The translations under genes and the position numbers were made by a program. The notes under the pieces were generated by a model. The model saw only the letters and a program-made list of their open reading frames with translations. It searched no databases and had not been told where the DNA came from. From a phage: a DNA stretch of 64,000 nt. How positions within the stretch are numbered: the first letter of the stretch is position 1; the number at the start of each line of letters is the position of its first letter. The DNA lies in sequence record PZ386970.1. One strand, written 5' to 3'. Positions 1-64,000 of the stretch are shown one piece after another.

Positions 1-172
1 ATGTTTCGTGGTCATACGCAGGCAGAATACATTCGTCAATGGAAGAAGGACGATATTTCTGTTCTAGAATGTGTTCTTTGGAATTGATAGTAATCATGTA
101 ATTTTCCTCATTATCATTAAACTGGAGGATTTCTCCTCCATAATCGTACTACATTAAACGTAAAGCTTTGAC

Positions 173-859
173 TTAGAAGTCGTGAGTAGAATCAGCTTCC
201 ATTGCAATAACATAACTTACTTGAGAGCTTTCAAACTTAGCTGCAACTTTATCACCAGCTCCCCACAACATTACTTTATAGTTACCTGGCTGGATTTTCA
301 TATTAGCCATATTGATTACGAAGTTAAAGTTGTTAGAACCATCATAATCGGTAAGAGTCAAAGAATACTTAGGACGAGTCAAGCCAGAATCTTCAACTTT
401 ATTGTAACCGTTGATAACAATTTTACCATCTTTATTTGTAATAGCAATTGTATCAATCTGCAGTCCACGTGAAACTCGGAGCAATTGTTGGAGGTCTTCA
501 GCTTTAATTTCAGTAATAACGGAAGCTACTGGGAACTGAATTGGCTTATTCGGGAACACGATAGTGCTCTTGTCAGCGGCAGGCCAATAAACTGTGGAAC
601 GTGTATCTGCAATTTTAATATTACCGTCAGTGTGCATTGAAATTTCAGCATCATCAGACACTAGACTCAAAATGCTTAAGAAGCTATTCAAATCATAAAG
701 TGCTACGTCAAAATCAATTTCATCAGAGATATTTGCTTCTGCATAAGTGGTGCCATTAACTGCACGAGTCATAATAAATTTACCTTGACTCAGAAGAATA
801 CCGGAGTTAATAGAGGCAAAGTTTTTCAGAATAGCGATAGTATCTTTAGACAGTTTCAT
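173..859 (-). CDS. 45: DNA polymerase sliding clamp (gp45)
   Basis: Translation MKLSKDTIAILKNFASINSG...EADSTHDF matches the T4 gp45 clamp along its length as I recall it; start moved to the second Met (MKLSKD) as in T4. Confidence 0.9.
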   Translation of the reverse strand: MKLSKDTIAILKNFASINSGILLSQGKFIMTRAVNGTTYAEANISDEIDFDVALYDLNSFLSILSLVSDDAEISMHTDGNIKIADTRSTVYWPAADKSTIVFPNKPIQFPVASVITEIKAEDLQQLLRVSRGLQIDTIAITNKDGKIVINGYNKVEDSGLTRPKYSLTLTDYDGSNNFNFVINMANMKIQPGNYKVMLWGAGDKVAAKFESSQVSYVIAMEADSTHDF

Positions 860-899
860 TTTATTTCCTTTCAAGACAATTCAAAGTTTAACAAATTTA

Positions 900-1316
900 T
901 TATGCAGCAACCATCTGCTTTTTAATAGCTTCAGGCAGTGATTCAATATATTCTGGAATTTTAGAAGCAACAATTTCGCCAGCTGCAATTAGTTGTTCGT
1001 CGGCATCAACACAGTAAAAATCTTCAAGGCGTTCAGAACCGTCTTTATCAAGAACGATTTTAGCACCTGCTTCGATAGAATCTTTATAGTGCTTACGCAT
1101 CAGATGAATCCACATATCAGATACATCATTATCAATAAAACCATAAATCATAAAACGAGTTTCTTGTGGCAAAGATTGAAGCTTTTTAGCACTTGCGTCA
1201 TCACAATGCAGGACCCATGCTTTACGAACACGATTATGGTTATGCGGGTTAGCGTCAGTACGGATAGAAGTAACTTTCAGATCAGCAGCGGTAAAACCTT
1301 TAGCAGTAGTAAACAT
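900..1316 (-). CDS. rpbA: RNA polymerase-binding protein RpbA-like
   Basis: 138 aa ORF immediately upstream of gene 45 in the T4 rpbA position; assignment by synteny and size only. Confidence 0.45.
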   Translation of the reverse strand: MFTTAKGFTAADLKVTSIRTDANPHNHNRVRKAWVLHCDDASAKKLQSLPQETRFMIYGFIDNDVSDMWIHLMRKHYKDSIEAGAKIVLDKDGSERLEDFYCVDADEQLIAAGEIVASKIPEYIESLPEAIKKQMVAA

Positions 1317-1328
1317 ATTATTTCTCTC

Positions 1329-1529
1329 TTATTCGTAGAAGTCGGTAACTGTCCATGCGGAATTGCGATTAGACATTATTTTATTATACTCATCTTTAAA
1401 AGCAGATTTGAGCATTTGTTCAGTAACAATATGTTCTTCACCTGAAAAAGTATTGGTCAAAACATATTTTTTAATTTCAGGGACAACGAGAAGATGTTGT
1501 CCGGTTGAATACTCCATGTTGTTCTCCAT
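1329..1529 (-). CDS. hypothetical small protein (T4 45.2 position)
   Basis: 66 aa ORF between gp46 and rpbA, same position and size as T4 45.2. Confidence 0.4.
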   Translation of the reverse strand: MENNMEYSTGQHLLVVPEIKKYVLTNTFSGEEHIVTEQMLKSAFKDEYNKIMSNRNSAWTVTDFYE

Positions 1530-1571
1530 TTAATTTGATGTGGTCATTATAACCACATCGTGTTAAAGCGT

Positions 1572-3260
1572 TTATGAAACAGTCATCACAGTAAATCGTC
1601 CAACTTTGCTCATTTGAAGATGTTGTCCATAAGCTTGTGGGTCATGGTCTCTGTGACTAATTATAAACACGTTTGCATCGGTTAGAGAGTTAAGAATTGT
1701 TGAAATAGCTTTAATACCTTCAGAATCAGTCGCTGAATCCATGACTTCGTCCATAATTAATGTATTGATTCTAACACCAGAGACCTTTTCAGCAATATCT
1801 CGCCATGTAAACAACAATGCGATATCGATACGTGCCTTTTCACCTTGACTAAATGAAGCATAACTAAAATCTTCACGGCCACGTGATTTTATAGATTCAT
1901 TGAATTCTTCGTCAATAGAAAACACGTAATCAGCTTCCATGATTTTAAGATAATGGTTAATCTGCTTGTTGAACAGAGGCACATATTTTTTAATGATAGC
2001 ACCTTTAATACCAGAATCTTTTAACATATCTGTGATAATACCACGATGGTATTTTTCAAGAACGATATCTGATTTTGTTTTAATGATTTTATCAAGTTCT
2101 TTTTGAAGCAAAGCTATCTCATCGGCATGGTCGATAAATTCTGCTGAGGCTTGTTCTATTGCAGCTTTAACTTTCTTAGCTTTATCAATAGTGGCAATCA
2201 TTGCTTGTTTCTTGGTACGAATATCAGATGCAAGGTCCTGTTTAGTCTTAACATTAGCTCTATATTCGTCCACTAGGACACTCAGATTATCTCTGTGACA
2301 GGTAAGTTGCTCGAATGAGTGATTACATTCATGAAGCTTATCGGTAATCTTAGAGACAATAGGATCACCCTGGTGCAACTGTGATGCGCAAGTAGGACAT
2401 GTACCGCCATCATGATACATCTTAATAACTTTGTTATATGAGTCAATTTTAGATTTAATCAAGAATGCTTCTTGTCCTATCTTGTTGAATGCCTCAGTAG
2501 GATCTTCATCAAGAACGATATTAAGTAGTCGCTCATTAGCTTCTTCGATTTCTGCTTTTAATGAACGAGCTTCTTTGGCTAGGTCGTCATACATATTCTG
2601 TAGACGCGCTACATTATCACCAGATAATTTCTTTTGACGTTCGATATTATCGTTATAAATCTTAATTTGTTGGATAATACCATCTTTCTTGGCATCAAGA
2701 ACTTGTCCCTGGGAATTAAGTTCTCGAACTTGAGACTTATTGATTTTATCCATTTCAGCGAGTGTGCCAACTTCTAAAAGGTCTTCGACAAGTTTTCTAC
2801 GAGCAGGGGTGCTAAGAGCCATGAAAGGGGTATACCCTGCCGTCCCAAGCACAACGATTTGTTTAAAAGACGCGTATGACATTCCGATGCTACGTTCAAA
2901 TTCTTCTTGGAAGTCACGACTGCTGGCAGATTCATCGAGACGAACACCGTCAACGGAGATTTCGAAAATATTGGGCTTTTGGCCGCGTTTAATGAAGTAT
3001 TTTTTATCATCGAATTCCATCCAAAGCTCAACTAAGAGCTCTTTCTTGTTCGTGCTATTAATGATTTGTCCTTTCTTAACATCACGAAATGGTTTACCGA
3101 AAAGTCCGAAAGTAATGGCTTCTAACATCGTAGATTTACCACCGCCGTTTTTACCGGTGATTAATGTCTTTTGGACTTTATCTAATTGGATATCAATAGG
3201 ATTCCCACCTACCGACATGATGTTTTGATAACGAACACGATTTAATTTAAATGATTTCAT
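1572..3260 (-). CDS. 46: recombination endonuclease ATPase subunit gp46 (Rad50/SbcC-like)
   Basis: 562 aa; Walker A GKNGGGKST near the N-terminus, long central coiled coil, ABC signature SQGEK and Walker B LIMDEVMDS near the C-terminus; adjacent to gp47. Confidence 0.85.
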   Translation of the reverse strand: MKSFKLNRVRYQNIMSVGGNPIDIQLDKVQKTLITGKNGGGKSTMLEAITFGLFGKPFRDVKKGQIINSTNKKELLVELWMEFDDKKYFIKRGQKPNIFEISVDGVRLDESASSRDFQEEFERSIGMSYASFKQIVVLGTAGYTPFMALSTPARRKLVEDLLEVGTLAEMDKINKSQVRELNSQGQVLDAKKDGIIQQIKIYNDNIERQKKLSGDNVARLQNMYDDLAKEARSLKAEIEEANERLLNIVLDEDPTEAFNKIGQEAFLIKSKIDSYNKVIKMYHDGGTCPTCASQLHQGDPIVSKITDKLHECNHSFEQLTCHRDNLSVLVDEYRANVKTKQDLASDIRTKKQAMIATIDKAKKVKAAIEQASAEFIDHADEIALLQKELDKIIKTKSDIVLEKYHRGIITDMLKDSGIKGAIIKKYVPLFNKQINHYLKIMEADYVFSIDEEFNESIKSRGREDFSYASFSQGEKARIDIALLFTWRDIAEKVSGVRINTLIMDEVMDSATDSEGIKAISTILNSLTDANVFIISHRDHDPQAYGQHLQMSKVGRFTVMTVS

Positions 3261-3505
3261 ATGTATTCTCTTCGAATGAAGTCCTCTACATATTTTAACA
3301 TGTCATCCCTATCAGCAAAATATTCATCTAGTTCTGCATACATAACAACACCTGGTGCGTACTCACAGGTAACATACATTGTTCCAAAGAAACGAGGAGT
3401 TGATTCCTCGTAATTCTCAGTCCATTCTACGATACCAAAATAACCGTCGCCAATACTAAATTCATGGCGCTGGTATTCATTAGTCTTCGTAGTCATTATA
3501 AGCAT
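3257..3505 (-). CDS. hypothetical protein (46.1-like position)
   Basis: 82 aa ORF tightly packed between gp46 and gp47; no recognisable motif. Confidence 0.4.
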   Translation of the reverse strand: MLIMTTKTNEYQRHEFSIGDGYFGIVEWTENYEESTPRFFGTMYVTCEYAPGVVMYAELDEYFADRDDMLKYVEDFIRREYI

Positions 3506-3740
3506 CCTCGATGCAGGCTTCAGCCATTTTCAGAAGAGAACCAGGAGTATCACCGTCCATTACATTGAAACTGAATTCCACAGCCCAGTCTGTACAGACA
3601 CGAACTGCTTTAACTTCACCGTCTTCAACTCGTAATGGTTCAATCCAGTATTTCACTGTGTTCTCGAATCCATCATCATCTTTAACGTCTATTTCAACTT
3701 CAAGCCCGAGCCCAGCATTGTTAAATTCATCTAAAGTCAT
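3480..3740 (-). CDS. hypothetical acidic protein (46.2-like position)
   Basis: 86 aa acidic ORF with start overlapping the gp47 stop; no recognisable motif. Confidence 0.4.
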   Translation of the reverse strand: MTLDEFNNAGLGLEVEIDVKDDDGFENTVKYWIEPLRVEDGEVKAVRVCTDWAVEFSFNVMDGDTPGSLLKMAEACIEDAYNDYED

Positions 3741-4756
3741 TGTGTTGCCTCAATATAAAGTTCGTTGGAATATTTGACCAGCGCTTCTCTGTCTTCGTCT
3801 GAGATATCTGGAATCGCATCAATATATTCTTTAATGATATCTTGAAGTGATTTAATCTCGATTTCCTGGTCGTCATCGGATTCAACACTGTTATCAACTT
3901 TAGAAACCATACGAAGAGAGTGAACTACTTTTTCAAGTTCAGATTCAAACTTAGTCAATTCTGAATCAATTTCTGATACTATAACACGTACGGCTAGATT
4001 AGTATAATCAGAATAATTGATTTTGCCTTTAAACGGATAAGTGATTCGTCGATGCCATGTTGTTTCATTAGGAATAAATTCCATACGTTCAACATCAGTG
4101 TCAAATACCCAGAATCCGCGCGGGTCATTCTCATCGCCTGCAGTAAGGGTCCATGGTGTCCCAATATATTTGACGTTAGCAGCTTCAGAGATTGTGTGGA
4201 AGTGGCCAGACCAGACTTGTTTATAGGTCTTTAAGAAATCAGGTTCAAGCCCATGAGACTTCATTCCTTTATAGAAATAAAAGCCATTCAGTTCCCAGTG
4301 TCCAACACAATACGCAGCAGAAGAAGTCTTGATGTGCTCTAAGATTTCACCTGTATTTTCTTCACACATCCATGGAATTAAATCAATCAGACACCCATCG
4401 AAATCAACAGTCGTAGGTTTATCATAAATAACAACATTTTTACGATGAGACAAAAGCTCTTGGGTTGTATTAGGGTATAAAGTTGTCTTATAAAAAAGGT
4501 CGTGGTTACCCAAAATAGTGTGAACGGTTATTCCAGCGTTTTCAGCCATATCAAATAATTCACGAGTAAACTCCATACAACGTTGTGTTGTGTGAGCTCG
4601 TACATCAAATACGTCCCCGTACTGTATCCATGTTGTTATTCCATTTTTAACAGAATAATCCACCATTTGTTTGAATCCGTGTCGTTGGATGTTTTGAATC
4701 CAAACATCATCCTTTTTTACACCTAAGTGCAAATCGCCCACGTTAAGAATTTTCAT
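3737..4756 (-). CDS. 47: recombination endonuclease nuclease subunit gp47 (Mre11/SbcD-like)
   Basis: Calcineurin-like phosphoesterase motifs GDLHLG and GNHD; start moved to MKILNVGD by analogy to T4 gp47. Confidence 0.85.
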   Translation of the reverse strand: MKILNVGDLHLGVKKDDVWIQNIQRHGFKQMVDYSVKNGITTWIQYGDVFDVRAHTTQRCMEFTRELFDMAENAGITVHTILGNHDLFYKTTLYPNTTQELLSHRKNVVIYDKPTTVDFDGCLIDLIPWMCEENTGEILEHIKTSSAAYCVGHWELNGFYFYKGMKSHGLEPDFLKTYKQVWSGHFHTISEAANVKYIGTPWTLTAGDENDPRGFWVFDTDVERMEFIPNETTWHRRITYPFKGKINYSDYTNLAVRVIVSEIDSELTKFESELEKVVHSLRMVSKVDNSVESDDDQEIEIKSLQDIIKEYIDAIPDISDEDREALVKYSNELYIEATQ

Positions 4757-5570
4757 ATTGCACCTTAAATTTACCATAAATTATACTGTGATAACTTAAA
4801 TCAGGAAAACCTTCTGCGACGGCTAAAGGTCTAAACTTCTTAGGACTTATTCTACCACATTTTACCCAAAGAGTATATAGTGCTTCATAATATTCAAATA
4901 ATGGTCCTTTACGAGCTTCAGAAACAGTTTTACGCACTTTGTCCTTTATTGACGGGTCTAAATTTCTAAGGGTTTCACTAATTTTGTTTCGATGGGTTTC
5001 ATTAATAAGATTTCCTTTAACCCAGCCTTCAGGTTCAGTCCCTGGGACAAACATTTTCTTTTCTTTGCCATTATTATACCATTTGCGACCTTTATTGTGA
5101 CTAGAGGCTTTATATTCAGGAGAACGACCTTTTACATTACCTTCTGGTATATAAGGTAGAAAACTTTGTTCTAACGTTTCAGGGTTGTATGAGTGTATAT
5201 GGCCTTTACCATTATGTGAGCCGTACAATGGGTGCTCTTCTTTTGGAAGTGATAATCCGAAAAATCCTTTAGGAGCAGCAATTGCTTTATTCATATACAT
5301 CGGGTTATTGGCAGCATCCACCTTTAGTTGGAGTAAACGTTCAGCTTTTGTCGCTTCTTCTCTTGTGGCGTGTTCACTTACAATACATGAATCAAAAAGA
5401 TGTGGATTCATTTTTAGTTCAGAATTGTAAATTTCCTTATACGCTTTTGATAAAACCGTTCCGTGATATCCAGCTTTATGTTTTGCAATATTTGTGGAAC
5501 CTATATAAAACGGTGGAAGTTTGTCACCATCATAAATCGTAAAATATACTATGTACATGTTATTCTCCAT
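4743..5570 (-). CDS. putative free-standing GIY-YIG homing endonuclease (Seg-like)
   Basis: N-terminal IVYF-x10-YIGS arrangement resembling GIY-YIG, followed by basic repeats resembling NUMOD3-type DNA-binding modules; occupies the slot where T4 has a-gt. Confidence 0.55.
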   Translation of the reverse strand: MENNMYIVYFTIYDGDKLPPFYIGSTNIAKHKAGYHGTVLSKAYKEIYNSELKMNPHLFDSCIVSEHATREEATKAERLLQLKVDAANNPMYMNKAIAAPKGFFGLSLPKEEHPLYGSHNGKGHIHSYNPETLEQSFLPYIPEGNVKGRSPEYKASSHNKGRKWYNNGKEKKMFVPGTEPEGWVKGNLINETHRNKISETLRNLDPSIKDKVRKTVSEARKGPLFEYYEALYTLWVKCGRISPKKFRPLAVAEGFPDLSYHSIIYGKFKVQYENS

Positions 5571-5584
5571 TTTGTATAGAAATT

Positions 5585-5614
5585 ACTATATCATAGTTTA
5601 TACTGTTTGTAAAC
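5585..5614 (-). promoter_or_regulatory. T4-type early promoter (-35 GTTTAC, -10 TATAGT)
   Basis: Minus strand reads GTTTAC-18 nt-TATAGT about 20 nt upstream of the endonuclease ORF start. Confidence 0.45.
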
Positions 5615-5628
5615 CCTAGAAACGAGAA

Positions 5629-5648
5629 AAGGAACTCCGAAGAGTTCC
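5629..5648 (-). terminator. putative rho-independent terminator
   Basis: Minus-strand hairpin GGAACTC-TTCG-GAGTTCC followed by UUUUCUCGUUUC, just upstream of the promoter above. Confidence 0.4.
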
Positions 5649-5860
5649 TATCCACATAGTACACCGTACAGAGGCTCATTTGAACTTTTAAATCGAATGG
5701 GCTTGTATGTAATAGTTCCTTCGGCAGAAGCTTTATCATAAGACTCTTTAAAACGTCTCATTCTTTCTGCTTTGCCTTTACGGATTTTATCGAAATTTTC
5801 AGAAGTCGGGATGTTCGTCATGCATAAGCACCTCTCAGAAAATGCCTAAATCGATTTCTC

Positions 5861-6082
5861 TCATCGTTTCCACCATTTCTTAACTTGAAATGAATCAACC
5901 CACACGAGTTGTTTTGGGTCTGCCTTTACAATAGGCAGACAAATTTCTGTAATAGAACCGTCGTGATATTCCTTTTCAGAAATTTTAACACAAAGAGGAC
6001 CTCCCAATTTAAGGGTGAACCCTGCGTTCAGCTTCAGACGTTTAAACTTTGTTTGAACTAGCGCCATTAATGATGTCCTCAA
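5861..6082 (-). CDS. hypothetical protein
   Basis: 73 aa ORF in the minus-strand early array; no motif. Confidence 0.3.
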   Translation of the reverse strand: MRTSLMALVQTKFKRLKLNAGFTLKLGGPLCVKISEKEYHDGSITEICLPIVKADPKQLVWVDSFQVKKWWKR

Positions 6083-6365
6083 TAGCCTGACGAGTAGTAA
6101 CCCACTGGATTTTAATTAACTTGTCATTATATGGTTGTCGTAGAATATCCCGAGATTTCTTAATAGCATATTCGTAAGCTTCGAAGTTGTTTTGAATTGC
6201 TGCTTCTTGAGCATGAGCATAAAGACGGTTTAGCTCAAAACGATTCTTTTTAAGAATCTTTTCGGATTTTTTACGTGCTTCAGCTTCATTTTTCTTTTGT
6301 ATTTCTTGTAGCATTTTGGCTACTGCATCTTCTGCTTCTTTATTTTCAATAATCTCGGTAGTCAT
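6042..6365 (-). CDS. hypothetical protein
   Basis: 107 aa charged, helical ORF; no motif. Confidence 0.35.
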   Translation of the reverse strand: MTTEIIENKEAEDAVAKMLQEIQKKNEAEARKKSEKILKKNRFELNRLYAHAQEAAIQNNFEAYEYAIKKSRDILRQPYNDKLIKIQWVTTRQAIEDIINGASSNKV

Positions 6366-6366
6366 A

Positions 6367-6582
6367 TTATCTCATTAAATTAAAATAAAAACGTCCGTCC
6401 TCTTCAATACAGAACTCGTACTCAACTGGAGTCCCATTTATCGAAAATGACACGTCATGTGGGTTCAAAGGGTCGATGTCAAAATTAATTTTAAATTCTC
6501 TACCCAACAGTTTTACCAAATAAGGGATTGCTTCGTCAAAAGGTTCTTCTAAGTAGTTAGAGATGTCAATTGTTATCCTCAT
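6367..6582 (-). CDS. hypothetical protein
   Basis: ORF trimmed to the internal Met (MRITIDIS...) to limit overlap with gp55. Confidence 0.35.
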
Positions 6583-7123
6583 ATAAAAAATCCAAACTAG
6601 GCGAATCGCTAACAACTTCCTTCTTTTCAGCCCCAGGAGCTTTATAAGCTGATTCTTCATAATGCGTCATTTTATCGTAGATGTCTTGAATAAACGTTTC
6701 ATCTACCAACGCTACCATATCATCGTCATGACTGTCGTAGACATTATGAACGAAGTAACTATATTTCTTTGCAACTTCCTTACGTTCTTTTTTGATACGT
6801 TGGACAAAAGCATTAAAACAAGCTCGAGTTATGTATGCATGTGGGTTATTGTACTTAGTTTCGTCGAAATTATGAAGTCCCTTAATAGAGGCTTCAATCC
6901 CATCTGCAATCATCTCCTGCTTCCAAGACTGGGTATATCCTGAAAAGTTGAAACGTTTGGACAGGCCTTCGGCGATAAGCATAATTGCTAAACCGATGGT
7001 ATCATTCTGACGAATAATTTTGTTTGGGTCTTTATTATTTAAGAGCTCCTTTTTCCACTCGATTATAGCGGCGAGAAGCTCTTTATTATTCACATAGTTA
7101 TTTTTAGGTTTTTGTTCAGTCAT
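6566..7123 (-). CDS. 55: late-transcription sigma factor gp55
   Basis: 185 aa; sequence (NYVNNKELL...[29 protein letters not shown]...) corresponds to T4 gp55 along its length as I recall it. Confidence 0.9.
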
Positions 7124-7195
7124 AAGTACCTCTTAGCTCAATTCATAGGTCTATTATATCATAATATTTAGAGACCTATCTTAAAGCACGAGATA

Positions 7196-7465
7196 CTATC
7201 GGAGCAAACAATAAGCCTGAAACACTTTTTCCATTAAACGTTTGAACTCATGGATATCGATATAAAGCTCAGTAAGACCGGCATTATAAAGAAAATCTAA
7301 AAAGTTCTCATGTGTTTCGTTATAGTCGCCTTCGTTTAATTGAGATACATGAGTTTCCCAAAAACCAACACCTTTAACGAATGGAAAATACGTGACTTTC
7401 ATGTATTCGTCAACATAAAATTCGCCAAGCTTTTCTTCTGTTATAGAAATTCGAGATAGTTTCAT
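7196..7465 (-). CDS. hypothetical protein (55.x region)
   Basis: 89 aa ORF in tight minus-strand array. Confidence 0.35.
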   Translation of the reverse strand: MKLSRISITEEKLGEFYVDEYMKVTYFPFVKGVGFWETHVSQLNEGDYNETHENFLDFLYNAGLTELYIDIHEFKRLMEKVFQAYCLLR

Positions 7466-7689
7466 TCTATTTCCTTTGCTGCTTCAAGAGCAGCATCCAG
7501 CGAATCAAATTGGTCAACGAAATCAATATTCAACGCATCGTCAACCGTAGCATATAACCACCATTGTTTGAATTCATATTCTAGGATAAATCCAGGCCCT
7601 TCAATCTGAGGAAGACCTAGACTATTTGTACCAACTTCGTAACCAGCTAGACGCAGGTCATTAATCAAAGTTTCTGTTAATACGCTCAT
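7462..7689 (-). CDS. hypothetical protein (55.x region)
   Basis: 75 aa acidic ORF, start overlaps upstream stop. Confidence 0.35.
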   Translation of the reverse strand: MSVLTETLINDLRLAGYEVGTNSLGLPQIEGPGFILEYEFKQWWLYATVDDALNIDFVDQFDSLDAALEAAKEIE

Positions 7690-8066
7690 TTTACCGCCTT
7701 AACAATTTTCAGGTCAGCGAATTTTTTCTTACGTTGATTTTTCATACGACGGATAGTCTTTTCAGAGATTTCATGTTTCTGATAAGCTTTAGATTCAACA
7801 CCAAATGCAGCAACGTCAAATTCAGAAAGAATATATTGTACTAGAATTTCACGAATAGAATTACGTCCAATTTTCTGGTCGTGTTTTTGCATGATTTCAT
7901 AAAGACGGAATTCCCACGCGTCAAGAACTTGAGGAGTAACAATATTGCCGGATTCCAGAAGAGCAACAACTTTATCGAAAGCGAAAGAATTAACTACGTT
8001 TTTGATTTTAGTAGACATATTATTTTCCTCGGTTATTTTATTATCCAACGAGAGAATTATACTCAT
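7686..8066 (-). CDS. hypothetical protein (55.x region)
   Basis: 126 aa ORF; start may be at a downstream Met. Confidence 0.35.
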   Translation of the reverse strand: MSIILSLDNKITEENNMSTKIKNVVNSFAFDKVVALLESGNIVTPQVLDAWEFRLYEIMQKHDQKIGRNSIREILVQYILSEFDVAAFGVESKAYQKHEISEKTIRRMKNQRKKKFADLKIVKAVK

Positions 8067-8084
8067 CTCCCAAGAGTTTGTATA

Positions 8085-8324
8085 TTATTTTTTAAGCATG
8101 AAAAGTAAGTAATTTGTATCACGTGGAGTAATATCAACACCCATATCAAAGATGCCTTTATAGATTGGGTATTTGTTTTCGGTTGTATCGAAGCTGAAAC
8201 TATTTCCATCACAACTAACAGTAATAGCATCTGTTAAAATGTCATACTCAACCCTAACAATTGAATCCCCAATTTTAACGTCGAGGTGTTTTTTGAATTT
8301 GATAAAATCTAATTCTTGGGCCAT
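8085..8324 (-). CDS. hypothetical protein
   Basis: 79 aa ORF; palindromic promoter-like element lies just upstream at about 8340-8385. Confidence 0.35.
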   Translation of the reverse strand: MAQELDFIKFKKHLDVKIGDSIVRVEYDILTDAITVSCDGNSFSFDTTENKYPIYKGIFDMGVDITPRDTNYLLFMLKK

Positions 8325-8387
8325 GATATTTTCCTCATTTTAAGACGATAGGAAGACATGTTATTATCTTCCTATCGTTGTACATTA

Positions 8388-8588
8388 TTAACCGAACTTT
8401 TTAGCGCCTTTCCAGCCTTCGTACATAACTGCACAAGTCAGTAGTACAGCGTGCTGGCATTCTTTGTATTTGTAAATCCAGAACCAGCGTAAGAAGTCTT
8501 CATCCTCAACGCCGTTGAGTTTCATATTGGCAAAGAATTCGGCACGTTCTTCACGAAGTTGCCATGACACAATATTTTCAGGATTCAT
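8388..8588 (-). CDS. hypothetical protein
   Basis: ORF trimmed to MNPENIVSW...; coupled overlap with neighbours. Confidence 0.3.
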   Translation of the reverse strand: MNPENIVSWQLREERAEFFANMKLNGVEDEDFLRWFWIYKYKECQHAVLLTCAVMYEGWKGAKKFG

Positions 8589-8719
8589 TTTGTGTTCCAC
8601 GCCCCATTTTCATCGATGAACTTAATCCAGTCATTTACAGACCATTTAGTTGTATCACCCTTTGGATTAACATTTAAAGTATATAATCCCTGCTTAAAAA
8701 GCATTCGTTTGATATTCAT
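8585..8719 (-). CDS. hypothetical small protein
   Basis: ORF trimmed to the internal Met (MNIKRMLFKQ...) so it packs without long overlap. Confidence 0.25.
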   Translation of the reverse strand: MNIKRMLFKQGLYTLNVNPKGDTTKWSVNDWIKFIDENGAWNTK

Positions 8720-8726
8720 AATTTCC

Positions 8727-9020
8727 TCAACTGTAACGATAACATTCGTTAGCTTTACGTTTGGCTTCAGTATGAGAAGTATTATAATCATACTCTTCTT
8801 TACTGTAAACATCTTTTTTCAACTTACGAACTTCTTTGCGGAGTTGTCGATTCATTTCATTCTTGACTTCAGAATCAACACCTTTCATACGTTTCCATTT
8901 ATCTGAGCGGAAGATGTTTTCAACCATGTTTTTGTGGCTAACACCATCAGGAGCTTTACGCTTACCAAAATAGTCGTAATCGCGAACTTTCAAATCTTTA
9001 CGACGATATGTTTTACCCAT
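8727..9020 (-). CDS. hypothetical basic protein
   Basis: Lys/Arg-rich ORF trimmed to MGKTYRRKDLK... Confidence 0.3.
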   Translation of the reverse strand: MGKTYRRKDLKVRDYDYFGKRKAPDGVSHKNMVENIFRSDKWKRMKGVDSEVKNEMNRQLRKEVRKLKKDVYSKEEYDYNTSHTEAKRKANECYRYS

Positions 9021-9027
9021 AAGTACC

Positions 9028-9276
9028 TCAGAGGTTGATTGATACAATGCGTTTGATAAAATTCACTTCACTTACTGAAAGGTCTTTAAGACCGATTGAT
9101 TCTAAACGCTGAGTAAGCGTCAACATCGGGATATAGTCCCATTGAGTTTTAGACGCTTGATAAGTACGAACGCCATTAGCAATTTCAACATGCAAATTTG
9201 AAATGGTAACGAATACCAGACGCTCATCATTAACTTTAAGGGTTAGAACAACTTTCTTTGAATCTAAACTAATCAT
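9028..9276 (-). CDS. hypothetical protein
   Basis: 82 aa ORF preceded by an early promoter. Confidence 0.4.
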   Translation of the reverse strand: MISLDSKKVVLTLKVNDERLVFVTISNLHVEIANGVRTYQASKTQWDYIPMLTLTQRLESIGLKDLSVSEVNFIKRIVSINL

Positions 9277-9304
9277 TTTATTTTCCTCTATAGTAGTTGG
9301 TTTA

Positions 9305-9333
9305 ATCTTAACATATCTATCGAGGATGTAAAC
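9305..9333 (-). promoter_or_regulatory. T4-type early promoter
   Basis: Minus strand: GTTTAC-17 nt-TAAGAT, about 30 nt upstream of the ORF starting at 9276. Confidence 0.45.
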
Positions 9334-9422
9334 TGTTTTATGAAAATATTTTTATTTGAGAGGGGCACAAGGAGATAGTGAAGTGAAGATTCCAATGGAT
9401 TATATTAGAAATAGGATAAAGA

Positions 9423-9441
9423 AGACCAGGCGGCACCTGGT
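9423..9441 (-). terminator. putative terminator hairpin
   Basis: GACCAGG-CGGCA-CCTGGTC palindrome overlapping the nrdH stop, followed on the minus strand by a U-rich tract. Confidence 0.35.
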
Positions 9442-9770
9442 CAATCTTCTATGATATCAGAGTCGTATCCTAATGAAATCAAAGACTTTTTAAACTCTGC
9501 AATATTCTTTTGTTTCTTATCATTTAAAAATATGACAGGATAACGAATATTAAGTGAAGTGAATCCTGCACGTTTAGCAAGAGATACGATTAAAGGACGG
9601 TCATATTCAATCTTACCATTATTAGTGAGGACTTTATAAAATGTATAAGGAGCATTGAGCTCCTTTAAAAGTTTTGTAACAGTATAACATCCTGGACAAC
9701 GTCCTACTTCTTCAGGGATGCCGTAGATTTCAATCTTATTCTTTAAGTTCGAGTTTTGTTCCACGAGAAA
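9440..9770 (-). CDS. nrdH: glutaredoxin-like redoxin (NrdH-like), start uncertain
   Basis: About 100 aa thioredoxin-fold protein with CPGC active-site motif directly upstream of nrdG; no in-frame ATG near the expected start, so a GTG start overlapping the upstream gene is likely. Confidence 0.45.
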
Positions 9771-10047
9771 TAATTCCTTGATAAGCCCAATAAGGAGGAT
9801 TAACAGAATCCTCACCCGAGTTTTCTTCAGGAAAATAAACCTGGATAACAAATCCAGATGCATCAAAGGTAAAATAAACCGTAGGCAGTTCACCTAACAA
9901 TTCGGCACGAGCGTTGATTTCTTCGAGGTCTTGTTCACGTCCAGCCCAAAAACTAGGATTTAGACTACATTCGTAAAAATAATAGTCATTACCGAACATA
10001 TCAAACCCCTTCCAACTCTCTACCACGTACCGCTCAAAACTAATCAT
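9736..10047 (-). CDS. hypothetical protein
   Basis: 103 aa ORF; no motif. Confidence 0.4.
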   Translation of the reverse strand: MISFERYVVESWKGFDMFGNDYYFYECSLNPSFWAGREQDLEEINARAELLGELPTVYFTFDASGFVIQVYFPEENSGEDSVNPPYWAYQGIISRGTKLELKE

Positions 10048-10049
10048 AA

Positions 10050-10265
10050 TTAAGCCTTTTTATCAAGAACAGAATTCAGTTTGTTAGTAATTTTGTCCAG
10101 ACGCTCATTGAACTCACTAGAAGATAAGCCCTTTTCCGGAGAAATTAAACTAATCACGAAAAATACACCAGTAAAAGGAATAAGAAAAATAGCTCCAACT
10201 GCCATAAACAGAAAGAATGTTACAGTTGTAAGAAAATCAGCTAAACCTTTACGAAATTTATACAT
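10050..10265 (-). CDS. hypothetical small membrane protein
   Basis: 71 aa with one long hydrophobic segment (FFLFMAVGAIFLIPFTGVFFVISLI). Confidence 0.4.
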   Translation of the reverse strand: MYKFRKGLADFLTTVTFFLFMAVGAIFLIPFTGVFFVISLISPEKGLSSSEFNERLDKITNKLNSVLDKKA

Positions 10266-10376
10266 ATTTACCCTTAATTAATTAACCAAGCGTTGATAAG
10301 CAAACCATATTGCGAATAAAATTCTGGACCAAAATGAAAAATCATATCATTTATAGTATCCATAATGTAGTTCAAT

Positions 10377-10847
10377 TTAATCATGTTTCCACACCCCATC
10401 GGTATTTGACCAAAGTCGCTGATTATCTGATCCTCGCCACAGCTTTTTGGTCGGAAGATTTTTCTCATACTTCCCATCAATAATAACATCAACATATTTA
10501 AGCATTTCTAGCTGTTTAATATCTTCAAACTTATATCCTGTCCACAACCAAATGCTTTTATTAGGATAAAGATTTTTTACTGTTTGAACAATGCAATGAA
10601 TAACATCTCGGTTATCAGGATAGAGAGGGTCACCTCCGGTTATAGTCAATCCTTCTATATAATCATTATTCAAACATTCAATTAATTGTTCTAGTGTTTC
10701 ACCAGTGAATGGAATACCATTTCTAGCATTCCATGTTGATTTATTATAACACCCTTCGCATTTATGCAAACACCCTGTAACGAAAAGAACGACCCTACAA
10801 CCAGGGCCATTCACAAAATCGCAAGGATAAAACCTATCATAATTCAT
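10377..10847 (-). CDS. nrdG: anaerobic ribonucleotide reductase activating protein NrdG
   Basis: 156 aa radical-SAM activase with CLHKCEGC (Cx3Cx2C) cluster motif; directly downstream of nrdD. Confidence 0.9.
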   Translation of the reverse strand: MNYDRFYPCDFVNGPGCRVVLFVTGCLHKCEGCYNKSTWNARNGIPFTGETLEQLIECLNNDYIEGLTITGGDPLYPDNRDVIHCIVQTVKNLYPNKSIWLWTGYKFEDIKQLEMLKYVDVIIDGKYEKNLPTKKLWRGSDNQRLWSNTDGVWKHD

Positions 10848-12120
10848 TGGTGTTTAACCCTATGCATGATTTCTTTATTTTTACCGAGATTAAATCCGCG
10901 TTCGTTCGGATTTCCCAAATAGCCGCATGTTCTTCTTATGGTGTTCATCTTTTTAGGATCAGTTTCTCCACAAACTGAACAAACAAATCCGTTTTCAGTA
11001 GGAGTCATTTCATGAGTACTTCCGCATGTAAAACATTTATCCACTGGCATATTAACACCAAAATAATCTAAATGTTGTGCAGCATAATCCCAGACAGCCT
11101 CAAGACCCTTTAAATTGTTTTTCATATCTGGAAGTTCAACATAAGAAATGTGACCACCTGTCGCAATGAAATGATATGGCGCTTCACGAGAAATCTTTTC
11201 AAATGGAGTAATATTTTCTTCTACTGAAACATGGAAACTGTTAGTGTACCAGCCTTTATCGGTAACATCTTTTACACTTCCATATTTTTCTGTGTCTAGT
11301 TTACAGAAACGATAACAAAGGTTTTCAGCAGGAGTAGAATACAAACTAAAAGCAAATCCAGTTCTTTCAGTCCACTGTTTAAGATGAGCATTCATTTTAG
11401 TTAAAATTTCTTGCCCAATATCACGACCAACAAGAATATTCAATTCATGAATACCAATGTATCCTAAAGACACTGAACTTCTACCATTTTTAAATAACTC
11501 AATTATGTCATCATCAGGTTTAAGACGAACCCCGAATGCACCTTCTTGGTAAAGAATAGGAGCAACAGTCGCTTTAACTCCTTTTAAGGAACTAATTCTA
11601 CACATCAAAGCTTCAAAACATAAATCCATTCGTTCATTGAATAATTCAACAAATTTCTGTTCATTGAACTGTGTTCCAATATAAGAATCTAATGCGATAC
11701 GAGGAAGATTCAGTGTTACAACACCGAGATTATTACGTCCATCAAGAATTTCATTACCAGTCGAATCTTTCCATACACTCAAGAAACTACGGCAGCCCAT
11801 TGGAGAAACAGGAACAGATGAACCGGTAATAGCTTTATTATTCTTAACAGAAATAATGTCAGGATACATTCTTTTGCTTGCACATTCTAACGCAAGTTGT
11901 TTAATATCATAGTTCGGATCATCTTTATAAAGATTAACACCCTCTTCAACAAACATAACAAGTTTAGGAAAAATAGGAGTTATCCCATCACGACCAAGAC
12001 CTTTAATACGATTTTTCAGAATTGCTTTCTGAATCATTCGTTCAGTCCAGTCAGTTCCCGTACCAAATGTAATTGTTACAAAAGGCGTTTGTCCATTAGA
12101 GCTGAAAAGTGTATTTACTT
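10844..12120 (-). CDS. nrdD: anaerobic ribonucleotide reductase NrdD, exon 2 (5' boundary approximate)
   Basis: Glycyl radical motif RTCGYLG and C-terminal zinc ribbon CFTCGS...CSVCGE; reading frame continues from exon 1 across a roughly 1 kb intron; splice acceptor not mapped. Confidence 0.8.
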
Positions 12121-13164
12121 CATCATTATATTCAGCATGAGTCGCAAATTCATGCCCGTTTATATGAAACAACAAAATTTGGATAGTCCATAGATATGCA
12201 ACGTTCTTTTATAGTGCTAGGATGAAAATTTAGCGCTTTAGCTGCTTCTATATAAGACGTATACTTAATACCGTCAACAACCACATATTCAGGAACTTTA
12301 TGAATAGTAGTCTTAATACTCAAAACAAGAGGATGAGTTTCGACTTCACTTTCAGTGCAATTTAAATATTCCGCTGCTTTTTTAAAACTTCTAAAAGTTT
12401 TATTTTTAAGCTTTATCGATACTTGTTTTTTACTTTTTCGACTATTGATATTATTTTGCACATGTTCCTTAGATCTTCCATTTTTAGCATAATATTCAGC
12501 TACAGAAGATTTTATATTGTTTTTATGAGATTTGGATAACACTTTACCCTTATGAGCATCTCTTAATTTTTGAATATGTTCTTCAGTATCCGGATGTTTA
12601 TAAAACTTTTTACCGCCTATGGATTTATTTAAACATTTTTTGCTATAAAAATATTTACGTATGACCTCTTCTTCATGTTTTAATGCATCTTTATAACTAT
12701 CAAATGTTTTTAAAATTATCCATTTAGTAGGTGTATCAGTTTTTAAGCGTTCATTTATATACTTAGATGACGTTGTGTAAGTTTTCCAGTTTGTGGGCTT
12801 GTTTTTAATTGTTCTAAATTTTTTATAACCGATATAAATGTCGCCATTAGAAAACTTAACTAAGTATGTAAATGCGTCTTTATCTTTTATTTTAGTACAA
12901 CGTCTTTTTATCCATTTCATTGTTTCACCTCGTATTCATAAGATAATCTTATTTATACAAGATGACTGCTGCATGTCGCCATGCAGATTAGACTATATCT
13001 TCATCTTTCGATGCCGGCCGTTTCGAATAGCATTAGCTTCTATTCTACACCGTTACATTCATCACGGTTAGTCGTTAGGCATTTAGTTCAAAAGAACATT
13101 TAGCACGGGATTGTCTTACTAGAGAGGTTCCCCGTTTAGACCGGTTTTACATGAGCCTGAATTA
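12121..13164 (-). other. group I intron in nrdD (boundaries approximate)
   Basis: Exon 1 frame hits a stop at 13162-13164; GC-rich structured non-coding sequence at 12925-13160; embedded endonuclease ORF; same arrangement as the T4 nrdD intron. Confidence 0.6.
12150..12920 (-). mobile_element. intron-encoded GIY-YIG homing endonuclease
   Basis: 256 aa ORF inside the nrdD intron; TYL-x7-IYIGY arrangement near the N-terminus and basic repeats (KGKVLSKSHKNNIKSS, KNGRSKEH) resembling NUMOD3 modules. Confidence 0.65.
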
Positions 13165-13707
13165 AATTAACTCATACGCCTGAAATGCATCGTATACATC
13201 TTTTTCTGTTTTAGATTGAGCATAATTCAACGCATCAGCGATTTGCCATTTTTCTGCATCCTCAATATGTTTTGCATAGGTGCGTTTAACATAAGGAGAA
13301 AGTACTTTATCTACATTTGCAAAAGTCGTTCCGCCGTATTGATGGGAAGCAACCTGTGCAGTAATTTGTGCCATAATTGCAGTAGCAACGCCAATTGATT
13401 TAGGAGTTTCAATCTGTGCATTACCTAGCTTAAATCCATTTTCAAGCATTCCTTTTAAATCTACTAAACAGCAATTAGTAAAAGGAAGAGCAGGGGAATA
13501 ATCAATATCGTGCACGTGAATAATTCCGCTTTCATGCGCTTTCATAATAAAAGACGGGACCATATTTTTGGCAATGTGTTTAGACACAATACCAGCCATA
13601 AGGTCCCGTTGAGTTGGAAAAACACGAGAATCTTTATTAGCATTCTCGTTCAAAAGATCTTTATTAGTTTTATGAATTAATCCTTCAATTTCTTTTTCAA
13701 TTTTCAT
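13165..13707 (-). CDS. nrdD: anaerobic ribonucleotide reductase NrdD, exon 1
   Basis: 181 aa N-terminal portion of class III RNR; terminates at the intron boundary. Confidence 0.8.
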
Positions 13708-14177
13708 TTTAAACTCTTTCTAAGCTGCTTTTTGAATGAAGCTATTAATTGTGGTTTAGTATCAGATTCATTATATTCAAATCCTCTTTGAAGCATCTCA
13801 GCCATCATTTCCTCTTTACCTAAACGAGAAAATTCCTTTGATTTATCTCCAACAAAATTAGGATGGATATTATTATCAGAATAATCTTGTTTCAAATAAG
13901 CAAGAAGAGCTTCAAGCCATTCTAGGTAGTCGACATCACGGCCTTTAAGACCAGAACGGTTGAACTTATGCTTCATTTGACCTTCTGCTGCGTTGCACAG
14001 ATTACAGAGTAATCCACGAACTCTACCGGCTTTTGGCCCGTTTAATTCGTGGTCGTGGTCAAGATGGTTACCTTGAACATCAGGGTCTAATTCACGGTGG
14101 CAAATAGGACACTTACCGTTCTGTGCATCATAAAATTTTTGTTTTTCTTCTTTATATTTTGCGCCTGATAATAACAT
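13704..14177 (-). CDS. 49: endonuclease VII (Holliday junction resolvase, gp49)
   Basis: 157 aa; NGKCPICHREL...HLDHDHELNGPKAG...LLCNLCNAAEG matches T4 endonuclease VII as I recall it, including zinc ligands. Confidence 0.9.
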   Translation of the reverse strand: MLLSGAKYKEEKQKFYDAQNGKCPICHRELDPDVQGNHLDHDHELNGPKAGRVRGLLCNLCNAAEGQMKHKFNRSGLKGRDVDYLEWLEALLAYLKQDYSDNNIHPNFVGDKSKEFSRLGKEEMMAEMLQRGFEYNESDTKPQLIASFKKQLRKSLK

Positions 14178-14212
14178 GATAAACCCTTACCTTAAATAGA
14201 TAAGGGTATTTA

Positions 14213-14638
14213 TTAACTTAAACGTCTTTCTAAATATTCAATGTATTCTGCGGCTGCTTGCATCAGGTTACCTTCATATCCGTCATTATTTTCTTGTCCG
14301 GCTAATTTAGCTAATGCATAAGAAATTCGTTCACCTTCGAATTCACCAAGTTTACTACCTAGCACATCCGCAATATCAGCCGAATCAATTTCTTCGAGTT
14401 CATCTATTGAATGGGATTCCCAGAAGCACCAAAGAGAAGTATCACGGTCATAGATGCAAAGTTTCTCACCTGTGTTCAACATCACTTCGTTAATGCCATG
14501 GTCGCCATAACCATCCTCGGTAGTAGTACCAATTACCTTGATGATTGTTCCTTTCTTTAATTCAGGAAACTTGGCTTGTAGTTCTTCATCTTCTTTAACA
14601 ATCTTGAACCATTTACCGCGAGTTTCAGAAATATTCAT
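14213..14638 (-). CDS. hypothetical protein (pin-like position)
   Basis: ORF trimmed to internal Met MNISETRGKW...; position upstream of 49 corresponds to T4 pin, not verified by sequence. Confidence 0.35.
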   Translation of the reverse strand: MNISETRGKWFKIVKEDEELQAKFPELKKGTIIKVIGTTTEDGYGDHGINEVMLNTGEKLCIYDRDTSLWCFWESHSIDELEEIDSADIADVLGSKLGEFEGERISYALAKLAGQENNDGYEGNLMQAAAEYIEYLERRLS

Positions 14639-14639
14639 A

Positions 14640-14837
14640 TCAATATTCTCTATAAAAGTTACGATGAGAACGTTTAGCTTTGCGAAGCTGACGTTTAGTA
14701 GGACGAACTGTAAATGGTTGTCCAGAGAAAAAATTCGGATCGGTTTTAATAAGCAAATACCAATCATGCTTGCCATTTTTTAATAAACGGTACAATAATT
14801 TAACTTGCATAATAATCTCTTCCCATTTCCATATCAA
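14640..14837 (-). CDS. hypothetical basic protein
   Basis: 65 aa ORF; no motif. Confidence 0.3.
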   Translation of the reverse strand: MIWKWEEIIMQVKLLYRLLKNGKHDWYLLIKTDPNFFSGQPFTVRPTKRQLRKAKRSHRNFYREY

Positions 14838-14938
14838 TTAATTCATTTATTGAAGGTTCATCATAACACGTTTCTTCGTCGTTGTAAACTGTTTCGACGT
14901 CTGGCTCGACTGTCTCCCATCGAGCGGTATACCATGGT

Positions 14939-15274
14939 TTAACCCCGGAGTTTATTGAGCTCTTCATAATCAACCCAGGATTCTAGCCCAGATGGCAAAG
15001 CTGATTCAACGTTCCACAGAAGCTCTTCGATGGCTTGTAGGCGATTATATTCTTCAACAGTAATAGTAACCATTGTTTCAGGCTTTTTAACCATCATGTC
15101 ATTCATCAGAATGTACAGGTCTTCACAAACAGCCGGGTCGTCCCATGTCCATATTTCAGCATCTCGAACCAATGAAGTCGGAATCGAATTTAAAACTTCA
15201 AGCTTAGTAGGAGCGTCAGGGCCGAGAAGAGTTGCTACAAATTTATATGCTTTGGCGAAATCAATATCGTTCAT
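14939..15274 (-). CDS. hypothetical acidic protein
   Basis: 111 aa ORF; no motif. Confidence 0.4.
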   Translation of the reverse strand: MNDIDFAKAYKFVATLLGPDAPTKLEVLNSIPTSLVRDAEIWTWDDPAVCEDLYILMNDMMVKKPETMVTITVEEYNRLQAIEELLWNVESALPSGLESWVDYEELNKLRG

Positions 15275-15534
15275 TTAAAATATTCTCGCAGTTGGTCAAA
15301 TCCACCAATGTGACTTCCGTCAGGAGCAAACACTTGAGGCATAGTCAATCCAACTTGTGATTCACGTCCAAGCTTAACCAGAAGCTCAGCAATTTTCTCA
15401 TCGTCGAACACACCTTTTTCTGGCATAACATTAATGAATTCGAATGGCTGTTTCTTAACAGTCAGCAATCGTTTCGCATTATCACAATAAATGCATTTAT
15501 GAATAGTAGAGTCATACCCGTACACTTTAAACAT
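15271..15534 (-). CDS. nrdC: thioredoxin/glutaredoxin NrdC
   Basis: MFKVYGYDSTIHKCIYCDNAKRLL... with CxxC active site; matches T4 NrdC as recalled; start moved to MFKVYG. Confidence 0.85.
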   Translation of the reverse strand: MFKVYGYDSTIHKCIYCDNAKRLLTVKKQPFEFINVMPEKGVFDDEKIAELLVKLGRESQVGLTMPQVFAPDGSHIGGFDQLREYFK

Positions 15535-15940
15535 TATTTTTCCTTTCATCGATTAAATATGCAATGCCAAATACAATACATGTAATAAAACCTGTGATAC
15601 AGATAGAAACCAACAACACTGTACCAAAGAACCAAATCAAGTTATCTTTAGTAGTTTGTTTGATATCCATCTCACGAATTTCTATAGCTATCGTATCACC
15701 TTTATTCAGAAGCGTATAAAACGATGGTGATACATGCCTGTCAAAAACTCGACCTTGTTCATCTTTATAAACTGCAATAAATTCCAATTTAGAATATTTT
15801 CCTGTAGATTGGCCTGAGATTAATTCCACTACCTCCACAGGAATTACTTTAGTTTCCATGTAAGTATTCTGGCTGTTCCAAATGAATGGAATGATGGCAA
15901 AAACTAAAGCTGCGATAAAACAACGAAGGCTATATCTCAT
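15527..15940 (-). CDS. hypothetical membrane protein
   Basis: 137 aa with N- and C-terminal hydrophobic helices. Confidence 0.4.
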   Translation of the reverse strand: MRYSLRCFIAALVFAIIPFIWNSQNTYMETKVIPVEVVELISGQSTGKYSKLEFIAVYKDEQGRVFDRHVSPSFYTLLNKGDTIAIEIREMDIKQTTKDNLIWFFGTVLLVSICITGFITCIVFGIAYLIDERKNNV

Positions 15941-16245
15941 TATAATGTTCTCTCAAATTTGTGGAAGCATTTACGGCATTTCAATTTCAAGTTATCAGTG
16001 GTCCAGTTAACCAGTTGGACTTGGATAGTTCCACATTCCGGGCATGGGTGTTTTGCTGCCGATTTGGCAGCATTTTCACGTCGTTCAACCATTTTCATTA
16101 TTTCGTTCCATGCCGGAGGAACGAACTCTTCTTCACCGTGGATTTTATCTCGCTGAACAAATTCAATCTTTGAACTATCGTCAATAAACTTAACCAAGCC
16201 ATGATTAGTGCTCATATCAATATCCTCTAAAAGACGTAGTTTCAT
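15940..16245 (-). CDS. hypothetical zinc-ribbon protein
   Basis: 101 aa with CPEC...CRKC (Cx2C-x20-Cx2C) near the C-terminus. Confidence 0.45.
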   Translation of the reverse strand: MKLRLLEDIDMSTNHGLVKFIDDSSKIEFVQRDKIHGEEEFVPPAWNEIMKMVERRENAAKSAAKHPCPECGTIQVQLVNWTTDNLKLKCRKCFHKFERTL

Positions 16246-17192
16246 TATAACACCTCAATGGCATTTCGTAAACCGTCCGCTTTCGCATTCAGAGCTTTTA
16301 ACGATTTAGTCTGTTCTTTAATCTGGGCTTCGACTTCTTTCAGACGAGATTTGAGGTACTCACGTTCTTCGCTCAAGTTGTCAACTTTTTCTACTTTAGG
16401 TTCTTTAATAGTCTTAAGTTTATACTCGTTAGGGTTCTTCAGCTTAATTCGGGTGCGAGAACTGAATAACATTGAACCGTTATCTTCGGATTCGTCGAAC
16501 GTTTCAACAACATCCATAGTCTCTAACAATGTAATAAGTTTATAAGACAACGAACGAATAGTTTTGTTGTGCTTATTAATTTCTTCGGCTTTCATGGTAC
16601 CGAGATTACGTGAGTAATAATAAGGAACCTGGATATTAATTGATAATGATGCGTTACCATTACCGGTTGGTTTGAATACTGCAGTAACCCAATCTTTAAC
16701 ATGAACTTTATTTGTACGACCATCACCACCTGTGAATAATTTACGAGAATGTTTAAAAAGCATATTCACTTGGTTATTGAATTCACAAGCAAATTTATCA
16801 GCAAATTTAGTTTCAGGAATGGTAGAGAACCAATCGGCTAAATGGGTCTTTTTAACATCGTTAATAATAGTAAATTCAACTAAATCTGATTTAGATTCCA
16901 CTGATTTGAAGCATGGCTTCATAAAGTTTTTAATATTATCGCGAGCTACAGTAGAAGATAATAAACGAGAACGTTTGAACCATTGAAGCAGTGTCCCTAA
17001 TGAATGAGAATACGCATTCTGAGTATCTTTACAGATATGATTTTCTTGGTCTGTGTATGTACCAAAATCTCGAAGAATACCACTTACTACATCTCGGTGT
17101 GGAACATCAAATCCTAGTGTACCAGTGGCGCGCTGAGCATGAACGTTAGCGATAAGACCGGCAAAGTATTCAATGTAATGTGAACGTGTCAT
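16245..17192 (-). CDS. hypothetical protein with C-terminal coiled coil
   Basis: 315 aa; C-terminal 60 aa are heptad-like and charged (LKSRLKEVEAQIKEQTKSLKAL); no catalytic motif recognised. Confidence 0.5.
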   Translation of the reverse strand: MTRSHYIEYFAGLIANVHAQRATGTLGFDVPHRDVVSGILRDFGTYTDQENHICKDTQNAYSHSLGTLLQWFKRSRLLSSTVARDNIKNFMKPCFKSVESKSDLVEFTIINDVKKTHLADWFSTIPETKFADKFACEFNNQVNMLFKHSRKLFTGGDGRTNKVHVKDWVTAVFKPTGNGNASLSINIQVPYYYSRNLGTMKAEEINKHNKTIRSLSYKLITLLETMDVVETFDESEDNGSMLFSSRTRIKLKNPNEYKLKTIKEPKVEKVDNLSEEREYLKSRLKEVEAQIKEQTKSLKALNAKADGLRNAIEVL

Positions 17193-17220
17193 AATATTTT
17201 CCTCTCGTTAAGATAGATTT

Positions 17221-17249
17221 ATTATACTCCAACCATCCTTGGTTGTACA
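17221..17249 (-). promoter_or_regulatory. T4-type early promoter (-35 TGTACA, -10 TATAAT)
   Basis: Minus strand TGTACA-17 nt-TATAAT, 30 nt upstream of the ORF starting at 17192. Confidence 0.45.
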
Positions 17250-18245
17250 TCATTCCTTAAGAAGTTTTACTACTTGAATAAGATTAGCTCGTTCTGTTTT
17301 ATTTTTACCGTTCAATCCGGCCAGTCGCGAGATTTCATCGTCAATCTGTTGAATAGTTACATTAAGTTCGTTAATCAAAGCTTCAAAGTATTTGATTTGC
17401 TCAGCATGTTTTGATTCAAATTTCTGAACCGGAATAACGTCTTGGTTCAGTTCATCAATAAGGTCTTTAAGAGCATCTTCTTGGTTGATATCGTATTCAA
17501 CTTCTTTTATTTCTTCAACGAGCTCGTCTTTATATCTAACGTCTTTTAGTCCTGAAGCTGGTCCTGAAATCTCTTCTTTAAGAGTACAAACATATCCAAT
17601 ACGGTATCCAATGCCGTCTCGCTTGATATCAACTTCGTCGATAAATCCACAATGTTTAAGCCCGGAGCCAATTAGGTCAAAATATCCTTGACGTCGTCCT
17701 TCAAACGTTACACGAACTACTAAGACAGTTTTACCTGCAACCTTTTGAAGCTCACATTTATAAAAGTCAGTTGAACCTGAATAACGTGGATGAGTTTTAA
17801 AGTTCATCTGACGATCTAGACCCATTTGTAAACGTGCTGATACGGCCAGAAAACGTGTTTGGTTCTCGTTAAGATGAGCAACAATCCATTTCAAAGGCAT
17901 TTTACCCTGTTCACGGCCGAACAAATCAGTACGTCCTAAATTACGCAGGATATTGTTAGAGTTAATCATCGACAGAACGTTAAGTTTATTCAGCGCGCTG
18001 AAGATTCCATCAGCCATTGATTTTCCATAACCTTTACACGCTTTAATAAGTGCTCGCGGCAGATTAGTATAGATTTCAGACGGCATATGAAAATCAAATT
18101 TACTAGTCAGTAATTGATGAACTTGGATAGCAATTTGTTCATAATTAAGTGCTCTGCGATCATTATGGTCTTTAAACCACACTTTAATCTGTGAAGCACA
18201 TAAACCGTTAATTTCATGTTTTACCGCATCAGATGTAATGCTCAT
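17250..18245 (-). CDS. hypothetical protein with C-terminal coiled coil
   Basis: 331 aa; C-terminal about 90 aa acidic coiled-coil-like; same architecture as the neighbouring 315 aa protein. Confidence 0.5.
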   Translation of the reverse strand: MSITSDAVKHEINGLCASQIKVWFKDHNDRRALNYEQIAIQVHQLLTSKFDFHMPSEIYTNLPRALIKACKGYGKSMADGIFSALNKLNVLSMINSNNILRNLGRTDLFGREQGKMPLKWIVAHLNENQTRFLAVSARLQMGLDRQMNFKTHPRYSGSTDFYKCELQKVAGKTVLVVRVTFEGRRQGYFDLIGSGLKHCGFIDEVDIKRDGIGYRIGYVCTLKEEISGPASGLKDVRYKDELVEEIKEVEYDINQEDALKDLIDELNQDVIPVQKFESKHAEQIKYFEALINELNVTIQQIDDEISRLAGLNGKNKTERANLIQVVKLLKE

Positions 18246-18307
18246 AACTATTTCCTCAGATTGAATTGGAACTCAAAACCATTATAACCCGTCCTTGGGT
18301 AAAGCGT

Positions 18308-18835
18308 TTATGCGTGAACCGACTTTAAACGTTCTTCAAATTTCCGAAGAGTACTAATACGTTCTGCTTTCTGTTTTGTGTAGTTTGCAATACGTTCTGA
18401 AGTGAGAGCGTATCGTTCGTTTACTGATTCTTTCATGAAGTCAGGGATTTCACGAGAAGCTTTAATTTCATCAAACTTATCGAGTACTGCCTGGTCTTCA
18501 GCAATTAAATTTTCGTACATCTCGATATCTTTCTTGATGAAGTCGATATCTTCCTGGGTTACTTTGGATAAACGAGATGCTTTATCCTTTTTGTACTGCT
18601 CGTTAGTTTCACGAGACCAGAATAATGTACGTTTTTTATTAGTGTTTTTGTAGACTTCCACAATTCCAACTGAATCGATGATAACAATCCAATTCCAGCG
18701 AGATTTGAAAATCTGACCTCCATCCACGGTAATCTCGTTACCATAAGCAACGTCATTAAAGAACTTGCTCTGTGCTTCAGATTTAAATTTACCGTCGTTA
18801 TAATTTACCAGGTTGAAAATATCTTTAGCGTTCAT
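18308..18835 (-). CDS. hypothetical protein
   Basis: 175 aa ORF preceded by an early promoter. Confidence 0.5.
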   Translation of the reverse strand: MNAKDIFNLVNYNDGKFKSEAQSKFFNDVAYGNEITVDGGQIFKSRWNWIVIIDSVGIVEVYKNTNKKRTLFWSRETNEQYKKDKASRLSKVTQEDIDFIKKDIEMYENLIAEDQAVLDKFDEIKASREIPDFMKESVNERYALTSERIANYTKQKAERISTLRKFEERLKSVHA

Positions 18836-18862
18836 GTTTTACCTCCAGTAGTTGATAGGTCT

Positions 18863-18891
18863 ATAATAACATAACCATAGACCTTGTAAAC
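18863..18891 (-). promoter_or_regulatory. T4-type early promoter inside palindromic element
   Basis: Minus strand GTTTAC-17 nt-TGT-TATTAT; the -10 sits inside the inverted repeat TAGGTCTAT / ATAGACCT. Confidence 0.5.
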
Positions 18892-18893
18892 AA

Positions 18894-19181
18894 CTAAAAG
18901 AAACTTTTTTCGGTATTTTTTCCACTGAACCAAACCGACTTCGGGTTTTTTTGTAATTTTTCAGATTTAAGTTTCTCTTCCTGTTCTTTCTTATATACAC
19001 CCTTGTCGTACTGGAGCATCTCTATGGCACTCTTTTGCAAACGATCTAAGGTAATTAAGGCTTTAGTTTTTCCTTTCAAGGAAGAGTCCTGGCGAACCTC
19101 CTCGCTATATTGCATTGTAGAACTAACCATACGATGAGCATAGAGTTCGACTGCGGCTTTAATTTTTTGCATAAAATCCAT
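18894..19181 (-). CDS. hypothetical protein
   Basis: 95 aa ORF; overlaps another candidate ORF; weak. Confidence 0.3.
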   Translation of the reverse strand: MDFMQKIKAAVELYAHRMVSSTMQYSEEVRQDSSLKGKTKALITLDRLQKSAIEMLQYDKGVYKKEQEEKLKSEKLQKNPKSVWFSGKNTEKSFF

Positions 19182-19319
19182 AACATATCCTCTTTGATTT
19201 GTACATCATTATTTTTAAATATTTCTATGCCCTCAGTAGGTTCCTGGTGTCCTTCTTTGAGGTAAGCTATATGATTATTCATCTTTATGGCTTTTGTTAC
19301 CTCAGAACTTCCTATAAGC

Positions 19320-20321
19320 TTATTTCAGTAAAGTTACTTCAGAGATTTCCTCCCAACCATCTTTATCAGTTGAAATAAAATCTGCTACATAAAGAGCCGT
19401 ACGTAATGATACATTGCGAAGACGAGATACGTTAGCCTTCATCCAGGACAATGCTTTATACGTTTCTGCATCCGTCAGACCACGTTTCTGCATCATGTCA
19501 GTAGATAATATTACATCTTCAACTCGAACCATAATCTCTTCATTAGAGTGTACTCCAAGGTCGAGATACACTGAACGAGATACTAAAGCTTGAAGGTGCG
19601 GAGCAAGTTTCGAACCACGTTCTAACTCTTTATCGATATCAACGTTTGTAATGAAAACGATAGTACCTTCAAACTCAAATTCTTTATCAATACCCTTATC
19701 ATCGAGATAAGATGACGCAGTACTCCAACAAACTTTGCGTTTATCGCCAGTATCCAATGCTGCTTTAAGAAGGTTCAGGATGTCCATATCCGAGAATACG
19801 TCAACGTCGTCGATTAAGAGAACGCTGTCTGCATCACGGTTGAGCCAAAGTTGTTCGTAAAGGCCAATACCAGAGATTTTGCCATTAATGCTTTTGTATT
19901 TGATGAAACCGTTATCATTAGCATTATTAAGTGCTTTATCCAGAGAATACGTCTTACCAATACCAGCTGCACCTGAAATAATGAGTGAACGAATTTTGCC
20001 ATCGATAATGCCATTCGTCATCATGTTCATTACTTTAAAGCGTTTGTTGATACGAGTTTTCATATCTTCAGTGCTTTCAACAACTGCAACTGGTGATGTC
20101 TCAACTCCTTCCATTACGATGTCTGATTTGAAGACCCATACTCCACGTTCAGAACCATCAATCATAACGAAAATTTTACCATCACCTAAGTGGGAACATT
20201 CAGGATTAAGCTTTGCCGGGAACCATGTCTTTGTGGCAACATAAGAACCAGAGATTTCGTTATTACGATAGATACCTTTTTTGATTTGAACGTTGAACAT
20301 TTTATTCTCCAATTTACTCAT
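19320..20321 (-). CDS. P-loop ATPase (AAA-like)
   Basis: 333 aa; Walker A ISGAAGIGKT and Walker B VLLIDDVD about 50 aa downstream. Confidence 0.6.
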   Translation of the reverse strand: MSKLENKMFNVQIKKGIYRNNEISGSYVATKTWFPAKLNPECSHLGDGKIFVMIDGSERGVWVFKSDIVMEGVETSPVAVVESTEDMKTRINKRFKVMNMMTNGIIDGKIRSLIISGAAGIGKTYSLDKALNNANDNGFIKYKSINGKISGIGLYEQLWLNRDADSVLLIDDVDVFSDMDILNLLKAALDTGDKRKVCWSTASSYLDDKGIDKEFEFEGTIVFITNVDIDKELERGSKLAPHLQALVSRSVYLDLGVHSNEEIMVRVEDVILSTDMMQKRGLTDAETYKALSWMKANVSRLRNVSLRTALYVADFISTDKDGWEEISEVTLLK

Positions 20322-20338
20322 TTCGTTTCGATAGGTCT

Positions 20339-20367
20339 ATAATAACATGTTTAAAGCAAAAGTAAAC
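20339..20367 (-). promoter_or_regulatory. T4-type early promoter
   Basis: Minus strand GTTTAC-17 nt-TGT-TATTAT followed by AGACCTATC, upstream of the ATPase gene. Confidence 0.5.
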
Positions 20368-20369
20368 AA

Positions 20370-20588
20370 TTATTTGCGACGAGATTTTTTGGTAAGAGGT
20401 TGAAAGAACACTGCTTTACCTGCCGGGGTTAAGGTGACTCGTAATGCGTTACCGATTCCTAAGGATGCTTTAACTAGTCCTTTAGCTTTCAGTTCACCGA
20501 ATGCTTGACGTTGGTCTGCATCACGAGTGTTAACCATAAGACCTTTATCACCAGCTTCACGAATCATTTCTAACATTTTGGTTTTCAT
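20370..20588 (-). CDS. hypothetical small protein
   Basis: ORF trimmed to MKTKMLEMIREAG...; basic C-terminus. Confidence 0.4.
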   Translation of the reverse strand: MKTKMLEMIREAGDKGLMVNTRDADQRQAFGELKAKGLVKASLGIGNALRVTLTPAGKAVFFQPLTKKSRRK

Positions 20589-20616
20589 TTTGTTCTCCTC
20601 TTGTTTTGATAGGTCT

Positions 20617-20645
20617 ATAATAACATATCCTAAAAGCATGTACAC
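20617..20645 (-). promoter_or_regulatory. T4-type early promoter
   Basis: Minus strand GTGTAC-17 nt-TGT-TATTAT followed by AGACCTATC. Confidence 0.45.
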
Positions 20646-20664
20646 TACTTTTTAAAAATATTTT

Positions 20665-20692
20665 GACCCCCTAAAGGGACCCGAAGGTCCCC
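20665..20692 (-). terminator. UUCG-tetraloop hairpin element (terminator or stability element)
   Basis: Minus strand GGGGACC-UUCG-GGUCCC followed by UUUAGGGGGUC, directly after the stop of the gene at 20697-20963. Confidence 0.4.
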
Positions 20693-20696
20693 ACAT

Positions 20697-20963
20697 TTAC
20701 TTATCGCACTTAGCAACATAATTAGGCATATCACAGAATACGGAGCGAGTAACTACTCGGCCCTTTGACCATGCTTCAGTTGCTTGTCCTGCCGTGCTAT
20801 TAATATAGCTTGATTTAATGTTCTCAATACCCTGAGAATGTGATGCATTTACCGAACCGTTGGAAGGTGCAGAAGACTGGTTACCACCAGCTCCTGTACC
20901 TGTGGTAGCACCAACAGAGAATGCCATCATTACTGCGAATAAACCAATTACTAATTTTTTCAT
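20697..20963 (-). CDS. small secreted protein (signal peptide)
   Basis: 88 aa; N-terminal MKKLVIGLFAVMMAFSVGA signal-like segment, Gly/Ser/Thr-rich linker, C-terminal Cys pair. Confidence 0.5.
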   Translation of the reverse strand: MKKLVIGLFAVMMAFSVGATTGTGAGGNQSSAPSNGSVNASHSQGIENIKSSYINSTAGQATEAWSKGRVVTRSVFCDMPNYVAKCDK

Positions 20964-20994
20964 ATTTACCTCAAGTTAAGAGTTATTTATCTAC

Positions 20995-21984
20995 TTATTT
21001 ATAGTAAGAATTATGATTTTCGAGATAGACTTGCTCAAGGAAATCATCCCAGAAACTCATATCTACTTTTTGTTGCATACCGTTCTTAGCGGCCTGTTCT
21101 GATGCTTGTTCTACCTGGTCAACGATATCTTCTAGGAATTCTTGTACAGTTTTAAACGTATGTTTACCAAGCTTAACATCGAGAATAAATGGAGCATCTT
21201 GAAGTGGGTAAACCAGGTCGCCGGTTTTATAAATTTCCAATAGTTGAAGTCCACCACGACATGCATGACTCAATGCTTTCCAGTCAATACCTTCGTTAGC
21301 TTCTGCCTTACGAGCACGTTCACCGTAGTTCTCTTCCAGTTTAACCAGGATGGCATTGAACTCTTTATTGGTTAACGTGTCTTGGAATTTACGGTCTAAC
21401 AGACTATAGAACGTTTGCTTACCTGTTTTCTCGTTTTCGGTTTCAACCCATGAAGCAAATTCACCTACAGGCAGAACATTCTTCATATGTGATAAACGAA
21501 TTACTGCACCATTATCAAAGTATTGTCCCCATTCATTAGAACGTTTAAGGGCTTGACGAAGAACAGCCAGTCGAGAACCCTTGACACCGTATTTAGAAGC
21601 TTGCTTACGGACATACCCTAAATAAGATTTCATGTTAGTGGTATAGAAACGAGACCTGTTATCTTGAATATACTTCCATACATCAGGCAAATCAGATTTA
21701 ACTACTAGACTTTGTGGAGTGTGAAGCATATCTAATGCGACGGTTTCACCATCCGCAGCTAGTTTAAAGAAATATTTGAGACTATATAACTCATGGTCCA
21801 CGTCGTCTTTTGTGTTCTTAGAAGATGTGTTATTCGTGTTCTTGCTCATATGTTCTTTAACGTTACCGGTCAAGATATCACGAGCATGAGGGACATAAAT
21901 TTCTTTAAAATCGACGTCAGATTCAGGAGTAGACGTTCCATAAAGGTGGCTACCAAAGTAGCCTTTCATAATTGTTTTCATCAT
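20995..21984 (-). CDS. nucleotidyltransferase-fold protein (Pol-beta superfamily)
   Basis: 329 aa; N-terminal GSHLYGTSTPESDVDF fits the hG[GS]-x9-13-DhD motif, with a third acidic residue in the downstream strand ETVALDMLH. Confidence 0.55.
   Translation of the reverse strand: MMKTIMKGYFGSHLYGTSTPESDVDFKEIYVPHARDILTGNVKEHMSKNTNNTSSKNTKDDVDHELYSLKYFFKLAADGETVALDMLHTPQSLVVKSDLPDVWKYIQDNRSRFYTTNMKSYLGYVRKQASKYGVKGSRLAVLRQALKRSNEWGQYFDNGAVIRLSHMKNVLPVGEFASWVETENEKTGKQTFYSLLDRKFQDTLTNKEFNAILVKLEENYGERARKAEANEGIDWKALSHACRGGLQLLEIYKTGDLVYPLQDAPFILDVKLGKHTFKTVQEFLEDIVDQVEQASEQAAKNGMQQKVDMSFWDDFLEQVYLENHNSYYK
20997..21004 (-). promoter_or_regulatory. candidate T4 late promoter (TATAAATA)
   Basis: Exact TATAAATA on the minus strand about 34 nt upstream of the secreted-protein gene start; an 8-mer can occur by chance in AT-rich DNA. 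Confidence 0.3.
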
Positions 21985-22454
21985 TTAGCCTTATATTCAA
22001 GAGTAGGACAGACTTTTTCTTTACGAGCTTTAAGGTATTCACCTATTAATGATTTCTTACGTTCAATAGGCTCAAGTCCATTTTTAATTCGTTCTTGGTT
22101 TTGCGCAATGAGCTCAATTTCTTTATAATATTTTCTGTCGTTATATTTGTCTAACAACCAAGACGGACCAATTACCAACCCGGTAGCAATAAAAGCCATG
22201 ACTGCTACAATTAAAATGCCTACACCAATTGAGGCTGGAACTAATGTCCATAGACTGCTAAAAACAAAGAATTTAGTTAAAATTTCCTGGCCAATGATTG
22301 TGACTGCTGCTAAAATCGCAAATCCAATAATTGAAACAGCCAATACCGGGATTAACGTTTTCCAAAAATAAGCACACAACGTTTTCGGACGATTCCATGT
22401 ACTATTGAACGCGGCATAAATTTTAAAGTGCCAAGAGTTTTCATTGATAATCAT
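21981..22454 (-). CDS. hypothetical membrane protein
   Basis: 157 aa with three predicted transmembrane helices and a charged C-terminal tail. Confidence 0.45.
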   Translation of the reverse strand: MIINENSWHFKIYAAFNSTWNRPKTLCAYFWKTLIPVLAVSIIGFAILAAVTIIGQEILTKFFVFSSLWTLVPASIGVGILIVAVMAFIATGLVIGPSWLLDKYNDRKYYKEIELIAQNQERIKNGLEPIERKKSLIGEYLKARKEKVCPTLEYKAK

Positions 22455-22463
22455 AATAATTCC

Positions 22464-22994
22464 TTATTTCAAAGTCGGGATAATAGAATCGAGATAAGCT
22501 TTAAGAGCAACCGCTTCATCTTTGTCTAATGTAACGATATGCTGACGAAGGTCATCAATTTGGCGAATAACTACGACATCACCGTCTTCATAAGAAGGAT
22601 TAACGCCTAGGACTGTTGTATAGTCAGGGCGGTCCTGATTTGTAATAAAAGCATTACGGCATTTAGCCCATTGAAGTTTGGCCTTTTTGGCTGTTTCAGA
22701 TTCCACGAATTCTTTCACCTTAGTGACGAATGTTTTCCAATTATTAATAGAAAGGCATTCATCTTCTGTTTCGATATTAACCCCACTATAAAGGCCGTGA
22801 TAAAAACGAACTTGAAGGTCTTCATCGATGTTAATTACAGATGCATGGCCGGGCGGATTGAGTTTCAAAATCTTGTCCAGTTCCATAGGAAGAATAGTAA
22901 TAGAATCATCTTCTTGTGTCAGAACATACACATAACCGCGTTTTTCGATACATAAATCGCCAAACAACTCGGTTGTTTCAATTACGGTTTTCAT
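22464..22994 (-). CDS. hypothetical protein
   Basis: About 176 aa ORF; no motif. Confidence 0.4.
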   Translation of the reverse strand: MKTVIETTELFGDLCIEKRGYVYVLTQEDDSITILPMELDKILKLNPPGHASVINIDEDLQVRFYHGLYSGVNIETEDECLSINNWKTFVTKVKEFVESETAKKAKLQWAKCRNAFITNQDRPDYTTVLGVNPSYEDGDVVVIRQIDDLRQHIVTLDKDEAVALKAYLDSIIPTLK

Positions 22995-23310
22995 ATTATT
23001 CACCAATTAAAGTTTCAACAAAATTCACCAAAGCATTCTGGCAAGCGTCAACCTGATTTTCATAAAAGTCTCCGTTATCATTTACCGCATGATAAGCTAC
23101 ATCACTCAAATCTGAATCGGCTTCACGTAAGTCACGGATAAGGTCCATCAATTTATTAGCTTGTTCACGGGTCATTTTACCATACTCGTTTCAATAAGAT
23201 TCACTATGCCGTTTACCATGTTATAAGTAAACATCGGATAATTGTATTGTACTACAACATAAGCGATAAGCAAAAGTTTCATTTTGTTCTCCAATTGTTT
23301 TGATAGGACT

Positions 23311-23340
23311 ACTATAACATAGTCCTACCAAGATGTAAAC
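23311..23340 (-). promoter_or_regulatory. T4-type early promoter inside palindrome GATAGGACTA...TAGTCCTA
   Basis: Minus strand GTTTAC-18 nt-TATAGT. Confidence 0.45.
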
Positions 23341-23549
23341 TACCGATTATGTTTTAAATGTTGATAAAGTTCTTCAACTTGTTTAGGGTCCAAAACAATT
23401 AGGTCATTTTCTTGACGAAGATAAATCCATCCCTTATCCCCAGGTCCATTTTTACAAAACATCACCGTCGTCATATCATCATCTTCAGCGCTTTCAGGTA
23501 AAAGTTCAAGTACACCGTCTTCAGATTTTCCAGTATAATCGTAAAGCAT
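23340..23549 (-). CDS. hypothetical protein (rI.1 region)
   Basis: Trimmed ORF; acidic; no motif. Confidence 0.3.
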   Translation of the reverse strand: MLYDYTGKSEDGVLELLPESAEDDDMTTVMFCKNGPGDKGWIYLRQENDLIVLDPKQVEELYQHLKHNR

Positions 23550-23556
23550 AATATCC

Positions 23557-23736
23557 TCACATAATCTCGTTAACATACATTTGCAATTCGGTGTGGGCAT
23601 CTGCCATCTTTTTCATAGCTCTGTTAATGTCGATGTCTCCATCTTCGCAACCGTGAGCATTTTCCCAATCAGATACAGCATTAGCGTACTCTTCAATCAA
23701 AAACATTAACTTAGAAATTTTTTCTTTACGTGTCAT
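23557..23736 (-). CDS. hypothetical small protein (rI.1 region)
   Basis: Start moved to MTRKEKISKL..., which lies downstream of the promoter at 23764-23792 and has a GAGGAG ribosome-binding site. Confidence 0.35.
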   Translation of the reverse strand: MTRKEKISKLMFLIEEYANAVSDWENAHGCEDGDIDINRAMKKMADAHTELQMYVNEIM

Positions 23737-23763
23737 AATGTTCTCCTCTAGTAAGTAAGGTCT

Positions 23764-23792
23764 ACTATAACACAACCTGAGGAGAAGTAAAC
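23764..23792 (-). promoter_or_regulatory. T4-type early promoter
   Basis: Minus strand GTTTAC-17 nt-TGT-TATAGT. Confidence 0.5.
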
Positions 23793-23803
23793 TGATAGAT
23801 GCC

Positions 23804-23830
23804 AAAAAGCCCCAACCGTAAGGAAGGGGC
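23804..23830 (-). terminator. rho-independent terminator
   Basis: Minus strand AGCCCC-loop-GGGGCU followed by UUUUU, immediately after the rI stop; near-identical to the terminator at 39034-39063. Confidence 0.55.
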
Positions 23831-23837
23831 TAGTAAA

Positions 23838-24140
23838 TTAGATAGATGTAGGCTCTAATTTTATTTTCATGAACTCGGCAAATTGTCTGGCAGTTTTTAT
23901 GCCTTGTTCGTGACATTCAAATGCATCATCACAGGGGCTATTTTTGTAATGCTTTGCCATATACTTATAGAATTTTTCAGAATTCTCGACATTTTGAATT
24001 TCAAACAAAGTATATACGTTTTTAATCCCTGATTCCATAAAGTTATCAAAATATGGGTCGGTGTACGCAGTACCAACGATAGGAGTTGTTGCTGCAAAAA
24101 ACCCCAGCATCGCCATGACAGCTATCGCTCTTAAGGCCAT
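23838..24140 (-). CDS. rI: lysis-inhibition regulator RI-like membrane protein
   Basis: 100 aa with N-terminal signal-anchor MALRAIAVMAMLGFFAA and periplasmic domain with conserved Cys pair; position upstream of tk as in T4. Confidence 0.55.
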   Translation of the reverse strand: MALRAIAVMAMLGFFAATTPIVGTAYTDPYFDNFMESGIKNVYTLFEIQNVENSEKFYKYMAKHYKNSPCDDAFECHEQGIKTARQFAEFMKIKLEPTSI

Positions 24141-24152
24141 ATAGGCCTCCTG

Positions 24153-24365
24153 TTAATTTTGGCCAGTATTTATTTTTCGCCTTTGGACGGCCTTAACATC
24201 TGTGAGGTATTTTTCCAGCTTGCGCTTGCGTGTATAATCAGCTTTAGAACCAGTTTGACGGATATCCTCGTTTAAATGAGAAATAGAATGTCCTAATTCT
24301 CTTCGGATTTCATCCAATTGGGTTACAGTAAGATTACGAAGTTGTCTTTCGTTTAATTGCTGCAT
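24153..24365 (-). CDS. hypothetical protein (rI.-1 position)
   Basis: 70 aa basic, helical ORF. Confidence 0.4.
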
Positions 24366-24392
24366 ATATACCTCTTGGTTAGATATTAGTAT

Positions 24393-24974
24393 TTATAACA
24401 ACCCTGTCAAATCATTCCAATGCTTCCGGCATAATGACACATATCTATCAGTATCACCAATTTCAATTTGACTGCCATCTGTAATTGGAAGTCCGTCTTC
24501 CGTGACTCTAGCTACCATTGTGGCCTTTTTACCACAATGACAGACACCTTTAAGTTCAACAAGCTTATCGGCAATAGCCATTAATGCTTGAGAACCTTCA
24601 AATAGATTACCTTTAAAATCTGTTCGTAGTCCATATGCCATTACTGGCACATTGTATACGTCAACAATACGACTAAGTTGATACACCTTTTCAGTAGTTA
24701 AGAACTGAGCTTCGTCAACAAATACACAGTGAATATCCTTTTGTGCTGCAGCCCATTTATAGAATTCAAAGATATCCATGTCTTTTGTAATTATATTGGC
24801 ATCCTGACGAATACCAATACGAGAGACTATTTCACCTTTTGAATCACGAGTATCAATAGCCGGTTTAAGAACTAATACACCCATGCCACGTTCTTTATAG
24901 TTATGTGCAGCCGTAAGTAATGAAGCAGACTTACCAGCGTTCATAGCGGCATATGTAAAAATTAAACTAGCCAT
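24393..24974 (-). CDS. tk: thymidine kinase
   Basis: 193 aa; P-loop AAMNAGKSASLL, conserved VDEAQF, and zinc motif CHCG...CRKHW. Confidence 0.9.
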   Translation of the reverse strand: MASLIFTYAAMNAGKSASLLTAAHNYKERGMGVLVLKPAIDTRDSKGEIVSRIGIRQDANIITKDMDIFEFYKWAAAQKDIHCVFVDEAQFLTTEKVYQLSRIVDVYNVPVMAYGLRTDFKGNLFEGSQALMAIADKLVELKGVCHCGKKATMVARVTEDGLPITDGSQIEIGDTDRYVSLCRKHWNDLTGLL

Positions 24975-24983
24975 AAGAGTCCC

Positions 24984-25166
24984 TTATAGTGAATTCACAT
25001 AGTCAATGAGTTCTTGTTCTTTCCTGTCAAATGATTCCAACAATGCTTGATATTCTTCATCTGTTAAAGGAGCATATTCATCGTACGCATTGGTGGCTGC
25101 TTGCTCATCCAATAGGTCATGGATAAGTTCGAACAGTTTAGCTTTCTCTTCTTTAGTCAATTTCAT
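24984..25166 (-). CDS. hypothetical acidic protein
   Basis: 60 aa ORF; no motif. Confidence 0.35.
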   Translation of the reverse strand: MKLTKEEKAKLFELIHDLLDEQAATNAYDEYAPLTDEEYQALLESFDRKEQELIDYVNSL

Positions 25167-25657
25167 TTAGGTTCCCAATCAACAATCACAATTTCTAGTT
25201 TAGTGGAATACGTATCTAAAATCTCTTCGATGACATCCCAGTTTCCACCACCAATACCTGCACCAATTCTTGGCATATAAATTACAGGCTTTGTTATCTT
25301 ATTCTTTCCGAATTTATTTAATTCTATTATACAATTCATTAAAGCAGAGTACTCAAAATTAGGTCCCGGCTCAAACTGTGTATAAAGATTAAAGCAATAA
25401 GCTTTATGGGTCTTAAAATATTTTTCATAAACTGAATAAGTCCCGAGTTTAGACTCGTCTCCGAATTCGGTTTGAAGTTTATCGGCTTCTAAAATTTTTG
25501 GATAAGCCTTTGCTAATTGACCTGCTACACCGGCGCCCATTGTATGAAAACAATTACACCCATGAGCAATATTATTACCTTTAGAAAACAGGGCGACAAT
25601 ATCGCCCTTGATATAGTTTTTAATCACTTGCTGCAAGTCCTCTAGTATAAGAGTCAA
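25163..25657 (-). CDS. macro-domain protein (ADP-ribose binding/hydrolase fold)
   Basis: 164 aa; NIAHGCNCFHTMGAGVAGQLAKA and C-terminal IGAGIGGGNWDV glycine-rich loops typical of macro domains. Confidence 0.6.
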   Translation of the reverse strand: MTLILEDLQQVIKNYIKGDIVALFSKGNNIAHGCNCFHTMGAGVAGQLAKAYPKILEADKLQTEFGDESKLGTYSVYEKYFKTHKAYCFNLYTQFEPGPNFEYSALMNCIIELNKFGKNKITKPVIYMPRIGAGIGGGNWDVIEEILDTYSTKLEIVIVDWEPK

Positions 25658-25958
25658 CTAGACGGTCCACCATAGAATTGCATGCTGCCTTATCTTTAGG
25701 TTCCGCCACCGAGCATTCTAATATTTGCCATTTTTTATAGTATCTTTTAATTAAGGTAGACGCCTTGAACCTACTAGACGCCCCATCTTTTTCTCCGTCT
25801 TTATACGCATATAACAATTTTTGTGAAAAATCTACTTTACACTCTTGACTTTTACCACAATAATCAGACGCCGTTCTGTTTGTATACTCCGTCACATCAG
25901 TATATGTAGTATTAGCAAGAGCGTTAAATGAAACCAAGCCAACTATTAAAGCCAACAT
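25620..25958 (-). CDS. secreted/periplasmic protein with signal peptide
   Basis: N-terminal MLALIVGLVSFNALA signal peptide, four Cys in mature part; position could correspond to T4 vs, not verified. Confidence 0.4.
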   Translation of the reverse strand: MLALIVGLVSFNALANTTYTDVTEYTNRTASDYCGKSQECKVDFSQKLLYAYKDGEKDGASSRFKASTLIKRYYKKWQILECSVAEPKDKAACNSMVDRLVDSYTRGLAASD

Positions 25959-25963
25959 TTTGG

Positions 25964-26506
25964 TCATTCTTTTATTTCCAGTAGTTTATTTGATTTAAGG
26001 TAATTAGCCTTTTCTAGGACTTCAGAAGCATATTTACTTCCAGCACTTGTCTTCCATCCCGCATTATATGAGGATATGGCTTTTCTTATATCCCCGTTAT
26101 GTATATTTAACCAATAAGAAAATTCGATATAAGCCCATCTTGCTGAATTAGACCGCTTAGATAGCATTTTCTTAATTTGGGCATCAGTCATATTATAACC
26201 AAGCTGGTTAATTCTTGCCCTCATTGTTGGTAGATAGTTTTGGAACATTCCATACGCATGGTGACCTTTCTTATCTTTAAGATTAATACCGGCAGATGAT
26301 TCTTGCCATAATATTGCGGCCATTATGTATCCAAGTCCTTTCTTATGCATATTTTCATGCGTTTTAAATTTTCCGTCCTTAGAAAACTGTTCCCCAAACT
26401 GATAAGCATAATTCAAGTTATCGAGTTGGACATTACTAAAAGTATGCTCGGAGCTATGTGCTGATAATGAAAGAGCAAATAGACCAGCGAGTAGTGCTTT
26501 TCTCAT
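25964..26506 (-). CDS. lytic transglycosylase (SLT domain) with signal peptide
   Basis: Signal peptide MRKALLAGLFALSLSAHS; SLT-like motifs AILWQESS (catalytic Glu), YGMFQ, SYNAGW. Confidence 0.6.
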   Translation of the reverse strand: MRKALLAGLFALSLSAHSSEHTFSNVQLDNLNYAYQFGEQFSKDGKFKTHENMHKKGLGYIMAAILWQESSAGINLKDKKGHHAYGMFQNYLPTMRARINQLGYNMTDAQIKKMLSKRSNSARWAYIEFSYWLNIHNGDIRKAISSYNAGWKTSAGSKYASEVLEKANYLKSNKLLEIKE

Positions 26507-26514
26507 GTTTACCT

Positions 26515-26973
26515 CTAGATTTTAATCACTGCTTTAGAAGCTTTTCCTGGTAGTCGTTTACTGTTAATAATAGCCATTCTGCATTGAAGAGTCTTCATTT
26601 TGAATGCTGGATTTTCGCGACAAACTGTAAGGCCTAACCAAAGATTTCCATCAGTTATTTCTAAACGGCCTGGGCGATATTCGACACCTTCAACAAAATC
26701 TTCATCAACATCCGGACGTGCCGGCATTGATAAAAATTCTGCAACTTCTTTAACATGATTTTTTACTTTATGAAATAATTCAAAAACGTAGTTCTCATCT
26801 ATTTCTCTCTGGATGGCACGATCTAAGAGATGTTGAGAATACTTGATATGAAAGCCTGGTAGTCCAAGAGACTTTGCAGCATCTTTTATACCGGCATTTA
26901 TTTTGCGGAACTCCGTTTCAAAGATTCGACGGAGTTTATTACGGCGGATAAAAACTTCCGAATTGATAGTCAT
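26515..26973 (-). CDS. regB: endoribonuclease RegB
   Basis: 152 aa; size, position after the vs genes and overall similarity to T4 RegB as recalled. Confidence 0.7.
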   Translation of the reverse strand: MTINSEVFIRRNKLRRIFETEFRKINAGIKDAAKSLGLPGFHIKYSQHLLDRAIQREIDENYVFELFHKVKNHVKEVAEFLSMPARPDVDEDFVEGVEYRPGRLEITDGNLWLGLTVCRENPAFKMKTLQCRMAIINSKRLPGKASKAVIKI

Positions 26974-27001
26974 TTTGATTTCTCCTCTAGTTGACAGGTC
27001 T

Positions 27002-27030
27002 ATAGTAACACAACTAGAGGAGAAGTAAAC
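27002..27030 (-). promoter_or_regulatory. T4-type early promoter
   Basis: Minus strand GTTTAC-17 nt-TGT-TACTAT, 30 nt upstream of the regB start with a GAGGAG ribosome-binding site between. Confidence 0.5.
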
Positions 27031-27034
27031 TACT

Positions 27035-27244
27035 TTATTCTTGGAATGGTGTGAGTTTTCCAGCTATCGAACAAATTTCTACCATCGCAGGATAAAACTC
27101 TTTCACTTGTTCAAGGCGCTGGACAGCGTACCGCATTTCGCCTTCTTCAAGACAAGCCGCTTGGTCATCGAGCAAATATTTGTGGTAACCTGTACAGGCT
27201 TCACTAATGATACGTTGGAATTCTTGCAAACTTTCAATTTTCAC
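27035..27244 (-). CDS. hypothetical protein (vs.3 position)
   Basis: 69 aa ORF. Confidence 0.35.
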   Translation of the reverse strand: MKIESLQEFQRIISEACTGYHKYLLDDQAACLEEGEMRYAVQRLEQVKEFYPAMVEICSIAGKLTPFQE

Positions 27245-27510
27245 TAGTATTTTTCCTCAGGTCGAAATACTGCACGACATGCCCACATGCTGGCTTCTTT
27301 TAGATGTTGCTTAGCATACTTAAGAGCCTGCACTGCATCCATATCTTCTTTGGTTTGTTGCTCTGTTTCATTTTCTTTCAAGATATATGCTTCTTCAATC
27401 AGAGCATCAAACAACAATCCAAGACGGACTTCGGCATCTTTAATAGCGTTCACTTTACCGATTTTATCATCGGTATGCGGCTTGTAGCCTTTGATGTCTT
27501 CAATCGACAT
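27244..27510 (-). CDS. hypothetical protein at the T4 vs.4 position (candidate Acb2-like)
   Basis: About 89 aa helical protein starting MSIEDIKGYK...; called only by counting positions between regB and the IP cluster. Confidence 0.35.
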   Translation of the reverse strand: MSIEDIKGYKPHTDDKIGKVNAIKDAEVRLGLLFDALIEEAYILKENETEQQTKEDMDAVQALKYAKQHLKEASMWACRAVFRPEEKY

Positions 27511-27724
27511 AAGGAATTTCCTCATCGGTGGCAAGGTCATATTCGACCAATTGGATAGGCTCGTTAATACCATATCCACGTACAGTGATATCAGTTGTCG
27601 GATAGTTTCCAGTAATATCACCCGTTCTAAATGATTCAATGAATGATTGCTCGCCTGAGCAACTAAACCAGGCGGCAAAACATTTTAAAACATCTTCAGA
27701 CCCTTCTATAATCAATTTAGCCAT
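27500..27724 (-). CDS. hypothetical acidic protein (vs.5 position)
   Basis: 74 aa ORF. Confidence 0.35.
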   Translation of the reverse strand: MAKLIIEGSEDVLKCFAAWFSCSGEQSFIESFRTGDITGNYPTTDITVRGYGINEPIQLVEYDLATDEEIPYVD

Positions 27725-28086
27725 TATAGACTCTCAGTAAAGGTACGAGCGATAACGTCGCGCTGCTGTTCCGGAGTCAGAGAGTTAAAGCGAACTGCAT
27801 AACCGGATACACGGATGGTCAGCTGCGGATATTTTTCTGGATGCTTAACTGCATCTTCCAGAGTTTCACGACGCAGAACGTTAACGTTCAGGTGTTGTCC
27901 ACCTTCAATTTTAACTTTAGGTTGATGTTCAATTTCAATTTCACGGGCATTCAAACCGTAGAAAATTTCTGGGTCTACAATAGCGTCTTCTTTAAAAGTC
28001 TTAGAGACAATAATCCGGGCTTGAGTACCGTCTTCAAAATAAATAGTGCCTTTATGTGCACCTTCAAGAATTTGATATGCTTTCAT
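27724..28086 (-). CDS. autonomous glycyl radical cofactor GrcA/YfiD-like protein
   Basis: 120 aa; C-terminal [25 protein letters not shown] is the glycyl-radical signature of PFL/GrcA. Confidence 0.65.
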
Positions 28087-28092
28087 ATAACC

Positions 28093-28401
28093 TCAATTAG
28101 AAAATAAATTTATCCAAGTTTTTTCTTTAATCAAAAATGGGTCGGAATTAAACGCCATTAAACTTTGAGTGATTAATCCCTTAAATGGTCCATCAATAAA
28201 TTCCATTTTGAAATGCGGAATACTAGTCATCAACCGTGCATTAGGAGCAGTACAAAGAACCTGCTGCCCTGCGAACGGACCTTTAGTCAAACGATATCGT
28301 TTAGGTTTAAAATGGTAAATCTCGTAATTTTCTACAAGAGCCCTTTTATTGCATACTGGGCTGTTATAACAATATTCAAAAACTTCAATAGTGGTCATCA
28401 T
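28093..28401 (-). CDS. hypothetical protein (vs.7 position)
   Basis: 102 aa ORF. Confidence 0.4.
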   Translation of the reverse strand: MMTTIEVFEYCYNSPVCNKRALVENYEIYHFKPKRYRLTKGPFAGQQVLCTAPNARLMTSIPHFKMEFIDGPFKGLITQSLMAFNSDPFLIKEKTWINLFSN

Positions 28402-28937
28402 TGCATTCCAATCACAAAAAATTGAGGACGAGCATTACCGCCGATGCAATATTTGCTTTTGCAACAGTGTTGGACTGTTTTAATATGTACATTGTAAATC
28501 TTATCCATATCAGGAGCTTTAATAGGCTCGTCAATTATATACAGAATACGAGAAAGCGTTAATCCACGGAATTTAGAACCTTCATTGCCAATAAAACTAC
28601 GAACAGAATCAGTAAATAAACGGAATCGAATATCGTCGCTAGAATAACGAGAAAATTCTTTTTTAATGTTGCCAGCAGAAATTTTAGAATAAGCTGAAGT
28701 ATTAGAAAGAACAATAACTGTTCCACCGTCGTACAGCCAATTAACAGCAAAATTAGTTACTGCGGTCGATTTACCTGATTGTCTGCCGCCGTCTAAACGA
28801 AGTGTACAGTACTGCTTGAGTACGTCTTCAAATGGTGGGGCATAACCATTCTTACAAATTTCTTCTACTCTAGCATCAGAATGGTGTGTAAAAGCATTCA
28901 TCAGGGATAGATAAGGACCAGTTAAAAATGTTCTCAT
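28398..28937 (-). CDS. P-loop NTPase
   Basis: 179 aa; Walker A GGRQSGKST and Walker B-like ILYIIDEP. Confidence 0.5.
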   Translation of the reverse strand: MRTFLTGPYLSLMNAFTHHSDARVEEICKNGYAPPFEDVLKQYCTLRLDGGRQSGKSTAVTNFAVNWLYDGGTVIVLSNTSAYSKISAGNIKKEFSRYSSDDIRFRLFTDSVRSFIGNEGSKFRGLTLSRILYIIDEPIKAPDMDKIYNVHIKTVQHCCKSKYCIGGNARPQFFVIGMQ

Positions 28938-29115
28938 TTAGTTTCTCTTAAGGTTGGGGCCATTCCATGGCGCATGAATTGTCCATTTCTGTATTTACCC
29001 ATTACCGCACTTGGGCTCGACCTTATTACAGGTTGGTGGGAATCCCTCATAGAATCATGAGGTCCAGGTTGTTCCCATTTTATTTAAATGTAAATAGGCC
29101 TAAGTATCGGCCTTA

Positions 29116-29694
29116 TTAATTACCACGGGCTGCATTAGCAACGGCGTAAGCGTACTGAACATTAGCGTCTTTAAATGTACCTTTAGAGGTATCTATTTCC
29201 GCCTTAAAGCCGCCTTTAGCCATTACATCGGCAAATTCTTTACGGAAAGCCATTGCGTCAAGACCTTTCCATGATGATTTATGCTTGGCAAATTCAAGAC
29301 CAGCGTAGTTGACAGCCTTAGCTAATTTATTATCAATAACCCATTTACCTGCTTTAGGCACAAACTTCGGACCTTTTTGTTTAGAGAACAGTTTTAAATT
29401 CCAACGACGAAGGTCACTGTCGGCTTTAACAAAAGCTGCATCTAAGTTACTAGCAACAACATCTTCAATATGAGCAAATTTAAGTCCGTCAACTTCAATA
29501 TTTAGATCGTTACGCCAGCGTAGTCCTTCCCAAGCGAAGGCTTTAAAATCAGAAGCTTTTGTGGCTAGATATCGTTCAAGTGGAGCAGTTTTAGGGTCAA
29601 AGCCGTTTCCGCCACGATAATTCCACTCGTCCTTATTAATGCCTTGGACTTTTCCTGCAAAGGCCTCGGCGATAAATTCTTTATACGTTTTCAT
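29116..29694 (-). CDS. internal protein (IPIII-like) with capsid-targeting N-terminus
   Basis: 192 aa starting MKTYKEFIAE, the T4 internal-protein capsid-targeting/protease-cleavage sequence. Confidence 0.6.
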   Translation of the reverse strand: MKTYKEFIAEAFAGKVQGINKDEWNYRGGNGFDPKTAPLERYLATKASDFKAFAWEGLRWRNDLNIEVDGLKFAHIEDVVASNLDAAFVKADSDLRRWNLKLFSKQKGPKFVPKAGKWVIDNKLAKAVNYAGLEFAKHKSSWKGLDAMAFRKEFADVMAKGGFKAEIDTSKGTFKDANVQYAYAVANAARGN

Positions 29695-29720
29695 TTTTGT
29701 TCCTATTGATTTAATTTATG

Positions 29721-30035
29721 TTATTCTTTAGGGAAGTTTTTAGAGTATGCATCATAAAGTTTATTACCAATACGGCGGAAGACTTTAGCTGCAAAACGGT
29801 TTTCAGGGTTTTTAATCATGATTTGCATCATGTAAGTTCCTGCATCCGAAAGAGCTTCTTCATAGTACCCATTAATTTCTTTAAGAGTCCTACGTTTACC
29901 GCCAGGACCGTCAACAGTAATTTTCCATTTACCTGTAGAAGTGCGGCTCGGTGGCTCAACTTGTTCAATCCAAATATAACCACCTTCAACGCGTTGGTTG
30001 GCGGATTCTGCAATAAATTCTTTATACGTTTTCAT
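29721..30035 (-). CDS. internal protein-like (capsid-targeting N-terminus)
   Basis: 104 aa starting MKTYKEFIAE. Confidence 0.55.
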   Translation of the reverse strand: MKTYKEFIAESANQRVEGGYIWIEQVEPPSRTSTGKWKITVDGPGGKRRTLKEINGYYEEALSDAGTYMMQIMIKNPENRFAAKVFRRIGNKLYDAYSKNFPKE

Positions 30036-30065
30036 TTTTGTTTCCTTGTTTGTTTTGATAGAGTA

Positions 30066-30095
30066 ATTATACCATATTAATACTTAAGCGTAAAC
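30066..30095 (-). promoter_or_regulatory. T4-type early promoter
   Basis: Minus strand GTTTAC-18 nt-TATAAT. Confidence 0.45.
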
Positions 30096-30098
30096 AAT

Positions 30099-30359
30099 TT
30101 AAGCTTTACCGCCAGAAATAATTCCGAAGTTGTTAAAATCGTATCCAATATCGTCAACATCTACTTTAGGACTTACTACAACATAAGCAATTTCACTACG
30201 TTTTGCATAGGTGTTGATTTCTTTACCATCGCCACCCAAGAAAGAATACCCATTACGTTTTAATGAGCCAAAGTCTTCCGCATCACCAATGAAAGCTTTA
30301 ACTTTAAATTTATGACCTTTGGCATCTGCTTCAGTGATAAATTCTTGATACATTTTCAT
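30099..30359 (-). CDS. internal protein-like (IPII-like, capsid-targeting N-terminus)
   Basis: 86 aa starting MKMYQEFITE. Confidence 0.55.
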   Translation of the reverse strand: MKMYQEFITEADAKGHKFKVKAFIGDAEDFGSLKRNGYSFLGGDGKEINTYAKRSEIAYVVVSPKVDVDDIGYDFNNFGIISGGKA

Positions 30360-30365
30360 TTTTCC

Positions 30366-30779
30366 TTAGTAAATTGATTTACCATAGTATTTGTACCAAG
30401 TCGGACGTTGAGCAATTTTTTCATCTAAGCGTGCTTGACTTATCGCAATGGACGCTTCGGACGGGACATAATTATTACGAAATTCGGCAGGGATGTCGGA
30501 AATATCCTGGACAGTCGTGTCCTTGATTTTGAAACCACGTTTCAAGCATTCGGCGATTAGCTCGATTTGTCGTAAACGTAAAAATTCGAGTTTGTCGTAA
30601 AAGAATGTTACGTGACCTGTGCCTAAGATAAATGTTGGAGAGATTTTAAAATCCTTTACACGTTTACCGTTTTGAACATGTTTACGGACTGCACCAAATA
30701 CGCGTGGTAATTCACGATACTCGGCCATAAGATGTTGGTCGGTCAGTTCAGAAACAAGTGTTAAATTGATACGAGTCAT
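30366..30779 (-). CDS. denV: endonuclease V (pyrimidine-dimer DNA glycosylase, DenV)
   Basis: [34 protein letters not shown]... matches T4 endonuclease V along its length as recalled; start moved to MTRINL. Confidence 0.85.
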
Positions 30780-30806
30780 AATTTCCTCCAAGTAGTTGAT
30801 GAATGT

Positions 30807-30836
30807 ATAGTATCAAAACCCTTGGAGGAAGTAAAC
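30807..30836 (-). promoter_or_regulatory. T4-type early promoter
   Basis: Minus strand GTTTAC-18 nt-TACTAT upstream of denV. Confidence 0.45.
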
Positions 30837-30837
30837 A

Positions 30838-31119
30838 CTATTTTTCTGAAGCGCCTGAAATATATTTTTCAAGACGTTGTTTCATCAGCGAGCCGTTCTT
30901 AGCGATTTCTTCCGGTTTATCGCACATACGCAACAGTGCTTCAAGCTTAACGATATCACTGGTGCGCTCAAATTTGCGAGTATCTATCTTACTAGCAAGT
31001 TCAGAAATACGTGCTAATAGACTTTCGGCTTCGACCAAAGCTGCACCTAGCTTAGTTGCAAATGTGTCAGTAGCTTCGTTAAGAATAGATTCTGATAAAA
31101 ATTCACTATATGTTTTCAT
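30838..31119 (-). CDS. internal protein-like (capsid-targeting N-terminus)
   Basis: Start moved to [10 protein letters not shown]; helical 93 aa protein. Confidence 0.5.
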
Positions 31120-31604
31120 ATATACGCTTTCCAAGTTCCTGTTTTAAATGTTGAGATTACGCGTTTCGCGCGATTGGGTGTCTGACGATACCATTTAGAT
31201 TGGGCTAGATTTACTGCCGCCTCGTCCCAACGTTTCTGTTGAAGCATACGAAGAGAATTAGTAAAACCGGCGACGCCTGCTACACCCATTTGGAAGACCA
31301 TATTGACCAGTGCACATCGACGAACCGCATCTAAAGAATCATACACCGGTTTAAGTTTAGCATTACCCAAGATTCCGCGAACGGCTTTATCAACGTCTTC
31401 ATTAAATAGCTTTTCAGCCTCATCAAGGGTAATTGTACCATTGCATTTACGACCGATCATTCTGTCAAGTTCAGCTTTAGCTACGGCTAAAGACGGGTTC
31501 TTTGTTACTAAATGGCCTATGCCAATCGTCCAAAAGCCTTCAGTGTCTTTGTATAAAGTCAGTCTAAGACCTTCGTCATTACGAAGCATTTCAAATATAT
31601 TCAT
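31116..31604 (-). CDS. e: endolysin (T4 lysozyme, gene e)
   Basis: [32 protein letters not shown]... matches T4 lysozyme as recalled, including the catalytic Glu and Asp. Confidence 0.9.
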
Positions 31605-31638
31605 AATACCTCCCACGTTTATAGGAGGTATTTATTAC

Positions 31639-32097
31639 TTATAGGAGGGTAGTGAGCACCTTATATAATGATTTGCCCATTACATATTCCCATTGAGAAG
31701 GTTTAATTAAAGCGAATGCATCAAATTCAGGAATCTGTCGTCCGTCTGGGAATGTATGATAGGAATTACAAACACTGTTTCTGAATTGCTCGTGCTCTAC
31801 AGGGATGGTATATAGGAACAGATGAATATTCTTATTGTCTGAGTAATGATGTTCACCTAGGTCTTTCAGGAAGGCAGGGTCATATTGTGTAAACCCAGTT
31901 TCTTCTTCGCATTCGCGAATGGCGGCTTCAATAGGAGATTCGCCAGGTTCGACACGGCCTTTAGGAATATCCCACCGATGAGCTAAAGAACCTTTAGGAC
32001 GAGAACCAGTTACACGCCCCATGAATAATTCTTTATCTTCGGTAAGGAAAATAATACCGGCTGATAGTTCTTTTACTTTATTTTTCTTACTCATCAT
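31639..32097 (-). CDS. nudE: Nudix hydrolase NudE
   Basis: Nudix box GRVEPGESPIEAAIRECEEETGF; located next to e as in T4. Confidence 0.8.
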   Translation of the reverse strand: MMSKKNKVKELSAGIIFLTEDKELFMGRVTGSRPKGSLAHRWDIPKGRVEPGESPIEAAIRECEEETGFTQYDPAFLKDLGEHHYSDNKNIHLFLYTIPVEHEQFRNSVCNSYHTFPDGRQIPEFDAFALIKPSQWEYVMGKSLYKVLTTLL

Positions 32098-32338
32098 CTC
32101 GGTCCCATGATTTGGCCATTAATTCAGACATAAATTCTTCAATGCGCGTTTCTTTAGATGGACTTTCACTATTAGAGACCGCAAGTTTGTAATCTGCAAT
32201 AGGACAGAACATATCAAGGTCCATATTAAGGTCGTCTTTGATTTTTTCTTCTGACACATCTTTATCGTATGTGTACAGATAACTATCACATGATTCTGAT
32301 TTAATGTAAATTGCTATACTCATCTCAAATTCCTGCAT
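32087..32338 (-). CDS. hypothetical acidic protein
   Basis: 83 aa ORF. Confidence 0.35.
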   Translation of the reverse strand: MQEFEMSIAIYIKSESCDSYLYTYDKDVSEEKIKDDLNMDLDMFCPIADYKLAVSNSESPSKETRIEEFMSELMAKSWDRDDE

Positions 32339-32667
32339 TCAGTAATAAAACGTTCAACTTCGTTATTCTTGGCTTTTATCTTGTCTTTATGTTCTTGTAA
32401 ACTACTTTTAATAAGATTAATAATGATGGCGGCGGTACCGCCGCCAATGATGCCACCAACAACACTTATGATACTAGATGCTAATAAGATAGCAATAATA
32501 TCAACAAAACCGAAAGAACTCACCTTAGTACTAAAAAACCATACCGACGGTACAAATATAATCCATCCTGTTATCCATTGGCACTTATTGAAAAACTTTT
32601 CAAGCTCAGCTTGAGTTGTTCGTATTACTTCATCGATAGGTTGATATCCATTAATGTATCTATTCAT
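32320..32667 (-). CDS. membrane protein, FIKECR-tail family member
   Basis: 115 aa; two hydrophobic helices; C-terminus NNEVERFITECRNLR. Confidence 0.45.
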   Translation of the reverse strand: MNRYINGYQPIDEVIRTTQAELEKFFNKCQWITGWIIFVPSVWFFSTKVSSFGFVDIIAILLASSIISVVGGIIGGGTAAIIINLIKSSLQEHKDKIKAKNNEVERFITECRNLR

Positions 32668-32668
32668 A

Positions 32669-32974
32669 TTATTTTCCTCGACATTCTTTAATGAAATTTT
32701 CTAGATTGGTAGATTCAATAGCTTTTTTACGAGCTTCTGCATGTTCTTCTTCAGACAATTTACATTTATAATTAACCCAGACATTATGGTCAAAACTAGT
32801 CGTGGCATATAATAACAATGCTCCAACGAATAACAAAAACGGCGATAAGAATACAAAACCAGGAACACCATCCATATCGTAAGCCTTTTGTAATACTGCA
32901 ACAGAAAGGGCTGCGTAAAAAGGTGATGCAAATATTGTTAAAAGACCAATTCGGTTGGTTTCGCCTAATTTCAT
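32669..32974 (-). CDS. membrane protein, FIKECR-tail family member
   Basis: 101 aa; two hydrophobic helices; C-terminus NLENFIKECRGK. Confidence 0.45.
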   Translation of the reverse strand: MKLGETNRIGLLTIFASPFYAALSVAVLQKAYDMDGVPGFVFLSPFLLFVGALLLYATTSFDHNVWVNYKCKLSEEEHAEARKKAIESTNLENFIKECRGK

Positions 32975-33001
32975 AATATTCTCCTCATGTTTAATAGGAC
33001 T

Positions 33002-33031
33002 ACTATAACATAGTCCTATAATTGTGTAAAC
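33002..33031 (-). promoter_or_regulatory. T4-type early promoter inside palindrome
   Basis: Minus strand GTTTAC-18 nt-TATAGT; palindrome GGACTACTATAACATAGTCC. Confidence 0.45.
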
Positions 33032-33043
33032 AGTTTTGTGAAG

Positions 33044-34000
33044 TTATTTGAAAGGTTTTACCATATGGAAATTTTGTTTGAAACGTTTGACGTAATCATT
33101 TTTGCCGAGCTTATGATACATAGCCACTACTTCATAATAGTTCTCGTATGCGTACTCACGGAACCAACCGGAGGTGATGCTTGTACAGACTTTTTCTAAT
33201 GCCATCATGAAACTGGCTTCAGGGTTAATTTTAAAGTCATTAGGAATCTGAGAACGTTCAAGAGCTAGTACACATGCTTCTTCGTATACACCGGCCAATT
33301 TGACCATTTCTGGTAATGATTCGAACTTCTCGCGTGAGGTCATGACTTCAGAACCATCTTTCATGTAAAATGTATAAGCCGGACGGTCTGTTAGTGCAAT
33401 GGCTTCATGAATAGTATCATGGTCATATGTGTAGATGTCATCTTTAAAGAATGCGCTTTTAGAAGTGTCAAGAACTGGGTGAGCATAGTTCAAGGTTTCT
33501 TTCTGGCGTTTCAGCATAATTTCAGTAAGTTCATCATTCAGTGTAACACCTTTACCGCGAAGATACTGAATATGGTTCATAGTCTTTAAAAAGAATGGAT
33601 TATTTTTCTTGAAACGATGAGACATCTTAATTGCAAGACATATCTCAGGAGTTGCCCAGTAAAACCCGTTCAAACGGTCTTTAGTCAAATTTTTCTTGGC
33701 GTATTTTAAAAGGTCATAAGAAGACGTGAAATCTTCAGGAGTGAGTTCACCGACTAATTCACGGACATTAGTGATTGCCGGAACGATGTATGCTTCAAAA
33801 TGAGTTTCGCGTCCATTATGGAAGCATTTGAAAACTTGGACATCAGGGTTATCTTGGTGAACATATACGCCCATCATTTGATTTTTGAATGCATTCCAAG
33901 AACCTTGGTCCGCAATAAAGTCCCAGTCACTATTTTTGATAGCGCTAGAATCAATAAGACCGTGATAGTGAAGTGCACGAGAACCAATAACTAACATCAT
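33044..34000 (-). CDS. hypothetical protein
   Basis: 318 aa soluble ORF; no confident motif. Confidence 0.45.
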   Translation of the reverse strand: MMLVIGSRALHYHGLIDSSAIKNSDWDFIADQGSWNAFKNQMMGVYVHQDNPDVQVFKCFHNGRETHFEAYIVPAITNVRELVGELTPEDFTSSYDLLKYAKKNLTKDRLNGFYWATPEICLAIKMSHRFKKNNPFFLKTMNHIQYLRGKGVTLNDELTEIMLKRQKETLNYAHPVLDTSKSAFFKDDIYTYDHDTIHEAIALTDRPAYTFYMKDGSEVMTSREKFESLPEMVKLAGVYEEACVLALERSQIPNDFKINPEASFMMALEKVCTSITSGWFREYAYENYYEVVAMYHKLGKNDYVKRFKQNFHMVKPFK

Positions 34001-34025
34001 AATAATTTCCTCGAATTTAGATTAC

Positions 34026-34277
34026 TTAAATTTCACGACATGCGATATTATATTCATCCCAGAGGTCATCGTGTGAAGCCTCTACCAATGGAACGATTGT
34101 ACCGTTTATGTCTTCATTATAAGGGCAAATTGTACAGTGCGCATCTTCGAATCGGATGCCTTTGTGTTCAGATTTTTTATAACGCATATCGAATATCTTT
34201 GCAAACTTTTCACGAGTAATGGTTTTACCAACCACTTTGGTTCCGATACTTTCGTAATAAATCATTGTGGACTCCAT
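34026..34277 (-). CDS. hypothetical protein
   Basis: 83 aa ORF. Confidence 0.4.
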   Translation of the reverse strand: MESTMIYYESIGTKVVGKTITREKFAKIFDMRYKKSEHKGIRFEDAHCTICPYNEDINGTIVPLVEASHDDLWDEYNIACREI

Positions 34278-34293
34278 TTAATTTGATAGGACT

Positions 34294-34323
34294 ACTATAA
34301 CATAGCCCTATCTTGTTGTAAAC
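34294..34323 (-). promoter_or_regulatory. T4-type early promoter inside palindrome
   Basis: Minus strand GTTTAC-18 nt-TATAGT. Confidence 0.45.
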
Positions 34324-34327
34324 TGTT

Positions 34328-34525
34328 TTAGCAAGAATAACTAGATGATACCCAGCCTTGAACAGTAATACTATTGTGGGATAATGAGATCGCGTCCTGG
34401 AGATTCAGACCTGCGTTATCTTCAATCCATAATGTAACTTCTTCGCGTTCTTCTGTTGCAATTTGGAACAGGTTTTCCAGAGCAGCTACTGCCGTACGTA
34501 CAGCACAATCTAATTCACGAGACAT
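34328..34525 (-). CDS. small protein, GWVxSSxxC-tail family member
   Basis: 65 aa; C-terminus QGWVSSSYSC. Confidence 0.45.
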   Translation of the reverse strand: MSRELDCAVRTAVAALENLFQIATEEREEVTLWIEDNAGLNLQDAISLSHNSITVQGWVSSSYSC

Positions 34526-34534
34526 AATATTTCC

Positions 34535-34807
34535 TTAGCAAGTGTGAGAAGATGCAACCCAACCGCCATCTTCAAGGCTCAAGTTGTAGTCGTATTGGTG
34601 AACGTCGGCCCATTCAGGATTACCATGTTTAGTATGATGTTCAAGGTCGGCTTTAAGATAACCTGGTGAATGATAGGTTCCGCCCATACCATATGCCGGA
34701 TACAAATTAAACGTGGTGTTTTGTTTATCAGCAATTTCTTTGGCTGCCTCAATAGCTGCATAGATTTTTGCTACAGCTTCAGCCAGTTCAGTTTGTTCTT
34801 TAGACAT
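34535..34807 (-). CDS. small protein, GWVxSSxxC-tail family member
   Basis: 90 aa; C-terminus GGWVASSHTC. Confidence 0.45.
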   Translation of the reverse strand: MSKEQTELAEAVAKIYAAIEAAKEIADKQNTTFNLYPAYGMGGTYHSPGYLKADLEHHTKHGNPEWADVHQYDYNLSLEDGGWVASSHTC

Positions 34808-34816
34808 AATGATTCC

Positions 34817-35122
34817 TTAGCACAATGCAGAAGACGAAACCCAAGCACCTTCAGTAATAACGTAACCATTACCTTCACGCTTAACATCGCCACCATTATT
34901 TTCAATTTCATCTTTCATCCACTGGGATACGATTTCACCCTTAGGATAATAAGTACGACCGCTACCATAATCACCTACAGAAAATGATACGGCATATTGG
35001 TCTGCGATCTTTGTTGCTTCTTCTTCGATACGTTCAGCTTGATTCAGAAGTTTATAAATTGCATCTGAAGCAGATTTGGCATCATTAAACTCTGGTACTT
35101 TAATTTCAATAATCTTACTCAT
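34817..35122 (-). CDS. small protein, GWVxSSxxC-tail family member
   Basis: 101 aa; C-terminus GAWVSSSALC. Confidence 0.45.
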   Translation of the reverse strand: MSKIIEIKVPEFNDAKSASDAIYKLLNQAERIEEEATKIADQYAVSFSVGDYGSGRTYYPKGEIVSQWMKDEIENNGGDVKREGNGYVITEGAWVSSSALC

Positions 35123-35478
35123 TTTCTACATTCCTTAATAAAGTTTTCGATTGTTTCATTTTCACGTTTAGCTAGGAGTTCATTATAACTAATCATTTGA
35201 GAAGCGTAAACCTTTTTATTTTTCTTGTTATGGTTTATAAAATCGTAGTAAAAATAGACTACAGTACAAAATGATGCGATGGATGCAAAGGCTTGGGTAT
35301 ACCGTAAGTCCTGCCATTGGTCTGTGAATCCACTGGTATTCCCTATAAATCCTAACACAACTCCGTCAATAAGAAATCCAACTAATCCAAAGGCAAATCC
35401 CATGCCAATACTCATAATAAAAATTAGAATGTTCTCACCAAGAGAAGGCCATACGGTTAAGAGTTGAGGCTTTTGCAT
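35119..35478 (-). CDS. membrane protein, FIKECR-tail family member
   Basis: 119 aa; hydrophobic helices; C-terminus ETIENFIKECRK. Confidence 0.45.
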   Translation of the reverse strand: MQKPQLLTVWPSLGENILIFIMSIGMGFAFGLVGFLIDGVVLGFIGNTSGFTDQWQDLRYTQAFASIASFCTVVYFYYDFINHNKKNKKVYASQMISYNELLAKRENETIENFIKECRK

Positions 35479-35882
35479 CTTATTTCCTTAACGAATTCCA
35501 TAGCTTCTTCATATTCATATTTTTTAACAGCCTCGTCATATTGAGCTCTTGCTTTTGCACATTGAATTTTCCATTCGCGTACTCGAGCTCTGTGATGACG
35601 GCCTTGGTACCAATATCCTGCCCAATTAATAGGCATTAATAAAAACGGTACAATAAGTGGTGCGACGAACATTAATGAAAACGCTGCATCAGACGATATA
35701 ACTTTATTGGAATCTAAAACAGCTCCTATAATCATAAAGATTAAAAATGCTAAAGCTAAAATAGGACCAAACAACACTTCATTAGGAATTAATTTACGTT
35801 TGTATTCGTACGCCCAAGGCTTAATTGGCATGTATAGGGTTGGCTTTGACATATTCTCTACATTCCATAATAAATTGCTCAA
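35457..35882 (-). CDS. membrane protein, FIKECR-tail-related (start uncertain)
   Basis: Two transmembrane helices; C-terminal tail EEAMEFVKEIRCK; true start probably an internal Met (MPIKPW...). Confidence 0.4.
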   Translation of the reverse strand: MSNLLWNVENMSKPTLYMPIKPWAYEYKRKLIPNEVLFGPILALAFLIFMIIGAVLDSNKVISSDAAFSLMFVAPLIVPFLLMPINWAGYWYQGRHHRARVREWKIQCAKARAQYDEAVKKYEYEEAMEFVKEIRCKSLNS

Positions 35883-36423
35883 GGATTAAATTGTTAGTGA
35901 AATTAGGACTAACAACCATGGTTTCATAAAGCGCATCAATAGCACTTAAAGCATCAACTCTTTTAAGCAAAGGCTTGCCTTCATACATAGTTTCAGAATC
36001 AACGATTAAAGTGAAGTAGTATTTTTTATTATCGACTAGAACTTCTGTATCGATATAAAACATATTAGACCTCAGAAGTTTATCTCTAAAGCCTACATAA
36101 TCATCTGAACGTTCACTGATATATTCCCATTCGGTGTTTAAACAACAAACAGACCATGTAGGAGCAACGAAATCAGTGAATCTAATATCATGGTCTGCAA
36201 CTAGTTTAGCAATAGCTCCGATATCATGAATCATAATACCTGGGGCTAATAAAGATTTTCTACTATGGCTAGCCGTTTTCTCAGTAGTCTCATAAGAAGA
36301 CGACCAGTACCATTTACGTCCAGTTGCAACATATCGTAATGAATCAACTAAAGACGTAGGTGGATTTACCTTATCTCGGAACTCTTCGAACATTGAGTCA
36401 ATATCATTATTTTGGTTTCGCAT
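35821..36423 (-). CDS. soluble protein with FIMECR tail
   Basis: About 200 aa starting MRNQNNDIDS...; C-terminus LEQFIMECREYVKANPIHAN. Confidence 0.45.
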   Translation of the reverse strand: MRNQNNDIDSMFEEFRDKVNPPTSLVDSLRYVATGRKWYWSSSYETTEKTASHSRKSLLAPGIMIHDIGAIAKLVADHDIRFTDFVAPTWSVCCLNTEWEYISERSDDYVGFRDKLLRSNMFYIDTEVLVDNKKYYFTLIVDSETMYEGKPLLKRVDALSAIDALYETMVVSPNFTNNLILEQFIMECREYVKANPIHAN

Positions 36424-36440
36424 GTTAACTCCTTTATTAT

Positions 36441-36464
36441 CCAAAAGGAGGACCGGAGTCCTCC
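36441..36464 (-). terminator. rho-independent terminator
   Basis: Minus strand GGAGGAC-UCCG-GUCCUCC followed by UUUUGG, immediately after the stop at 36473. Confidence 0.55.
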
Positions 36465-36472
36465 GTATTATT

Positions 36473-37066
36473 TTATTTCAAAGAGTTAATATATTCTTGT
36501 ACATCAGCAGAAGTGGTTTCGACACCGGCTGGAGTGCCATTGAACGTTTCAACACGAGTCAGAGTGTCTTCGATATCAACCTTAGTCAGTGCAGCGATTT
36601 CAATTACATCATCAGCCGTAGAGATACCAAGGGCATTGGCTGCTCGAGTTTCACGAATGTATTCGAGTTTGATTGCCAGGTTCTGACGAGCATCGTCAAG
36701 TTCAACCACCTTACGAGCAATTTCAATTCGCATAGCGGCATACCCGTCAGCTTTTGTATTAAGTTGTTCGGCAGTTCGACGATACAGAAGACCAAGCTTA
36801 GCATGCATGGTAACATCTTGTCCTTCAGCCAGGAGCTTACGAATTTCACGTTCCTTAGAAGCGGCTTGCTTGTTCTTTTCATTAACAAGTTCGCGAATAC
36901 GTTTTTCTTCATTAATAGATTTAACAGAAGCCGTTTTTAGTTCTTTGATTTGGGTAATCAACTTATCTGCAGCTGCGTTATACTGTTCTTCGACAGTCAG
37001 ATTTTTAGCCATAGCAGTACCCAGTTTAGTGCGGATAAATTCAACAAGTTTCTTCAGTGTGTTCAT
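36473..37066 (-). CDS. coiled-coil protein (possibly PspA/IM30-like)
   Basis: About 197 aa, predominantly helical with charged heptad-like segments; PspA resemblance is by composition and length only. Confidence 0.45.
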
Positions 37067-37136
37067 ATTATTACCTTTCAATTGGTGGTTTATTATCCAT
37101 GAGAGCATTATACTCTGCTCTCAGGAGTTTGTACAC

Positions 37137-37385
37137 TTATTTGTACGAATTAATAATCTCTTCCATTTTATCCAGAACATGGATATCGATTATACGAGGA
37201 AGTGCCGAAAGATTAGAACCGTCGAAAGATTTAAGGTCTTCCAAAATAATATTTTCAATGGCTTTTAAAGCTTCCGCAGATTCTGATGCAGAATTAAATT
37301 CAGGAATTTCTCCAAAAAGACGTAAGAATGAACCAAAGTATTCTGCGGCGATTTCTTTAGCTTGTTCGATATCAGACTTAAACAT
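37137..37385 (-). CDS. hypothetical acidic protein
   Basis: Start moved to MFKSDIEQ..., downstream of the promoter at 37414-37442. Confidence 0.4.
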   Translation of the reverse strand: MFKSDIEQAKEIAAEYFGSFLRLFGEIPEFNSASESAEALKAIENIILEDLKSFDGSNLSALPRIIDIHVLDKMEEIINSYK

Positions 37386-37413
37386 TTTGTTTTCCTCATT
37401 TGTTGGTGGAGTA

Positions 37414-37442
37414 ATCATATCACCATCCTTGGCGTTTGTACA
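37414..37442 (-). promoter_or_regulatory. T4-type early promoter
   Basis: Minus strand TGTACA-17 nt-TATGAT. Confidence 0.4.
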
Positions 37443-37670
37443 TTATTTTTTAATCAAATTGACATAAAACTTGGCGTCTTCCGGGTGCATGCCTTCGCAG
37501 TATTCTTCAACCATGAACTTCTTAACAGCTTCATAAGGACCACTCAGATTAAGCTCAGTTGTCCAGAACTTGGAATCTTGGACTGAATCGATACGAACTT
37601 CAGGGTGACGATTGCGAATAACTTCTTCGGTGTATTCATAATCAACGACATCAATACTAACTGTAGCCAT
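37443..37670 (-). CDS. hypothetical protein
   Basis: 75 aa ORF. Confidence 0.4.
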   Translation of the reverse strand: MATVSIDVVDYEYTEEVIRNRHPEVRIDSVQDSKFWTTELNLSGPYEAVKKFMVEEYCEGMHPEDAKFYVNLIKK

Positions 37671-37698
37671 TTTGTTTTCCTCTTGATTTGATGTGATT

Positions 37699-37728
37699 AC
37701 TATAACATAAACTTACTTAGATGTAAAT
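37699..37728 (-). promoter_or_regulatory. T4-type early promoter
   Basis: Minus strand ATTTAC-18 nt-TATAGT. Confidence 0.4.
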
Positions 37729-37911
37729 TATTTCAACGTCACCTTTAGCTGCTTTATAACCTTCGGCCCAAGATACAACAGAGTTTTTATCTGAGGATTC
37801 AAATTCAGGCATTGGGCTCTCGCCAATATTCACACAGTATGTTTCTTCGTTTTCATCGAACCAAATAATTAAAGTAGTCATTTTGTTTACTCCTCTGTAG
37901 TTGATAAGTCT

Positions 37912-37941
37912 ATAGTATCATCATCCTTTTGGCTTGTACAT
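37912..37941 (-). promoter_or_regulatory. T4-type early promoter
   Basis: Minus strand TGTACA-17 nt-TACTAT followed by AGACTTATC; serves a sub-60-aa ORF at about 37715-37882 that is absent from the ORF track. Confidence 0.45.
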
Positions 37942-37948
37942 CATTATT

Positions 37949-38254
37949 TTAATTTTTCCAACTTAACAACTTGTAGTATCCTTCATTCGTACGAGGTTTA
38001 TCCCAAGAAATACTAATATATGATTCGCTATCAATAGAAGTCGCCGGGTTTTTCTCTACCGTAAGACCTTCACTTTCCAGCCATTCAATAGTATTTGCGC
38101 ATAAATCAGAAGAACACCTCATCGGAAACCGGCAAGATTTTTCACCTTTAGCTGCAGTGTTATACATCTTTTCTAAAATACGCTTTTGCACGTTTTTAAA
38201 AATAGTTTCAGCAGATTCTTCAGATTTTTTATTCAGTTCAGTATAAAGACTCAT
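37949..38254 (-). CDS. hypothetical protein
   Basis: 101 aa ORF. Confidence 0.4.
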   Translation of the reverse strand: MSLYTELNKKSEESAETIFKNVQKRILEKMYNTAAKGEKSCRFPMRCSSDLCANTIEWLESEGLTVEKNPATSIDSESYISISWDKPRTNEGYYKLLSWKN

Positions 38255-38282
38255 AACATTTTCCTCTGTAGTCGATAAGTCT

Positions 38283-38311
38283 ATAGTATCACATCTAGGG
38301 AAGAAGTAAAC
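38283..38311 (-). promoter_or_regulatory. T4-type early promoter
   Basis: Minus strand GTTTAC-17 nt-TGA-TACTAT followed by AGACTTATC. Confidence 0.5.
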
Positions 38312-38331
38312 AACTTTTTTAGTAAGTTATA

Positions 38332-38360
38332 GACCCCCTAATGGGGACCGAAGTCCCCAT
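38332..38360 (-). terminator. UUCG-tetraloop hairpin element
   Basis: Minus strand AAUGGGGAC-UUCG-GUCCCCAUU followed by AGGGGGUC, directly after the stop at 38364; same architecture as the element at 20665-20692. Confidence 0.4.
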
Positions 38361-38363
38361 TCT

Positions 38364-38990
38364 TTACTTACGAGTTTTTGCATACTGAGCAGCGTCAGCA
38401 GCCAAACGACCTGCTTGTCGAAGTTTTTCTTTAATCTCATCATGAAGTGGTTGAGTATACTTCAAACCTTCGATAGTCAAATAAAGACGATAAAGGTCTG
38501 GGGTATCAAGGTTGTTGATATGTTGACCATTACGAAGAATATTGAATTCACGAACGAGTGAAGATGTATCAGATTCAATATCACGAACAAGCGAAGATAG
38601 TTGTTTATATTTTTTTTCCAGGCTAGAAGTATCAAACTTAAGAGCAGGAGCTTTAGGAGTTGCTTTTACTTCCGGCTTAGGCTCAGGTTTTGCTACTGCT
38701 TTAGGGGTCGCAGGTTTAGGAATGGTAGGAGCAGGTTTTACTTTAGGCGAACCAGACTTAGCAGAAACACCACCACTAACAATATCTTTGAATGCTTTAG
38801 AAGCTCTATAATATTCTTTTTGGCTTGAAGTGTCGATACCGTACATGGCTTGAACGTTTTTGAAAAACTCTGTACTAGTTTTTGTACCAGAAATAGCATC
38901 GTAAGCAGCTTGCCATTTCTCTTTTGTCATACGTACACCGGCTTCGGTGATTACTTCCGTTTCGGCTAAAAATTCATTAAAAGTATACAT
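38364..38990 (-). CDS. internal protein-like with proline/lysine-rich repeat region
   Basis: 208 aa starting MYTFNEFLAE (capsid-targeting-like), with central KP/AP-rich low-complexity tract. Confidence 0.5.
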   Translation of the reverse strand: MYTFNEFLAETEVITEAGVRMTKEKWQAAYDAISGTKTSTEFFKNVQAMYGIDTSSQKEYYRASKAFKDIVSGGVSAKSGSPKVKPAPTIPKPATPKAVAKPEPKPEVKATPKAPALKFDTSSLEKKYKQLSSLVRDIESDTSSLVREFNILRNGQHINNLDTPDLYRLYLTIEGLKYTQPLHDEIKEKLRQAGRLAADAAQYAKTRK

Positions 38991-39033
38991 TGATGGTCCT
39001 TAGAAGGTAGGTTTATTGTTTACTATATTTATA

Positions 39034-39063
39034 CAAAAAAGCCCCAACCTTTCGGAAGGGGCT
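39034..39063 (-). terminator. rho-independent terminator
   Basis: Minus strand AGCCCC-UUCCGAAAGGUU-GGGGCU followed by UUUUUU; closes the tRNA region. Confidence 0.55.
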
Positions 39064-39111
39064 ATGCCTTGCGGCAACCTTGTCGGGGTTCCACCTGCTA
39101 AGGCAAGTGTT

Positions 39112-39206
39112 TGTACGAAACGCCGGGATTTGAACCCGGTTATTAAGTAGTTGACGCTACTCAATATTTTTAAAAGGCCATATCTCGACCATATCCGAAC
39201 GTTCCG
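39112..39206 (-). ncRNA. tRNA-like RNA (unresolved; possible class II tRNA or small stable RNA)
   Basis: Canonical T-arm CCGGG-UUCAAAU-CCCGG on the minus strand and a possible 7-bp acceptor pairing about 92 nt apart; I could not fold a canonical D-arm or anticodon arm by eye. Confidence 0.3.
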
Positions 39207-39374
39207 TCAAAAACGCTACTCGGCTTACGGCAAAGATATTTCCTCGAATCGATAATTCTGTGCGCCGTTTCTGCTGTGATGTAAGGGGATATTAACAAAT
39301 CATAAAGATTTATTAAGACCAGTCCTTACTCAGGGAACATCAGTCCGACGACTTGCCGGTAGCGACCCGGCTTC

Positions 39375-39722
39375 TTATTTTGGCATATCATCAATTTGTT
39401 CTCGACGCCTACGCCATAGATTAATCGCTTCATTGACACATTCTGCGTTTGGTATATGACGGCAATAATATAATGATTCGCGTTTCTGGAACCGATGTTG
39501 CAACGGGATTTCGTTTAAAAGGTCTTTACGGTCAAAGTATTCAAAACTAGTTAACCCGGAACGGTTTTTAAGAAACTTCCAATGTCCGAATTCATTTTGA
39601 AAATAAACATAATCAGCATGCTGATACAGCGAATTAATTAACCTATCGGAAATAACTGTTTCACGTTCGTTAAAATAAAACGTTAAATCATGAACTACCA
39701 GATAAACATTGCCTTTCATATT
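39375..39722 (-). CDS. hypothetical protein within tRNA region
   Basis: Start moved to MKGNVYLVVHDL..., preceded by a GAGGA ribosome-binding site; the longer ORF-track start would overlap the tRNA-Arg gene. Confidence 0.4.
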   Translation of the reverse strand, partial: NMKGNVYLVVHDLTFYFNERETVISDRLINSLYQHADYVYFQNEFGHWKFLKNRSGLTSFEYFDRKDLLNEIPLQHRFQKRESLYYCRHIPNAECVNEAINLWRRRREQIDDMPK

Positions 39723-39737
39723 TTCCTCACTTGAAGT

Positions 39738-39814
<77 letters not shown>

Positions 39815-39817
39815 GAT

Positions 39818-39892
39818 TGGTGACCCTGGCTGGTTTCGATCCAGCTACCTATCAGTTATGAGCTGACAGCTCTCCCATTGAGCTACAGGGCC
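39818..39892 (-). tRNA. tRNA with CAU anticodon (Met or Ile2-type)
   Basis: Hand-folded cloverleaf on the minus strand: acceptor GGCCCUG/CAGGGUC, D-stem GCUC/GAGC, anticodon loop CUCAUAA, T-arm GCUGG-AUCGAAA-CCAGC, encoded CCA; 3 nt from the tRNA-Arg 5' end. Confidence 0.7.
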
Positions 39893-39971
39893 TTAATAAC
39901 TTTCTATTATGAAAGGCACTTTAGAGCACCTTTGGTAATAGAGGGTATGAATTAATAATAACACATAATTC

Positions 39972-40496
39972 TTAAAGCAAATCAATCATTTTAACAGTTG
40001 GCAAAACAATTTCTTCTTCAATATAAGCAAATTCAACACGTTCAACTACACGCAAGAAATCGTAATCATAGTATTCAGAAGCATAGCCAAGAATATCAAT
40101 AAGTCCTTGAGATATCTCATCGCCTTTAACAAAGAACAGGTCGAATACGCGGGCTTCGTCTTCTTCAGATTTATCACCAAGGTCTACTTCGATGCCAAAG
40201 ACCTTTTTAATAAATTCCGGTTGGAGTTGGTCTGAGAACAGTCCTTCAACCAAGTATTCATAGATTAAAAGCGAGCAATCACTGAATGGCGTATTGCCAC
40301 AGTAACGTTCAGCTTTAGTGCTGGAATGACGGCTCTTAAATTTCTTCAAGAGGTATTTGAACTGTTGGAGCTCATGCTCTTCCACTTCAAACAATGTTTT
40401 GGTTTTATAGTTGTCGCCGTCATTTTCATAGGTAGTGACATCAATTACGTAACCCTTAGGAATTGTACTGCCTAAACAAATATTCATTTTACTCAC
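39972..40496 (-). CDS. hypothetical acidic protein
   Basis: 174 aa ORF. Confidence 0.45.
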   Translation of the reverse strand: MSKMNICLGSTIPKGYVIDVTTYENDGDNYKTKTLFEVEEHELQQFKYLLKKFKSRHSSTKAERYCGNTPFSDCSLLIYEYLVEGLFSDQLQPEFIKKVFGIEVDLGDKSEEDEARVFDLFFVKGDEISQGLIDILGYASEYYDYDFLRVVERVEFAYIEEEIVLPTVKMIDLL

Positions 40497-40783
40497 CGTA
40501 CCATATTAATGTAATTATATTCAATGCAACGTAATTTCAAAGGGTTCTTGAAAATATCATATTCAAGAGGGCCTTTTTCTGTTTCGATAAAGAAATCAAA
40601 GTTCACACTATTAAATTTGCGGTCTTCCCAAAGTAATTTAACCTGTGAAGATGAACGGTCGATATAAACTTTTTCAACTTCAAAGTTGGTCAAAATACCA
40701 TAGTCATCAACTAGTGCTTTAGCTGCACGTTGGTCGCTTTCATATCCATTCTCAACGGATTTTACCTTAGCATAAAGAATCAT
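40493..40783 (-). CDS. hypothetical protein
   Basis: 96 aa ORF. Confidence 0.4.
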   Translation of the reverse strand: MILYAKVKSVENGYESDQRAAKALVDDYGILTNFEVEKVYIDRSSSQVKLLWEDRKFNSVNFDFFIETEKGPLEYDIFKNPLKLRCIEYNYINMVR

Positions 40784-41160
40784 GAATGTTCCACCACTTC
40801 AAAGGTATGAGCATCAACAATATGATACCAGTCAAAATTTTCTTCTGCGTTTTTATAAATTTCGCGAAGAGCCTCAACAGTTTTACCTTTAGCGTAAAGG
40901 TCGTCGATACCACCATAAGGATAACAGTCATAACCAGCAAACAGAAGGAAATTAATAGTTTCTGTAGGGGCTGGATGCAGAACGCCGTTATCATCTACTA
41001 CTTCAAAGAATGTGTAAGAAGGAGTACAAGTTTTAATCCAAGCCCATGCTTGAGCCGCTGAATCAAATGGTCTGCGTATCAAACGACAATCAGGGTCTTT
41101 AGAAGGATTTGCTTCAAAATCCGCATATACATGATATTTCATTTTACTCATCTTTTGCAA
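40780..41160 (-). CDS. hypothetical protein
   Basis: 126 aa ORF. Confidence 0.4.
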   Translation of the reverse strand: MQKMSKMKYHVYADFEANPSKDPDCRLIRRPFDSAAQAWAWIKTCTPSYTFFEVVDDNGVLHPAPTETINFLLFAGYDCYPYGGIDDLYAKGKTVEALREIYKNAEENFDWYHIVDAHTFEVVEHS

Positions 41161-41329
41161 TTTTATCCATAACGATAGCGATTAAGCCGATTAGAAATGC
41201 TACTACCAATGAGATAGAATTTTCTGTTGTTGTCAGTAGTCCACAAATGAATCCTACAAACATCGAAAAACTAAAAGCCATTGAAGCAATTACTACAGCA
41301 ACATTACGAATCAGTTCAGCACGTTTCAT
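41144..41329 (-). CDS. hypothetical small membrane protein
   Basis: 61 aa, two hydrophobic helices. Confidence 0.4.
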   Translation of the reverse strand: MKRAELIRNVAVVIASMAFSFSMFVGFICGLLTTTENSISLVVAFLIGLIAIVMDKIAKDE

Positions 41330-41357
41330 TTTATTCTCCTCAGTAGTTGATAGGGTA

Positions 41358-41387
41358 ATAGTATCACTACCCTATCTAAAAGTAAAC
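41358..41387 (-). promoter_or_regulatory. T4-type early promoter inside palindrome GATAGGGTA...TACCCTATC
   Basis: Minus strand GTTTAC-18 nt-TACTAT. Confidence 0.45.
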
Positions 41388-41398
41388 GGTTTTATAAA

Positions 41399-41707
41399 CT
41401 ATTTTATTCCGCGTGATGCAATCGTATTCTGCCGTTTAACGCCAGTTTGTTTAAAGTTATGATTGTCGAGTTGATCGGTACGAGCAACTCCGAATGATGA
41501 TTTAATCTTAGCTTTAGATCCTTTAGTTATAGAAATAAACATCTCGGGAGCCCCTTTCTTAAAGTCCGAAGCAATTACTTCAACACCGTTCTTAGCAAGT
41601 GACCTCAGAATTGCTTCCGCATACTCATCATCAAGACCCGCTTGAGTATGAATAACGAATGTCTTTGGTGCAGCTGCTTCACAGATAAATTCTTTAAATG
41701 TTTTCAT
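41399..41707 (-). CDS. internal protein I-like (capsid-targeting N-terminus)
   Basis: 102 aa starting MKTFKEFICEA; located directly upstream of 57B, the ipI position in T4. Confidence 0.55.
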   Translation of the reverse strand: MKTFKEFICEAAAPKTFVIHTQAGLDDEYAEAILRSLAKNGVEVIASDFKKGAPEMFISITKGSKAKIKSSFGVARTDQLDNHNFKQTGVKRQNTIASRGIK

Positions 41708-41737
41708 TTTATTTTCCTAATTAATTTTGATAGGACT

Positions 41738-41767
41738 ACTATAACATAGTCCTATCAGCATGTAAAC
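41738..41767 (-). promoter_or_regulatory. T4-type early promoter inside palindrome GATAGGACTA...TAGTCCTATC
   Basis: Minus strand GTTTAC-18 nt-TATAGT, upstream of the ipI-like gene. Confidence 0.5.
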
Positions 41768-41779
41768 TGTTTTGTGAAA

Positions 41780-42465
<686 letters not shown>

Positions 42466-42469
42466 TTTA

Positions 42470-43204
42470 TTACCTTAAGATTGTTTCAATTTTAGAATAA
42501 AGCTCTTCTAAAGAGCCGTCGTTTGTAATAACTAAATCGCCTTCTTCAATAGGCAACCCAGCTTCTGTAATATGTTTATCAACGGATTCCGTACCAGAGC
42601 GAACCACATGAATAACTGTAGCACCCATCGCTCTAGCGGTTTCCATTTCATGGACTTGACGTGTATCGGTTACAACATAGTAATCGAAATCACTTCCAAT
42701 ATAATCCATATAGTTTAATGCAAAAAGTTTAACCCAATACATACGGTCAAATAAATTAACGACAACATCCGTACCGAGGGCTTGCATAAGACGGCGGATT
42801 GACCATGTGTCGTTGATATTATTTATAGCTTCACGCAGGGCTTCATATGGTTTAATATCTAGATACGAATATCCACCTTCTAACGATGATAATACTTTAA
42901 CATTATTAATTAGTAAATATTGACTTTGTAAATAAATTAGTGCTTCTTCCATTAATTCAATAACATCCAACTTATTGATATTTAATGGCGTTTCACGGTC
43001 GTATCCAACACCTTCAAAGTATTCATATTTCAACTCGGTGAATACATCAGGGTTTTCAACATGTTTACGTCCCCAGGCTATTGCTAGAGCGTCTTTAATC
43101 GGATATGCTAATTGATATTTTACAGATTTAAAGTTTGAATTGATGTAATCAGCAGTAGTGTCTTTACCACTACGTTTGATGCCACTTAAAAAGATTAGCT
43201 CCAT
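42470..43204 (-). CDS. 1: deoxynucleoside monophosphate kinase (gp1)
   Basis: 244 aa; P-loop FLSGIKRSGKDT and conserved RMYWVKLFAL...TDTRQ...HEME...ATVIHVVR, matching T4 gp1 as recalled. Confidence 0.85.
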   Translation of the reverse strand: MELIFLSGIKRSGKDTTADYINSNFKSVKYQLAYPIKDALAIAWGRKHVENPDVFTELKYEYFEGVGYDRETPLNINKLDVIELMEEALIYLQSQYLLINNVKVLSSLEGGYSYLDIKPYEALREAINNINDTWSIRRLMQALGTDVVVNLFDRMYWVKLFALNYMDYIGSDFDYYVVTDTRQVHEMETARAMGATVIHVVRSGTESVDKHITEAGLPIEEGDLVITNDGSLEELYSKIETILR

Positions 43205-43257
43205 AGGTTTTCCTCATATAATTTATGAGTGATTATAACATACGGAGCTAGAAGCGA

Positions 43258-43842
43258 TTAACGCAAGGAAGGGTGTCTAGAAATGGATTTAGATTCGACC
43301 GCTTGACGTGGTTGTTGAGATACAATGACTTCACCATCTTTTTCTATCGTCATATACGCGTAGTGAATAGTTGCTACGCACGTAACGGCAGGGTCAGAAT
43401 CTTCAGTGTAACTAAATTCAATTTCGCTCAGATCGGAAATCCATGGTTTATAGAAATTTGCCGTCAAAACTACTTCGGTCTTATTGTTGTTTAAAATGTG
43501 CAAAGTAACAAACTCAGGACCATCGGCATGGGCTGTATTATGACCTGTTATATAGTTATTAGTGCTGAGCATCCATTTATACATGTTCATCCAGGACGTC
43601 ATGTCTTCATCAACTATAAATCGTACAATAAAAGGATCATATTCAAATGTAGTGCCTGCGCGCATTGCACGCCCTAGCCCCATTGTGCCTGTCACGGTTT
43701 CAACAACAGGAATTCTCACACCTGGCAGTGGAGCCGTTTGGGCATTGAGCACAAAACCTGAAGTTCTTGTACTATCTGGGATATCCACAACAAAGTTTGT
43801 TATATTTGTTTGGTTAAAAATCTGTCTCGTTGGACGAGTCAT
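43258..43842 (-). CDS. 3: tail completion/sheath stabiliser protein gp3
   Basis: Position between genes 1 and 2 and size; start may be at the third codon. Confidence 0.65.
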   Translation of the reverse strand: MTRPTRQIFNQTNITNFVVDIPDSTRTSGFVLNAQTAPLPGVRIPVVETVTGTMGLGRAMRAGTTFEYDPFIVRFIVDEDMTSWMNMYKWMLSTNNYITGHNTAHADGPEFVTLHILNNNKTEVVLTANFYKPWISDLSEIEFSYTEDSDPAVTCVATIHYAYMTIEKDGEVIVSQQPRQAVESKSISRHPSLR

Positions 43843-43944
43843 AAGCACCTCAAAAACGCTTTAATAAAAATGCAGTATAATGGTTTTAGGTCTCTTCCAT
43901 TAATCCGGTTCAACAGAATATCAGAAGAACGGAAGAGAATAGAA

Positions 43945-44766
43945 TTAAGATTTCCAAACAGTATTCGCAGAGAAACGTTTTCCTTTTGACATAAACTGCT
44001 GAGTAGGTAACATGATTATGTTAGCCCAGTCTTTAGGAGCTATTTCTGTTATTGTTCCTTTAATGTGGCCTGGCAGGTATGCTTTAATCATTTTGTCAGC
44101 ACCTTGAAATCCTTTCACCTTGCTCCAGTCTATCTTCAACTTTGTGTTATTAGTAATAGTAGTTGTGCTAGCATATTGCTTCAGCAATTCTTCAAGAAAC
44201 TGTTGACGTGCTTTAGGCGGGATATAGTGCAAGTTTAACCCATACATCAAATTATGTTTACCTAATCCTAAATAAATAATCAAAGGATATCGGTCCCAAT
44301 ACGGCAGAGTATCTTTATGTTTAGCATCATACACGTAAGTATAAATTTTGCCCGGCGTAGGCTTGACTACTTTATGACCTTTTACACTTTTCTTAATTGT
44401 TTCAGCAAACCACTTAGATGATTTGTTGTTTACTGCTGCGCCTTCATTTCTAATCTTTTCTCGTATTGAACTGCGAAACGAGTTTATCATCAGAAGTTGA
44501 CGTTCTTGCTTATTGAGTTTATTTTTAGGTTTAGATTCAAGCGTTTCAATTTTCTGTTCAGTTTTAATAGCCGATGCATATTTAGACATTGCAGATGTAA
44601 ACGTCGAGTATTTTATTCCTTTTGATTCTGCAAATGCTTTTGCAGTGATTCCTTTCTCTTTAGCTTTCTTGTACTCTAATCCTACCTTAATCCATTTTCT
44701 TTCGTTAATAGACCTTGCGATCTTAACGACTTGTACCCCTTCAGATATAACTTGGAATATGCTCAT
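43945..44766 (-). CDS. 2: DNA end protector protein gp2
   Basis: 273 aa basic protein in the T4 gene 2 position (T4 gp2 is 274 aa). Confidence 0.7.
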
Positions 44767-44768
44767 AA

Positions 44769-45218
44769 TTACCCCTTGTATCCGAGTTTTCTAAGTCCGT
44801 CTTCGGTTAGAACTCGAAATTTTATATTTCTCTTTTCAGCAACAGCTGAGGCAGCTTTCCATTTGTCACAGTTCACAGACCAGGTATATATTTCATTCAT
44901 ATAACGTTTCTTTGCTGCGGTCGTAAGATTTGTGGGCTTAATAGGTGGCTGAGTTTCTTTCTTTGGTTTTATTTCTACAAAAAACTCTTGACCTGATGCA
45001 TCTTTCATCCATATGTCCATATAGTATCGACGTTTCTTACCTTCAGCATTACAAAAATATGGAATTACTGCTGTTTCACTACCCCATGCAATAATTTCTG
45101 GATTTTTATCCAACCATTCGAAAAAGAATTTTTCCCAGTTTGAACGATACGTTATTTTGGTATGGTCTCCACGGTATTTTTTTAAATTTTTTGGGACCCA
45201 TTTACCAGAGTAGGCCAT
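44769..45218 (-). CDS. 4: head completion protein gp4
   Basis: Start moved to MAYSGKWVP... with strong AAGGAGG ribosome-binding site; 150 aa as in T4 gp4. Confidence 0.7.
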
Positions 45219-45229
45219 GTTGTCCTCCT

Positions 45230-45237
45230 TATAAATA
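45230..45237 (+). promoter_or_regulatory. T4 late promoter (TATAAATA)
   Basis: Exact TATAAATA about 40 nt upstream of gene 53 in the divergent 4/53 intergenic region. Confidence 0.55.
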
Positions 45238-45279
45238 GTATTATTATTTATACCAATTTCATATTGGAAGGAGACTATT

Positions 45280-45855
45280 TTGTTATTTACATTCTTCGAC
45301 CCAATAGGATATAGTGCTAAAACAGTTGATAAGAATGCACCTACTATTCCTATGACAGACATATTTCGTAACTATAAAGAGTACTTTAAGCGTGTTGCTG
45401 CCAATTATAGATTACGTTCTTATTATATTAAAGGCTCTCCACGTCCTGAAGAACTAGCGAATATCATTTATGGCAACCCACAATTATACTGGGTTCTTTT
45501 GATGTGCAACGATAACTACGACCCGTATTATGGTTGGATTACATCTCAGGAAGCAGCGTATCAAGCTTCTATTCAGAAATATGCAAATGCTGGCGGAGAT
45601 CAAATTCTTTACCATATTAACGAGAACCGTGAGAAATTTTACAATTTGGTTTCATATCCAGACGAGCCTTTAGTGTGGTATGATAAAGGTGATGAAGCTC
45701 GTAAGTATCCGCAATATAAAGGACCTTTAGCTGCAGTAGATACTTATGAAGCGGCAGTATTAGATAATGAAAAACTTCGTAAAATAAAAATTGTTGCAAA
45801 AGAAGATATAAACTCGTTTATCACAGATTTGATTCGTGAGATGGAGATTGCATAA
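45280..45855 (+). CDS. 53: baseplate wedge protein gp53
   Basis: 191 aa; first gene of the plus-strand late operon, preceding gp5 as in T4. Confidence 0.85.
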   Translation: MLFTFFDPIGYSAKTVDKNAPTIPMTDIFRNYKEYFKRVAANYRLRSYYIKGSPRPEELANIIYGNPQLYWVLLMCNDNYDPYYGWITSQEAAYQASIQKYANAGGDQILYHINENREKFYNLVSYPDEPLVWYDKGDEARKYPQYKGPLAAVDTYEAAVLDNEKLRKIKIVAKEDINSFITDLIREMEIA

Positions 45856-47588
45856 TGGAAATGATTAGCAGTAGCCTTAATTGGTTCGTGGGTGTTGTCG
45901 AGGACAGAATGGACCCATTAAAACAAGGGCGAGTTCGAGTTCGAGTCGTTGGTCTTCATCCGGCACAGAGAGCACAAGGTGATGTACAAGGTATTCCTAC
46001 AGAAAAACTTCCATGGATGACTGTTATTCAACCTATTACGTCTGCATCAATGTCAGGTATTGGTGGTTCTGTTACAGGTCCTGTTGAAGGAACTCGAGTA
46101 TATGGTCATTTCTTAGACAAATGGAAAACAAACGGGATTGTACTTGGTACATACGGCGGAATCGTACGTGAAAAGCCTAATAGACTTGAAGGTTTTTCAG
46201 ACCCGACAGGCCAGTATCCACGACGTTTAGGTAATGATACGAACGTATTAAACCAAGGTGGTGAAGCTGGTTATTATTCGAACTCTAACGTAATTCAAGA
46301 TAACAACTTAGATTATGGTATAAACCCAGACGATACAGATTTAGCAAATATTCCAGAAGATGACGACCCTAATTTTACAATAACAGAAATGTTACGTCGT
46401 GACGAAGGTCTTCGTGATAAAGTGTATTGGGACCATCTCGGGTATCCTACAGTAGGTATTGGACACCTTATCGTAATGGAAAAGACCCGAGATATGTCTC
46501 GAATTAATAAATTGTTATCTGATCAAGTAGGGCGTGAAGTAACAGGAAATCCGGGAACTATTACATTAGAAGAAGCAACAGCGTTATTCGAGAAAGACCT
46601 TGCTAAGATGCAGAAAGACATTCGTTCTAATTCTAAAGTAGGTCCTGTTTATGCTAAAATGAACAGATCTCGTCAAATGGCATTAGAAAACATGTGTTTC
46701 CAAATGGGTGTTGGTGGTGTAGCAAAATTCAATACTATGCTTAAAGCAATGGCCGAAGGCGATTGGAAAACTGCATACAAATCTGGACGCGATTCATTAT
46801 GGTTCCAACAGACTAAAGGACGTGCTTCACGCGTAACAACAATTATTTTAACTGGTAACATGGAATCATACGGTGTTCCTGTTAAAACACCACCTTCACC
46901 AGGAGTTGGTGCCGATTTAGTTACTAGAAATACTGATTCAGAAGACCCGGCCGGTCCTCCTGTTCCATTAGATTCACGTATCCTTTTTAAAGAACCGGAA
47001 TCAAGTTATCGCGGTGAGTATCCATACGTTCATGCTATGGAAACAGAAAGTGGTCATATCCAAGAATTTGATGACACTCCAGGTAATGAACGTTATCGCT
47101 TAGTTCATCCAACAGGGTCATATGAGGAAGTTTCTCCATCTGGGCGTCGTACTCGTAAAACTGTAGAAGACCTTTTTGACATCACTAATGGTGATGGGAA
47201 CTTCTTGATTTCTGGTGATAAACTTGTTAACGTTGGTGCTAATGAAATATATTATAACATGGCAGACCGCCTCCATCAAATAGACGGCAATGACACAATC
47301 TTTATTCGTGGTAACCAAACTAAAACTGTTGAAGGCGATGGAACTCTTTACGTTAAGGGCAATATCAAAATAGTTGTTGACGGAAATGCAGATATTCTTG
47401 TTAAAGGTGATGCTAAAACTCAGGTCGAAGGGAATCATGATTACACCGTCAACGGAAACGTTAAATGGACTGTTAATGGTAATGTTGATATGACTGTTGC
47501 CGGGGATTGGGCAGAAACGATGTCTACAATGAGCTCAGTAGCTTCAGGACAATACACTGTTGACGGATCTCGTATTGATATTGGGTAA
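45855..47588 (+). CDS. 5: baseplate central spike / tail lysozyme gp5
   Basis: 577 aa; internal lysozyme domain (RRDEGLRDKVYWDHLGYPTVGIGHL) and C-terminal repetitive VxGxxK beta-helix. Confidence 0.9.
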   Translation: MEMISSSLNWFVGVVEDRMDPLKQGRVRVRVVGLHPAQRAQGDVQGIPTEKLPWMTVIQPITSASMSGIGGSVTGPVEGTRVYGHFLDKWKTNGIVLGTYGGIVREKPNRLEGFSDPTGQYPRRLGNDTNVLNQGGEAGYYSNSNVIQDNNLDYGINPDDTDLANIPEDDDPNFTITEMLRRDEGLRDKVYWDHLGYPTVGIGHLIVMEKTRDMSRINKLLSDQVGREVTGNPGTITLEEATALFEKDLAKMQKDIRSNSKVGPVYAKMNRSRQMALENMCFQMGVGGVAKFNTMLKAMAEGDWKTAYKSGRDSLWFQQTKGRASRVTTIILTGNMESYGVPVKTPPSPGVGADLVTRNTDSEDPAGPPVPLDSRILFKEPESSYRGEYPYVHAMETESGHIQEFDDTPGNERYRLVHPTGSYEEVSPSGRRTRKTVEDLFDITNGDGNFLISGDKLVNVGANEIYYNMADRLHQIDGNDTIFIRGNQTKTVEGDGTLYVKGNIKIVVDGNADILVKGDAKTQVEGNHDYTVNGNVKWTVNGNVDMTVAGDWAETMSTMSSVASGQYTVDGSRIDIG

Positions 47589-47591
47589 TAT

Positions 47592-48107
47592 ATGGCACAA
47601 ATACTTCCTTTAAATACCGACTTAGGAGAAGACATGGAAGGGGCGTCTATTGACGTCCTTTTTACTCCACAGTTAGAAACAACCGAAACTTTAGTGTCAA
47701 TAAATATAACAGATTATGAACCGACACAAGGCATTACGGTAGATGGTAATCATTTATATGGAACATATGAAAGTGTGTTTAGCTTTTCTTCGGATGCATT
47801 GAAATACCGATTAAATGATGATTTTGAAACCGCATCTTCATGGGATGATTTACCGAAAGATGAATCCACACAGTTATATTTGTGGAGAGCTCCTCAGAAT
47901 CTTCGTAAAGTGTTTAGTTATACGGTTGAAATGATTTATAACTACCAAGAAGAAAGTTCATCAGGCGGCACAAGAAGTGACTCTGGTACAGAACCTCCAC
48001 CGGCTCCAGTACAAAAAACTCTTACTAAGGTTTATACAAAAACTATAGTAGGAAATTGGAGCAAATGGGCACAACAATTACGAAACTATGTTTATATGAG
48101 GCCATAA
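47592..48107 (+). CDS. gp5.1-like protein
   Basis: 171 aa ORF between gp5 and the spike-tip gene. Confidence 0.5.
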
Positions 48108-48109
48108 AA

Positions 48110-48403
48110 ATGTCTGGCTTAAGTTACGACCAGTGCGTTACAACAGGTCATGAAGCATGGCCTCCTACGGTAATTAACGCTTCTCAATCTAAAGTATTCA
48201 CCGGTGGTATTCCTGTTCTTGTAGCAGGAGACCAAATAACACCTCATACAGAAATTAAAAAACCATACGAGACTCATGGAGGTGTTACTGAACCTCGTAC
48301 ATCTAAAGTATACGTCACCGGTAAAAAGGCCGTTCAAATGGCTGACCCAATTTCATGCGGGGATACTGTTTCTCAGGCCTCGTCAAAAGTCTTTATAAAA
48401 TAG
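48110..48403 (+). CDS. 5.4: PAAR-repeat spike tip protein gp5.4
   Basis: About 97 aa from [10 protein letters not shown]...; size and position match T4 gp5.4. Confidence 0.65.
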
Positions 48404-48411
48404 GAATTAAA

Positions 48412-50385
48412 ATGGCAAACACTCCTGTAAATTATCAATTAACCCGAACAGCGAATGCTATTCCCGAGATTTTTATCGGGGGCACATTTGCCGAAATCAA
48501 ACAGAACATTATCGAATGGCTCCATGGACAGAATGAATTTCTTGACTATGATTTTGAAGGTTCACGCTTAAACGTATTGTGCGACCTTTTAGCATATAAC
48601 ACTCTTTACATCCAACAGTTTAGTAATAGCGCAGTGTATGAAAGTTTTATGCGCACTGCAAACTTGCGTAGCTCTGTTGTACAAGCGGCTCAAGATAACG
48701 GATATCTGCCTTCATCTAAATCAGCAGCACAAACAGAAATTATGCTCACATGTACGGATGCGTTAAATAGAAACTATATCACCATTCCACGTGGCACTCG
48801 TTTCTTAGCATATGCTAAAGATACTTCTGTTAACCCATATAACTTTGTTTCTACTGAAGATGTCATTGTAGTTAAAGACAAAAATAACCAATATTTTCCA
48901 CGTCTTCGATTAGCTCAAGGACGTATTGTTCGCACTGAATTAACCTTTGATAAATTAAAACCTATCATTATTCGTGATAAGAATATTGACCGTAATTTAG
49001 TTAAGTTGTATGTTGACGGAGCAGAATGGATTAACTGGACTCGTAAGTCGATGGTTCACGCTGGTTCTACGTCAACAATCTATTATATGCGTGAAACAGT
49101 TGATGGGAACACCGAATTTTATTTTGGTGAAGGCGAAATCTCTATTAACACATCAGAAGGTGCGTTAACATCCAACTATATTGGTGGCCTTAAACCTGTT
49201 CAGGGTTCTAAAATCGTAATTGAGTATATTTCTACTAATGGCGCAGATGCTAACGGTGCTGTAGGATTTTCTTATGCTGATACATTAGCTAATATCACGG
49301 TAATCGATATTAATGAGAACCCTAGCAATAACCCAGACTTTGTCGGGGCCGATGGCGGCGGCGACCCTGAAGATATTGAACGTATTCGAGAATTAGGCAC
49401 AATTAAACGCGAAACTCAACAACGTTGTGTAACCGCTTCCGACTATGACACATTCGTCTCTGAGCGGTTTGGTTCTATTATTCAAGCAGTTCAAACATTC
49501 ACAGATTCGTCTAAACCTGGGTATGCATACATTGCTGCTAAGCCTAAATCTGGATTGTATTTGACTTCTGTCCAACGTGATGATATCAAAAACTATTTGA
49601 ATGATTATAACTTAGGGACTATTACACCTGTTGTTATTTCGCCTGATTATTTGTTTATCAAAATGAATATCAAAGTTACGTACGCGTTGAATAAACTCCA
49701 AGAATCAGAACAATATCTTGAAGGGCAAATTATTAATAAAATTGACCGATATTATATTGAAGATGTAGAAATTTTTAACTCATCGTTTGCAAAATCTAAA
49801 ATGCTAACTTATGTCGATGATGCAGATATTTCTATTATTGGTTCTTCAGCTACTATTCAAATGGTTCGCGAAGTACAGAACTTTTATAAAACGCCTGAGG
49901 CCGGTATTAAATACAATAATCAGATTAAAGATAGATCGATGGAATCTAATATATTCTCGTTTGATTCGCACAGACCTAATCCAGAAAATGCAAACGAAAC
50001 TATTAAATACGGCGTTCGCATAGTATCTTCCGACCGTAATGACCGTGGCATAGGTCAAGTTATTATTGGTCCATTTGCAGACGGTGATGTTGTTGAAAAC
50101 GAAAATATACAACCTTATACAGGTAATGATTTTAATAAACTTACTGTTACTGACGGACGAAACAAATACTATTCAATTGGTGAAGTGAATTATCCTGCCG
50201 ATTCGATTTATTGGAACATTGCTAAAATTGACCTCACTTCAGACCGTTTTGAAGTTCAAACAATTGAACTTTATTCCGACCCTGCAGATGATATTATTTT
50301 TACAAAGGATGGTTCTTTAATCGTATTCGAAAATGACTTACGTCCTCAGTACTTAACTATAGATTTGGAGCCTATTTCACAATGA
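48412..50385 (+). CDS. 6: baseplate wedge protein gp6
   Basis: About 657 aa from MANTPVNYQL...; order and size match T4 gp6. Confidence 0.85.
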   Translation: MANTPVNYQLTRTANAIPEIFIGGTFAEIKQNIIEWLHGQNEFLDYDFEGSRLNVLCDLLAYNTLYIQQFSNSAVYESFMRTANLRSSVVQAAQDNGYLPSSKSAAQTEIMLTCTDALNRNYITIPRGTRFLAYAKDTSVNPYNFVSTEDVIVVKDKNNQYFPRLRLAQGRIVRTELTFDKLKPIIIRDKNIDRNLVKLYVDGAEWINWTRKSMVHAGSTSTIYYMRETVDGNTEFYFGEGEISINTSEGALTSNYIGGLKPVQGSKIVIEYISTNGADANGAVGFSYADTLANITVIDINENPSNNPDFVGADGGGDPEDIERIRELGTIKRETQQRCVTASDYDTFVSERFGSIIQAVQTFTDSSKPGYAYIAAKPKSGLYLTSVQRDDIKNYLNDYNLGTITPVVISPDYLFIKMNIKVTYALNKLQESEQYLEGQIINKIDRYYIEDVEIFNSSFAKSKMLTYVDDADISIIGSSATIQMVREVQNFYKTPEAGIKYNNQIKDRSMESNIFSFDSHRPNPENANETIKYGVRIVSSDRNDRGIGQVIIGPFADGDVVENENIQPYTGNDFNKLTVTDGRNKYYSIGEVNYPADSIYWNIAKIDLTSDRFEVQTIELYSDPADDIIFTKDGSLIVFENDLRPQYLTIDLEPISQ

Positions 50386-53300
50386 CAGTAAAAGCGCCAG
50401 CAGTCACAAGTCTCAGAATATCCAAGTTGTCCGCTAACCAAGTTCAAATACGCTGGGATGACGTTGGTGCTAATTTCTACTATTTCGTAGAAATCGCTGA
50501 GACTAAAACGGCAGACGGGGAAACAATTCCTCCTGCCAGCTACAGATGGATAAATTTAGGATATACTCCTAATAACAACTGGTTCGAAAGTAGCTTAGAC
50601 CCATTAACTTCTTATATTATTCGTGTATCAACTGCCGCTGAAGGCTTCGAGAGATCCGATTGGGTATATACCGAAATATTTGAATCATTTCAGACTAACG
50701 CGTATACATTTCAACATATGATTGAAATGCAATTGGCTAACACTTTTATTAGAGAAAAATTTACAAATAACAACATGGCTTATGTCGATTTTAATAACGA
50801 CACTATAATGGCAGCTCTAATGAATGAATCGTTCCAATTTAGCCCTGCTTATGCAGATATTTCATCTATTAAAAATTTCATTATTGGTGAAAATGAGTAT
50901 CATGAAATTCAAGGTTCGATTCAACAGGTGTGTCATGATATAAACCGTGTTTATTTGATGGAATCTGAAGGAATTCTTTATTTGTTTGAAAGGTACCAGC
51001 CTGTGGTTAAAGTCTCTAATGATAAGGGACAAACCTGGAAATCGGTTAAATTGTTTAATGACCGTGTAGGGTACCCTGTATCAAGAACAGTGTATTACCA
51101 GACAGATTACACCACGTATGTTCTTGGGTATGATAAATTATTTTACGGTCGTAAATCAACAGACGTTCGTTGGTCTGCTGATGATGTAAGATTTAGTTCT
51201 CAAGATATAACATTTGCTAAAATTGGCGACCAATTAAATTTAGGATTTGATGTAGAAATATTTGGTAACTACGCATCATTACCTGCTAACGTATCACGTA
51301 TTGCAGAAGCTATAGTTTGCAATGACGATTATGTATATGTTGCTGCTCGAGATAAAGTTCGTTTTATTAAAACTAGTAATGCCCCTATTGATTCAGACCC
51401 GTTATCTCCGACATATTCCGAACGTTTGTTTGAACAAGAAACATTTAACATCACAGGTAACCCTAAGGCAGTTTGCTATAAAATGGATTCTGTCGGTGGT
51501 AAAATATTTGCACTGATTATTGGTGAAGTTGTTAATCTTAATGACGACCCGAGGACCACTCCTATTGTTGATTCTGCTGATAAGGGTGTTTACGTTCTAG
51601 ACCATGATGCTGGCACATTTAAACGTGTGTTTGGTAATACTGAAGAAGAACGCCGTCGTATTGAACCTGGGTACACCAGTATGTCTACTGACGGTGTTGA
51701 GTTATCTATTTCATCCAGTAATTTTAAATTTCTAGAATCAGATATTGTTGATGACCCAAAAACACAAGTCAAGTACGGTTTAATCGGTGCTGTCAAATAC
51801 GAGTATCCTCGCGAATGGTTGGCTGATAAACATTATCATATGATGGCATTTATTTCAACTGAAGACTCTCAATGGGAATCGTTCACTCCCCAACCAATGG
51901 AATACTATGCTGAGCCATTCTTTAGTTATTCTAGAAAGTCTGGTACTCGTTGTTGGATTAATAACTCGGACAAGGCCGTTGTAATTTATTCTGATTTACT
52001 TTACACTAAGGTTATTGAGAATCATCCACTTAGTTCTTCAGATCGTGAAGTTCATGAATATTGGAAGGACGGTGACTGTACAATAGTGATGCCTAACGTA
52101 GATTTCACCGGATTTAAAAAATATGCATCTGGCATGATTTTCTATAAAGCATCAGGTGAGATTATTTCTTATTATGATTTTAGTTATCGTGTTAGAGATA
52201 ATGTTTCTATAATTTGGAAGCCTACTAATATATTCTTAACAGCATCATTACAAAACCAAGAAAAAGATACCACATGGACTCCTGTAGAAGAGAACGGTAT
52301 TGCAGACCCAGATTTACGTCCATTGCTCACTACAATGATGCCAGAGTCTTATCTTTTAGATAATACAAACTTCGAAGCGTTCTGCGAGGCTTATATTCAG
52401 TATCTTTCTGACGGTTATGGGACCCATTATAACAACCTTTTGAATCTTATTAAAAATCAATATCCGCGCGAAGAACATGCGTGGGAATACTTATGGTCTG
52501 AGATTTATAAACGAAACATTTACTTAAACGCCGAAAAACGCGATTTAGTGTCTCGTTTCTTTGAATCAAGAAGTTATGACTTCTATTCAACTAAAGGAAC
52601 TGAAGCGTCATATAAATTCTTGTTTAAAGTGCTTTATAACGAAGATGTTGAAATTGAAATTGAATCTAGTTCCGGGACCGAATATGATATCATCATTGAA
52701 TCTGATTCGTTGACAGAAGATTTGGTCGGACAAACCATATACACCGCGACAGGACGTTGTAATGTGACGTATATCGAGAGAAGTTACTCTAAAGGTAAAT
52801 TACAATGGACCGTAACAATTCACAACCTCTTAGGTCGTTTAATCCAAGGACAGGAAGTTAAAGCTGAAAGACTCCCTGGTTTTGAAGGTGAAATTGTTCG
52901 CGGTATTAAAGGTAAAGAGCTTTCTCAGAACAACATCGATTACATAAATCGTGGTAGAGCATACTACGTAATGAAGATTAAATCTAAACTTCCATCATCT
53001 CGTTGGAAATCAGACGTATTACGTTTTGTTCATCCGGTTGGATTTGGATTTATCGCAATTACCCTTCTCACAATGTTTATTAACACCGGATTAACACTTA
53101 AACATGTTGAAACCATTATTAATAAATACAAAAACTATAAGTGGGATTCTGGATTACCGACTAAATATGCAGACCGAGTGGCTAAATTAGACCCACAAGG
53201 AAATGTTGAGTTTGACCCTATTACAGGTAAAGCGATATATGAAATAGGCCCTATGGCTGGTCAAGATTATCCATTGCCTGAAGATTATAACGCTGAAAAC

Positions 53301-53480
53301 AATAACTCCATATTTCAAGGTCAACTTCCATCGGAACGACGTAAACTGATGAGCCCATTATTTGATGCATCCGGAACAACATTCTCTAGGTTTAGAGATT
53401 TGGTTGAACAGCGGTTAATCGATAATGTAGGAAATCCAAGAGACCCCGTGAATCCACCACAGGTTAAATTAGATGAATGA
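50382..53480 (+). CDS. 7: baseplate wedge protein gp7
   Basis: 1032 aa, same length as T4 gp7, in conserved order. Confidence 0.85.
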   Translation: MTVKAPAVTSLRISKLSANQVQIRWDDVGANFYYFVEIAETKTADGETIPPASYRWINLGYTPNNNWFESSLDPLTSYIIRVSTAAEGFERSDWVYTEIFESFQTNAYTFQHMIEMQLANTFIREKFTNNNMAYVDFNNDTIMAALMNESFQFSPAYADISSIKNFIIGENEYHEIQGSIQQVCHDINRVYLMESEGILYLFERYQPVVKVSNDKGQTWKSVKLFNDRVGYPVSRTVYYQTDYTTYVLGYDKLFYGRKSTDVRWSADDVRFSSQDITFAKIGDQLNLGFDVEIFGNYASLPANVSRIAEAIVCNDDYVYVAARDKVRFIKTSNAPIDSDPLSPTYSERLFEQETFNITGNPKAVCYKMDSVGGKIFALIIGEVVNLNDDPRTTPIVDSADKGVYVLDHDAGTFKRVFGNTEEERRRIEPGYTSMSTDGVELSISSSNFKFLESDIVDDPKTQVKYGLIGAVKYEYPREWLADKHYHMMAFISTEDSQWESFTPQPMEYYAEPFFSYSRKSGTRCWINNSDKAVVIYSDLLYTKVIENHPLSSSDREVHEYWKDGDCTIVMPNVDFTGFKKYASGMIFYKASGEIISYYDFSYRVRDNVSIIWKPTNIFLTASLQNQEKDTTWTPVEENGIADPDLRPLLTTMMPESYLLDNTNFEAFCEAYIQYLSDGYGTHYNNLLNLIKNQYPREEHAWEYLWSEIYKRNIYLNAEKRDLVSRFFESRSYDFYSTKGTEASYKFLFKVLYNEDVEIEIESSSGTEYDIIIESDSLTEDLVGQTIYTATGRCNVTYIERSYSKGKLQWTVTIHNLLGRLIQGQEVKAERLPGFEGEIVRGIKGKELSQNNIDYINRGRAYYVMKIKSKLPSSRWKSDVLRFVHPVGFGFIAITLLTMFINTGLTLKHVETIINKYKNYKWDSGLPTKYADRVAKLDPQGNVEFDPITGKAIYEIGPMAGQDYPLPEDYNAENNNSIFQGQLPSERRKLMSPLFDASGTTFSRFRDLVEQRLIDNVGNPRDPVNPPQVKLDE

Positions 53481-54477
53481 TTCAAGTGTTATCTATCGTG
53501 CAATAGTTACATCAAAATTTAGAACAGAGAAAATGCTGAATTTTTATAATTCAGTTGGTGATGGAGATGATAAGAACTCCATTTATATTACGTTTGGACG
53601 TTCAGAGCCTTGGGCGTCAAATGAAAATGAGGTGGGCTTCGCCCCACCTTATCCTACAGATTCTGTTCTTGGTGTTACTGATATGTGGACCCATATGATG
53701 GGCACCGTTAAAGTTTTACCTTCAATGTTAGATTCTGTTATTCCTAGGCGTGATTGGGGAGATGTGCGATATCCAGACCCTTACACGTTTAGAATTAACG
53801 ATATAGTCGCATGTAATACTGCTCCGTACAACGCGACAGAAGTTGGAGCCGGTTGGTTAATTTACCGTTGTTTAGACGTCCCTGACGTAGGGCTCTGTTC
53901 AATAGAATCTTTAGATAATAAAGATGAATGTCTTAAATTAGGTGGTAAATGGACCCCGTCTGTTCGTTCTATGTCTCCTCCTGAAGGCAGAGGCGATGCT
54001 AATGGGGTTATCGAAACCGGTGATGGATATATTTGGGAATACCTTTATGAGATTCCTGCCGATGTGTCAATTAACCGTTGCACTAATGAATATCTTGTAG
54101 TTCCATGGCCGGAAGAAATTAAAGAAGATCCCACGCGTTGGGGATACGAAAATAACTTAACTTGGCAACAAGATGACTACGGCTTGATTTACCGTGTTAA
54201 AGCCAATACGATGCGGTTTAAAGCATATTTTGATTCTGTTTATTTCCCTGAGGCAGCTTTGCCTGGTAACAAGGGTTTTAGACAGATATCAATTATCACA
54301 AACCCGTTAGAAGCTAAGAAAAATCCAAATGACCCTAATGTTAAAGCAGAAAAGGATTATTACGACCCTAGAGACCTGCAACGTCATTCAGGTGAAATGA
54401 TTTATATGGAAAACCGACCACCTGTTATTATGGCAATGGACCAAACAGAAGAAATTAACATTTTGTTTATGTTTTAA
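53473..54477 (+). CDS. 8: baseplate wedge protein gp8
   Basis: 334 aa, same length as T4 gp8. Confidence 0.85.
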   Translation: MNDSSVIYRAIVTSKFRTEKMLNFYNSVGDGDDKNSIYITFGRSEPWASNENEVGFAPPYPTDSVLGVTDMWTHMMGTVKVLPSMLDSVIPRRDWGDVRYPDPYTFRINDIVACNTAPYNATEVGAGWLIYRCLDVPDVGLCSIESLDNKDECLKLGGKWTPSVRSMSPPEGRGDANGVIETGDGYIWEYLYEIPADVSINRCTNEYLVVPWPEEIKEDPTRWGYENNLTWQQDDYGLIYRVKANTMRFKAYFDSVYFPEAALPGNKGFRQISIITNPLEAKKNPNDPNVKAEKDYYDPRDLQRHSGEMIYMENRPPVIMAMDQTEEINILFMF

Positions 54478-54480
54478 TTA

Positions 54481-54505
54481 GGGAGCCTTCGGGCTCCCAT
54501 TTTTG
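54481..54505 (+). terminator. rho-independent terminator
   Basis: GGGAGCC-UUCG-GGCUCCC followed by AUUUUUG directly after the gp8 stop. Confidence 0.6.
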
Positions 54506-54509
54506 TATC

Positions 54510-54517
54510 TATAAATA
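54510..54517 (+). promoter_or_regulatory. T4 late promoter (TATAAATA)
   Basis: Exact TATAAATA 33 nt upstream of the gp9 start, just after the terminator. Confidence 0.55.
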
Positions 54518-54549
54518 GAATATAATATCGGACAACAAAAGGCAGAATT

Positions 54550-55422
54550 ATGGCATTTTTTAAGCAAACTCCTAAACAATTAATCGATACCGGCGAAATT
54601 GGTAATGCCTCAACAGGTGATATCTTATTCGACGGTGGTAATAAAATAAATGACGATATCAACGCTATTTACAATGCATTTGGCGATCAACGTAAAATGG
54701 CTGTAGCAGATGGAACCGGGCCTACAGGTCAAACTATTCATGCCACAGGTTATTATCAAAAAGGAAAGGCAGCCGATTATCAAACTCCTATTAAACCAGG
54801 CACCATGCATGATATTGATGCTTCTGATGGCGGTGTGATTGTTATTATTGACCGTCCTGAATTAGGTGACTCTGTAGAATTCATAAACTCTAATGGGTCT
54901 ATTTCTGTTAACAATCCTTTAAGTATCCAAGTAACCGATGGTTCGATTAAAGGTGTTCTTAATAATCTTGTTATTTCCACCCCTTATACCCATGTTGTTC
55001 TTCGTTGTGTTGAAATTAATGGGCCAACTTCAGTATGGAATTATTCTACTGATAGCATGTTTGGACAAAAAGAATCTCCCGTCGATGGGACTTGGAGTCT
55101 TACAGGAAACACAGTTTCTATTCCTCTGTTTTATCGCACAGATTATAACATGGCTAAATTGCTTGTTACATGTCAATCCGCCGACGGTAGAAAAATAAAA
55201 ACATGCGAAATAAATATTCTAATAGATACAATTAACTCAGAAGTTCTTTCTACCGAATTTGCAGTAATGCGAGTTGGTAATGTAGATGAAACCGACGAGA
55301 TTGCTAATATTAGCTTTAGTATTATTAACAACTTTGCTACTATGACGATTACATCCGATATTATTGGATTACGTTCAGCAGTTAAAATTATCTCAACTCA
55401 GAAAATTGGGGTCGCTCAATAA
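54550..55422 (+). CDS. 9: baseplate wedge protein gp9 (long tail fibre socket)
   Basis: 290 aa; order and size as T4 gp9. Confidence 0.85.
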   Translation: MAFFKQTPKQLIDTGEIGNASTGDILFDGGNKINDDINAIYNAFGDQRKMAVADGTGPTGQTIHATGYYQKGKAADYQTPIKPGTMHDIDASDGGVIVIIDRPELGDSVEFINSNGSISVNNPLSIQVTDGSIKGVLNNLVISTPYTHVVLRCVEINGPTSVWNYSTDSMFGQKESPVDGTWSLTGNTVSIPLFYRTDYNMAKLLVTCQSADGRKIKTCEINILIDTINSEVLSTEFAVMRVGNVDETDEIANISFSIINNFATMTITSDIIGLRSAVKIISTQKIGVAQ

Positions 55423-57227
55423 TGAAACAAAATATTAAAATTGGTAACGTCGTTGATGACGGACAAGGCGATTACCTTCGTCGAGGTGGTGAAAAAATAA
55501 ATGAGAACTTTGACGAAATCTATTATGAATTAGGTGATGGTGAAGTTCCTTATGCAGCTGGTGCATGGAAGACTTATGACGCGGCTGATGGTCTTAATCT
55601 TAAGGCGGCTTGGGGTAAATCTTATGCAATTAATACTACTTCTGGGCGAGTTTCGGTAAATCTTCCTAAAGGGACAATTGCAGACTATAATAAAGTTATT
55701 CGTGCTCGTGACGTATTTGCAACTTGGAACATCAACCCTGTTACTTTAATTCCGGCAAACGGAGACACGATTAAAGGTTCTTCATCTCCAGTAGAAATTA
55801 ACGTTCAGTTCTCTGATTTAGAATTAGTTTATTGTGCTCCTGGTCGTTGGGAATACATCAAGAACAAACAAATTGATAAAATAGTTAGCTCTGACATTAG
55901 TAACGTTGCTCGTAGAGAATATCTGGTTGAAACCCAAGGTCAGACCGATTTCACGGATGTTTTTAACGGGACCTCTTATAACGTTAACAACATTCGCGTA
56001 AAACACCGTGGCAACGAATTGTATTATGGTGATGTATTCAGTGATAATAGTGATTTTGGTTCTCCAGGCGCTAATCCTGGTGAGCTGGTTGCACTTGATG
56101 GATTTAATATTAGATTACGCCAACCATGTAATGTTGGGGACACTGTACAAATTGAGACATTTCTAGATGGTGTTTCTCAGTGGCGTAGTTCATATACTCG
56201 TCGCCAAGTTCGCATTTTAGATAGTAAATTAACTGCTAAAAAGTCTATTGATGGAAGTATTTACGTCACTGATTTGAGTACGTTCCGGTCTATTCCATTT
56301 ACAGCATTTGGTATTAATCCTACAGAACCACCTAACCCGAATTCATTAGAAGTTCGCTTCAATGGTATTCTCCAAGAATTAGCTGGTACTGTTGGAACTC
56401 CTATTTTCCGTTGTGAAGGTGTGGATGCTGATTCTGAAGAGTCATGCGCTAATCTCGGCGGGACATGGACTCAATCGTATACAGATTATGCGATCGAATA
56501 TACTGATAATATCCCTAGCGCAATTCTGTTTGATCGTCAATTTGAAGACCAAGACATTATTACCATCACATGGTTTAATAACGATTTAGGAACTCTTCTT
56601 GAAATGGAAGAAATCCTTGATGTCGCTGATGAGAAATATGTTTCTCAAGGGTCTAACATTGAAATTACTGGTGACGTTGCATTAACTGATTTCGATAAAA
56701 TTGGATGGCCTAATGTAGAACCTGTTCCTAAGTATGAACGTGAATTCTCAACTATCTCAGCAATATTTGATACAATTTATCCTGTCGGGACTATTTACGA
56801 AAATGCTGTTAACCCTAATAATCCGGCCACTTATTTAGGTTTTGGTTCGTGGAAAATTTGGGGACAAGGCAAAGTATTAGCCGGTTGGAATGATGACGCA
56901 TCGGATCCTAATTTTGCATTAAATAATAATGACCTTGACATCAATGGTAACCCTACTCATACCGCAGGTGGTACCGTTGGTGTAACAACTATCACATTAG
57001 AAAATGCTGATTTACCAGCTACACAAACCGATGAAAAGGTTCTTATTTCTGATGATAATGGTACAGTAATTATAGGCGGTTGTCAATATGACCCAGATGC
57101 AGAAGGTCCTATTTACACTAAATATCGTGAAGACCATGCAAAGACTAATGGATCTCATGTTCCAGCACGTTCTATAACTAATATTCAGCCATCTATAACT
57201 GTATACCGTTGGGTAAGGATTGCATAA
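55422..57227 (+). CDS. 10: baseplate wedge protein gp10
   Basis: 601 aa; order and size as T4 gp10. Confidence 0.85.
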
Positions 57228-57886
57228 TGACTGTACTTAATACAAAGGCGGGAGTTATTTCCCGTCATGCTGATTTTTTGAATTACAGAAAAAATCCAGC
57301 TCAAATCGATGTTTTAAACAACCAAGCTGTAGGTTCCGTGACTATTTCTCAGTTAGCTCGCGGTTTTTATGATGCTAACGTAGAATCTGCAATAAATGAT
57401 GTCCATAATATGGCACGAGCCGATATTGGTACTGTTGTCACAAACACTTCAGGCATATCGCCTGAAGGTACAGCACAAGTTGATTATTGGACTTTTTCTG
57501 GTGATGTTCTCGACGATACTTTGGACACTGGAACGCCAGTCGTTATTAACATATTTGGACTTGCTGTTAAAGCAACAATCGGTATGACTGATAACGAATT
57601 AACGGCACAAGTTCGTATAGCTTTACAAGAGGCCATTGCTAATCAAATCGCTATTTCTTCTTATAAAGACCATCCAACTGAAGGTAATAAACTTCAGGTG
57701 ACATATTTAGATAACCAACGTCATGTGTTGCCAACATATGCTTCGTTTGGTGTAACAATTTCGCAAGAAATTTTGTCTGAAGCAAAATCCGGATACGGAA
57801 CATGGAATTTATTGGGTGCCCAAACGGTTACTCTTGATAACCATGATACTCCTACCGTTTTCTACCACTTTGTGAGAGCCTCATGA
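57227..57886 (+). CDS. 11: baseplate wedge protein gp11
   Basis: Start set at the ATG overlapping the gp10 stop (TAATGA), giving 219 aa as in T4 gp11. Confidence 0.8.
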
Positions 57887-59466
57887 GTAATAACAATACA
57901 TACCAACACGTTTCAAACGAATCCATTTACGTTGAATTCGACCCTACTGGGTCGAATTTTCCAGATACGGTCACTAATGTCCAAGCCGCATTAGCTGCTA
58001 TTTCTCCTTCAGGTGTTAATGGTGTACCGGAAGCAACAACTACTACACCAGGAATTATTCAAATAGCTACTCCACAAGAAGTTATTGATGGATTAGATAA
58101 TAGTAAAGCTGTTACTCCGGCCACACTGAATGCTCGTCTACAATATCCTAATGCAACCGAAACTCAATATGGCTTAACTCGTTATGCTACTGAAGATGAA
58201 GCAGTAACCGGAGCTATTGACGACGCATCAATTACTCCGCTTAAATTGAATCAAAAAATAGACAATGTATTTCAGACAAAAGTGTCAACAGAAGCAACAA
58301 ATGGTGTAATTAAAATTTCAACTTCTGCTGCGGCATTAGCTGGTTCTGACGATACAACGGCAATGACTCCGTTAAAAACGCAACAATTAGCAATTAAACT
58401 TATTTCACAAATTGCTCCAAATAATAGTGACGCCACCGAATCTATTACCGGTGTTGTTCGTTTGGCTACAGTTGCTCAAGCACAACAAGGCACCCTGCGT
58501 GAAGGCTATGCAATTTCACCTTATACCTTTATGAATTCAGTAGCATCAGAAACTAATAAAGGTGTCGTTAAACTAGGGACACAGACTGAAGTAAATAGTA
58601 ACAACTCTTCAGTTGTAGTGACCGGCGCAACATTAAACGGGCGCGGCGCTACAACTTCTTTACGTGGAGTTGTTCGTTTAACTACACAAGCTGGTAGCCA
58701 ATCAGGTGGTGATGGTTCTTCAGCCCTTGCTTGGAATGCTGATGTTATCCACCAACGAGGCGGACAAACTATTAATGGCACGCTTCGCATTAATAATACG
58801 TTGACTGTTGGTTCTGGTGGTGCTAATATAACTGGTAATGTCAATATGACTGGTGGTTATATTCAAGGCAATCGTATTGTGACTCAAAACGAATTAGACC
58901 GAATTCTTCCAGTTGGCGCTATTACAATGTGGGCTGCAAATAGTTTACCGAGTTCTGATTGGCGCTTCTGCCATGGTGGGACCGTTTCTGCTTCAGAATG
59001 TCCGGTATATGCTTCCAGAATTGGGACACGATATGGTGGTAGCTCTTCTAACCCGGGCTTGCCTGATATGCGTGGATTATTTGTTCGCGGCTCAGGTCGT
59101 GGTAACCATTTAACTAACCCTAATGTTAATGGTAATGACCAATTCGGTAAGCCTCGTCTGGCGGTAGGTTGTACTGGTGGATATGTTGGTGAAGTGCAAA
59201 AACAACAGATGTCGTATCATAAGCATGCTGGTGGTTTTGGCGAACATGATGATTCCGGTGCATTTGGTAATACTCGTCGTTCGAACTTTGTTGGTACTCG
59301 TAAAGGACTTGACTGGGATAACCGTTCATATTTTACTAATGATGGATATGAAATTGATCCAGCGTCTCAGCGTAACTCTAAATATACCATGAATCGTCCA
59401 GAATTAATTGGAAATGAAACTCGTCCATGGAATATTTCTTTAAACTATATCATTAAGGTAAAATAA
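57883..59466 (+). CDS. 12: short tail fibre protein gp12
   Basis: 527 aa, same length as T4 gp12; repeat-rich central region. Confidence 0.85.
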
Positions 59467-60914
59467 TGGCTGATATAACTCTGGTAGATTTACCATATGT
59501 TGACGGCCCGCCAGATGCGGGTCAGAGTCGTATTGAATGGATTAAAAACGATGAAGAAATAACAGGTGCTGACACAAAATACGGTTCTGAAGGTGTAATG
59601 AACCGTCCTATTGTTGAAGTTCAACGTAACGTAGAAGCGTTAGATGTTAATATTAAAACTATAACATCTTCTTTGAATACGGCCAATAAAGATATTAAAG
59701 TTATTCAAGGTATTTTAGATGTTTCTGGGGATGTTGATGCTCTTGCACAGATAGGCCAGAACACCCAAGATATTGATGTCATTAAAGTCACAGTTCAAAC
59801 CCATGCTAGTGAATTGAATGATTTGAATGAACATATTGATGCGAATACTGATGATATTGGTGTTTATAATCAGGAAACAGATTCAGTTTATAGAACGGTT
59901 CGTAACGACCTGCTTTGGATTAAAAATGAATTAGGACAATATACTGGTCAAGATATTAATGGGGTTCCTACTCCAGGAAATGATAGCACTGGTATGAAAC
60001 GCCGTATTATGACTAATAGCTCCGTAATTGTTGACCACGGTGTTCGATTAACCGATTTAGAAACTAAATTTGCCGATTCCGATGTTGGCTCTTTAACTAT
60101 TGAAGTCGAACACTTGCGCGAAGAAATGGGACCTCGTACTTCTTTCACTACTCCAGTGTTTAGTCGTCTTTCCGGTATTGATTTAACTTTGTCGCGTCAA
60201 AATGCTGACTTGGATGGCATTAAACAGTCTATTGGGTATCCTAATACGACTTCTATTATTACTACCACTAATGCAAATAGTTCAGCAATAAATGACATTA
60301 ATCTTGAGCTCAATCAATCAGGCGGTATTAAACCTCGTTTGACTACGGTAGAAACTACCATTGGCGCTGATGATTTGCCTACTACAATCCAAGGTCGTAT
60401 TAAACTCAATACTGATGCTATCGGAGCATTGAACACCGTTGTCGGCTCTGATTCTTCGTCAGGATTGCGTTTTAATGTGTCATGGTTAAATAACGTAGTT
60501 GGTGTTGACGCTTCAGGTGGGAAACCGGAACCAGCCGGCTCTTTGCTTTATCGTACTCGAGAGCTTGAAGGAACTATCAGTGGGATGAGTAATGACATTC
60601 AGAACATTCAAACTGATGTTGGGACTAATACCACAGGAATTAAGGGTTCTGTAAACACATTAAATACTCTTATAAATGGCACCAACCCAAATGGTTCAAC
60701 TGTTGAAGAACGGGGTATATTGCCTACAGTTAAAAGTCATGATACGACAATTAATAGTTTAACTTCTAGAATTGCTACTCTTGAAACTGATTTGGCCGCT
60801 GCAGAAGCTGAAATCCAAACTCTTAAGGAAGCTGGATATATTGAAGATGCTCCTTCAGACGGTAAATTCTATGTTCGCAAAGATGGTGCATGGGTTGAAC
60901 TTCCTACAGCTTAA
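59466..60914 (+). CDS. wac: fibritin (whisker antigen control, wac)
   Basis: 482 aa coiled-coil protein ending in foldon GYIEDAPSDGKFYVRKDGAWVELPTA. Confidence 0.9.
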   Translation: MADITLVDLPYVDGPPDAGQSRIEWIKNDEEITGADTKYGSEGVMNRPIVEVQRNVEALDVNIKTITSSLNTANKDIKVIQGILDVSGDVDALAQIGQNTQDIDVIKVTVQTHASELNDLNEHIDANTDDIGVYNQETDSVYRTVRNDLLWIKNELGQYTGQDINGVPTPGNDSTGMKRRIMTNSSVIVDHGVRLTDLETKFADSDVGSLTIEVEHLREEMGPRTSFTTPVFSRLSGIDLTLSRQNADLDGIKQSIGYPNTTSIITTTNANSSAINDINLELNQSGGIKPRLTTVETTIGADDLPTTIQGRIKLNTDAIGALNTVVGSDSSSGLRFNVSWLNNVVGVDASGGKPEPAGSLLYRTRELEGTISGMSNDIQNIQTDVGTNTTGIKGSVNTLNTLINGTNPNGSTVEERGILPTVKSHDTTINSLTSRIATLETDLAAAEAEIQTLKEAGYIEDAPSDGKFYVRKDGAWVELPTA

Positions 60915-60916
60915 TG

Positions 60917-60935
60917 AAAAGGGCCTTCGGGCCCT
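60917..60935 (+). terminator. UUCG hairpin between wac and gene 13
   Basis: GGGCC-UUCG-GGCCC followed by UAAAGGAUUU; weak U-tract, so may be a stability element or attenuator. Confidence 0.35.
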
Positions 60936-60946
60936 AAAGGATTTAT

Positions 60947-61873
60947 ATGTCAGGTTATAATGCACAAAACCCTAAAGAATTAAAGGATGTAATATTACGT
61001 CGTTTAGGCGCTCCTATTGTAAATGTTGAATTAACTACAGACCAAATTTATGATTGTATTTCACGAGCGTTAGAACTTTATGGCGAATACCATTTTGACG
61101 GGTTGAATAAAGGTTTCCATGTATTTTTTGTTGATGACGAAGAAAAATACCGTCACGGCGTATTTGATATGCGTGGTTCTAATGTATTTGCTGTAACAAG
61201 AATTATAAGAACAAACGTTGGCTCTATTACTTCAATGGATGGTAATGCAACTTATCCATGGTTCACTGATTTCCTTTTAGGAATGGCCGGCGTTTCAGGT
61301 GGTATGGGTAGTAATTGTGGTAAATTCTACGGCCCGAACGCTTTTGGCGCTGATCTCGGGTACTATTCTCAATTAGTATCTTATATGGGTATGCTTCAAG
61401 ATATGATTGCTCCTCTTCCAGATTTTTGGTTTAACTCTGCAAACGAGCAATTAAAAGTAATGGGTAACTTTAGACAGAAAGATGTTATTATCGTTGAATC
61501 GTACGTTCGCTCTTATATCGAGACCCATAAGATGGTAGGAAATACAGTAGGGTACGGTCAGGTCGGTCCTCGTGATTCATGGTCTATTTCTGAACGTTAT
61601 GATAATCCAGACCATAATTTGGTCGGACGACGAGTCGGTGAAGATCCTGCAACTAAACAAGGCGCATATAACAACCGCTGGGTTAAAGATTATGCGACTG
61701 CATTAGCTAAAGAGCTTAATGGGCAAATTCTTGCTAAACATCAAGGTATGATGTTACCTGGTGGTGTCACTGTTGATGGTGTTCGATTAATTGAAGAAGC
61801 TCGTTTAGAGAAAGAAGCTTTACGAGAAGAGTTATATTTACTGGACCCTCCTGCAGGTATTTTGGTAGGTTAA
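60947..61873 (+). CDS. 13: neck protein gp13
   Basis: 308 aa; order and size as T4 gp13. Confidence 0.85.
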
Positions 61874-61874
61874 T

Positions 61875-62639
61875 ATGGCTACTTATGATAAAAATCTTTT
61901 CGCCAAACTAGAAAATCGTGGTGGGTATTCTCAGACAAATGAGACTGAAATCCTCAATCAATTTGTCAATTTTAATAATTATGAGAATAGTCAGACATTA
62001 GCCGATGTTCTAGTGGCAGAAAGCATACAGATGCGCGGTATTGAGTGTTTTTATGTTCCACGTGAATATGTTGCCGTGGACCTTATCTTTGGTGAGGACC
62101 TTAAAAATAAATTTACTAAAGCATGGAAATTTGCAGCATATCTGAACTCATTTGAAGGTTATGAAGGAGCGAAATCGTTCTTCAGCAACTTCGGAATGCA
62201 AGTTCAAGACGAAGTTACATTATCTATTAACCCAGGTCTTTTCAAACACCAGGTCAACAATCAGGAGCCCAAGGAAGGTGATTTAATATACTTCCCAATG
62301 GACAACAGTTTGTTTGAGATTAACTGGGTTGAACCATATGACCCATTCTATCAAGTAGGTAAAAATGCGATTCGTAAAATTACTGCAGGCAAGTTTATTT
62401 ACTCTGGCGAAGAAATCAATCCGGTGCTTCAGAAAAATGAAGGTATCAATATACCTGAATTTAGTGACTTGGAACTTAACCCTGTTAGAAATCTTGACGG
62501 TATCCATGACATTAATATCGATGAATATTCTGAAGTTGAGCAAATCAATTCAGAGGCAAGTGAATACGTTGAGCCGTATGTAGTAGTTAACAACCGTGGT
62601 AGACAAAATTCACCATTTGACGATGGGTTTATGAATTAA
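61875..62639 (+). CDS. 14: neck protein gp14
   Basis: 254 aa; order and size as T4 gp14. Confidence 0.85.
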
Positions 62640-62662
62640 TAAATAGATAAGATAAAGCAAAC

Positions 62663-62680
62663 ACCGGTCGAAAGGCCGGT
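62663..62680 (+). promoter_or_regulatory. GNRA-tetraloop hairpin in the 14/15 intergenic region
   Basis: ACCGGUC-GAAA-GGCCGGU (7 bp with one G-U) immediately upstream of the gene 15 ribosome-binding site. Confidence 0.35.
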
Positions 62681-62688
62681 TAGGAGAA

Positions 62689-63513
62689 ATGATGTTTGGC
62701 TATTTTTACAACTCGTCGTTCAGGCGATATATCACAATGATGGGCGATTTGTTTTCAAATATCCAAGTTAACCGTCAATTGTCTACAGGCAATAAATTAA
62801 TTAGGGTTCCTATTACGTATGCATCTAAAGAGCACTTTATGATGAAACTTAATAAATGGACCTCTATAAACTCACAAGAAGATGTGGCTAAAGTCGAAAC
62901 TATTCTACCACGTATAAATCTCCAAATGGTAGATTTCGTTTATAACCCAACGTTTAAAACGAATATATTGAATAACTCTCTTTTGAGTAAATCGACTAAG
63001 GATATTGTAGACCAATACAACCCATCACCAATTAAAATGATTTTTGAACTGAGCATCTTTACTCGTTATGAAGATGATATGTTCCAAATCGTTGAGCAAA
63101 TTATTCCATATTTTCAGCCGCATTTTAATACGACTATGATTGAGCAATATGGGCAGGATATTCCATTTGAAAGGGATATTAAAGTCGTATGGATGGCAGC
63201 AGCAATGGATGAACAAATAGACGGTGATAATTTATCTCGTCGACGTTTAGAGTGGTCATTAACATTTGAAGTAAATGGATGGATGTATCCTCCGGTAGGC
63301 GCAGCTGAAGGCCTTATTAAAACGACTTATCTTGATTTTCATGCTAATGAACGAGACCTTCAAACAGCCGCCAGTGTTTTTGAATCAGTTGATACAGAAA
63401 TTAAACCGAGAGACGTTGAAGCACAAGATTGGAATGGTGAAGTTGAACAAACTTATACTCATGATATTCCAATCCCGACTCCACCAACCCCTCCTGGTCC
63501 TAGAAAACAATAA
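62689..63513 (+). CDS. 15: tail sheath stabiliser / tail terminator gp15
   Basis: 274 aa; order and size as T4 gp15. Confidence 0.85.
   Translation: MMFGYFYNSSFRRYITMMGDLFSNIQVNRQLSTGNKLIRVPITYASKEHFMMKLNKWTSINSQEDVAKVETILPRINLQMVDFVYNPTFKTNILNNSLLSKSTKDIVDQYNPSPIKMIFELSIFTRYEDDMFQIVEQIIPYFQPHFNTTMIEQYGQDIPFERDIKVVWMAAAMDEQIDGDNLSRRRLEWSLTFEVNGWMYPPVGAAEGLIKTTYLDFHANERDLQTAASVFESVDTEIKPRDVEAQDWNGEVEQTYTHDIPIPTPPTPPGPRKQ

Positions 63514-64000
<487 letters not shown>

Follow-up and report, generated by a model that had tools for sequence, protein, structure and literature searches.

Cassettes that join an early promoter to a stem-loop (PeSL) have already been described in T4-type phages. Terminator activity was measured for the GC-rich stem-loop of PeSL211/210 in RB49 and phi1, and attenuation was proposed as the general role (Arbiol et al. 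2010). In RB69, 57 early promoters were predicted genome-wide, with a preference for C at positions -3 to -1 (Nolan 2006, PMC1524935). T-even early promoters are shut off about 3 min after infection. The 64,000-nt phage DNA analyzed here (PZ386970.1, the window) is from a Mosigvirus, an RB69-like (T4-type) coliphage, and its promoters are orthologous to predicted early promoters of RB69. An earlier note on this DNA had likened its repeated minus-strand elements to PeSL cassettes. They are elements of this known kind, and the likeness fits both the published concept and the T-even analogues.

Early promoters on the minus strand

A relaxed scan and inspection gave approximately 21 intergenic T4-type early promoters on the minus strand, from 5585 to 41766, in agreement with the previous count of about 20 copies and with their location. 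Downstream of each lie a Shine-Dalgarno (SD) sequence and a start codon. There are ~85-90 genes, counted from the annotation of a 97%-identical relative, which gives about one promoter per four genes; the proposal that the elements stand upstream of most minus-strand genes does not hold. The strict pattern TTTAC-N14-16-TGnTAYWRT (in summary form TTTACA-N17-TGnTAYWRT) has 15 matches, with 0.19 expected by chance, every one of them on the minus strand of the same interval. The -10 box with its tail, TAYWRT-ANWCYTATC, was found 15 times with at most one mismatch (1.1 expected), and exact GATAGGWCTA occurs in 7 copies (0.17 expected). With two mismatches this 10-mer shows no excess (99 against 91 expected), so the short motif alone is unusable for counting copies. 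The tail described as recurring is exact at 7 promoters, as AG(A/T)CCTATC with AGACCTATC or AGTCCTATC, and is not exact at the others.

The cassette is about 75 nt long and comprises an A-rich upstream region, a GTTTAC-type -35, a spacer of 16-17 nt, a TGn-extended -10, the start region CCTATCAA, and an SD and ATG some 25-35 nt 3' of the promoter. Judged by sequence, these features support the sigma-70/T4-type early promoter that had been suggested.

Conservation extends to the promoters that lack a hairpin, about half of the total. The one at 38283-38310 (strict match, tail AGACTTATC) shows weak pairing only and is preceded by a UUCG-tetraloop hairpin (38340-38361). No significant hairpin was detected at 37912-37940, which has TGTACA as -35 and also the tail AGACTTATC, or at the internal-protein locus (30066-30094, strict match, tail TACTCTATC). 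Hairpins are likewise absent 5' of a frd.3-like gene (37699-37727, strict match), where the tail is AATCACATC in the window and AGTCCTATC in RB69 and G2469, 5' of an extra small ORF at 37137-37385 (promoter P37414, 37414-37442), 5' of nrdC.10 (20339-20366, strict match, tail AGACCTATC) and 5' of nrdC.3 (P17221, 17221-17249). The promoter at 20617-20644 (tail AGACCTATC) has none across its -10, and a small hairpin lies upstream (20665-20681). One further strict match (5585-5613) precedes a 275-aa ORF absent from the relatives and is itself preceded by a UUCG-tetraloop hairpin with a T-run (5630-5649).

Hairpins across the -10 box

A helix with the -10 box in its loop was found at 11 promoters, and two further palindromes occur without a working promoter. 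Perfect arms of 8-14 bp are present at ten sites (41728-41757, 41349-41376, 37100-37123, 32994-33019, 30783-30830, 26980-27024, 23304-23327, 18857-18884, 8345-8378 and 7145-7179), and the remaining helices carry one mismatch or a G.U pair. The inverted-repeat scan had a loop limit of 24 nt; 30783-30830, with a 28-nt loop, was identified outside it. Inverted repeats spanning the -10, as described previously, thus exist, at only about half of the promoters.

Watson-Crick stems of at least 8 bp span the -10 in 28% of predicted promoters, compared with 2-3% in three controls (partners swapped, arms shuffled, or positions drawn at random). With the threshold at 7 bp, stems were found in 12/32 predicted promoters of the window, 10/29 of RB69 and 11/26 of T4, against 6-8% in the controls. 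The hairpins are intergenic, with stabilities of -13 to -22 kcal/mol, and 10 of 14 have a fold z of -4.3 or below. The association of promoter and stem-loop in the window is real and conserved. Two classes were distinguished. The spacer pairs in class I with positions -7 to +3, leaving the ribosome site free, and in class II with the ribosome binding site. Among 166 unique promoters for which the -35 and -10 boxes were the sole selection criterion, class I pair counts are bimodal, peaking near 3 and again at 9-10 of 10. The register varies and loops range from 8 to ~28 nt, more in keeping with pairing than with a protein site.

Class I hairpins were found at the following minus-strand promoters. 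The promoter of the ipI-like gene (41738-41766, strict match; start codon 41707) has the arms TGATAGGACTA / TAGTCCTATCA at 41728-41757, around an 8-nt loop with TGtTATAG (dG -17.7, z -6.6), and in its T4 orthologue the arms differ (TGATGAGGTA/TACCTCATCA). At the tRNA.4-like gene (41358-41386, strict match) the hairpin 41349-41376 is formed by GATAGGGTA / TACCCTATC (z -4.8), and in T4 by ATAGGGT/ACCCTAT in another register. The e.6 promoter (P37107, 37107-37135) has unrelated arms, TGAGAGCA / TGCTCTCA (37100-37123, z -4.7), which are GAGGACA/TGTCCTC in JS98 and ATTAGA/TCTAAT in T4. Strict matches at 34294-34322, 33002-33030 and 23311-23339 carry, respectively, GATAGGGCTA / TAGTCCTATC with one G.U pair (34285-34312, z -5.8), ATAGGACTA / TAGTCCTAT (32994-33019, z -4.3) and TTGGTAGGACTA / TAGTCCTATCAA with one G.U pair (23300-23331, dG -18, z -7.1); the T4 orthologue of the last has AGTTGACAAGATTA/TAATCTTGTCAACT. 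Besides these, nrdC.8 (promoter 18863-18890) has a hairpin shifted in register (18857-18884, AGGTCTAT / ATAGACCT, z -4.5), and in JS98 and T4 the spacer of this gene's promoter pairs with the SD instead. The 55.2 promoter (8056-8084, relaxed scan) shows weak class I pairing, GGGAGA / TCTCTC with G.U (z -1.1), and its relatives have 7-bp stems with other arms: GAGAGCA/TGCTCTC in phi25-307, CGAGAGA/TCTCTCG in RB69 and GGGACCA/TGGTCCC in JS98.

Class II includes regB, denV, a mobD.2a-like gene and the promoter P9305, all on the minus strand. The regB hairpin (promoter 27002-27029; 26980-27024, TTCTCCTCTAGTTG / CAACTAGAGGAGAA) has 14 bp with the SD GAGGAG in its right arm (dG -21.6, z -4.7); the arms are TTTTCCTCTTGACTG/CAGTTAAGAGGAGAA in T4 and ATCTCCTGTAG/CTACAGGAGAT in JS98. 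At denV (promoter 30807-30835; 30783-30830, TTCCTCCAAG / CTTGGAGGAA, z -5.9) the right arm is the SD, and T4 and JS98 have TCTCCTGTAG/CTACAGGAGA. The hairpin of the mobD.2a-like gene (promoter 23764-23791; 23741-23786, TTCTCCTC / GAGGAGAA) is weak by fold score (z -1.8), and a GGGGC/GCCCC stem with a T-run (~23800-23830) precedes this promoter, in the canonical order of terminator then promoter. P9305 (9305-9332) has a weak -10, TAAGAT, and the arms TCCTCGATAG / CTATAGAGGA with one mismatch (9284-9326, z -2.3). For the three strong hairpins (27002, 30807 and 23764), the SD is predicted to be unpaired with a probability of 0.54-0.76 in own-promoter RNA but only 0.11-0.17 in read-through RNA: 0.76 to 0.13 for regB, 0.59 (short RNA) to 0.11 (long RNA) for denV and 0.54 to 0.17 for the mobD.2a-like gene. 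In class I the predicted value is the same or higher in read-through RNA at the four promoters whose folds leave the SD free (41738, 41358, 37107 and 23311), and at 33002 it decreases from 0.57 to 0.27 through competing distal pairing.

The two palindromes without a working promoter are also on the minus strand. One is a perfect 12-bp palindrome (8345-8378, ACGATAGGAAGA / TCTTCCTATCGT, 10-nt loop, dG -20.1, z -7.9) whose loop has the opposite orientation to that in phi25-307 and G2469. Because of this flip the TGtTATTAT -10 reads on the plus strand and the promoter of the minus strand would be lost. RB69 agrees with phi25-307 and G2469 in loop orientation, but its left arm has gained a 1-nt insertion. 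The other (7145-7179, ATAGGTCT / AGACCTAT, z -2.2) surrounds TATAAT 5' of gene 55, and a T4-type -35 is absent.

The helix is kept with different arms in orthologous promoters of the window, RB69, phi25-307, G2469, JS98 and T4, at regB, denV, e.6, 55.2, ipI and the small gene 3' of P23311. These compensatory changes indicate that the pairing is conserved, and not one sequence. Additional arm pairs were found in metagenomic T4-like contigs (GATAGGGCTA/TAGCCCTATC, TAAGGGTCA/TGACCCTTA, CTAGGGCCA/TGGCCCT and GGTAGGAAG/CTTCCTACC). In an alignment of 46 rows, many of them related and 10 picked for good pairing, pairing is seen in 67% of cells; shuffles give 58.6 +/- 1.3, with 0/500 as high as 67%, and sliding the partner gives 29-48%; the covariation score is 0.32 versus 0.21. 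RNAalifold gave double changes in 6/16 pairs of the class II set. Internal mismatches are G.U in 12 cases and A.C in 5, or 9 and 5 after removal of orthologous duplicates. With at least six unrelated arm pairs in the window and arms that covary between copies, the aligned sequences point to a structural rule and not to the single repeated palindrome of the earlier note. T4 itself also has -10-spanning hairpins. Arm covariation, class II, this shared property of T4 and the unlikeness of the stems to terminators are additions to that note.

Gene gain and loss at the cassettes

The earlier note also described PeSL cassettes as reported mediators of gene shuffling, and the copies in the window as framing individual accessory genes. 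Framing applies to some copies and not to all, and comparative evidence for cassette-mediated gain or loss was obtained at three sites, where the junction relative to RB69-group phages lies inside repeated promoter cassettes, in sequence common to two of them (17195-17247, 37142/37434 and 9273-9287). The junction at P17221 marks the deletion or insertion of nrdC.5, cassette by cassette: in RB69 this gene sits between two copies of the core ACAACCAAGGATGGTTGGAGTATAAT, a single chimeric copy is present in the window, and the overlap of the alignment blocks is 53 bp. The small ORF downstream of P37414 is absent from RB69 and G2469. P37414 is the upstream partner in this junction, again cassette by cassette, and the single promoter in RB69 combines the upstream half of P37414 with the downstream half of P37107. 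P9305 is the third junction, with gp55.6 missing relative to RB69, phi25-307 and G2469.

Gene-content breakpoints also lie at 38263-38266 (relative to RB69), by promoter 38283, and at 5627, by promoter 5585. At four loci compared with three relatives, 26/71 breakpoint ends fall in cassettes, which cover 4.8% of the region; this enrichment alone is weak, because viable indels end in intergenic DNA, much of which is promoter here. The direct evidence for cassette recombination, as read from the alignments, is therefore only the three overlap junctions. The repeated cassettes may serve as short homologies, at which recombination would add or remove single genes.

Possible roles of the hairpins

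Our favoured reading, which we hold to be probable, is that these are host sigma-70 early promoters, that about half carry a selected RNA-level hairpin, and that the cassettes double as recombination homologies. Host sigma-70 RNA polymerase would read them straight after infection, and the spacer, itself unconstrained, would in about half of them be kept complementary to sequence 3' of the -10. RNA from the own promoter would begin ~7 nt after the -10 box and lack the 5' arm, so that the hairpin could form only in upstream read-through RNA or in single-stranded DNA. In class II the 3' arm is the SD, which would be masked only in read-through RNA; these transcripts would thus be poorly translated and their GGAG shielded from RegB, while own-promoter transcripts would stay open. 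In class I (GATAGGACTA-N8-TAGTCCTATC and variants) the 3' arm is the -7 to +3 start region, with the SD ~10 nt further on and free. Its most likely role is that of an intercistronic RNA structure, which may act in weak transcription attenuation or as a 3' barrier protecting the upstream cistron after the leader is cut at GGAG.

The stem-loops could instead be terminators or attenuators of upstream transcription, with insulation of transcription units as their main job. The activity measured in RB49/phi1, the intergenic position and stability of the window hairpins, and one RB49 element with a -10-spanning stem followed by TTTTC would agree with this. However, it is unlikely here: a T-run follows none of the -10-spanning hairpins of the window, none is in the terminator-like lists, and separate UUCG or GGGGC hairpins with T-runs sit 5' of some promoters. 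Termination also leaves unexplained why the SD lies at the centre of class II arms. About equally improbable is a neutral origin, in which template-switch mutation perfects quasi-palindromes in unconstrained spacer and leader and mimics compensatory change. The exact inversion of the 8345-8378 loop, of which both forms circulate, implies that the arms interact at the DNA level; moreover, the arms fill exactly those promoter positions that are free to vary, and the G.U and A.C counts show no clear strand bias. However, among the 28 promoter hairpins examined 27 are forward and a single one is flipped, helices persist at orthologous promoters across T4, JS98 and RB69 with a coding identity of ~70-75%, class II arms repeatedly target the SD and not any free segment, and the excess over controls is ~5- to 10-fold in three genera.

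An operator for a dimeric DNA-binding protein on the -10, such as a T-even early shut-off factor, is very improbable. In its favour, the -10 lies at the centre of the palindrome, several copies share the outer half-sites GATAGG...CCTATC, and neither ModA nor AsiA explains early shut-off (Hinton 2010, PMC2988021). However, the arms are wholly different between copies (TGAGAGCA, GATAGGAAGA, TTCCTCCAAG, TTCTCCTCTAGTTG and others) and show compensatory changes from one species to another, register and spacing vary (8 to ~28 nt), G.U pairs are tolerated, and half of the early promoters lack the repeat. Promoters that lack a left arm also contain CCTATC, which therefore belongs to the start region. 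Short arms (8-14 bp) with loops of 8-28 nt form cruciforms poorly, and none of the three clear junctions is in an arm: they map to the -35/spacer/-10 core that the cassettes share or to hairpinless promoters (P17221, P37414). It is thus just as hard to believe that the hairpins are cruciform or single-stranded DNA structures targeting recombination or replication, with genome plasticity as the selected role, despite the junctions in cassettes, the one loop inversion, and the mini-circle crossover mapped to the loop of a PeSL stem-loop, for which a stem-loop-binding recombination protein was speculated in the same work that quotes short homology as sufficient for T4 recombination (Arbiol et al. 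2010).

An RNA-level function therefore remains our preferred reading, and it can be placed beside known systems. The window hairpins are not homologous to the RB49 elements; they are AT-rich, have no U-tract and have shorter stems than the G4/C4 stems of RB49, and are unlike terminators, in contrast to the tested RB49/phi1 stem-loop. The logic of class II would be that of T4 e, soc, 49 and I-TevI, precedents from a phage in which GGAG is shielded from RegB by RNA secondary structure (Uzan & Miller 2010, PMC3014915). The e-gene hairpin itself was found in the window (31605-31632). In those T4 genes a late promoter lies inside the hairpin, whereas here it would be an early one.

Early region and its promoters

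The window has 96-98% identity with genomes of Mosigvirus, the T4-type coliphages of the RB69 group, for example vB_EcoM_G2469 (G2469) and phi25-307. Its minus-strand early region extends from position 1 to about 45,300 and carries, in order, genes 46/47, 55, nrdD/G, 49, nrdC, tk, regB, denV, e, the tRNA and ipI genes and genes 1-4; beyond it, the plus strand encodes late baseplate genes. The tRNA genes number just two, Arg-tct and Met-cat (39738-39892, minus strand). The same two are present in RB69, and T4 has eight. Compared with RB69, phi25-307 and G2469, the nrdD reading frame is split by a 1-kb insertion (12124-13171), which is flanked by the nrdD fragments (ORFs 10844-12175 and 13162-13707). 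An ORF of the insertion (12150-12920, minus strand) encodes a 256-aa protein, and its SegE-type GIY-YIG and NUMOD1 domains identify it as a free-standing homing endonuclease. A segment of about 870 bp (4760-5626) is missing in the same three phages. Its neighbors are gene 47 and a-gt.2, which in T4 are separated by a-gt and mobB, and it contains an ORF (4743-5570, minus strand) for a 275-aa protein with no match in Pfam. The upstream end of this segment adjoins a UUCG hairpin and P5585 (early promoters are named here by their lower minus-strand coordinate).

The short core GATAGGWCTA occurs 7 times in exact form, against 0.17 expected. Allowing two mismatches gives only the chance level (99 in the window, 91 expected), which makes the core unusable for counting copies, and it was rejected in favor of promoter-anchored patterns. 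The pattern TTTAC-N14-16-TGnTAYWRT was matched strictly at 15 places where chance predicts 0.19, from 5585 to 41766 and without exception on the minus strand, the coding strand of the early region; the -10 box followed by the tail ANWCYTATC gave 15 matches against 1.1 expected. A generic sigma-70 scan of the window found no enrichment (71 and 68 sites; shuffles gave 71.5 and 65.5); such a scan is powerless because the DNA is AT-rich, and only the T4-type TGn pattern discriminates. By a relaxed scan and inspection of the window, 21 intergenic promoters were identified. A Shine-Dalgarno sequence (SD) at +9 to +23, followed by a start codon, was detected automatically at 20 of them; for P37107, where this search gave no start codon, it was set by hand at 37066.

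The earlier note had described about 20 early promoters in palindromic stem-loops between 5585 and 41767, upstream of most minus-strand genes. The cassettes of early promoter and stem-loop are real and statistically solid, both in the strict promoter matches and in hairpins that exceed controls. Their density had been overestimated: the early stretch of an annotated relative, 97% identical, has about 89 genes, so that the 21 promoters place the module before about one gene in four. Good T4-type matches are also present within coding sequence on the minus strand, in genes 55.5 (8781-8809), nrdG (10743-10770) and 49.1 (14860-14888), at the nrdC.3/nrdC.2 junction (16244-16272) and in e.3 (35182-35210). 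Those in 55.5, nrdG and 49.1 are kept in T4 too, and a G2469 breakpoint (35211) is at the -35 of the candidate internal promoter in e.3.

Hairpins across the -10 box

Perfect hairpins were found by our own enumeration and by promoter-anchored helix searches; the enumeration superseded a seed-8 repeat search, which had given mainly overlapping AT-rich palindromes. In the window, 11 of the 21 promoters have their -10 box enclosed by a helix, and two further palindromes (8345-8378 and 7145-7179) lack a working promoter. In the second of these, on the minus strand upstream of gene 55, the arms ATAGGTCT/AGACCTAT surround a TATAAT box that has no T4-type -35. A perfect MotA-box-like TGCTTTA is found 23 nt upstream of this -10 box, a greater distance than a standard middle promoter would have. 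Stems of at least 8 Watson-Crick pairs across the -10 are present at 28% of predicted promoters and at 2-3% in controls, for which right arms were swapped among promoters, left arms were shuffled, or random positions were taken. The hairpins are stable, with -12.7 to -21.6 kcal/mol and z of -4.3 to -7.9 for 10 of 14. Stems of at least 7 bp occur at 10 of 29 promoters in RB69 and 11 of 26 in T4, against 6-8% in controls, and the T4 promoters with a helix spanning the -10 include those of ipI, ipII, ipIII, regB and denV and the orthologue of P23311.

Two geometries were recognized. In class I the left arm is in the spacer, at about -25 to -16, the right arm is at -7 to +3, and the TGn-extended -10 forms an 8-nt loop, with the SD unpaired further downstream. 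Six minus-strand hairpins are of this kind (41728-41757, 41349-41376, 37100-37123, 34285-34312, 32994-33019 and 23300-23331), and a seventh (18857-18884, minus strand) is class I-like with a shifted register. In class II the left arm directly follows the -35 (TTCTCCTC...) and occupies -30 to -16, taking the predicted +1 as 7 nt past the -10 box; the right arm is the SD itself (GAGGAGAA), so that the -10 box and the start site are inside a loop of 17-30 nt. This geometry is found, on the minus strand, at regB (26980-27024), at denV (30783-30830), and at 23741-23786 and 9284-9326. The window contains at least six unrelated arm pairs, and no single palindrome is repeated; the arm sequences are GATAGGACTA, GATAGGGTA, GATAGGAAGA, AGGTCTAT, TGAGAGCA, TTCCTCCAAG and TTCTCCTCTAGTTG. 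The CCTATC tail also occurs where a promoter has no left arm, in agreement with the preference for C at -3 to -1 of RB69 early promoters (Nolan 2006, PMC1524935). CCTATC therefore belongs to the start region, and it is the spacer that is adapted to it.

When orthologous promoters were traced by way of the genes that follow them, the helix proved to be retained, with arms of other sequence, at regB, denV, e.6, 55.2 and ipI. The regB arms are TTCTCCTCTAGTTG/CAACTAGAGGAGAA in the window and RB69, ATCTCCTGTAG/CTACAGGAGAT in JS98 and TTTTCCTCTTGACTG/CAGTTAAGAGGAGAA in T4. Those of denV are TTCCTCCAAG/CTTGGAGGAA in the window and TCTCCTGTAG/CTACAGGAGA in JS98 and T4, while e.6 has TGAGAGCA/TGCTCTCA in the window, GAGGACA/TGTCCTC in JS98 and ATTAGA/TCTAAT in T4. 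Three relatives have GAGAGCA/TGCTCTC, CGAGAGA/TCTCTCG and GGGACCA/TGGTCCC at 55.2, and the ipI arms are TGATAGGACTA/TAGTCCTATCA in the window and TGATGAGGTA/TACCTCATCA in T4. At nrdC.8 the geometry itself differs, being class I in the window and class II in JS98 and T4. A scan of IMG/VR with the single pattern GTTTACA-N14-TGTTATAGT returned chance matches (1-5 of 10 class I pairs) together with T4-like contigs carrying new arm pairs (GATAGGGCTA/TAGCCCTATC, TAAGGGTCA/TGACCCTTA, CTAGGGCCA/TGGCCCT and GGTAGGAAG/CTTCCTACC). Over the 166 unique promoters selected by this pattern the number of class I pairs has a bimodal distribution, peaking near 3 and at 9-10; a 'T4-like' filter (at least 2 further promoters per locus) left 10 sequences and was dropped, all 166 being used.

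In a gapless alignment of 46 rows, many of them related and ten hand-picked and thus biased, 67.2% of cells are paired, against 58.6 +/- 1.3 in shuffles (0 of 500 as high) and 29-48% with slid partners, and the covariation score is 0.32 against 0.21. RNAalifold predicted the spacer-SD helix in ten class II leaders, with double changes at 6 of 16 pairs. A strand test meant to separate selection on RNA from selection on DNA gave 12 G.U against 5 A.C (9 against 5 after de-duplication) and was not significant, favoring neither level. At the level of sequence comparison, the controls and the compensatory changes across four genera support maintained pairing, and this shows that pairing across the -10 characterizes the early promoters of T-even phages, those of T4 among them, and is no repeat confined to one phage. 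The palindrome that the earlier note had reported as repeated is therefore to be read differently: hairpins across the -10 are real and their pairing is conserved, but the arm sequence differs from copy to copy.

The palindrome at 8345-8378 has perfect 12-bp arms and a 10-nt loop that, once reverse-complemented, matches the loop of phi25-307 and G2469 exactly (on the minus strand, TAATAACATG in the window against CATGTTATTA). RB69 has the unflipped orientation, in a slightly different palindrome. By this flip the minus strand has lost its -10 box, and a TGtTATTAT -10 box is now on the plus strand. The flipped form was found in at least 9 other phage records (at least 98% over 61 nt) and the unflipped query is covered by 83 records, so both loop orientations circulate among Mosigvirus records. 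Among the promoter loci examined, no other loop was flipped. Minute inversions of hairpin loops are known in non-coding DNA, as in the intergenic hairpins of chloroplasts. The phage case resembles these in that a loop is reverse-complemented between near-identical genomes, and differs from them in that the loop holds a promoter -10 box, so that a promoter is lost from one strand.

This inversion shows that the hairpin arms do interact at the DNA level. It also speaks for a rival explanation, that the palindromes are neutral products of template switching; we keep this origin as a rival and judge it improbable. An operator for a dimeric protein was rejected, given the many unrelated arm pairs, the covariation of the arms between species and the variable register and loop length. 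An intrinsic (Rho-independent) terminator was downgraded because the window stems are followed by AAAATT, AACTAC, AATCAAAATG and similar sequences with no U-tract and none was picked up by a terminator consensus scan. One RB49/phi1 stem-loop was measured to have terminator activity, but this is not to be presumed for the window stems. Separate UUCG or GGGGC/GCCCC hairpins with T-runs are present on the minus strand upstream of P5585 (5630-5649), P38283 (38340-38361) and P23764 (about 23800-23830), or of a TATAAATA late-type box near 39020 (about 39025-39060). These have the canonical order of terminator then promoter and are distinct from the hairpins across the -10.

Transcript origin and gene exchange

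RNA from the promoter itself is predicted to start about 7 nt after the -10 box and would lack the left arm, so the maintained helix could form only in read-through RNA or in single-stranded DNA. Partition-function folding of three strong class II promoters gave, for the SD, an unpaired probability of 0.54-0.76 in RNA from the promoter itself and of 0.11-0.17 in read-through RNA. There was no drop at four class I promoters, and the drop at P33002 came from a competing distal pairing. The GGAG of early SD sequences, that of regB among them, is a cleavage site of RegB. The cleavage is blocked by secondary structure (Uzan & Miller 2010, PMC3014915), so that a class II helix, which would mask the SD in read-through RNA and leave it open in own-promoter RNA, may also protect the former from RegB. 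The class I hairpin ends in most cases about 10 nt before a GGAG-type SD. It may be an intercistronic RNA element, and after cleavage at this GGAG the upstream cistron would carry a 3' hairpin.

The hairpins enclosing the -10 of early promoters could be a general T-even device that marks the origin of a transcript, a proposal that we hold only tentatively. RNA from the promoter itself would be open, translated at once and then inactivated by RegB at the exposed GGAG, while RNA arriving from upstream would fold, class II masking the SD and shielding the GGAG and class I acting, after cleavage, as a 3' barrier for the upstream cistron. If true, this marking would be a sequence-encoded basis of the old distinction between immediate-early and delayed-early transcripts, and it would account for the 'additional regions of consensus' of T4 early promoters. 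Single promoters would naturally be turned off or around by loop inversion of the kind at 8345-8378. Each of the two geometries makes a testable prediction, namely SD masking in read-through RNA at regB and denV for class II, and an SD-free intercistronic hairpin for the other cassettes.

The earlier note also had the elements framing accessory genes, and cassette positions were compared with gene-content breakpoints. Relative to RB69, phi25-307 and G2469, 26 of 71 breakpoint ends are inside cassettes, which make up 4.8% of the region, an enrichment that is weak by itself because viable indels must end in intergenic DNA. The stronger part of the comparison is three junctions in sequence common to two cassettes, which account for indels of single ORFs. 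First, nrdC.5 is present in RB69 and phi25-307, the RB69 copy between two promoters with the common core ACAACCAAGGATGGTTGGAGTATAAT; the window has one chimeric promoter at this site, where the alignment blocks overlap by 53 bp (17195-17247). Second, the window has an extra ORF between P37414 and P37107 (junction 37142/37434), where the single promoter of RB69 and G2469 joins the upstream half of one promoter to the downstream half of the second. Finally, gp55.6 is absent at P9305, with the junction in the leader (9273-9287). As read from the alignments, the three junctions are direct evidence for gene gain and loss mediated by cassettes. For the annotator and the phage engineer, cassettes are markers of likely recombination joints, and a gene moved with 'its promoter' also carries half a regulatory hairpin.

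Comparison with known elements

PeSLs are cassettes of early promoter, stem-loop and SD in hyperplastic regions, and their definition allows five stem-loop positions, including between the -35 and -10 or overlapping the -10 (Arbiol et al. 2010, PMC2839356). They were extended to PST/T4 and nt-1/KVP40 and are expected in all T4-like phages (Comeau et al. 2014, PMC4122927). The PeSL-like reading of the earlier note was essentially right, since the window elements agree with the structural definition: an early promoter follows A-rich upstream sequence, with a T4-type GTTTAC as -35 instead of TTGACA, 11 of the 21 promoters have a stable stem-loop in or next to the promoter, and the cassette ends 3' with SD and start codon. 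PeSLs and the window elements are alike in being compact intergenic cassettes of A/T-rich region, early promoter, stem-loop, SD and start codon, present in many copies in variable early regions. In both, the stem-loop is upstream of the transcription start and could fold only in read-through RNA, and cassette-by-cassette junctions account for single-gene indels between close relatives. PeSLs are also characterized by encapsidated mini-circles, which form by exchange between nearby cassettes.

Homology to the RB49/phi1 elements was not found. Seven promoters at 112-130 kb of RB49 have the form TTGACA-GGGGATC...GATCCCC-TATAmT (TTGACAGGGGATC...GATCCCCTATAmT), with G4/C4 stems and both arms in the spacer, whereas in the window the -35 is of GTTTAC type, the two arms flank the -10, the left one being in the spacer, and the stems are AT-richer and vary by copy. 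Judged by these sequences, the window elements are analogues of the RB49/phi1 PeSLs and not homologues. They also differ from the PST/T4 stem-loops, which Comeau et al. (2014, PMC4122927) located immediately before the promoter, in spanning the -10.

Analogous, non-homologous elements are found on T4 early promoters at T-even IP loci (Arbiol et al. 2010, PMC2839356); in the account of Repoila et al. 1994, as given by Arbiol et al. 2010, a T4-type early promoter and an AT-rich stem-loop of variable size accompany the highly polymorphic IP genes. The ipI-like promoter P41738 and the T4 ipI, ipII and ipIII promoters likewise all have the -10 in a hairpin loop. The IP locus of the window (29037-29704) is replaced relative to RB69 at 29037-29668, with an ipIII-like gene 88.5% identical to T4 ipIII where RB69 has unrelated ORFs. 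Unlike the IP-locus elements, the property in the window reaches regB, denV, e.6, 55.2, nrdC.8 and ORFan genes, with covariation across genera.

The T4 genes e, soc, 49 and I-TevI have hairpins that sequester the RBS and contain an internal promoter (Uzan & Miller 2010, PMC3014915). Class II has the same geometry, with the 5' arm upstream of the internal promoter and the SD as 3' arm, and on the predicted start sites the promoter is inside the hairpin and its transcripts lack the 5' arm. Predicted folds pair the SD of the long transcript in class II only; class I hairpins, unlike those of T4, exclude the SD. The internal promoter of class II is of the early sigma-70 type (-35/TGn/-10), while that of the T4 genes is a late gp55 promoter (TATAAATA), so the predicted outcome is 'translate immediate-early transcript only' and not 'translate late only'. 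Among the window hairpins, only that of gene e has a late-type box in its loop. This hairpin (31605-31632, minus strand; AATACCTCC-TATAAACGTG-GGAGGTATT) is immediately next to the ATG with which lysozyme gene e begins (MNIFEMLR...). Its loop contains a TATAAA resembling a late promoter, and the hairpin is the RB69-group counterpart of the classic RBS-masking hairpin of T4 gene e.

In the literature searched, neither the occurrence of such elements in the RB69 group nor a spacer-SD class of early promoters was described, and there was nothing relevant on dyad symmetry or hairpins at T4 early promoters or on T4 start-site mapping. The elements are of a known kind, previously uncatalogued in the RB69 group (Mosigvirus), to which they extend the PeSL idea, and no new kind of system is implied. 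What they add to the known systems is the pairing kept by compensation across T-even genera, and its two geometries.

Follow-up and report, generated by a model that had tools for sequence, protein, structure and literature searches.

A probable mobile group I intron of the T4 sunY/nrdD type, with an I-TevII-family GIY-YIG endonuclease gene, in nrdD of a T4-like phage

The nrdD gene of a T4-like phage is interrupted by an element that is, with a probability of about 90%, a self-splicing, mobile intron of group I, subgroup IA2 (T4 sunY/nrdD type), carrying a gene for an I-TevII-family GIY-YIG endonuclease. This element was found in a 64,000-nucleotide stretch of DNA (record PZ386970.1), hereafter referred to as the window. 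Its anatomy, junction, RNA pairs, catalytic residues and fold, homology with I-TevII and distribution were derived from sequence analysis, and its activity was derived from homology with T4. The initial annotation had described nrdD as interrupted by a group I intron with a GIY-YIG endonuclease, and this description was borne out by a match to the group I intron model RF00028 (72.3 bits), by junction mapping and by the SegE_GIY-YIG profile. Judged by sequence comparison, the element is of a known kind, namely, a diverged lineage of the intron of T4, in which the core and the ORF have diverged together and which is already present in public genomes.

The DNA of the window is T4-like (Tequatrovirus), and a 24-kb stretch of it is approximately 96% identical to several Escherichia Tequatrovirus genomes. 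The minus-strand gene order, nrdG, nrdD, gene 49 (endonuclease VII), pin and nrdC, is the same as in T4. In the list of ORFs, NrdD appeared as two pieces (13707..13162 and 12175..10844) with a 256-aa ORF (12920..12150) in between; the first piece covered positions 1-141 of the Pfam NRDD profile and the second covered positions 145-562. Exon 1 (13170..13707, minus strand; Pfam NRDD, 1.5e-40) is composed of 179 codons and the first base of codon Tyr180. Exon 2 (10844..12123, minus strand; Pfam NRDD, 6.7e-123, and Gly_radical, 1.2e-25; junction mapped against T4 and KMB39) opens with AU GAA GUA..., which completes Tyr180, and includes the glycyl-radical domain; at the junction, it lacks a start codon of its own. 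The downstream activase gene nrdG (10377..10847, minus strand; Pfam Fer4_12, 2.3e-48) overlaps the nrdD stop, its start being located four bases ahead of that stop (10844-10847). T4 carries the HNH endonuclease gene mobC between nrdG and nrdD, whereas mobC is absent from the window at this place.

The intron was located at 12124..13169 (minus strand; 1046 nt), based on RF00028 and on the mapping of the T4 and KMB39 junctions. It starts with UAAUUUAAUUCAGGCUCAUG and ends with ...AAUAUAAUG, the last base being G (12124). The junction is fixed by the mapping of the T4 intron, the colinearity of the KMB39 allele and the restoration of a 605-aa NrdD. The T4 annotation gives nrdD as a two-piece CDS with a 1033-nt intron, which maps to the same position as the window intron; a single T4 junction combines U before the 5' splice site with G before the 3' splice site, and it gives ...AYE-Y-EVNTL.... 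The intronless KMB39 allele is colinear through exactly the window junction, with ...TATGAAT before it and ATGAAGTAAAT... after it. Excision of the intron in silico gave a 605-aa NrdD with 99.3% identity to T4 NrdD. An in-frame TAA (13162..13164, minus strand) ends exon-1 translation two codons inside the intron, and both T4 and the third lineage described below (L006) have it at this position. The interval 12121-13164 that had been proposed for the intron was right to within 3-5 nt, the true intron being 13169..12124. Likewise, exon 1 was correctly recognized, but it ends at 13170 and not at 13165, the latter being the end of the read-through ORF before the intronic TAA (13164..13162), and the piece proposed as exon 2, from 10844 to about 12120, is real, but its junction is at 12123. 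In public records with the window-type intron (e.g. JK45, L005 12045-14907), nrdD is mostly given as two CDS, with no join or intron, and the exon-2 CDS starts spuriously within the intron, overlapping the endonuclease gene.

The ribozyme core (P1-P9 with the exon part of P1; 12969..13205, minus strand) matched RF00028 over model positions 1-253 with a score of 72.3 bits (gathering score, 50; E 5e-18 in a 1.5-kb sub-scan). The helices P1, P3, P4, P5, P6, P6a, P7, P7.1, P7.2, P8 and P9 were recognized in this core. In P1, the 3' end of exon 1 (...AUGAGU) pairs with GCUCAU, and its final U (13170) makes the U.G pair. The G+C content was 0.37-0.405 in the core versus 0.265-0.285 in the endonuclease ORF. 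The GC-rich structured segment pointed out in the initial annotation is this core, matched far beyond chance, and the fold and covariance model proposed there as a check returned the P1-P9 helices and a match to the full model.

For the window and T4 types, 51/51 core pairs were formed in all sequences, 12 of them having changed on both sides. After the addition of the third lineage (L006), 99.5% of the cells were paired (1/204 unpaired) and 16 pairs showed double changes, these counts representing three independent lineages and a structure drawn from the same sequences. In controls with the partners slid by 1-3 columns, 31-38% of the cells were paired, with 0-2 double changes. Helices P6a, P7.1, P7.2 and P8 were essentially rebuilt between lineages; their sequences in the window differ from those of T4, as does the sequence of the terminal hairpin.

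As in T4, the 3' splice site is remote from the core, and the endonuclease ORF follows P9. A 3'-terminal hairpin of 7 bp (12134..12156, minus strand; RNAfold) overlaps the ORF stop, with 10 nt from the hairpin to the terminal G. Its stem is different in each lineage (GGCAUGA/UCAUGCU in the window, GUAGAG/CUCUAC in T4 and GGGGGAG/CUCCUCC in L006). Within the remote 3' splice-site domain, this hairpin is probably the P9.2-like element.

When the whole 64-kb window was scanned with Rfam, the group I intron went unreported in both the gathering and the E-value mode, which is attributable to a filter effect. Other structured RNAs of the window could escape whole-window Rfam scans in the same way. 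A match to snoZ159 at 12045-12133 had an E-value of 4.4 and was set aside as noise. A search of the window with the conserved P7/J8-7 motif gave no second core of the T4 type, apart from a one-mismatch site at chance level.

The 256-aa ORF (12150..12920, minus strand, including the stop), located 3' of P9, was assigned to the I-TevII-family GIY-YIG homing endonucleases based on profiles, homology and fold. It matched the SegE_GIY-YIG profile PF19835 with 27.4 bits (cut-off 25) and NUMOD1 with 25.6 bits (cut-off 22.8), but none of the HNH profiles of Pfam, even at E<=10. With the general GIY-YIG model PF01541, the score was 7.2 bits for this ORF and 9.9 bits for T4 I-TevII; overall, T4 I-TevII showed the same profile pattern with slightly lower scores. 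The NCBIfam models gave no match to the ORF. Among 50 homologues, 27 matched SegE_GIY-YIG and none matched HNH, and in their alignment Y29, G31, E83 and N98 were invariant and Y19 was nearly so, these residues being the hallmarks of GIY-YIG. With the SegE_GIY-YIG score above the cut-off and the hallmark residues kept, the GIY-YIG N-terminus proposed for the ORF at 12920..12150 was confirmed. Classification by GIY-YIG and HNH profiles, which the initial annotation had put forward together with an HNH match as counter-evidence, gave GIY-YIG and not HNH; this objection does not apply, because the enzyme is GIY-YIG and matched no HNH profile. The NUMOD3-like basic repeats described for the ORF received loose support. 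NUMOD3 was matched by 24/50 family homologues and scored 18.8 bits with T4 I-TevII, below the cut-off of 20.4, but gave no match to the window ORF even at E<=10.

The AlphaFold2 model of the 256-aa protein (pLDDT 91.5) contained the GIY-YIG fold, and the top three Foldseek matches of this model were the DNA-binding and catalytic domains of I-TevI. The family profile, searched against the PDB, matched the I-TevI DNA-binding domain 1i3j, including the I-TevI linker. A phmmer search of the PDB with the single sequence gave nothing relevant, and family-profile and fold searches were needed. Compared with T4 I-TevII, the ORF showed 56% identity end to end (tblastn E about 1e-85; hmmer 2.9e-81), and the two are full-length homologues with the same domain order. 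In a set of 5.8 billion proteins, only two clusters at 90% identity were found, one of the window type with 64 members and one of the T4 type with 38 members. Exhaustive HMMER searches gave further GIY-YIG relatives at 38% identity and lower; the closest outgroup protein (P0003) was absent from the viral contigs searched.

Upstream of the ORF, we identified expression signals that are shared with T4. The T4 late-promoter consensus TATAAATA (12950..12957, minus strand) is located just upstream of the ORF, and T4 carries the same late-promoter motif at the equivalent place. This promoter sits within the 5' arm and loop of a hairpin (12925..12965, minus strand; RNAfold, -17.3 kcal/mol) that is predicted to pair, and thereby sequester, the Shine-Dalgarno (SD) sequence GAGG (12931..12928) of long transcripts. 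The equivalent hairpin of T4 has a predicted energy of -15.5 kcal/mol (RNAfold), and the window hairpin differs from it in having a larger loop and an extra small stem. The window and T4 lineages have the block TATGAATACGAGGTGAAAC in unchanged form, whereas the surrounding intron is about 65% identical. The T4 intron ORFs have late and middle promoters (PMC2988022), and in the published scheme the ribosome-binding site is hidden in long early transcripts and exposed in late ones (PMC2988022, PMC3984707). By analogy, the promoter, the SD hairpin and the invariant TATGAATACGAGGTGAAAC block of the window match this scheme of regulation in T4. The invariant block also agrees with the operator, or homing-site mimic, that has been proposed (PMC2988022, PMC3984707). 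A candidate for such a mimic upstream of the window ORF showed a weak match to the homing site (14/20 positions); it was left out of the evidence because 3-4% of shuffled sequences reach the same match.

By homology with T4, the element would function as follows. The nrdD pre-mRNA would be made early. Its ribozyme core, which spans P1-P9 and has both the P3/P7 pseudoknot and an extension made up of P7.1 and P7.2, would cleave after U13170 with the help of a free guanosine. The exons would then be joined after the terminal G12124, giving the mRNA for the 605-aa NrdD. The endonuclease ORF would occupy the 3' peripheral part of the intron, between P9 and the terminal hairpin. In long early transcripts, its ribosome-binding site would be locked in the hairpin, while late transcripts, beginning at TATAAATA within the hairpin, would free the site, so that the enzyme would be made late. 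In a mixed infection, the predicted enzyme, a GIY-YIG nuclease with helix-turn-helix DNA-binding modules, would cut an intronless nrdD near the exon junction, and repair templated by the intron-bearing genome would bring in the intron along with short tracts of flanking exon.

The intron of the window and the nrdD (sunY) intron of T4, with its I-TevII gene, are in the same gene and at the same insertion site (codon Tyr180), and both have a core with P7.1 and P7.2. They also share the ORF 3' of P9, the terminal hairpin over the ORF stop, the early in-frame stop, and the late promoter with its SD-sequestering hairpin. Their lengths are similar (intron of 1046 nt and ORF of 256 aa in the window; 1033 nt and 258 aa in T4). 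At the nucleotide level, the window and T4 are 96.7% identical in exon 1 and 94.5% in exon 2, but 69% in the 5' part of the intron (from the core to the ORF start), 63% in the ORF and 62% in the 3' tail. Identity drops precisely where the splice sites lie, rather than at the ends of the ORF.

A third lineage was found at the same NrdD codon in the uncultured phage contig IMGVR_UViG_3300018411_000208 (L006, 2718-3812). Its junction reads ...YDAFQGLE before and Y EINTL after the intron, and the intron includes a group I core (81.5 bits), a GIY-YIG ORF after P9 and a terminal hairpin. The insertion site, the position of the ORF and the terminal hairpin are common to L006 and the window, whereas, relative to the window, protein identity is only about 49% for exon 1 of the host NrdD and 36% for the ORF, and the core is 72% identical. 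Across the three lineages, the core identities were 72-75%, while the ORFs were 56% identical between the window and T4 and 34-36% identical to that of L006.

Such unequal identities of the ORFs, next to about equal identities of the cores, would be accounted for if the ribozyme belonged to the T4 lineage and its endonuclease had been separately replaced by a related free-standing GIY-YIG gene, giving the two parts different histories. An invasion of the sunY intron by an endonuclease has indeed been proposed (Loizos et al., as cited in PMC3984707). We consider such a replacement very unlikely in this case. Divergence extends over the core (69%), the ORF (63%) and the tail (62%), and its sharp boundaries coincide with the splice sites rather than with the ends of the ORF; the window and T4 also have in common where the ORF lies, the SD block and the terminal hairpin. 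Furthermore, saturation of the variable helices would lead to near-equal identities of the cores. The divergence of core and ORF together, as one intron lineage, is the reading that we prefer.

Among the records of the phage collection, the window-type ORF was found at >=95% amino acid identity in 45 records, and the T4 type (56% identity) in about 24. In 622/691 records with the nrdD region, nrdD was uninterrupted at the intron site, or nearly so, this count including phage 215Ecol030PP with its 479-nt intron remnant. Compared with JK45, the window intron was 99.5% identical, while identity was 95.7% for exon 1, 96.5% for exon 2, 94.3% for gene 49 and 97.2% for nrdG. Synonymous exon variants at the junction followed the intron type: the variants CAGGCG.. 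before and ..GTAAATACACTTTTCAG after the junction were common to the window, JK45 and 215Ecol030PP, and CAAGCT.. before and ..GTGAACACGTTATTCAG after it were common to T4 and U5. The 99.5% identity of the intron next to flanks of 94-97% (JK45), in conjunction with the lineage-specific exon variants, fits an old lineage with recent homing and co-conversion. Judging from these comparisons, the window element appears to be a second, old intron lineage that has recently spread among Tequatroviruses. The JK45 record labels the window-type ORF as I-TevII, and the copy in the window is >99% identical to those in dozens of deposited genomes. In the literature on nrdD introns and I-TevII that we covered, a scope exclusive of the survey of T-even intron distribution by Sandegren and Sjoberg 2004 (JBC), the window lineage was not described.

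Decay was detected in relatives of both intron types. In 215Ecol030PP (L003, PP328843.1; 551-1029), a deletion has removed 567 nt of the ORF from a window-type intron, so that 479 nt remain, with the core intact; here, the ORF was lost after the intron had become fixed. The I-TevII ORF of the T4-type intron of U5 (L004, AY262145.2) is frameshifted, and in F1 and 236Ecol005PP (records MT682712.1 and PP434423.1) the window-type ORF is in two pieces. The frameshift in U5 and the split ORFs of F1 and 236Ecol005PP therefore indicate decay of the endonuclease in both lineages. With such decay in four relatives (215Ecol030PP, U5, F1 and 236Ecol005PP), and with nrdD given as two CDS in many records, the window element might itself be a decayed relic, in which splicing is lost or the endonuclease is dead, and nrdD is a split pseudogene or makes two polypeptides, as in the nrdA/mobE case of Aeh1. 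The state of the window copy makes this highly improbable. Its 51/51 core pairs are intact, and its ORF is full length with intact catalytic residues, differing from the common form by approximately one residue. Between the window and T4, the nrdD exons are under strong purifying selection (dN 0.0035, dS 0.26, dN/dS about 0.014), and exon 2 is without a start codon at the junction. For the ORF, the same comparison gave a dN of 0.38, a dS of 1.45 and a dN/dS of about 0.26.

The element was also compared with the other intron systems of T-even phages. The td intron of T4, with I-TevI, is in another gene and at another site, and no close sequence relationship with I-TevI was detected by phmmer search of the PDB with the single window sequence. 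The ORF of the td intron lies within the loop of P6 rather than downstream of P9. The nrdB intron of RB3 and T4, with I-TevIII, likewise interrupts a gene for a ribonucleotide reductase and is a group I intron of T-even phages; however, I-TevIII, which has zinc fingers, is of the HNH type and belongs to nrdB, whereas the window ORF is in nrdD and matches no HNH profile. I-TevI (td) and I-TevII (nrdD) are GIY-YIG enzymes, and I-TevIII (nrdB, active in RB3) is an HNH enzyme (PMC2988022, Table 1); I-TevIII is also described as the enzyme of the RB3 nrdB intron in PMC1865063. In the RefSeq record of T4, the ORF of the nrdD intron is given as 'I-TevII homing endonuclease ... GIY-YIG family'. The initial annotation had named I-TevIII, of the HNH type, as the enzyme of the T4 nrdD intron, which is contradicted by both the RefSeq record and PMC2988022. 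Its further proposal, that a different endonuclease has colonized this intron position, fails because the premise mixed up I-TevIII (nrdB) and I-TevII (nrdD), the window ORF being a full-length I-TevII homologue (56%) in the same place. That a GIY-YIG enzyme of a different family replaced an HNH enzyme of the T4 nrdD intron is hardly conceivable: the window ORF is indeed GIY-YIG and not HNH, but so is the T4 nrdD intron enzyme itself, I-TevIII being in nrdB, and the two align end to end at 56% in the same place in the intron.

The 44% amino acid divergence from T4 I-TevII includes the DNA-binding modules, and the window-type enzyme may recognize or cut the nrdD homing site in a manner unlike that of T4 I-TevII. 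Tentatively, the window-type enzyme could be a functionally distinct sister of I-TevII, with two old lineages competing for one site and the window lineage being the commoner in sequenced Tequatroviruses (45 versus about 24 records); we regard this as possible but doubtful. Because the nrdD/sunY intron and its I-TevII form a textbook system, the element carries little weight as a discovery. Through the second and third lineages, covariation of the sunY ribozyme can be followed in natural sequences and the specificity of I-TevII can be compared between natural variants, and the 99.5% identity of the intron between flanks of 94-97% illustrates recent homing by an old intron. The split annotation of nrdD and the missed intron in the whole-window Rfam scans are relevant to annotation pipelines.

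Two further features of the window were observed outside the nrdD region. Only two tRNA genes, Arg-TCT and Met-CAT, were detected in the window by ARAGORN and Rfam (39738-39892, minus strand); the tRNA genes of T4 form a cluster of eight. In addition, a 275-aa ORF is located at 4743-5570 (minus strand), between gene 47 and the gene 55 region, in a segment of approximately 0.8 kb that is missing from JK45. Pfam gave no match to this ORF, which matched PHROG 10820, labelled as an HNH endonuclease (E 6e-75), and phrog_314 (homing endonuclease), while its N-terminus (MYIVYF...PPFYIGST) is GIY-YIG-like in appearance. Judging from these matches, it is probably a free-standing seg-type homing endonuclease.

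Follow-up and report, generated by a model that had tools for sequence, protein, structure and literature searches.

Coiled-coil paralogues, a candidate anti-defence set, and an AAA+ ATPase in the variable nrdC early region of an RB69-like phage

Results

Gene content of the block

The block at 16245-20321 of the window (the whole stretch of 64,000 nucleotides that was analysed) falls within the T-even "nrdC–mobD" variable (hyperplastic) early region, and the phage is a Mosigvirus, i.e. an RB69-like coliphage. According to an ORF check of the 64-kb window, all genes of the block are on the minus strand. Its genes and promoter elements are:

16245-17192, minus strand: 315-aa protein (w315), orthologue of T4 NrdC.3
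17221-17249, minus strand: early promoter with an internal stem-loop (PeSL type), TGTACA-N17-TATAAT, stem CAACC/GGTTG
17250-18245, minus strand: 331-aa protein (w331), T4 NrdC.6 family
18308-18835, minus strand: 175-aa protein, orthologue of T4 NrdC.8 (83% identity)
18852-18910, minus strand: early-promoter cassette upstream of nrdC.8, direct-repeat family D1, promoter-like site at 18890-18863
18894-19181, minus strand: 95-aa protein, T4 NrdC.9 family, DUF7203
19320-20300, minus strand: AAA+ ATPase, orthologue of T4 NrdC.10 (78% identity)
20328-20386, minus strand: early-promoter cassette upstream of the ATPase gene, TTTACT-N16-TATTAT at 20366-20339

A preliminary description of this DNA listed four ORFs of 315, 331, 175 and 333 aa (the last at 19320-20321), all of which exist on the minus strand. 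This inventory was incomplete, the 95-aa gene having been overlooked, and it placed the ATPase gene last, whereas this gene comes first in the order of transcription. The dN/dS values of the block genes against close relatives (0.02-0.19) indicate that they are real coding genes.

The block corresponds to the T4 nrdC.3–nrdC.10 early region. Counterparts of T4 nrdC.3,.6,.8,.9 and.10 were identified for all five genes, and their order is kept. All are therefore nrdC.x homologues and none has an established function, so that the initial view of large early genes without assigned function, one of them encoding a P-loop (here AAA+) ATPase, still holds. The window differs from T4 by the absence of nrdC.4 and nrdC.5, by the relocation of the nrdC.7 homologue to the nrdC.1 position and by two additional small genes between nrdC.10 and nrdC.11. 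Divergence from the T4 nrdC.x set is also very uneven, identity ranging from 83% down to 29%. The two large proteins share 57% (w315 with nrdC.3, E 4e-116) and 29% (w331 with nrdC.6, E 1e-19) identity with their T4 counterparts, versus 78-92% for nrdC.10, nrdC.11, NrdC and gp49. Pfam, NCBIfam and PADLOC scans of the five proteins gave nothing significant except DUF7203 for the 95-aa protein (Pfam, E 7e-22), which is 35% identical to T4 nrdC.9. The 175-aa protein (phrog_2274) is conserved and has a helical C-terminal half; nrdC.8 was found in 7 of 75 sources (74 loci and the window), all of them Tequatro-, Mosig- or Dhakavirus.

Promoter cassettes and loss of an nrdC.5-like gene

Each gene had initially been credited with its own early promoter. 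Canonical early-promoter-like cassettes are located before the genes encoding the ATPase, NrdC.8 and w315. However, the 'promoter' of w331 is what remains of a shortened cassette, its spacer being 12 nt, and nrdC.9 has none and is probably co-transcribed with the ATPase gene. A promoter consensus scan found 16 sites, versus 20.2 ± 4.4 in shuffled sequences, which taken alone is not above chance; only the repeated cassettes are meaningful. Direct-repeat family D1 comprises three copies (18852-18910, 20328-20386 and 20606-20664). The pattern at 17221-17249 is unique within the window and was matched by 0 of 100 shuffles.

In ATK47 and L006, a 319-aa gene is flanked by two promoter repeats, and the element at 17221-17249 is an exact hybrid of these two. 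An nrdC.5-like gene, retained in about 133 of about 152 Mosigvirus-type records, was lost from the window exactly at this PeSL repeat, which is the recombination junction. In T4-type genomes, modular shuffling is mediated by PeSLs, i.e. promoter-early stem-loop cassettes (PMC2839356, PMC4122927). Like them, the window element is a repeated early promoter of sigma-70-like type, placed before variable ORFs, whose -35 and -10 boxes enclose a stem-loop, and the indel breakpoints relative to close relatives fall exactly within the repeat. Unlike those described for RB49/phi1, PST/T4 and nt-1/KVP40, it belongs to a Mosigvirus and has its own stem, CAACC-AAGGAT-GGTTG. The window is thus a concrete case of gene swapping via recombination at promoter repeats, and the genes of the large coiled-coil proteins behave as cassettes that recombination between such repeated elements adds and removes.

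A family of coiled-coil proteins

The protein w315 is assigned to phrog_1435 and its homologues carry PF26897. Its N-terminal domain spans about 255 aa and is followed by a coiled coil at the C-terminus (residues ~266-315). The protein w331, assigned to phrog_2257 and PF26899, has an acidic linker between its N-terminal domain and its C-terminal coiled coil (residues ~277-311). Both segments are heptad-periodic helices, with scores for the two proteins of about 3-3.7 sd over shuffles. AF2 modelled w315 poorly (pLDDT 50.8), with confidence only in helix 274-314, and a Foldseek search of BFVD with this low-confidence model returned only the orthologue. The heptad scores, together with profile matches in the PDB, bear out the earlier proposal that both proteins have coiled-coil-like ends. 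These ends had also been described as acidic, which is right for w331 (net charge of the tail region -9) and wrong for w315 (tail net charge +2).

The N-terminal parts of w315 and w331 had been considered unrelated. At the pairwise level this is so: neither BLAST nor Smith-Waterman with shuffles detected any signal between the two proteins (z = 0.3), and w331 has no BLAST match to T4 nrdC.4 or nrdC.5. Shallow hhalign profiles gave E values of only 0.04-0.6, and homology emerged only once the profiles were broadened with IMG/VR loci. Profile-profile comparison then linked nrdC.3/4 with nrdC.5 (hhalign probability 97%, E 1.9e-11, 235 columns), HMM iteration seeded with nrdC.5 recruited nrdC.3, and the merged nrdC.3/4/5 profile matched nrdC.6/w331 (probability 90-92%, E 5e-7; E 1.7e-6 with independently built alignments). 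In a control with 82 clusters, the four positional-equivalent clusters stood out, the rest having E > 0.006. The homology of w331 to the rest covers only about 85-90 core columns. A merged MAFFT alignment of the family misaligned the core motif and was left out as a search profile. From these comparisons, w331 is a distant paralogue of w315, and we propose here that T4 NrdC.3,.4,.5 and.6 together with w315 and w331 form one family.

Each member has a fast-evolving N-terminal domain, probably alpha/beta, of about 230-260 aa; a linker follows, and the C-terminus is a coiled coil of 35-50 aa that closes with LxxAxxxLK. Two motifs are conserved in the N-terminal core, [F/L]xKxxxLSxxxAxxxLxNF and FxxxFxxNxxxLLxxxxRLxxGDDR. 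None of the polar residues is kept in all family members, a pattern that agrees better with binders than with enzymes. Matches of the family profile in the PDB are confined to GCN4/BST2-type coiled coils. Searches with the N-terminal domains in PADLOC, NCBIfam and the PDB yielded zero matches, PADLOC models giving chance-level scores only (E 0.0015-0.02).

The family is confined to T-even-like phages and behaves as accessory cassettes: it is present in one to four tandem copies at 15 loci and absent from more distant T4-likes. Proteins of the w315 and w331 types occur in 654 and 742 phage records, respectively. A w315/nrdC.3 profile search of 1.84 billion representatives found five matches, one of them of the nrdC.4 type (E 5.9e-6), which indicates that the w315 family is very narrow. 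Despite their fast divergence from T4, the family genes are under purifying selection (dN/dS 0.09-0.19 for w315). Gene-wide positive selection was rejected (dN/dS 0.08-0.19); since these values are well below 1, an arms-race signature is not demonstrated.

The AAA+ ATPase NrdC.10

The longest ORF of the ATPase gene starts at 20321 and encodes 333 aa. However, the most likely start is M8 (20300), giving a protein of 326 aa, since the homologues and the PHROG profile begin there; this start is preceded by GGAG 8 nt upstream. The Walker motifs reported earlier, GAAGIGKT and LLIDDVD, are present and both are invariant in 41 homologues. The protein comprises an N-terminal beta domain (1-64), a linker and an AAA+ core with lid (77-326). 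Walker A, Walker B, sensor 1, arginine finger, sensor 2, the alpha-beta-alpha core and the helical lid are all found, and by motifs and fold it is a catalytically complete AAA+ ATPase.

Its assignment to a known group is less straightforward. The window protein scores below the Pfam gathering thresholds (22.1 versus 27 for AAA_22, 20.5 versus 32.6 for AAA_16), whereas a marine homologue passes that of PF00004 (25.7 versus 21.2). No PDB sequence was matched significantly by either the single sequence or the profile, and the best matches, all weak, are to Cdc6/ORC, AAA_22, AAA_16 and a clamp-loader PHROG. The ATPase shares its fold and all catalytic motifs with initiator/loader and pre-sensor-1-insert AAA+ proteins (Cdc6/ORC, DnaA, RFC; MoxR NorQ/CbbQ, MCM, NtrC). 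However, it has no significant sequence membership in any of these groups, from which it differs by a unique N-terminal beta domain and by a strongly conserved 25-residue insert before sensor 1 (188-212). T4-like phages already own a clamp loader, gp44/62. NrdC.10 is conserved in T4-like and some other phages, and its most likely role in phage nucleic-acid metabolism is that of an oligomeric switch or remodeller driven by ATP. The initial question had been whether the block is core or accessory in T4-like genomes: the coiled-coil family behaves as accessory and the ATPase is broadly conserved.

Discussion

Our preferred reading, to which we assign a probability of about 0.55, is that the block consists of two things that are not functionally coupled: coiled-coil paralogues, which would be a candidate anti-defence set, and an independent AAA+ ATPase. 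In a single study, which relied on plaque assays only, T4 NrdC.5 is reported to overcome the Dsr1 SIR2 (sirtuin) defence of E. coli ECOR17 (Srikant et al. 2022, PMC9391042). It is the homology with NrdC.5 that suggests an anti-defence role for w315 and w331. Both would be made early in infection, oligomerise via their C-terminal tail and stoichiometrically bind or inhibit abortive-infection proteins of the host, each NrdC.3/.4/.5/.6 paralogue having a separate target. They resemble NrdC.5 in family, size and architecture (N-terminal domain and coiled coil), and in their tandem location and early expression context. However, the NrdC.5 orthologue itself is deleted from the window, and the identity of w315 and w331 to NrdC.5 is below 20%; hence, their target specificity probably differs. 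DSAD1 of Bacillus phages, an inhibitor of DSR2, is a phage protein that binds a SIR2 NADase defence protein and blocks it. This is an analogy only: DSAD1 belongs to another phage group and would be akin to the NrdC family by mechanism alone. The resemblance to defence or anti-defence systems noted in the preliminary description is therefore plausible through membership of the NrdC.5 family and is not supported for a module that would include the ATPase.

We hold a more specific version of this reading only tentatively, at somewhat less than even odds. The family members would be cassette-exchanged, coiled-coil-anchored inhibitors, each directed against a different sensor or effector (Dsr1/Avs7 capsid-sensing variants or other NADase systems), with a tail that may be hetero-oligomeric, and NrdC.10 would be an unrecognised near-core AAA+ replication or recombination factor. 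If so, both window copies would block defences not yet matched to any phage inhibitor.

It is rather unlikely, in our opinion, that the family consists of host-takeover factors reprogramming housekeeping targets such as the nucleoid, RNA polymerase, proteases or the membrane, the effect of NrdC.5 on Dsr1 being indirect or a special case. Early expression, the vicinity of takeover genes such as pin (Lon inhibitor), purifying selection on whole genes and the lack of detected similarity to known anti-defence families are all consistent with this possibility. However, growth in laboratory hosts does not require these genes, which were lost in evolved T4 with a phenotype limited to one host, and they show presence/absence polymorphism between phages that are about 97% identical. 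Furthermore, their high divergence within a narrow phage group is easier to reconcile with variable targets than with conserved housekeeping targets.

Concerning the ATPase, it could pair with the upstream NrdC.11 in a pathway that repairs RNA or counters nucleases, for example by remodelling damaged tRNA or RNPs. NrdC.11 matches Pfam RlaP, a nucleotidyltransferase type that has been linked to phage RNA repair (PMC7824862), and nrdC.11 lies 70-1376 bp upstream of nrdC.10, co-oriented with it, at 15 of 15 Tevenvirinae/Acinetobacter-type loci. This pairing is nevertheless improbable. It is missing in Aeromonas, Vibrio and marine T4-likes: in the marine phages the ATPase gene adjoins nrdA/B and genes for an Fe-S assembly protein and a UvsW-like helicase instead, and at the Vibrio-type locus a topoisomerase subunit gene. 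Moreover, the weak sequence signals of the ATPase favour Cdc6/ORC, AAA_22 and clamp-loader types. A search of the literature on RlaP found no link to nrdC.10.

The coupling of the ATPase with coiled-coil adaptors or partners in one DNA-transaction or anti-defence machine, as first envisaged, is very improbable: the early genes do lie side by side in one orientation, and wherever the family exists it is located about 2-5 kb downstream of the ATPase gene, but the ATPase occurs in 1312 phage records (versus the 654 and 742 given above), Aeromonas, Vibrio and marine T4-like loci carry it without any family member, the number of family copies ranges from 1 to 4, with one deleted in the window while the ATPase is unchanged, the promoters are separate, and the non-synonymous evolution of the ATPase is about 3-6 times slower than that of the coiled-coil genes.

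Grouping the paralogues NrdC.3,.4,.5 and.6 into one family, with one member tied to Dsr1, would turn four orphan genes per genome into a candidate anti-defence set. NrdC.10 is set apart as a complete AAA+ ATPase that about 1,300 sequenced phages carry. Both phage biology and phage therapy rely heavily on T4-like phages, and despite this standing their nrdC.x genes are still annotated as 'hypothetical'. In addition, database records mislabel nrdC.x genes as 'thioredoxin'.

Gene content of the interval

Many genomes of Mosigvirus (RB69/ATK47-like T-even coliphages) share 97% identity with the interval (4,077 bp), which is covered over at least 80% of its length by 152 of the 609 matching phage records. 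Its genes, all on the minus strand, are already known T4 ORFs (reference NC_000866).

Genes of the interval and the next gene upstream of the ATPase, with T4 counterparts
16245-17192, minus strand: 315-aa protein (w315), NrdC.3, 57% identity
17250-18245, minus strand: 331-aa protein (w331), NrdC.6, 29% identity, E 1e-19
18308-18835, minus strand: 175-aa protein, NrdC.8, 83% identity
18894-19181, minus strand: 95-aa protein, NrdC.9, DUF7203, 35% identity
19320-20300/20321, minus strand: ATPase, NrdC.10, 78% identity
20995-21984: next gene upstream of the ATPase, NrdC.11, RlaP-type nucleotidyltransferase

No match was found between w331 and T4 NrdC.4 or NrdC.5. Every protein in the interval is assigned to a PHROG of unknown function. 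Since dN/dS against close relatives is 0.02-0.19 for all interval genes, they are genuine and constrained. The preliminary description of four uncharacterised early genes was largely correct: its ORFs and Walker A and B strings exist, and these strings are invariant among homologues, but it overlooked the 95-aa NrdC.9 gene. In many GenBank genomes, nrdC.3,.6,.8,.9 and.10 are labelled "thioredoxin", apparently from the gene-name prefix, and a 2026 paper takes T4 nrdC.8 for a nucleotide reductase on the same grounds. A domain scan found no thioredoxin or reductase domain in these five proteins.

NrdC.3, NrdC.4, NrdC.5 and NrdC.6 as one family

The N-terminal parts of w315 and w331 had been considered unrelated. 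This holds in pairwise comparison (Smith-Waterman, z = 0.3), and shallow profiles also failed to link the two proteins, but deeper profile comparison overturns it. ORFs of at least 200 aa located downstream of the ATPase were clustered from 69 loci around nrdC.10 homologues. The nrdC.3/4 cluster matched the nrdC.5 cluster with a probability of 97% (hhalign, E 1.9e-11, 235 columns), and HMM iteration seeded with nrdC.5 recruited nrdC.3 and w315. The merged profile in turn matched the nrdC.6/w331 cluster (E 5e-7; E 1.7e-6 with independently built alignments). As a control, it was run against all 82 other clusters: four stood out (E 1e-7 to 5.5e-5), everything else having E > 0.006. One of the four was the nrdC.6 cluster, and the remaining three were positional equivalents in T4-like loci, those of Acinetobacter type included. 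The multiple alignment displays the shared motifs [F/L]xKxxxLSxxxAxxxLxNF, FxxxFxxNxxxLLxxxxRLxxGDDR and MDVVE, a PV motif before the tail and a terminal LxxAxxxLK. Searched against 1.84 billion protein representatives, the nrdC.3 profile retrieved only itself, fragments and one nrdC.4-type protein (E 5.9e-6). On these profile comparisons, NrdC.3,.4,.5 and.6 constitute a real but extremely narrow family, in which w315 and w331 are paralogues; no statement uniting the four proteins was found in the literature searched.

The C-terminal end of both w315 and w331 is a helix with heptad periodicity, 35-50 residues long, and the only PDB matches of the family profile are GCN4/BST2-type coiled coils. 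In the AF2 model of w315, the helix 274-314 is the sole confident part, the N-terminal domain being poorly modelled. Of the two acidic coiled-coil-like tails reported previously, the coiled coil stands for both proteins, but acidity is limited to w331. T4 NrdC.6 (275 aa; 6067-6894 of the T4 locus) lacks the C-terminal coiled-coil end (...LLK) kept by other members of the NrdC.6 family and terminates in an unrelated short sequence (compared with locus L009, 12432-13319), pointing to a frameshifted or truncated gene in T4 itself. Furthermore, NrdC.3 alleles from phage records fall into discrete classes of identity to that of the window (~96%, 90%, 74% and 56%), even inside one genus. Tequatrovirus records divide into the 74% and 56% classes, suggesting allele exchange between lineages.

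Loss of an nrdC.5-like gene at a promoter repeat

In ATK47 (3951-5029 of its locus) and in an IMG/VR contig that encodes an ATPase 100% identical to that of the window (locus L006, 9794-10872), a 319-aa nrdC.5-like gene lies between the 331-aa and 315-aa genes. This gene, kept in ~133 of ~152 Mosigvirus-type records, is absent from the window. In the relatives, it is flanked by two ~30-bp early-promoter copies with the stem-loop CAACC-AAGGAT-GGTTG. The window carries a single copy (17221-17249), whose sequence is exactly that of a hybrid between the left and right copies of the relatives. Therefore, the gene was lost here (or gained elsewhere) by recombination between these copies. The junction matches the shuffling by promoter-early stem-loop (PeSL) elements described for other T4-type phages (PMC2839356, PMC4122927); the literature searched contained no statement of such a loss of the nrdC.5-like gene.

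A putative counter-defence role restricted to the coiled-coil proteins

T4 nrdC.5 is dispensable in MG1655, was lost in experimentally evolved T4 and, provided in trans, rescues plating on cells that carry the sirtuin defence Dsr1 (PMC9391042). Dsr1 was later reported to be a sensor of the phage major capsid protein (PMC13581612). Fifteen Tevenvirinae/Acinetobacter-type loci carry one to four tandem copies of the family, and no member was found in Aeromonas, Vibrio or marine T4-like loci. Identity to T4 is 57% for w315 and 29% for w331, versus 78-92% for neighbouring core-like genes, and presence of the family is polymorphic among near-identical phages. Its alignment contains no invariant polar residue, which is more in keeping with binding than with catalysis. 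Such behaviour is as expected for accessory counter-defence genes. From the effect of NrdC.5 on Dsr1, together with the copy number, divergence, polymorphism and lack of an invariant polar residue, we infer that w315 and w331 may be made early and act as oligomers that inhibit stoichiometrically, with each paralogue specific for its own target. An anti-defence role, one of the resemblances noted earlier for the combination of ATPase and coiled-coil partners, is thus plausible for the coiled-coil proteins, through their homology with NrdC.5, but not for the ATPase.

The NrdC.10 ATPase

Translation of the ATPase very probably begins with the second of its ATG codons (M8, window 20300): a GGAG Shine-Dalgarno sequence precedes it, and this is also where the T4 protein, all homologues and the PHROG profile start. 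In the confident model (pLDDT 88.9), residues 1-64 form an N-terminal beta domain of five strands, which a linker connects to an AAA+ core with lid. Walker A, Walker B (DD), sensor-1 N219, the SRS arginine R242, R295/R300 and a ~25-residue insert before sensor 1 are invariant in homologues. NrdC.10 occurs in 1312 phage records from more than 20 host genera, with relatives in jumbo phages and one Roseobacter siphovirus. Its neighbour varies by lineage: NrdC.11 in T-even and Acinetobacter types, a topoisomerase II subunit gene after the ATPase in a Vibrio-type locus and, in marine T4-likes (L022-L039 and others; ~33% identity), a UvsW-like helicase 90-480 bp after it, with nrdA/nrdB upstream and, in some, an Fe-S assembly (DUF59) gene between ATPase and helicase. 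Together with a promoter of its own and a dN/dS of 0.02-0.08, this distribution argues for an independent, near-core function, leaving the suggested module of ATPase and coiled-coil partners unsupported.

Early promoters and variable neighbours

The early-promoter cassette recurs before three genes, those for the ATPase, NrdC.8 and w315. An early promoter for each gene, as initially described, is thus confirmed for these three, but w331 is preceded by a shortened copy whose spacer is 12 nt long, and no cassette was found for nrdC.9. A promoter-like site (16244-16272, TTTACG-N17-TATAAT with TG extension) is located inside the final codons of the w315 gene. Immediately downstream of this site is an nrdC.2 homologue, and its start codon overlaps the stop codon of w315.

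A 137-aa membrane protein encoded at the nrdC.1 position (15527-15940) is a homologue of T4 NrdC.7 (41% identity). Since T4 nrdC.7 lies between nrdC.6 and nrdC.8, this gene has been relocated inside the variable region. Moreover, two small genes between nrdC.10 and nrdC.11 (20370-20588 and 20697-20963) are without equivalent at this place in T4. One encodes a 72-aa protein (phrog_6001) and has its own promoter cassette; the other encodes an 88-aa protein with a signal-peptide-like N-terminal segment and is followed by a terminator-like hairpin (20681-20665).

Follow-up and report, generated by a model that had tools for sequence, protein, structure and literature searches.

Two UUCG hairpins of a Mosigvirus genome followed by a conserved G-run: probable PeSL-type intergenic cassettes

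In a 64,000-nt stretch of phage DNA (sequence record PZ386970.1; referred to here as the window), which belongs to a Mosigvirus (i.e., an RB69-group T4-like phage), two minus-strand genes are each followed by a UUCG-capped GC hairpin and then by the 10-mer TTAGGGGGTC. The hairpins lie 4 nt (site 1; stop at 20697) and 2 nt (site 2; stop at 38364) past the stop codons. These sites raise the question of what the G-run represents, an earlier note having suggested an RNA 3' stability or processing element rather than a simple terminator. The arrangement that the note described was found at both positions, and the upstream genes are unrelated, as it had stated (phrog_2243, 88 aa; phrog_2280, 208 aa). 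The 208-aa ORF is the first listed ORF of at least 60 aa downstream of two tRNA genes.

The exact 10-mer occurs twice in the window, only at these two sites; its expectation is a mean of 0.04 per window, and two copies were reached in none of 100 dinucleotide-preserving shuffles. The genome has a G+C content of 35% and is otherwise nearly devoid of G5 runs. Over both strands of ~169 kb (the window plus the remainder of the close relative F27), there are six runs of five or more G's, two of which are those of the two sites. The combination of hairpin and G-run is present in only two copies per genome. The similarity extends well beyond the 10-mer: the two sites can be aligned over ~140 nt with 79% column identity, including promoter, SD, and ATG, a paralogy that the earlier note had overlooked.

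Table 1. Coordinates of the two cassettes and of other UUCG hairpins in the window
Feature	Position	Strand	Remark
Site 1 cassette, stop to ATG	20699 to 20586	-	Sequence
Site 1 upstream gene, 88-aa signal-peptide-like ORF, phrog_2243	20697..20963	-	Stop TAA 20697-20699
Site 1 hairpin GGGGACC-UUCG-GGUCCC(U), C(UUCG)G tetraloop	20675..20692	-	4 nt past stop
Site 1 tail (putative junction block) TTAGGGGGTC	20665..20674	-	G-run 20667-20671
Site 1 A/T-rich UP-like tract AAAATATTTTTAAAAAGTA	20646..20664	-	Direct reading of sequence
Site 1 putative -35 region GTGTAC, variant of T4-type GTTTAC	20640..20645	-	Sequence match
Site 1 putative -10 hexamer TATTAT, 17 nt past GTGTAC	20617..20622	-	Sequence match
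Site 1 SD GAGGAG and ATG of downstream gene phrog_6001	20586..20600	-	SD 20595-20600; ATG 20586-20588
Site 2 cassette, stop to ATG	38366 to 38252	-	Sequence
Site 2 upstream gene, 208-aa ORF, phrog_2280	38364..38990	-	Stop TAA 38364-38366
Site 2 hairpin AAUGGGGAC-UUCG-GUCCCCAUU, 9 bp	38340..38361	-	2 nt past stop
Site 2 tail (putative junction block) TTAGGGGGTC	38332..38341	-	G-run 38334-38338
Site 2 A/T-rich UP-like tract TATAACTTACTAAAAAAGTT	38312..38331	-	
Site 2 putative -35 region GTTTAC	38306..38311	-	Sequence match
Site 2 putative -10 hexamer TACTAT, 17 nt past GTTTAC	38283..38288	-	Sequence match
Site 2 SD AGAGGAA and ATG of downstream 101-aa gene phrog_18312	38252..38267	-	SD 38261-38267; ATG 38252-38254
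Third minus-strand hairpin AGGAACUC-UUCG-GAGUUCCU	5630-5649	-	Overlooked by the earlier note
Third hairpin with U-rich tail, then TAGGG directly followed by TTTACA	5608..5649	-	TAGGG and TTTACA, 5608-5618
Hairpin GGGAGCC-UUCG-GGCUCCC past gp8, U-tract AUUUUUGU	54481..54498	+	Late strand
Hairpin AGGGCC-UUCG-GGCCCU past wac, no U-tract	60920..60935	+	Late strand

The two sites are probably paralogous copies of a composite PeSL-type (promoter-early stem-loop) intergenic cassette, in which the G-run would be a junction block. PeSLs are terminator-plus-promoter cassettes known from between the early genes of T4-like phages, where they are used for gene shuffling (Arbiol et al. 2010, PMC2839356; Comeau et al. 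2014, PMC4122927). Further marks of the type are the recombination of neighboring copies into mini-circles and the activity of terminator and promoter in reporter constructs, for which inverse PCR and lacZ fusions were used in PMC2839356. We assign the sites to this type because a predicted early promoter lies directly downstream of each hairpin, as in those cassettes (PMC2839356, PMC4122927). The order that we propose is stop codon, C(UUCG)G hairpin, 9- to 10-nt tail (A/U)UUAGGGGGU, A/T-rich UP-like tract, early promoter (written as G[T/G]TTAC-N17-TAYTAT), SD, and ATG. Both sites lie between a stop codon and the next ATG, end in an SD and start codon, and contain a stable stem-loop (-12.4 and -14.4 kcal/mol for the isolated stems). 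A sigma70-like promoter match follows the A/T-rich region (GTGTAC-N17-TATTAT and GTTTAC-N17-TACTAT). Similar copies of ~100 bp are repeated within one genome, namely the two sites; in F27, a third copy of the site 2 promoter module lies past gene 32. The site 2 tract TATAACTTACTAAAAAAGTT opens the promoter module that recurs, as this third copy, past the gene-32 terminator.

Comparison among strains placed these cassettes at the edges of gene exchange. The adjoining small genes are subject to indels and replacements among close relatives: the 88-aa ORF is gone from Mosigvirus TH12 and WFL6982, with a ~300-bp indel that terminates within the hairpin, and TH12 diverges directly past the promoter. 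BLAST breakpoints coincide with the cassette edges. Furthermore, the site 1 hairpin is carried at site 2 in JN02, SSE1, and the IMG/VR contig L064, making gene conversion between the two copies evident from the sequences; in LH01, the loop is inverted. The cassettes thus appear to act as recombination landmarks, with hairpins exchanged between copies and gene indels stopping at the edges, which we judge to be probable together with the PeSL-type assignment as a whole. Alternatively, the block CCCC-(A/T)TTA-GGGGG could be the target of a DNA-binding protein, of phage or host origin, or of a site-specific recombinase, whose binding would drive the exchange of cassettes. The block forms an imperfect palindrome where recombination breakpoints lie, site-specific recombination is kept as an option in the PeSL papers (PMC4122927), and the LH01 inversion suggests DNA hairpin or cruciform events. 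Nevertheless, no candidate protein is known, homologous recombination over the ~100-bp cassette accounts equally well for the exchanges, and the strand bias of the UUCG loops (see below) points to an RNA role for the hairpin part; we consider such a protein site highly improbable.

The hairpins themselves belong to a large set. There are ~25 UUCG hairpins per genome, 22 of them intergenic, and when orientation was checked against annotation tables, 24 of 25 had the UUCG loop in the sense orientation relative to the flanking genes, indicating that they act in RNA. Their stems vary by compensatory double substitutions (GGGGAC/GUCCCC to GGAGAC/GUCUCC; GGGAC/GUCCC to GGGCC/GGCCC). Both sites have the UUCG loop with C:G closure on the transcribed strand. 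The free energy is approximately -12.4 to -12.9 kcal/mol at site 1 and -14.4 to -15.5 kcal/mol at site 2, where the hairpin reads (AAU)GGGGAC-UUCG-GUCCCC(AUU); the stability z-score against shuffles was significant at site 2 only.

As the earlier note had observed, neither hairpin is followed by a long U-tract; the tails are UUUAGGGGG and AUUAGGGGG. Counted from the minimal GC stems, the tails UUUAGGGG and AUUAGGGG hold three and two U's rather than a U-rich tract; counted past the extended stems of our hairpin census, the first 8 nt hold two U's and one U. A minus-strand terminator scan that requires at least five T's in an 8-base window starting 0 to 2 bases past the stem called neither main hairpin. 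Both hairpins are therefore predicted to be poor intrinsic terminators, since two to three U's followed by G5 would give a strong rG:dC hybrid. Sibling hairpins do carry proper U-tracts, past gp8 and, in F27, past gp23, gp32, and rIIB; at rIIB, the same GGGGAC-UUCG-GUCCCC hairpin is followed by U7. The gp8 hairpin, one of the two plus-strand hairpins to which the earlier note had pointed, is a canonical terminator. The other, past wac, is followed by an SD-like AAAGGA and an ATG.

These data bear on two parts of the earlier proposal. That the hairpins are RNA elements holds up (sense orientation, compensatory stem changes), and "not a simple terminator" is reasonable because the canonical U-tract is missing at both. 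The further idea, that the hairpin and AGGGGGUC form a signal dedicated to stabilizing or processing RNA 3' ends, with the G-run read by a nuclease or RNA-binding protein, we regard as very unlikely, although these are sense-strand RNA elements without U-tracts and the G-run is kept across genera at a set distance from the hairpin. The UUAGGGGGU tail is also Shine-Dalgarno-like and could bind 30S subunits, and real SDs occupy the same slot in MP1 (UAAGGAGAC, then AUG) and at the F27 rIIB site (UUUAGGGGUAAUUAUG). Against such a signal, Rfam searches returned only two tRNAs at the gathering threshold over the whole window and no family match over 20000-39200 even at an E value of ≤1, and the G-run follows only two UUCG hairpins per genome, with ~23 others having none. 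Known T4 RNA signals differ from the G-run; RegB cuts GGAG, and RNase E prefers AU-rich sites. Distant phages have the same G-run without a hairpin, directly upstream of -35 elements, i.e., in a DNA-level context. On these sequence grounds, the G-run does not point to a new RNA-processing signal.

The association of the G-run with -35 elements was seen in related genera and in uncultured viral contigs. In five genera (Mosigvirus, Dhakavirus, Marfavirus, Winklervirus, and Tegunavirus) and at least four gene contexts, the G-run lies 4 to 5 nt past the hairpin, and orthologues of phrog_2280 in Marfavirus, Winklervirus, and Dhakavirus have the same hairpin and G-run downstream. It directly adjoins the -35 hexamer (TTAGGGGG followed by TTTACA) in Marfavirus, Winklervirus, and Tegunavirus; across genera, its distance to the -35 is 0 or 21 to 24 nt (21 to 22 nt in the window). 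A short G-block also adjoins a -35 past the third minus-strand hairpin of the window. Among uncultured viral contigs in IMG/VR, a -10 (≥5 of 6 positions of TATAAT) was present at the correct spacing in 61 of 107 unique instances (57%) of the 14-mer TTAGGGGGTTTACA, compared with 5 of 101 and 1 of 97 (1 to 5%) for controls differing in the G-run only. One of the contigs with this promoter type encodes a gp43-type polymerase, and at least one is T4-like. The best reading of these sequences is that the G-run is a junction block between a hairpin module and a promoter module in a composite DNA cassette. Its origin is probably on the promoter side; this is not proven because the same promoter module exists without a G-run past the F27 gene-32 hairpin, where the tail slot is UUUUGAGUA, and because promoters of this phage do not as a rule have a G-block near -60. 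With lower probability, the G-tract could be a so far undescribed element that extends the -35 upstream in early promoters across T4-like phages.

In the working that we propose, the hairpin would fold on an early polycistronic transcript arriving from upstream and, with its tail of two to three U's and G5, would function chiefly as a read-through attenuator and as an obstacle to 3' exonucleases, while host RNA polymerase would begin a new transcript ~60 nt past the hairpin. The G-run would have lain first next to the -35, as in the related genera, the 21- to 22-nt UP-like tract now intervening in this phage.

Could the G-run be a neutral relic (i.e., a fossil -35 upstream flank or an old Shine-Dalgarno sequence with no present function, kept by common ancestry and gene conversion)? 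At the orthologous site there is a graded series, in which GGGGG is directly followed by TTTACA in Marfavirus and Winklervirus, by TTTAAT with a second -35 in Dhakavirus, and by TC... in Mosigvirus. The Gravdalen orthologue of site 1 has CGGGC only, the gene-32 promoter copy lacks the run, and conversion between copies is evident. On the other hand, G5 is unchanged in 10 of 10 Mosigvirus copies examined (including both window sites, F27 site 1, and contig L064), while the adjoining hairpin arms, loops, and flanks vary. Retention in five genera and at least four gene contexts, within a 35% G+C genome nearly free of other G5 runs, suggests a selected function that the cassette explanation does not fully specify. 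We consider a pure relic unlikely.

The fixed spacing to the hairpin, together with the variable distance to the -35, argues that the G-run is functionally coupled to the hairpin and not to the promoter. One form of such coupling is a three-arm RNA switch, in which the 3' arm (GUCCCC or GGUCCC) pairs with either the 5' arm or the downstream G-run, and a ribosome ending at the stop codon masks the 5' arm so that the alternative hairpin forms. Translation of the gene upstream would then govern pausing, read-through, or the protection of 3' ends on early transcripts. The stop codon lies 2 to 7 nt ahead of the stem in all instances, the terminator scan flagged the alternative hairpin, and with the 5' arm blocked, alternative folds of -4.4 to -8.9 kcal/mol were obtained for 13 of 13 variants; in most Mosigvirus copies, the UC past the G-run lengthens the pairing, although F27, with TTAGGGGGTT at the site 1 tail, has C changed to U there. 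However, the complementarity is trivial, as a GC-clamped hairpin has a C-rich 3' base with which any adjacent G-run will pair. Stem changes (GGCCC, GUCUCC) occurred without covariation of the G-run, which pairs through C:G and wobble only. The main hairpin exceeds the alternative one in stability by 5 to 8 kcal/mol (by 16 kcal/mol at the P545 14807 site), is UUCG capped, and forms first, and the alternative hairpin has no obvious output because no U-tract lies downstream. We therefore rate the switch, including its control by a ribosome, as quite unlikely and retain the junction block of a PeSL-type cassette as the favored reading.

We found no earlier description of PeSL cassettes from Mosigvirus in the literature. 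Both sites share with PeSLs the stem-loop, A/T-rich tract, sigma70-like early promoter, SD, and ATG, as well as the ~100-bp repeats next to small genes of no assigned function at indel and exchange boundaries; the putative promoter fits the T4/PST form TTTACW-N17-TAYWAT (PMC4122927, PMC2839356). In RB49, polyG-loop-polyC straddles the -35/-10 elements, whereas the window hairpin is UUCG capped, lies upstream of the UP-like tract, and is followed by a second G-run; in PST, AGNA-loop-TCNT stems are reported instead of a UUCG-capped hairpin. Effective termination was reported for the RB49 stem-loops (PMC2839356), in contrast to the weak termination predicted for the window sites. With intrinsic terminators, both sites share a GC-rich hairpin directly past the stop codon, but two to three U's and G5 replace the U-tract.

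A paper by Tuerk et al. from 1988 is said to be the original report of C(UUCG)G hairpins in T4 mRNA. Such hairpins were found there five years after 1983 (PMC4371310), and they share with both sites the very stable UUCG loop, the C:G closure, the sense orientation, and the intercistronic position. The two site hairpins are not distinct from the other UUCG hairpins, only the (A/U)UUAGGGGGU tail being unusual. T4 and RB69 early promoters have the consensus GTTTAC (PMC1524935), located at -36 to -31 in T4-type early promoters, with an A-rich UP region (PMC1524935, PMC2988021); in both cassettes, the downstream half agrees with this consensus. The G conserved at position -36 corresponds to a minimal form of the G-block that adjoins TTTACA elsewhere. 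The full G5 tract (TTAGGGGG followed by TTTACA) is absent from the published T4/RB69 consensus text, and at the window sites, 21 to 22 nt separate the G-run from the -35 region, so that the two are uncoupled.

[quoted passage not shown] The interval between the tRNA genes and a 208-aa ORF contains stem-loops that resemble a tRNA T arm in sequence. Neither ARAGORN nor Rfam made a call for them, and they could represent a decayed tRNA or, as with T4 rnaC/rnaD, a small stable RNA; phage NBG1 has GGTTCGAATCC at the corresponding place.

After the stop codons of two minus-strand genes (sites 1 and 2), a UUCG hairpin is followed by a G-run, i.e., a G5 block within the 10-mer TTAGGGGGTC. The paired occurrence of the hairpin and the 10-mer is confirmed, and chance is excluded: the exact 10-mer is present only at these two sites (expected, 0.04; 0 of 100 shuffles reached two), and only six runs of at least five G's were found on both strands of ~169 kb (the window and the rest of F27, a close Mosigvirus relative), two of which are those of sites 1 and 2. 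The sequences were exactly as the earlier note had described them, and its claim that the upstream genes are unrelated holds, as their proteins belong to different PHROG families, both of unknown function. The 88-aa ORF upstream of site 1 (phrog_2243) has a signal-peptide-like N-terminus; its identification as nrdC, based on "thioredoxin" labels in F27, was rejected, the PHROGs family being of unknown function.

Positions of the cassette components and of other elements in the window
Feature	Position	Strand	Sequence or remark
Site 1 stop	20697-20699	minus	TAA, then AUGU
Site 1 hairpin	20675-20692	minus	GGGGACC-UUCG-GGUCCC, then UU
Site 1 G-run motif	20665-20674	minus	UAGGGGGUC after UU
Site 1 promoter	20645-20617	minus	GTGTAC-N17-TATTAT (sequence match)
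Site 2 stop	38364-38366	minus	TAA, then AG
Site 2 hairpin	38340-38361	minus	AAUGGGGAC-UUCG-GUCCCCAUU
Site 2 G-run motif	38332-38341	minus	AGGGGGUC after hairpin
Site 2 promoter	38311-38283	minus	GTTTAC-N17-TACTAT (sequence match)
88-aa ORF	20697-20963	minus	
Third UUCG hairpin	5608-5649	minus	AGGAACUC-UUCG-GAGUUCCU; span includes the U-rich tail and TAGGG-TTTACA
UUCG hairpin	54481-54498	plus	
UUCG hairpin	60920-60935	plus	
T-arm-like stem-loops	~39092-39140	minus	CCGGG-UUCAAAU-CCCGG
Second-class stem-loop	23300-23331	minus	
Second-class stem-loop	34285-34312	minus	
Second-class stem-loop	41728-41757	minus	
Second-class stem-loop	41349-41376	minus	
Second-class stem-loop	8345-8378	minus	
Second-class stem-loop	31605-31632	minus	

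The two sites can be aligned over ~140 nt with 79% column identity. At both, the G-run is followed by an A/T-rich tract (21 to 22 nt up to the -35 region, GTGTAC or GTTTAC), a T4-type early promoter, a Shine-Dalgarno (SD) sequence, and the ATG of the next gene. The site 1 A/T tract was considered as a near-consensus UP element, and by our own reading 11 to 15 of 17 positions match, depending on the register; it is therefore only UP-like. Direct reading of either site revealed no suitably spaced start codon of a short ORF that an SD-like G-run might serve. The third minus-strand UUCG hairpin has a U-rich tail and then TAGGG directly abutting TTTACA, a short G-block adjoining the -35 hexamer as seen in other genera.

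The UUCG tetraloop was first discovered in T4 mRNA (PMC4371310). A census of the window and F27 that required a stem of 5 bp or more yielded 25 hairpins with a UUCG loop; the plus-strand hairpins listed in the earlier note are real. In 24 of the 25, UUCG is read in the sense direction of the flanking genes, and 22 were intergenic according to the annotation tables, most of these beginning a few nucleotides past a stop codon. Most of the 25 carry a U-rich tail, and those without one usually have an SD and ATG directly 3'. The stems show compensatory changes, from GGGGAC/GUCCCC to GGAGAC/GUCUCC in Dhakavirus IME281 and from GGGAC/GUCCC to GGGCC/GGCCC between two Tegunavirus-type loci, with a G.U intermediate in phage X20. 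The strand bias and these changes together show that the UUCG hairpins act in RNA, and those of sites 1 and 2 are in themselves ordinary for a T4-like phage. No Rfam family matched the region of the sites, even at an E value of ≤1. Of the earlier reading of hairpin plus G-run as an RNA 3' stability or processing element, the part that survives is that the hairpins function at the RNA level and differ from canonical terminators; a dedicated RNA-processing signal is possible, and the G-run as such a signal is unsupported.

The G5 block was invariant in all 10 Mosigvirus copies (both window sites, F27 site 1, and the IMG/VR contig L064 included), with variable stems, loops, and flanks. The only varying position of the block is the final C after the G-run, which is T in F27. 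A hairpin-(A/U)UUA-G4-6 arrangement with a 4- to 5-nt linker was also detected 3' of the orthologue of the site 2 gene in Marfavirus (P545; Marfa, with a CUUG loop), Winklervirus (Gravdalen; X20, with G6), and Dhakavirus (IME281), and after other genes in Tegunavirus (fHe-Yen9-01, L196) and at P545 position 14807. The G-run may be a DNA-binding or recombination site, or a neutral relic. Its constant distance from the hairpin and its retention in five genera speak against pure neutrality.

A -35 hexamer, itself properly spaced from a -10, directly adjoins the G-run in Marfavirus, Winklervirus, and Tegunavirus (e.g., TTAGGGGG followed immediately by TTTACA-N17-TAGTAT). In Dhakavirus, TTTAAT comes after the G-run, and a second -35 hexamer begins ~30 nt downstream of that TTTAAT. 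Given that the other early promoters of P545 carry TAG, GTG, TTAGGTG, or TTAGGGTG against TTTACA, the G-run is the most G-rich case in a graded series of upstream flanks. In this Klebsiella phage (L458), the TAG stop of the upstream gene can itself adjoin TTTACA (e.g., 2512-2520, 10764-10772, 18357-18365, and 48499-48507), so that the last G of the stop is the conserved -36 G of the next early promoter, an instance of extreme compaction.

The 14-mer TTAGGGGGTTTACA is abundant in uncultured viral contigs of IMG/VR. It was compared with two control 14-mers (at least 120 loci for each of the three) regarding the fraction with a proper -10, i.e., at least five of six positions matching TATAAT at a spacing of 16 to 18 nt. 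Among the matches listed, such a -10 followed 61 of 107 unique instances of TTAGGGGGTTTACA (57%), 5 of 101 instances of TTACCCCCTTTACA, and 1 of 97 instances of TTAGGCGGTTTACA. Nearly every recognisable promoter of the TTAGGGGGTTTACA contigs has G3-5 against TTTACA, and one contig (L176) encodes a gp43-type DNA polymerase that is 46 to 48% identical to those of marine T4-like myoviruses. In about a quarter of the instances, C5-T6 lies just past the -35, giving a predicted G5-loop-C5-U6 hairpin whose loop contains the -35; these hairpins match the polyG/polyC stem-loops reported for promoter-early stem-loops (PeSLs) of phage RB49. The upstream consensus of the TTAGGGGGTTTACA loci (L085-L204; e.g., L088, L090, L176, L195, and L202) is approximately AAAAWWTNCAT, and L202 has four copies within 7.5 kb.

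On this sequence evidence, the association of the G-tract with promoters is real in other T4-like and uncultured phages, and the G-run of the window is uncoupled from the -35, occupying the slot of a terminator's U-tract. The G-run was rejected as a general terminator or promoter feature of the window phage: each genome has no more than two copies, and most early promoters found by a deliberately strict pattern lack a G-block near -60. Comparison with Tegunavirus and Dhakavirus made it suggestive that TCTATA after the site 2 G-run is a decayed TTTACA; this reading is weakened because the same TCTATAACTTACT tract occurs, without a G-run, in the gene 32 promoter module. An IMG/VR scan with TCCC-N(1,2)-TTAGGGGGTC returned 79 loci, of which only L064 is a real relative and the rest are chance matches.

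A tail of two to three U's and then five G's would place a strong rG:dC hybrid at the point of hairpin formation, and weak termination is therefore expected. The site 1 and 2 hairpins would thus act as read-through attenuators or 3'-exonuclease barriers, with transcription restarting at the adjacent promoter. The GGGGAC-UUCG-GUCCCC hairpin also occurs after rIIB in F27 (L457, ~167,880-167,896), with a U7 tract and then UUUAGGGGUAAUUAUG, the G-block of which serves as an SD; with its U7 tail, this copy shows a putative terminator version of the design. In Morganella phage MP1 (L454), the same hairpin carries AUCUAAGGAGACAUUAUG. Judging from these two tails, G-rich SDs can fill the same slot as the G-run. 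A translation-sensitive switch (ALTERNATIVES), with the G-run pairing with the 3' arm of the hairpin, is conceivable, as this fold reaches -4.4 to -8.9 kcal/mol with the 5' arm blocked and a ribosome terminating 2 to 7 nt upstream would cover that arm. However, the main hairpin has -12 to -15.5 kcal/mol (-20.3 at the P545 14807 site), the complementarity is trivial for a G-run beside a C-rich stem base, the alternative hairpin lacks a U-tract, and co-variation is unsupported, since stems change without a matching change in the G-run.

In Mosigvirus JN02 and SSE1 and in L064, site 2 bears the site 1 hairpin of the window (GGGGACC-UUCG-GGUCCC-U), which is evidence of exchange between copies 17.7 kb apart. 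In the site 2 orthologue of Escherichia phage LH01 (L447), the loop is inverted (GGGGAC-CGAA-GUCCCC) and the stem and G-run are unchanged, suggesting a DNA-level inversion or a strand switch inside the palindrome. The 88-aa ORF is a ~300-bp presence/absence polymorphism among Mosigvirus strains, with its right boundary inside the site 1 hairpin: TH12 and WFL6982 lack it, have the hairpin GGGCC-UUCG/UUCA-GGCCC, and resume homology to the window within that hairpin. TH12 also departs from the window directly 3' of the site 1 promoter. In BLAST searches with site 2, some phages shared only the promoter and downstream gene and others just the upstream gene plus the cassette; the breakpoints coincided with the edges of the cassette. 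An unrelated U-tract hairpin is joined to the site 2 promoter in NBG1 and O157 typing phage 3, and in F27 a nearly unchanged site 2 promoter module lies 3' of the gene 32 terminator hairpin, with the 9-nt tail UUUUGAGUA in place of AUUAGGGGG. In all these cases, the cassettes act as modules of recombination.

On the minus strand of the window, early promoters also carry conserved long stem-loops of another class, which extend over the -10. This second class has the form GTTTAC..(T)GATAGGACTAT-guuaua-GUAGUCCUAUC(A) (11 to 14 bp; -14 to -19 kcal/mol) and resembles the RB49-type PeSL layout, in which the stem-loop covers the -10; TATAGAC(C/T)TATC is the only half of it kept at sites 1 and 2.

For RB69, 57 early promoters were predicted, with GTTTAC at -36 to -31 and no G-run in the description (PMC1524935), and a full-text literature search with the motif strings matched unrelated primer sequences only. 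A single detail is undescribed, namely the G-run at the junction and its connection with the G-tract/-35 promoter motif. The G-run offers a simple test case for tail control of termination versus read-through and for a G-tract upstream of the -35 adding to early-promoter strength, and the current understanding of phage gene regulation is unchanged by these findings. PeSLs are defined as a stem-loop, an A/T-rich region, a sigma70-like early promoter (T4/PST consensus, TTTACW-N17-TAYWAT), an SD, and an ATG, repeated in the genome beside small genes of unknown function (PMC2839356, PMC4122927), and sites 1 and 2 agree with this definition in each respect. As judged from sequence, they are composite cassettes of the PeSL type, based on T4-type UUCG hairpins, and clean examples of hairpin exchange, of an indel ending in a hairpin, and of modules re-paired by recombination, by which Mosigvirus joins the T4-like phages employing composite stem-loop/promoter cassettes.
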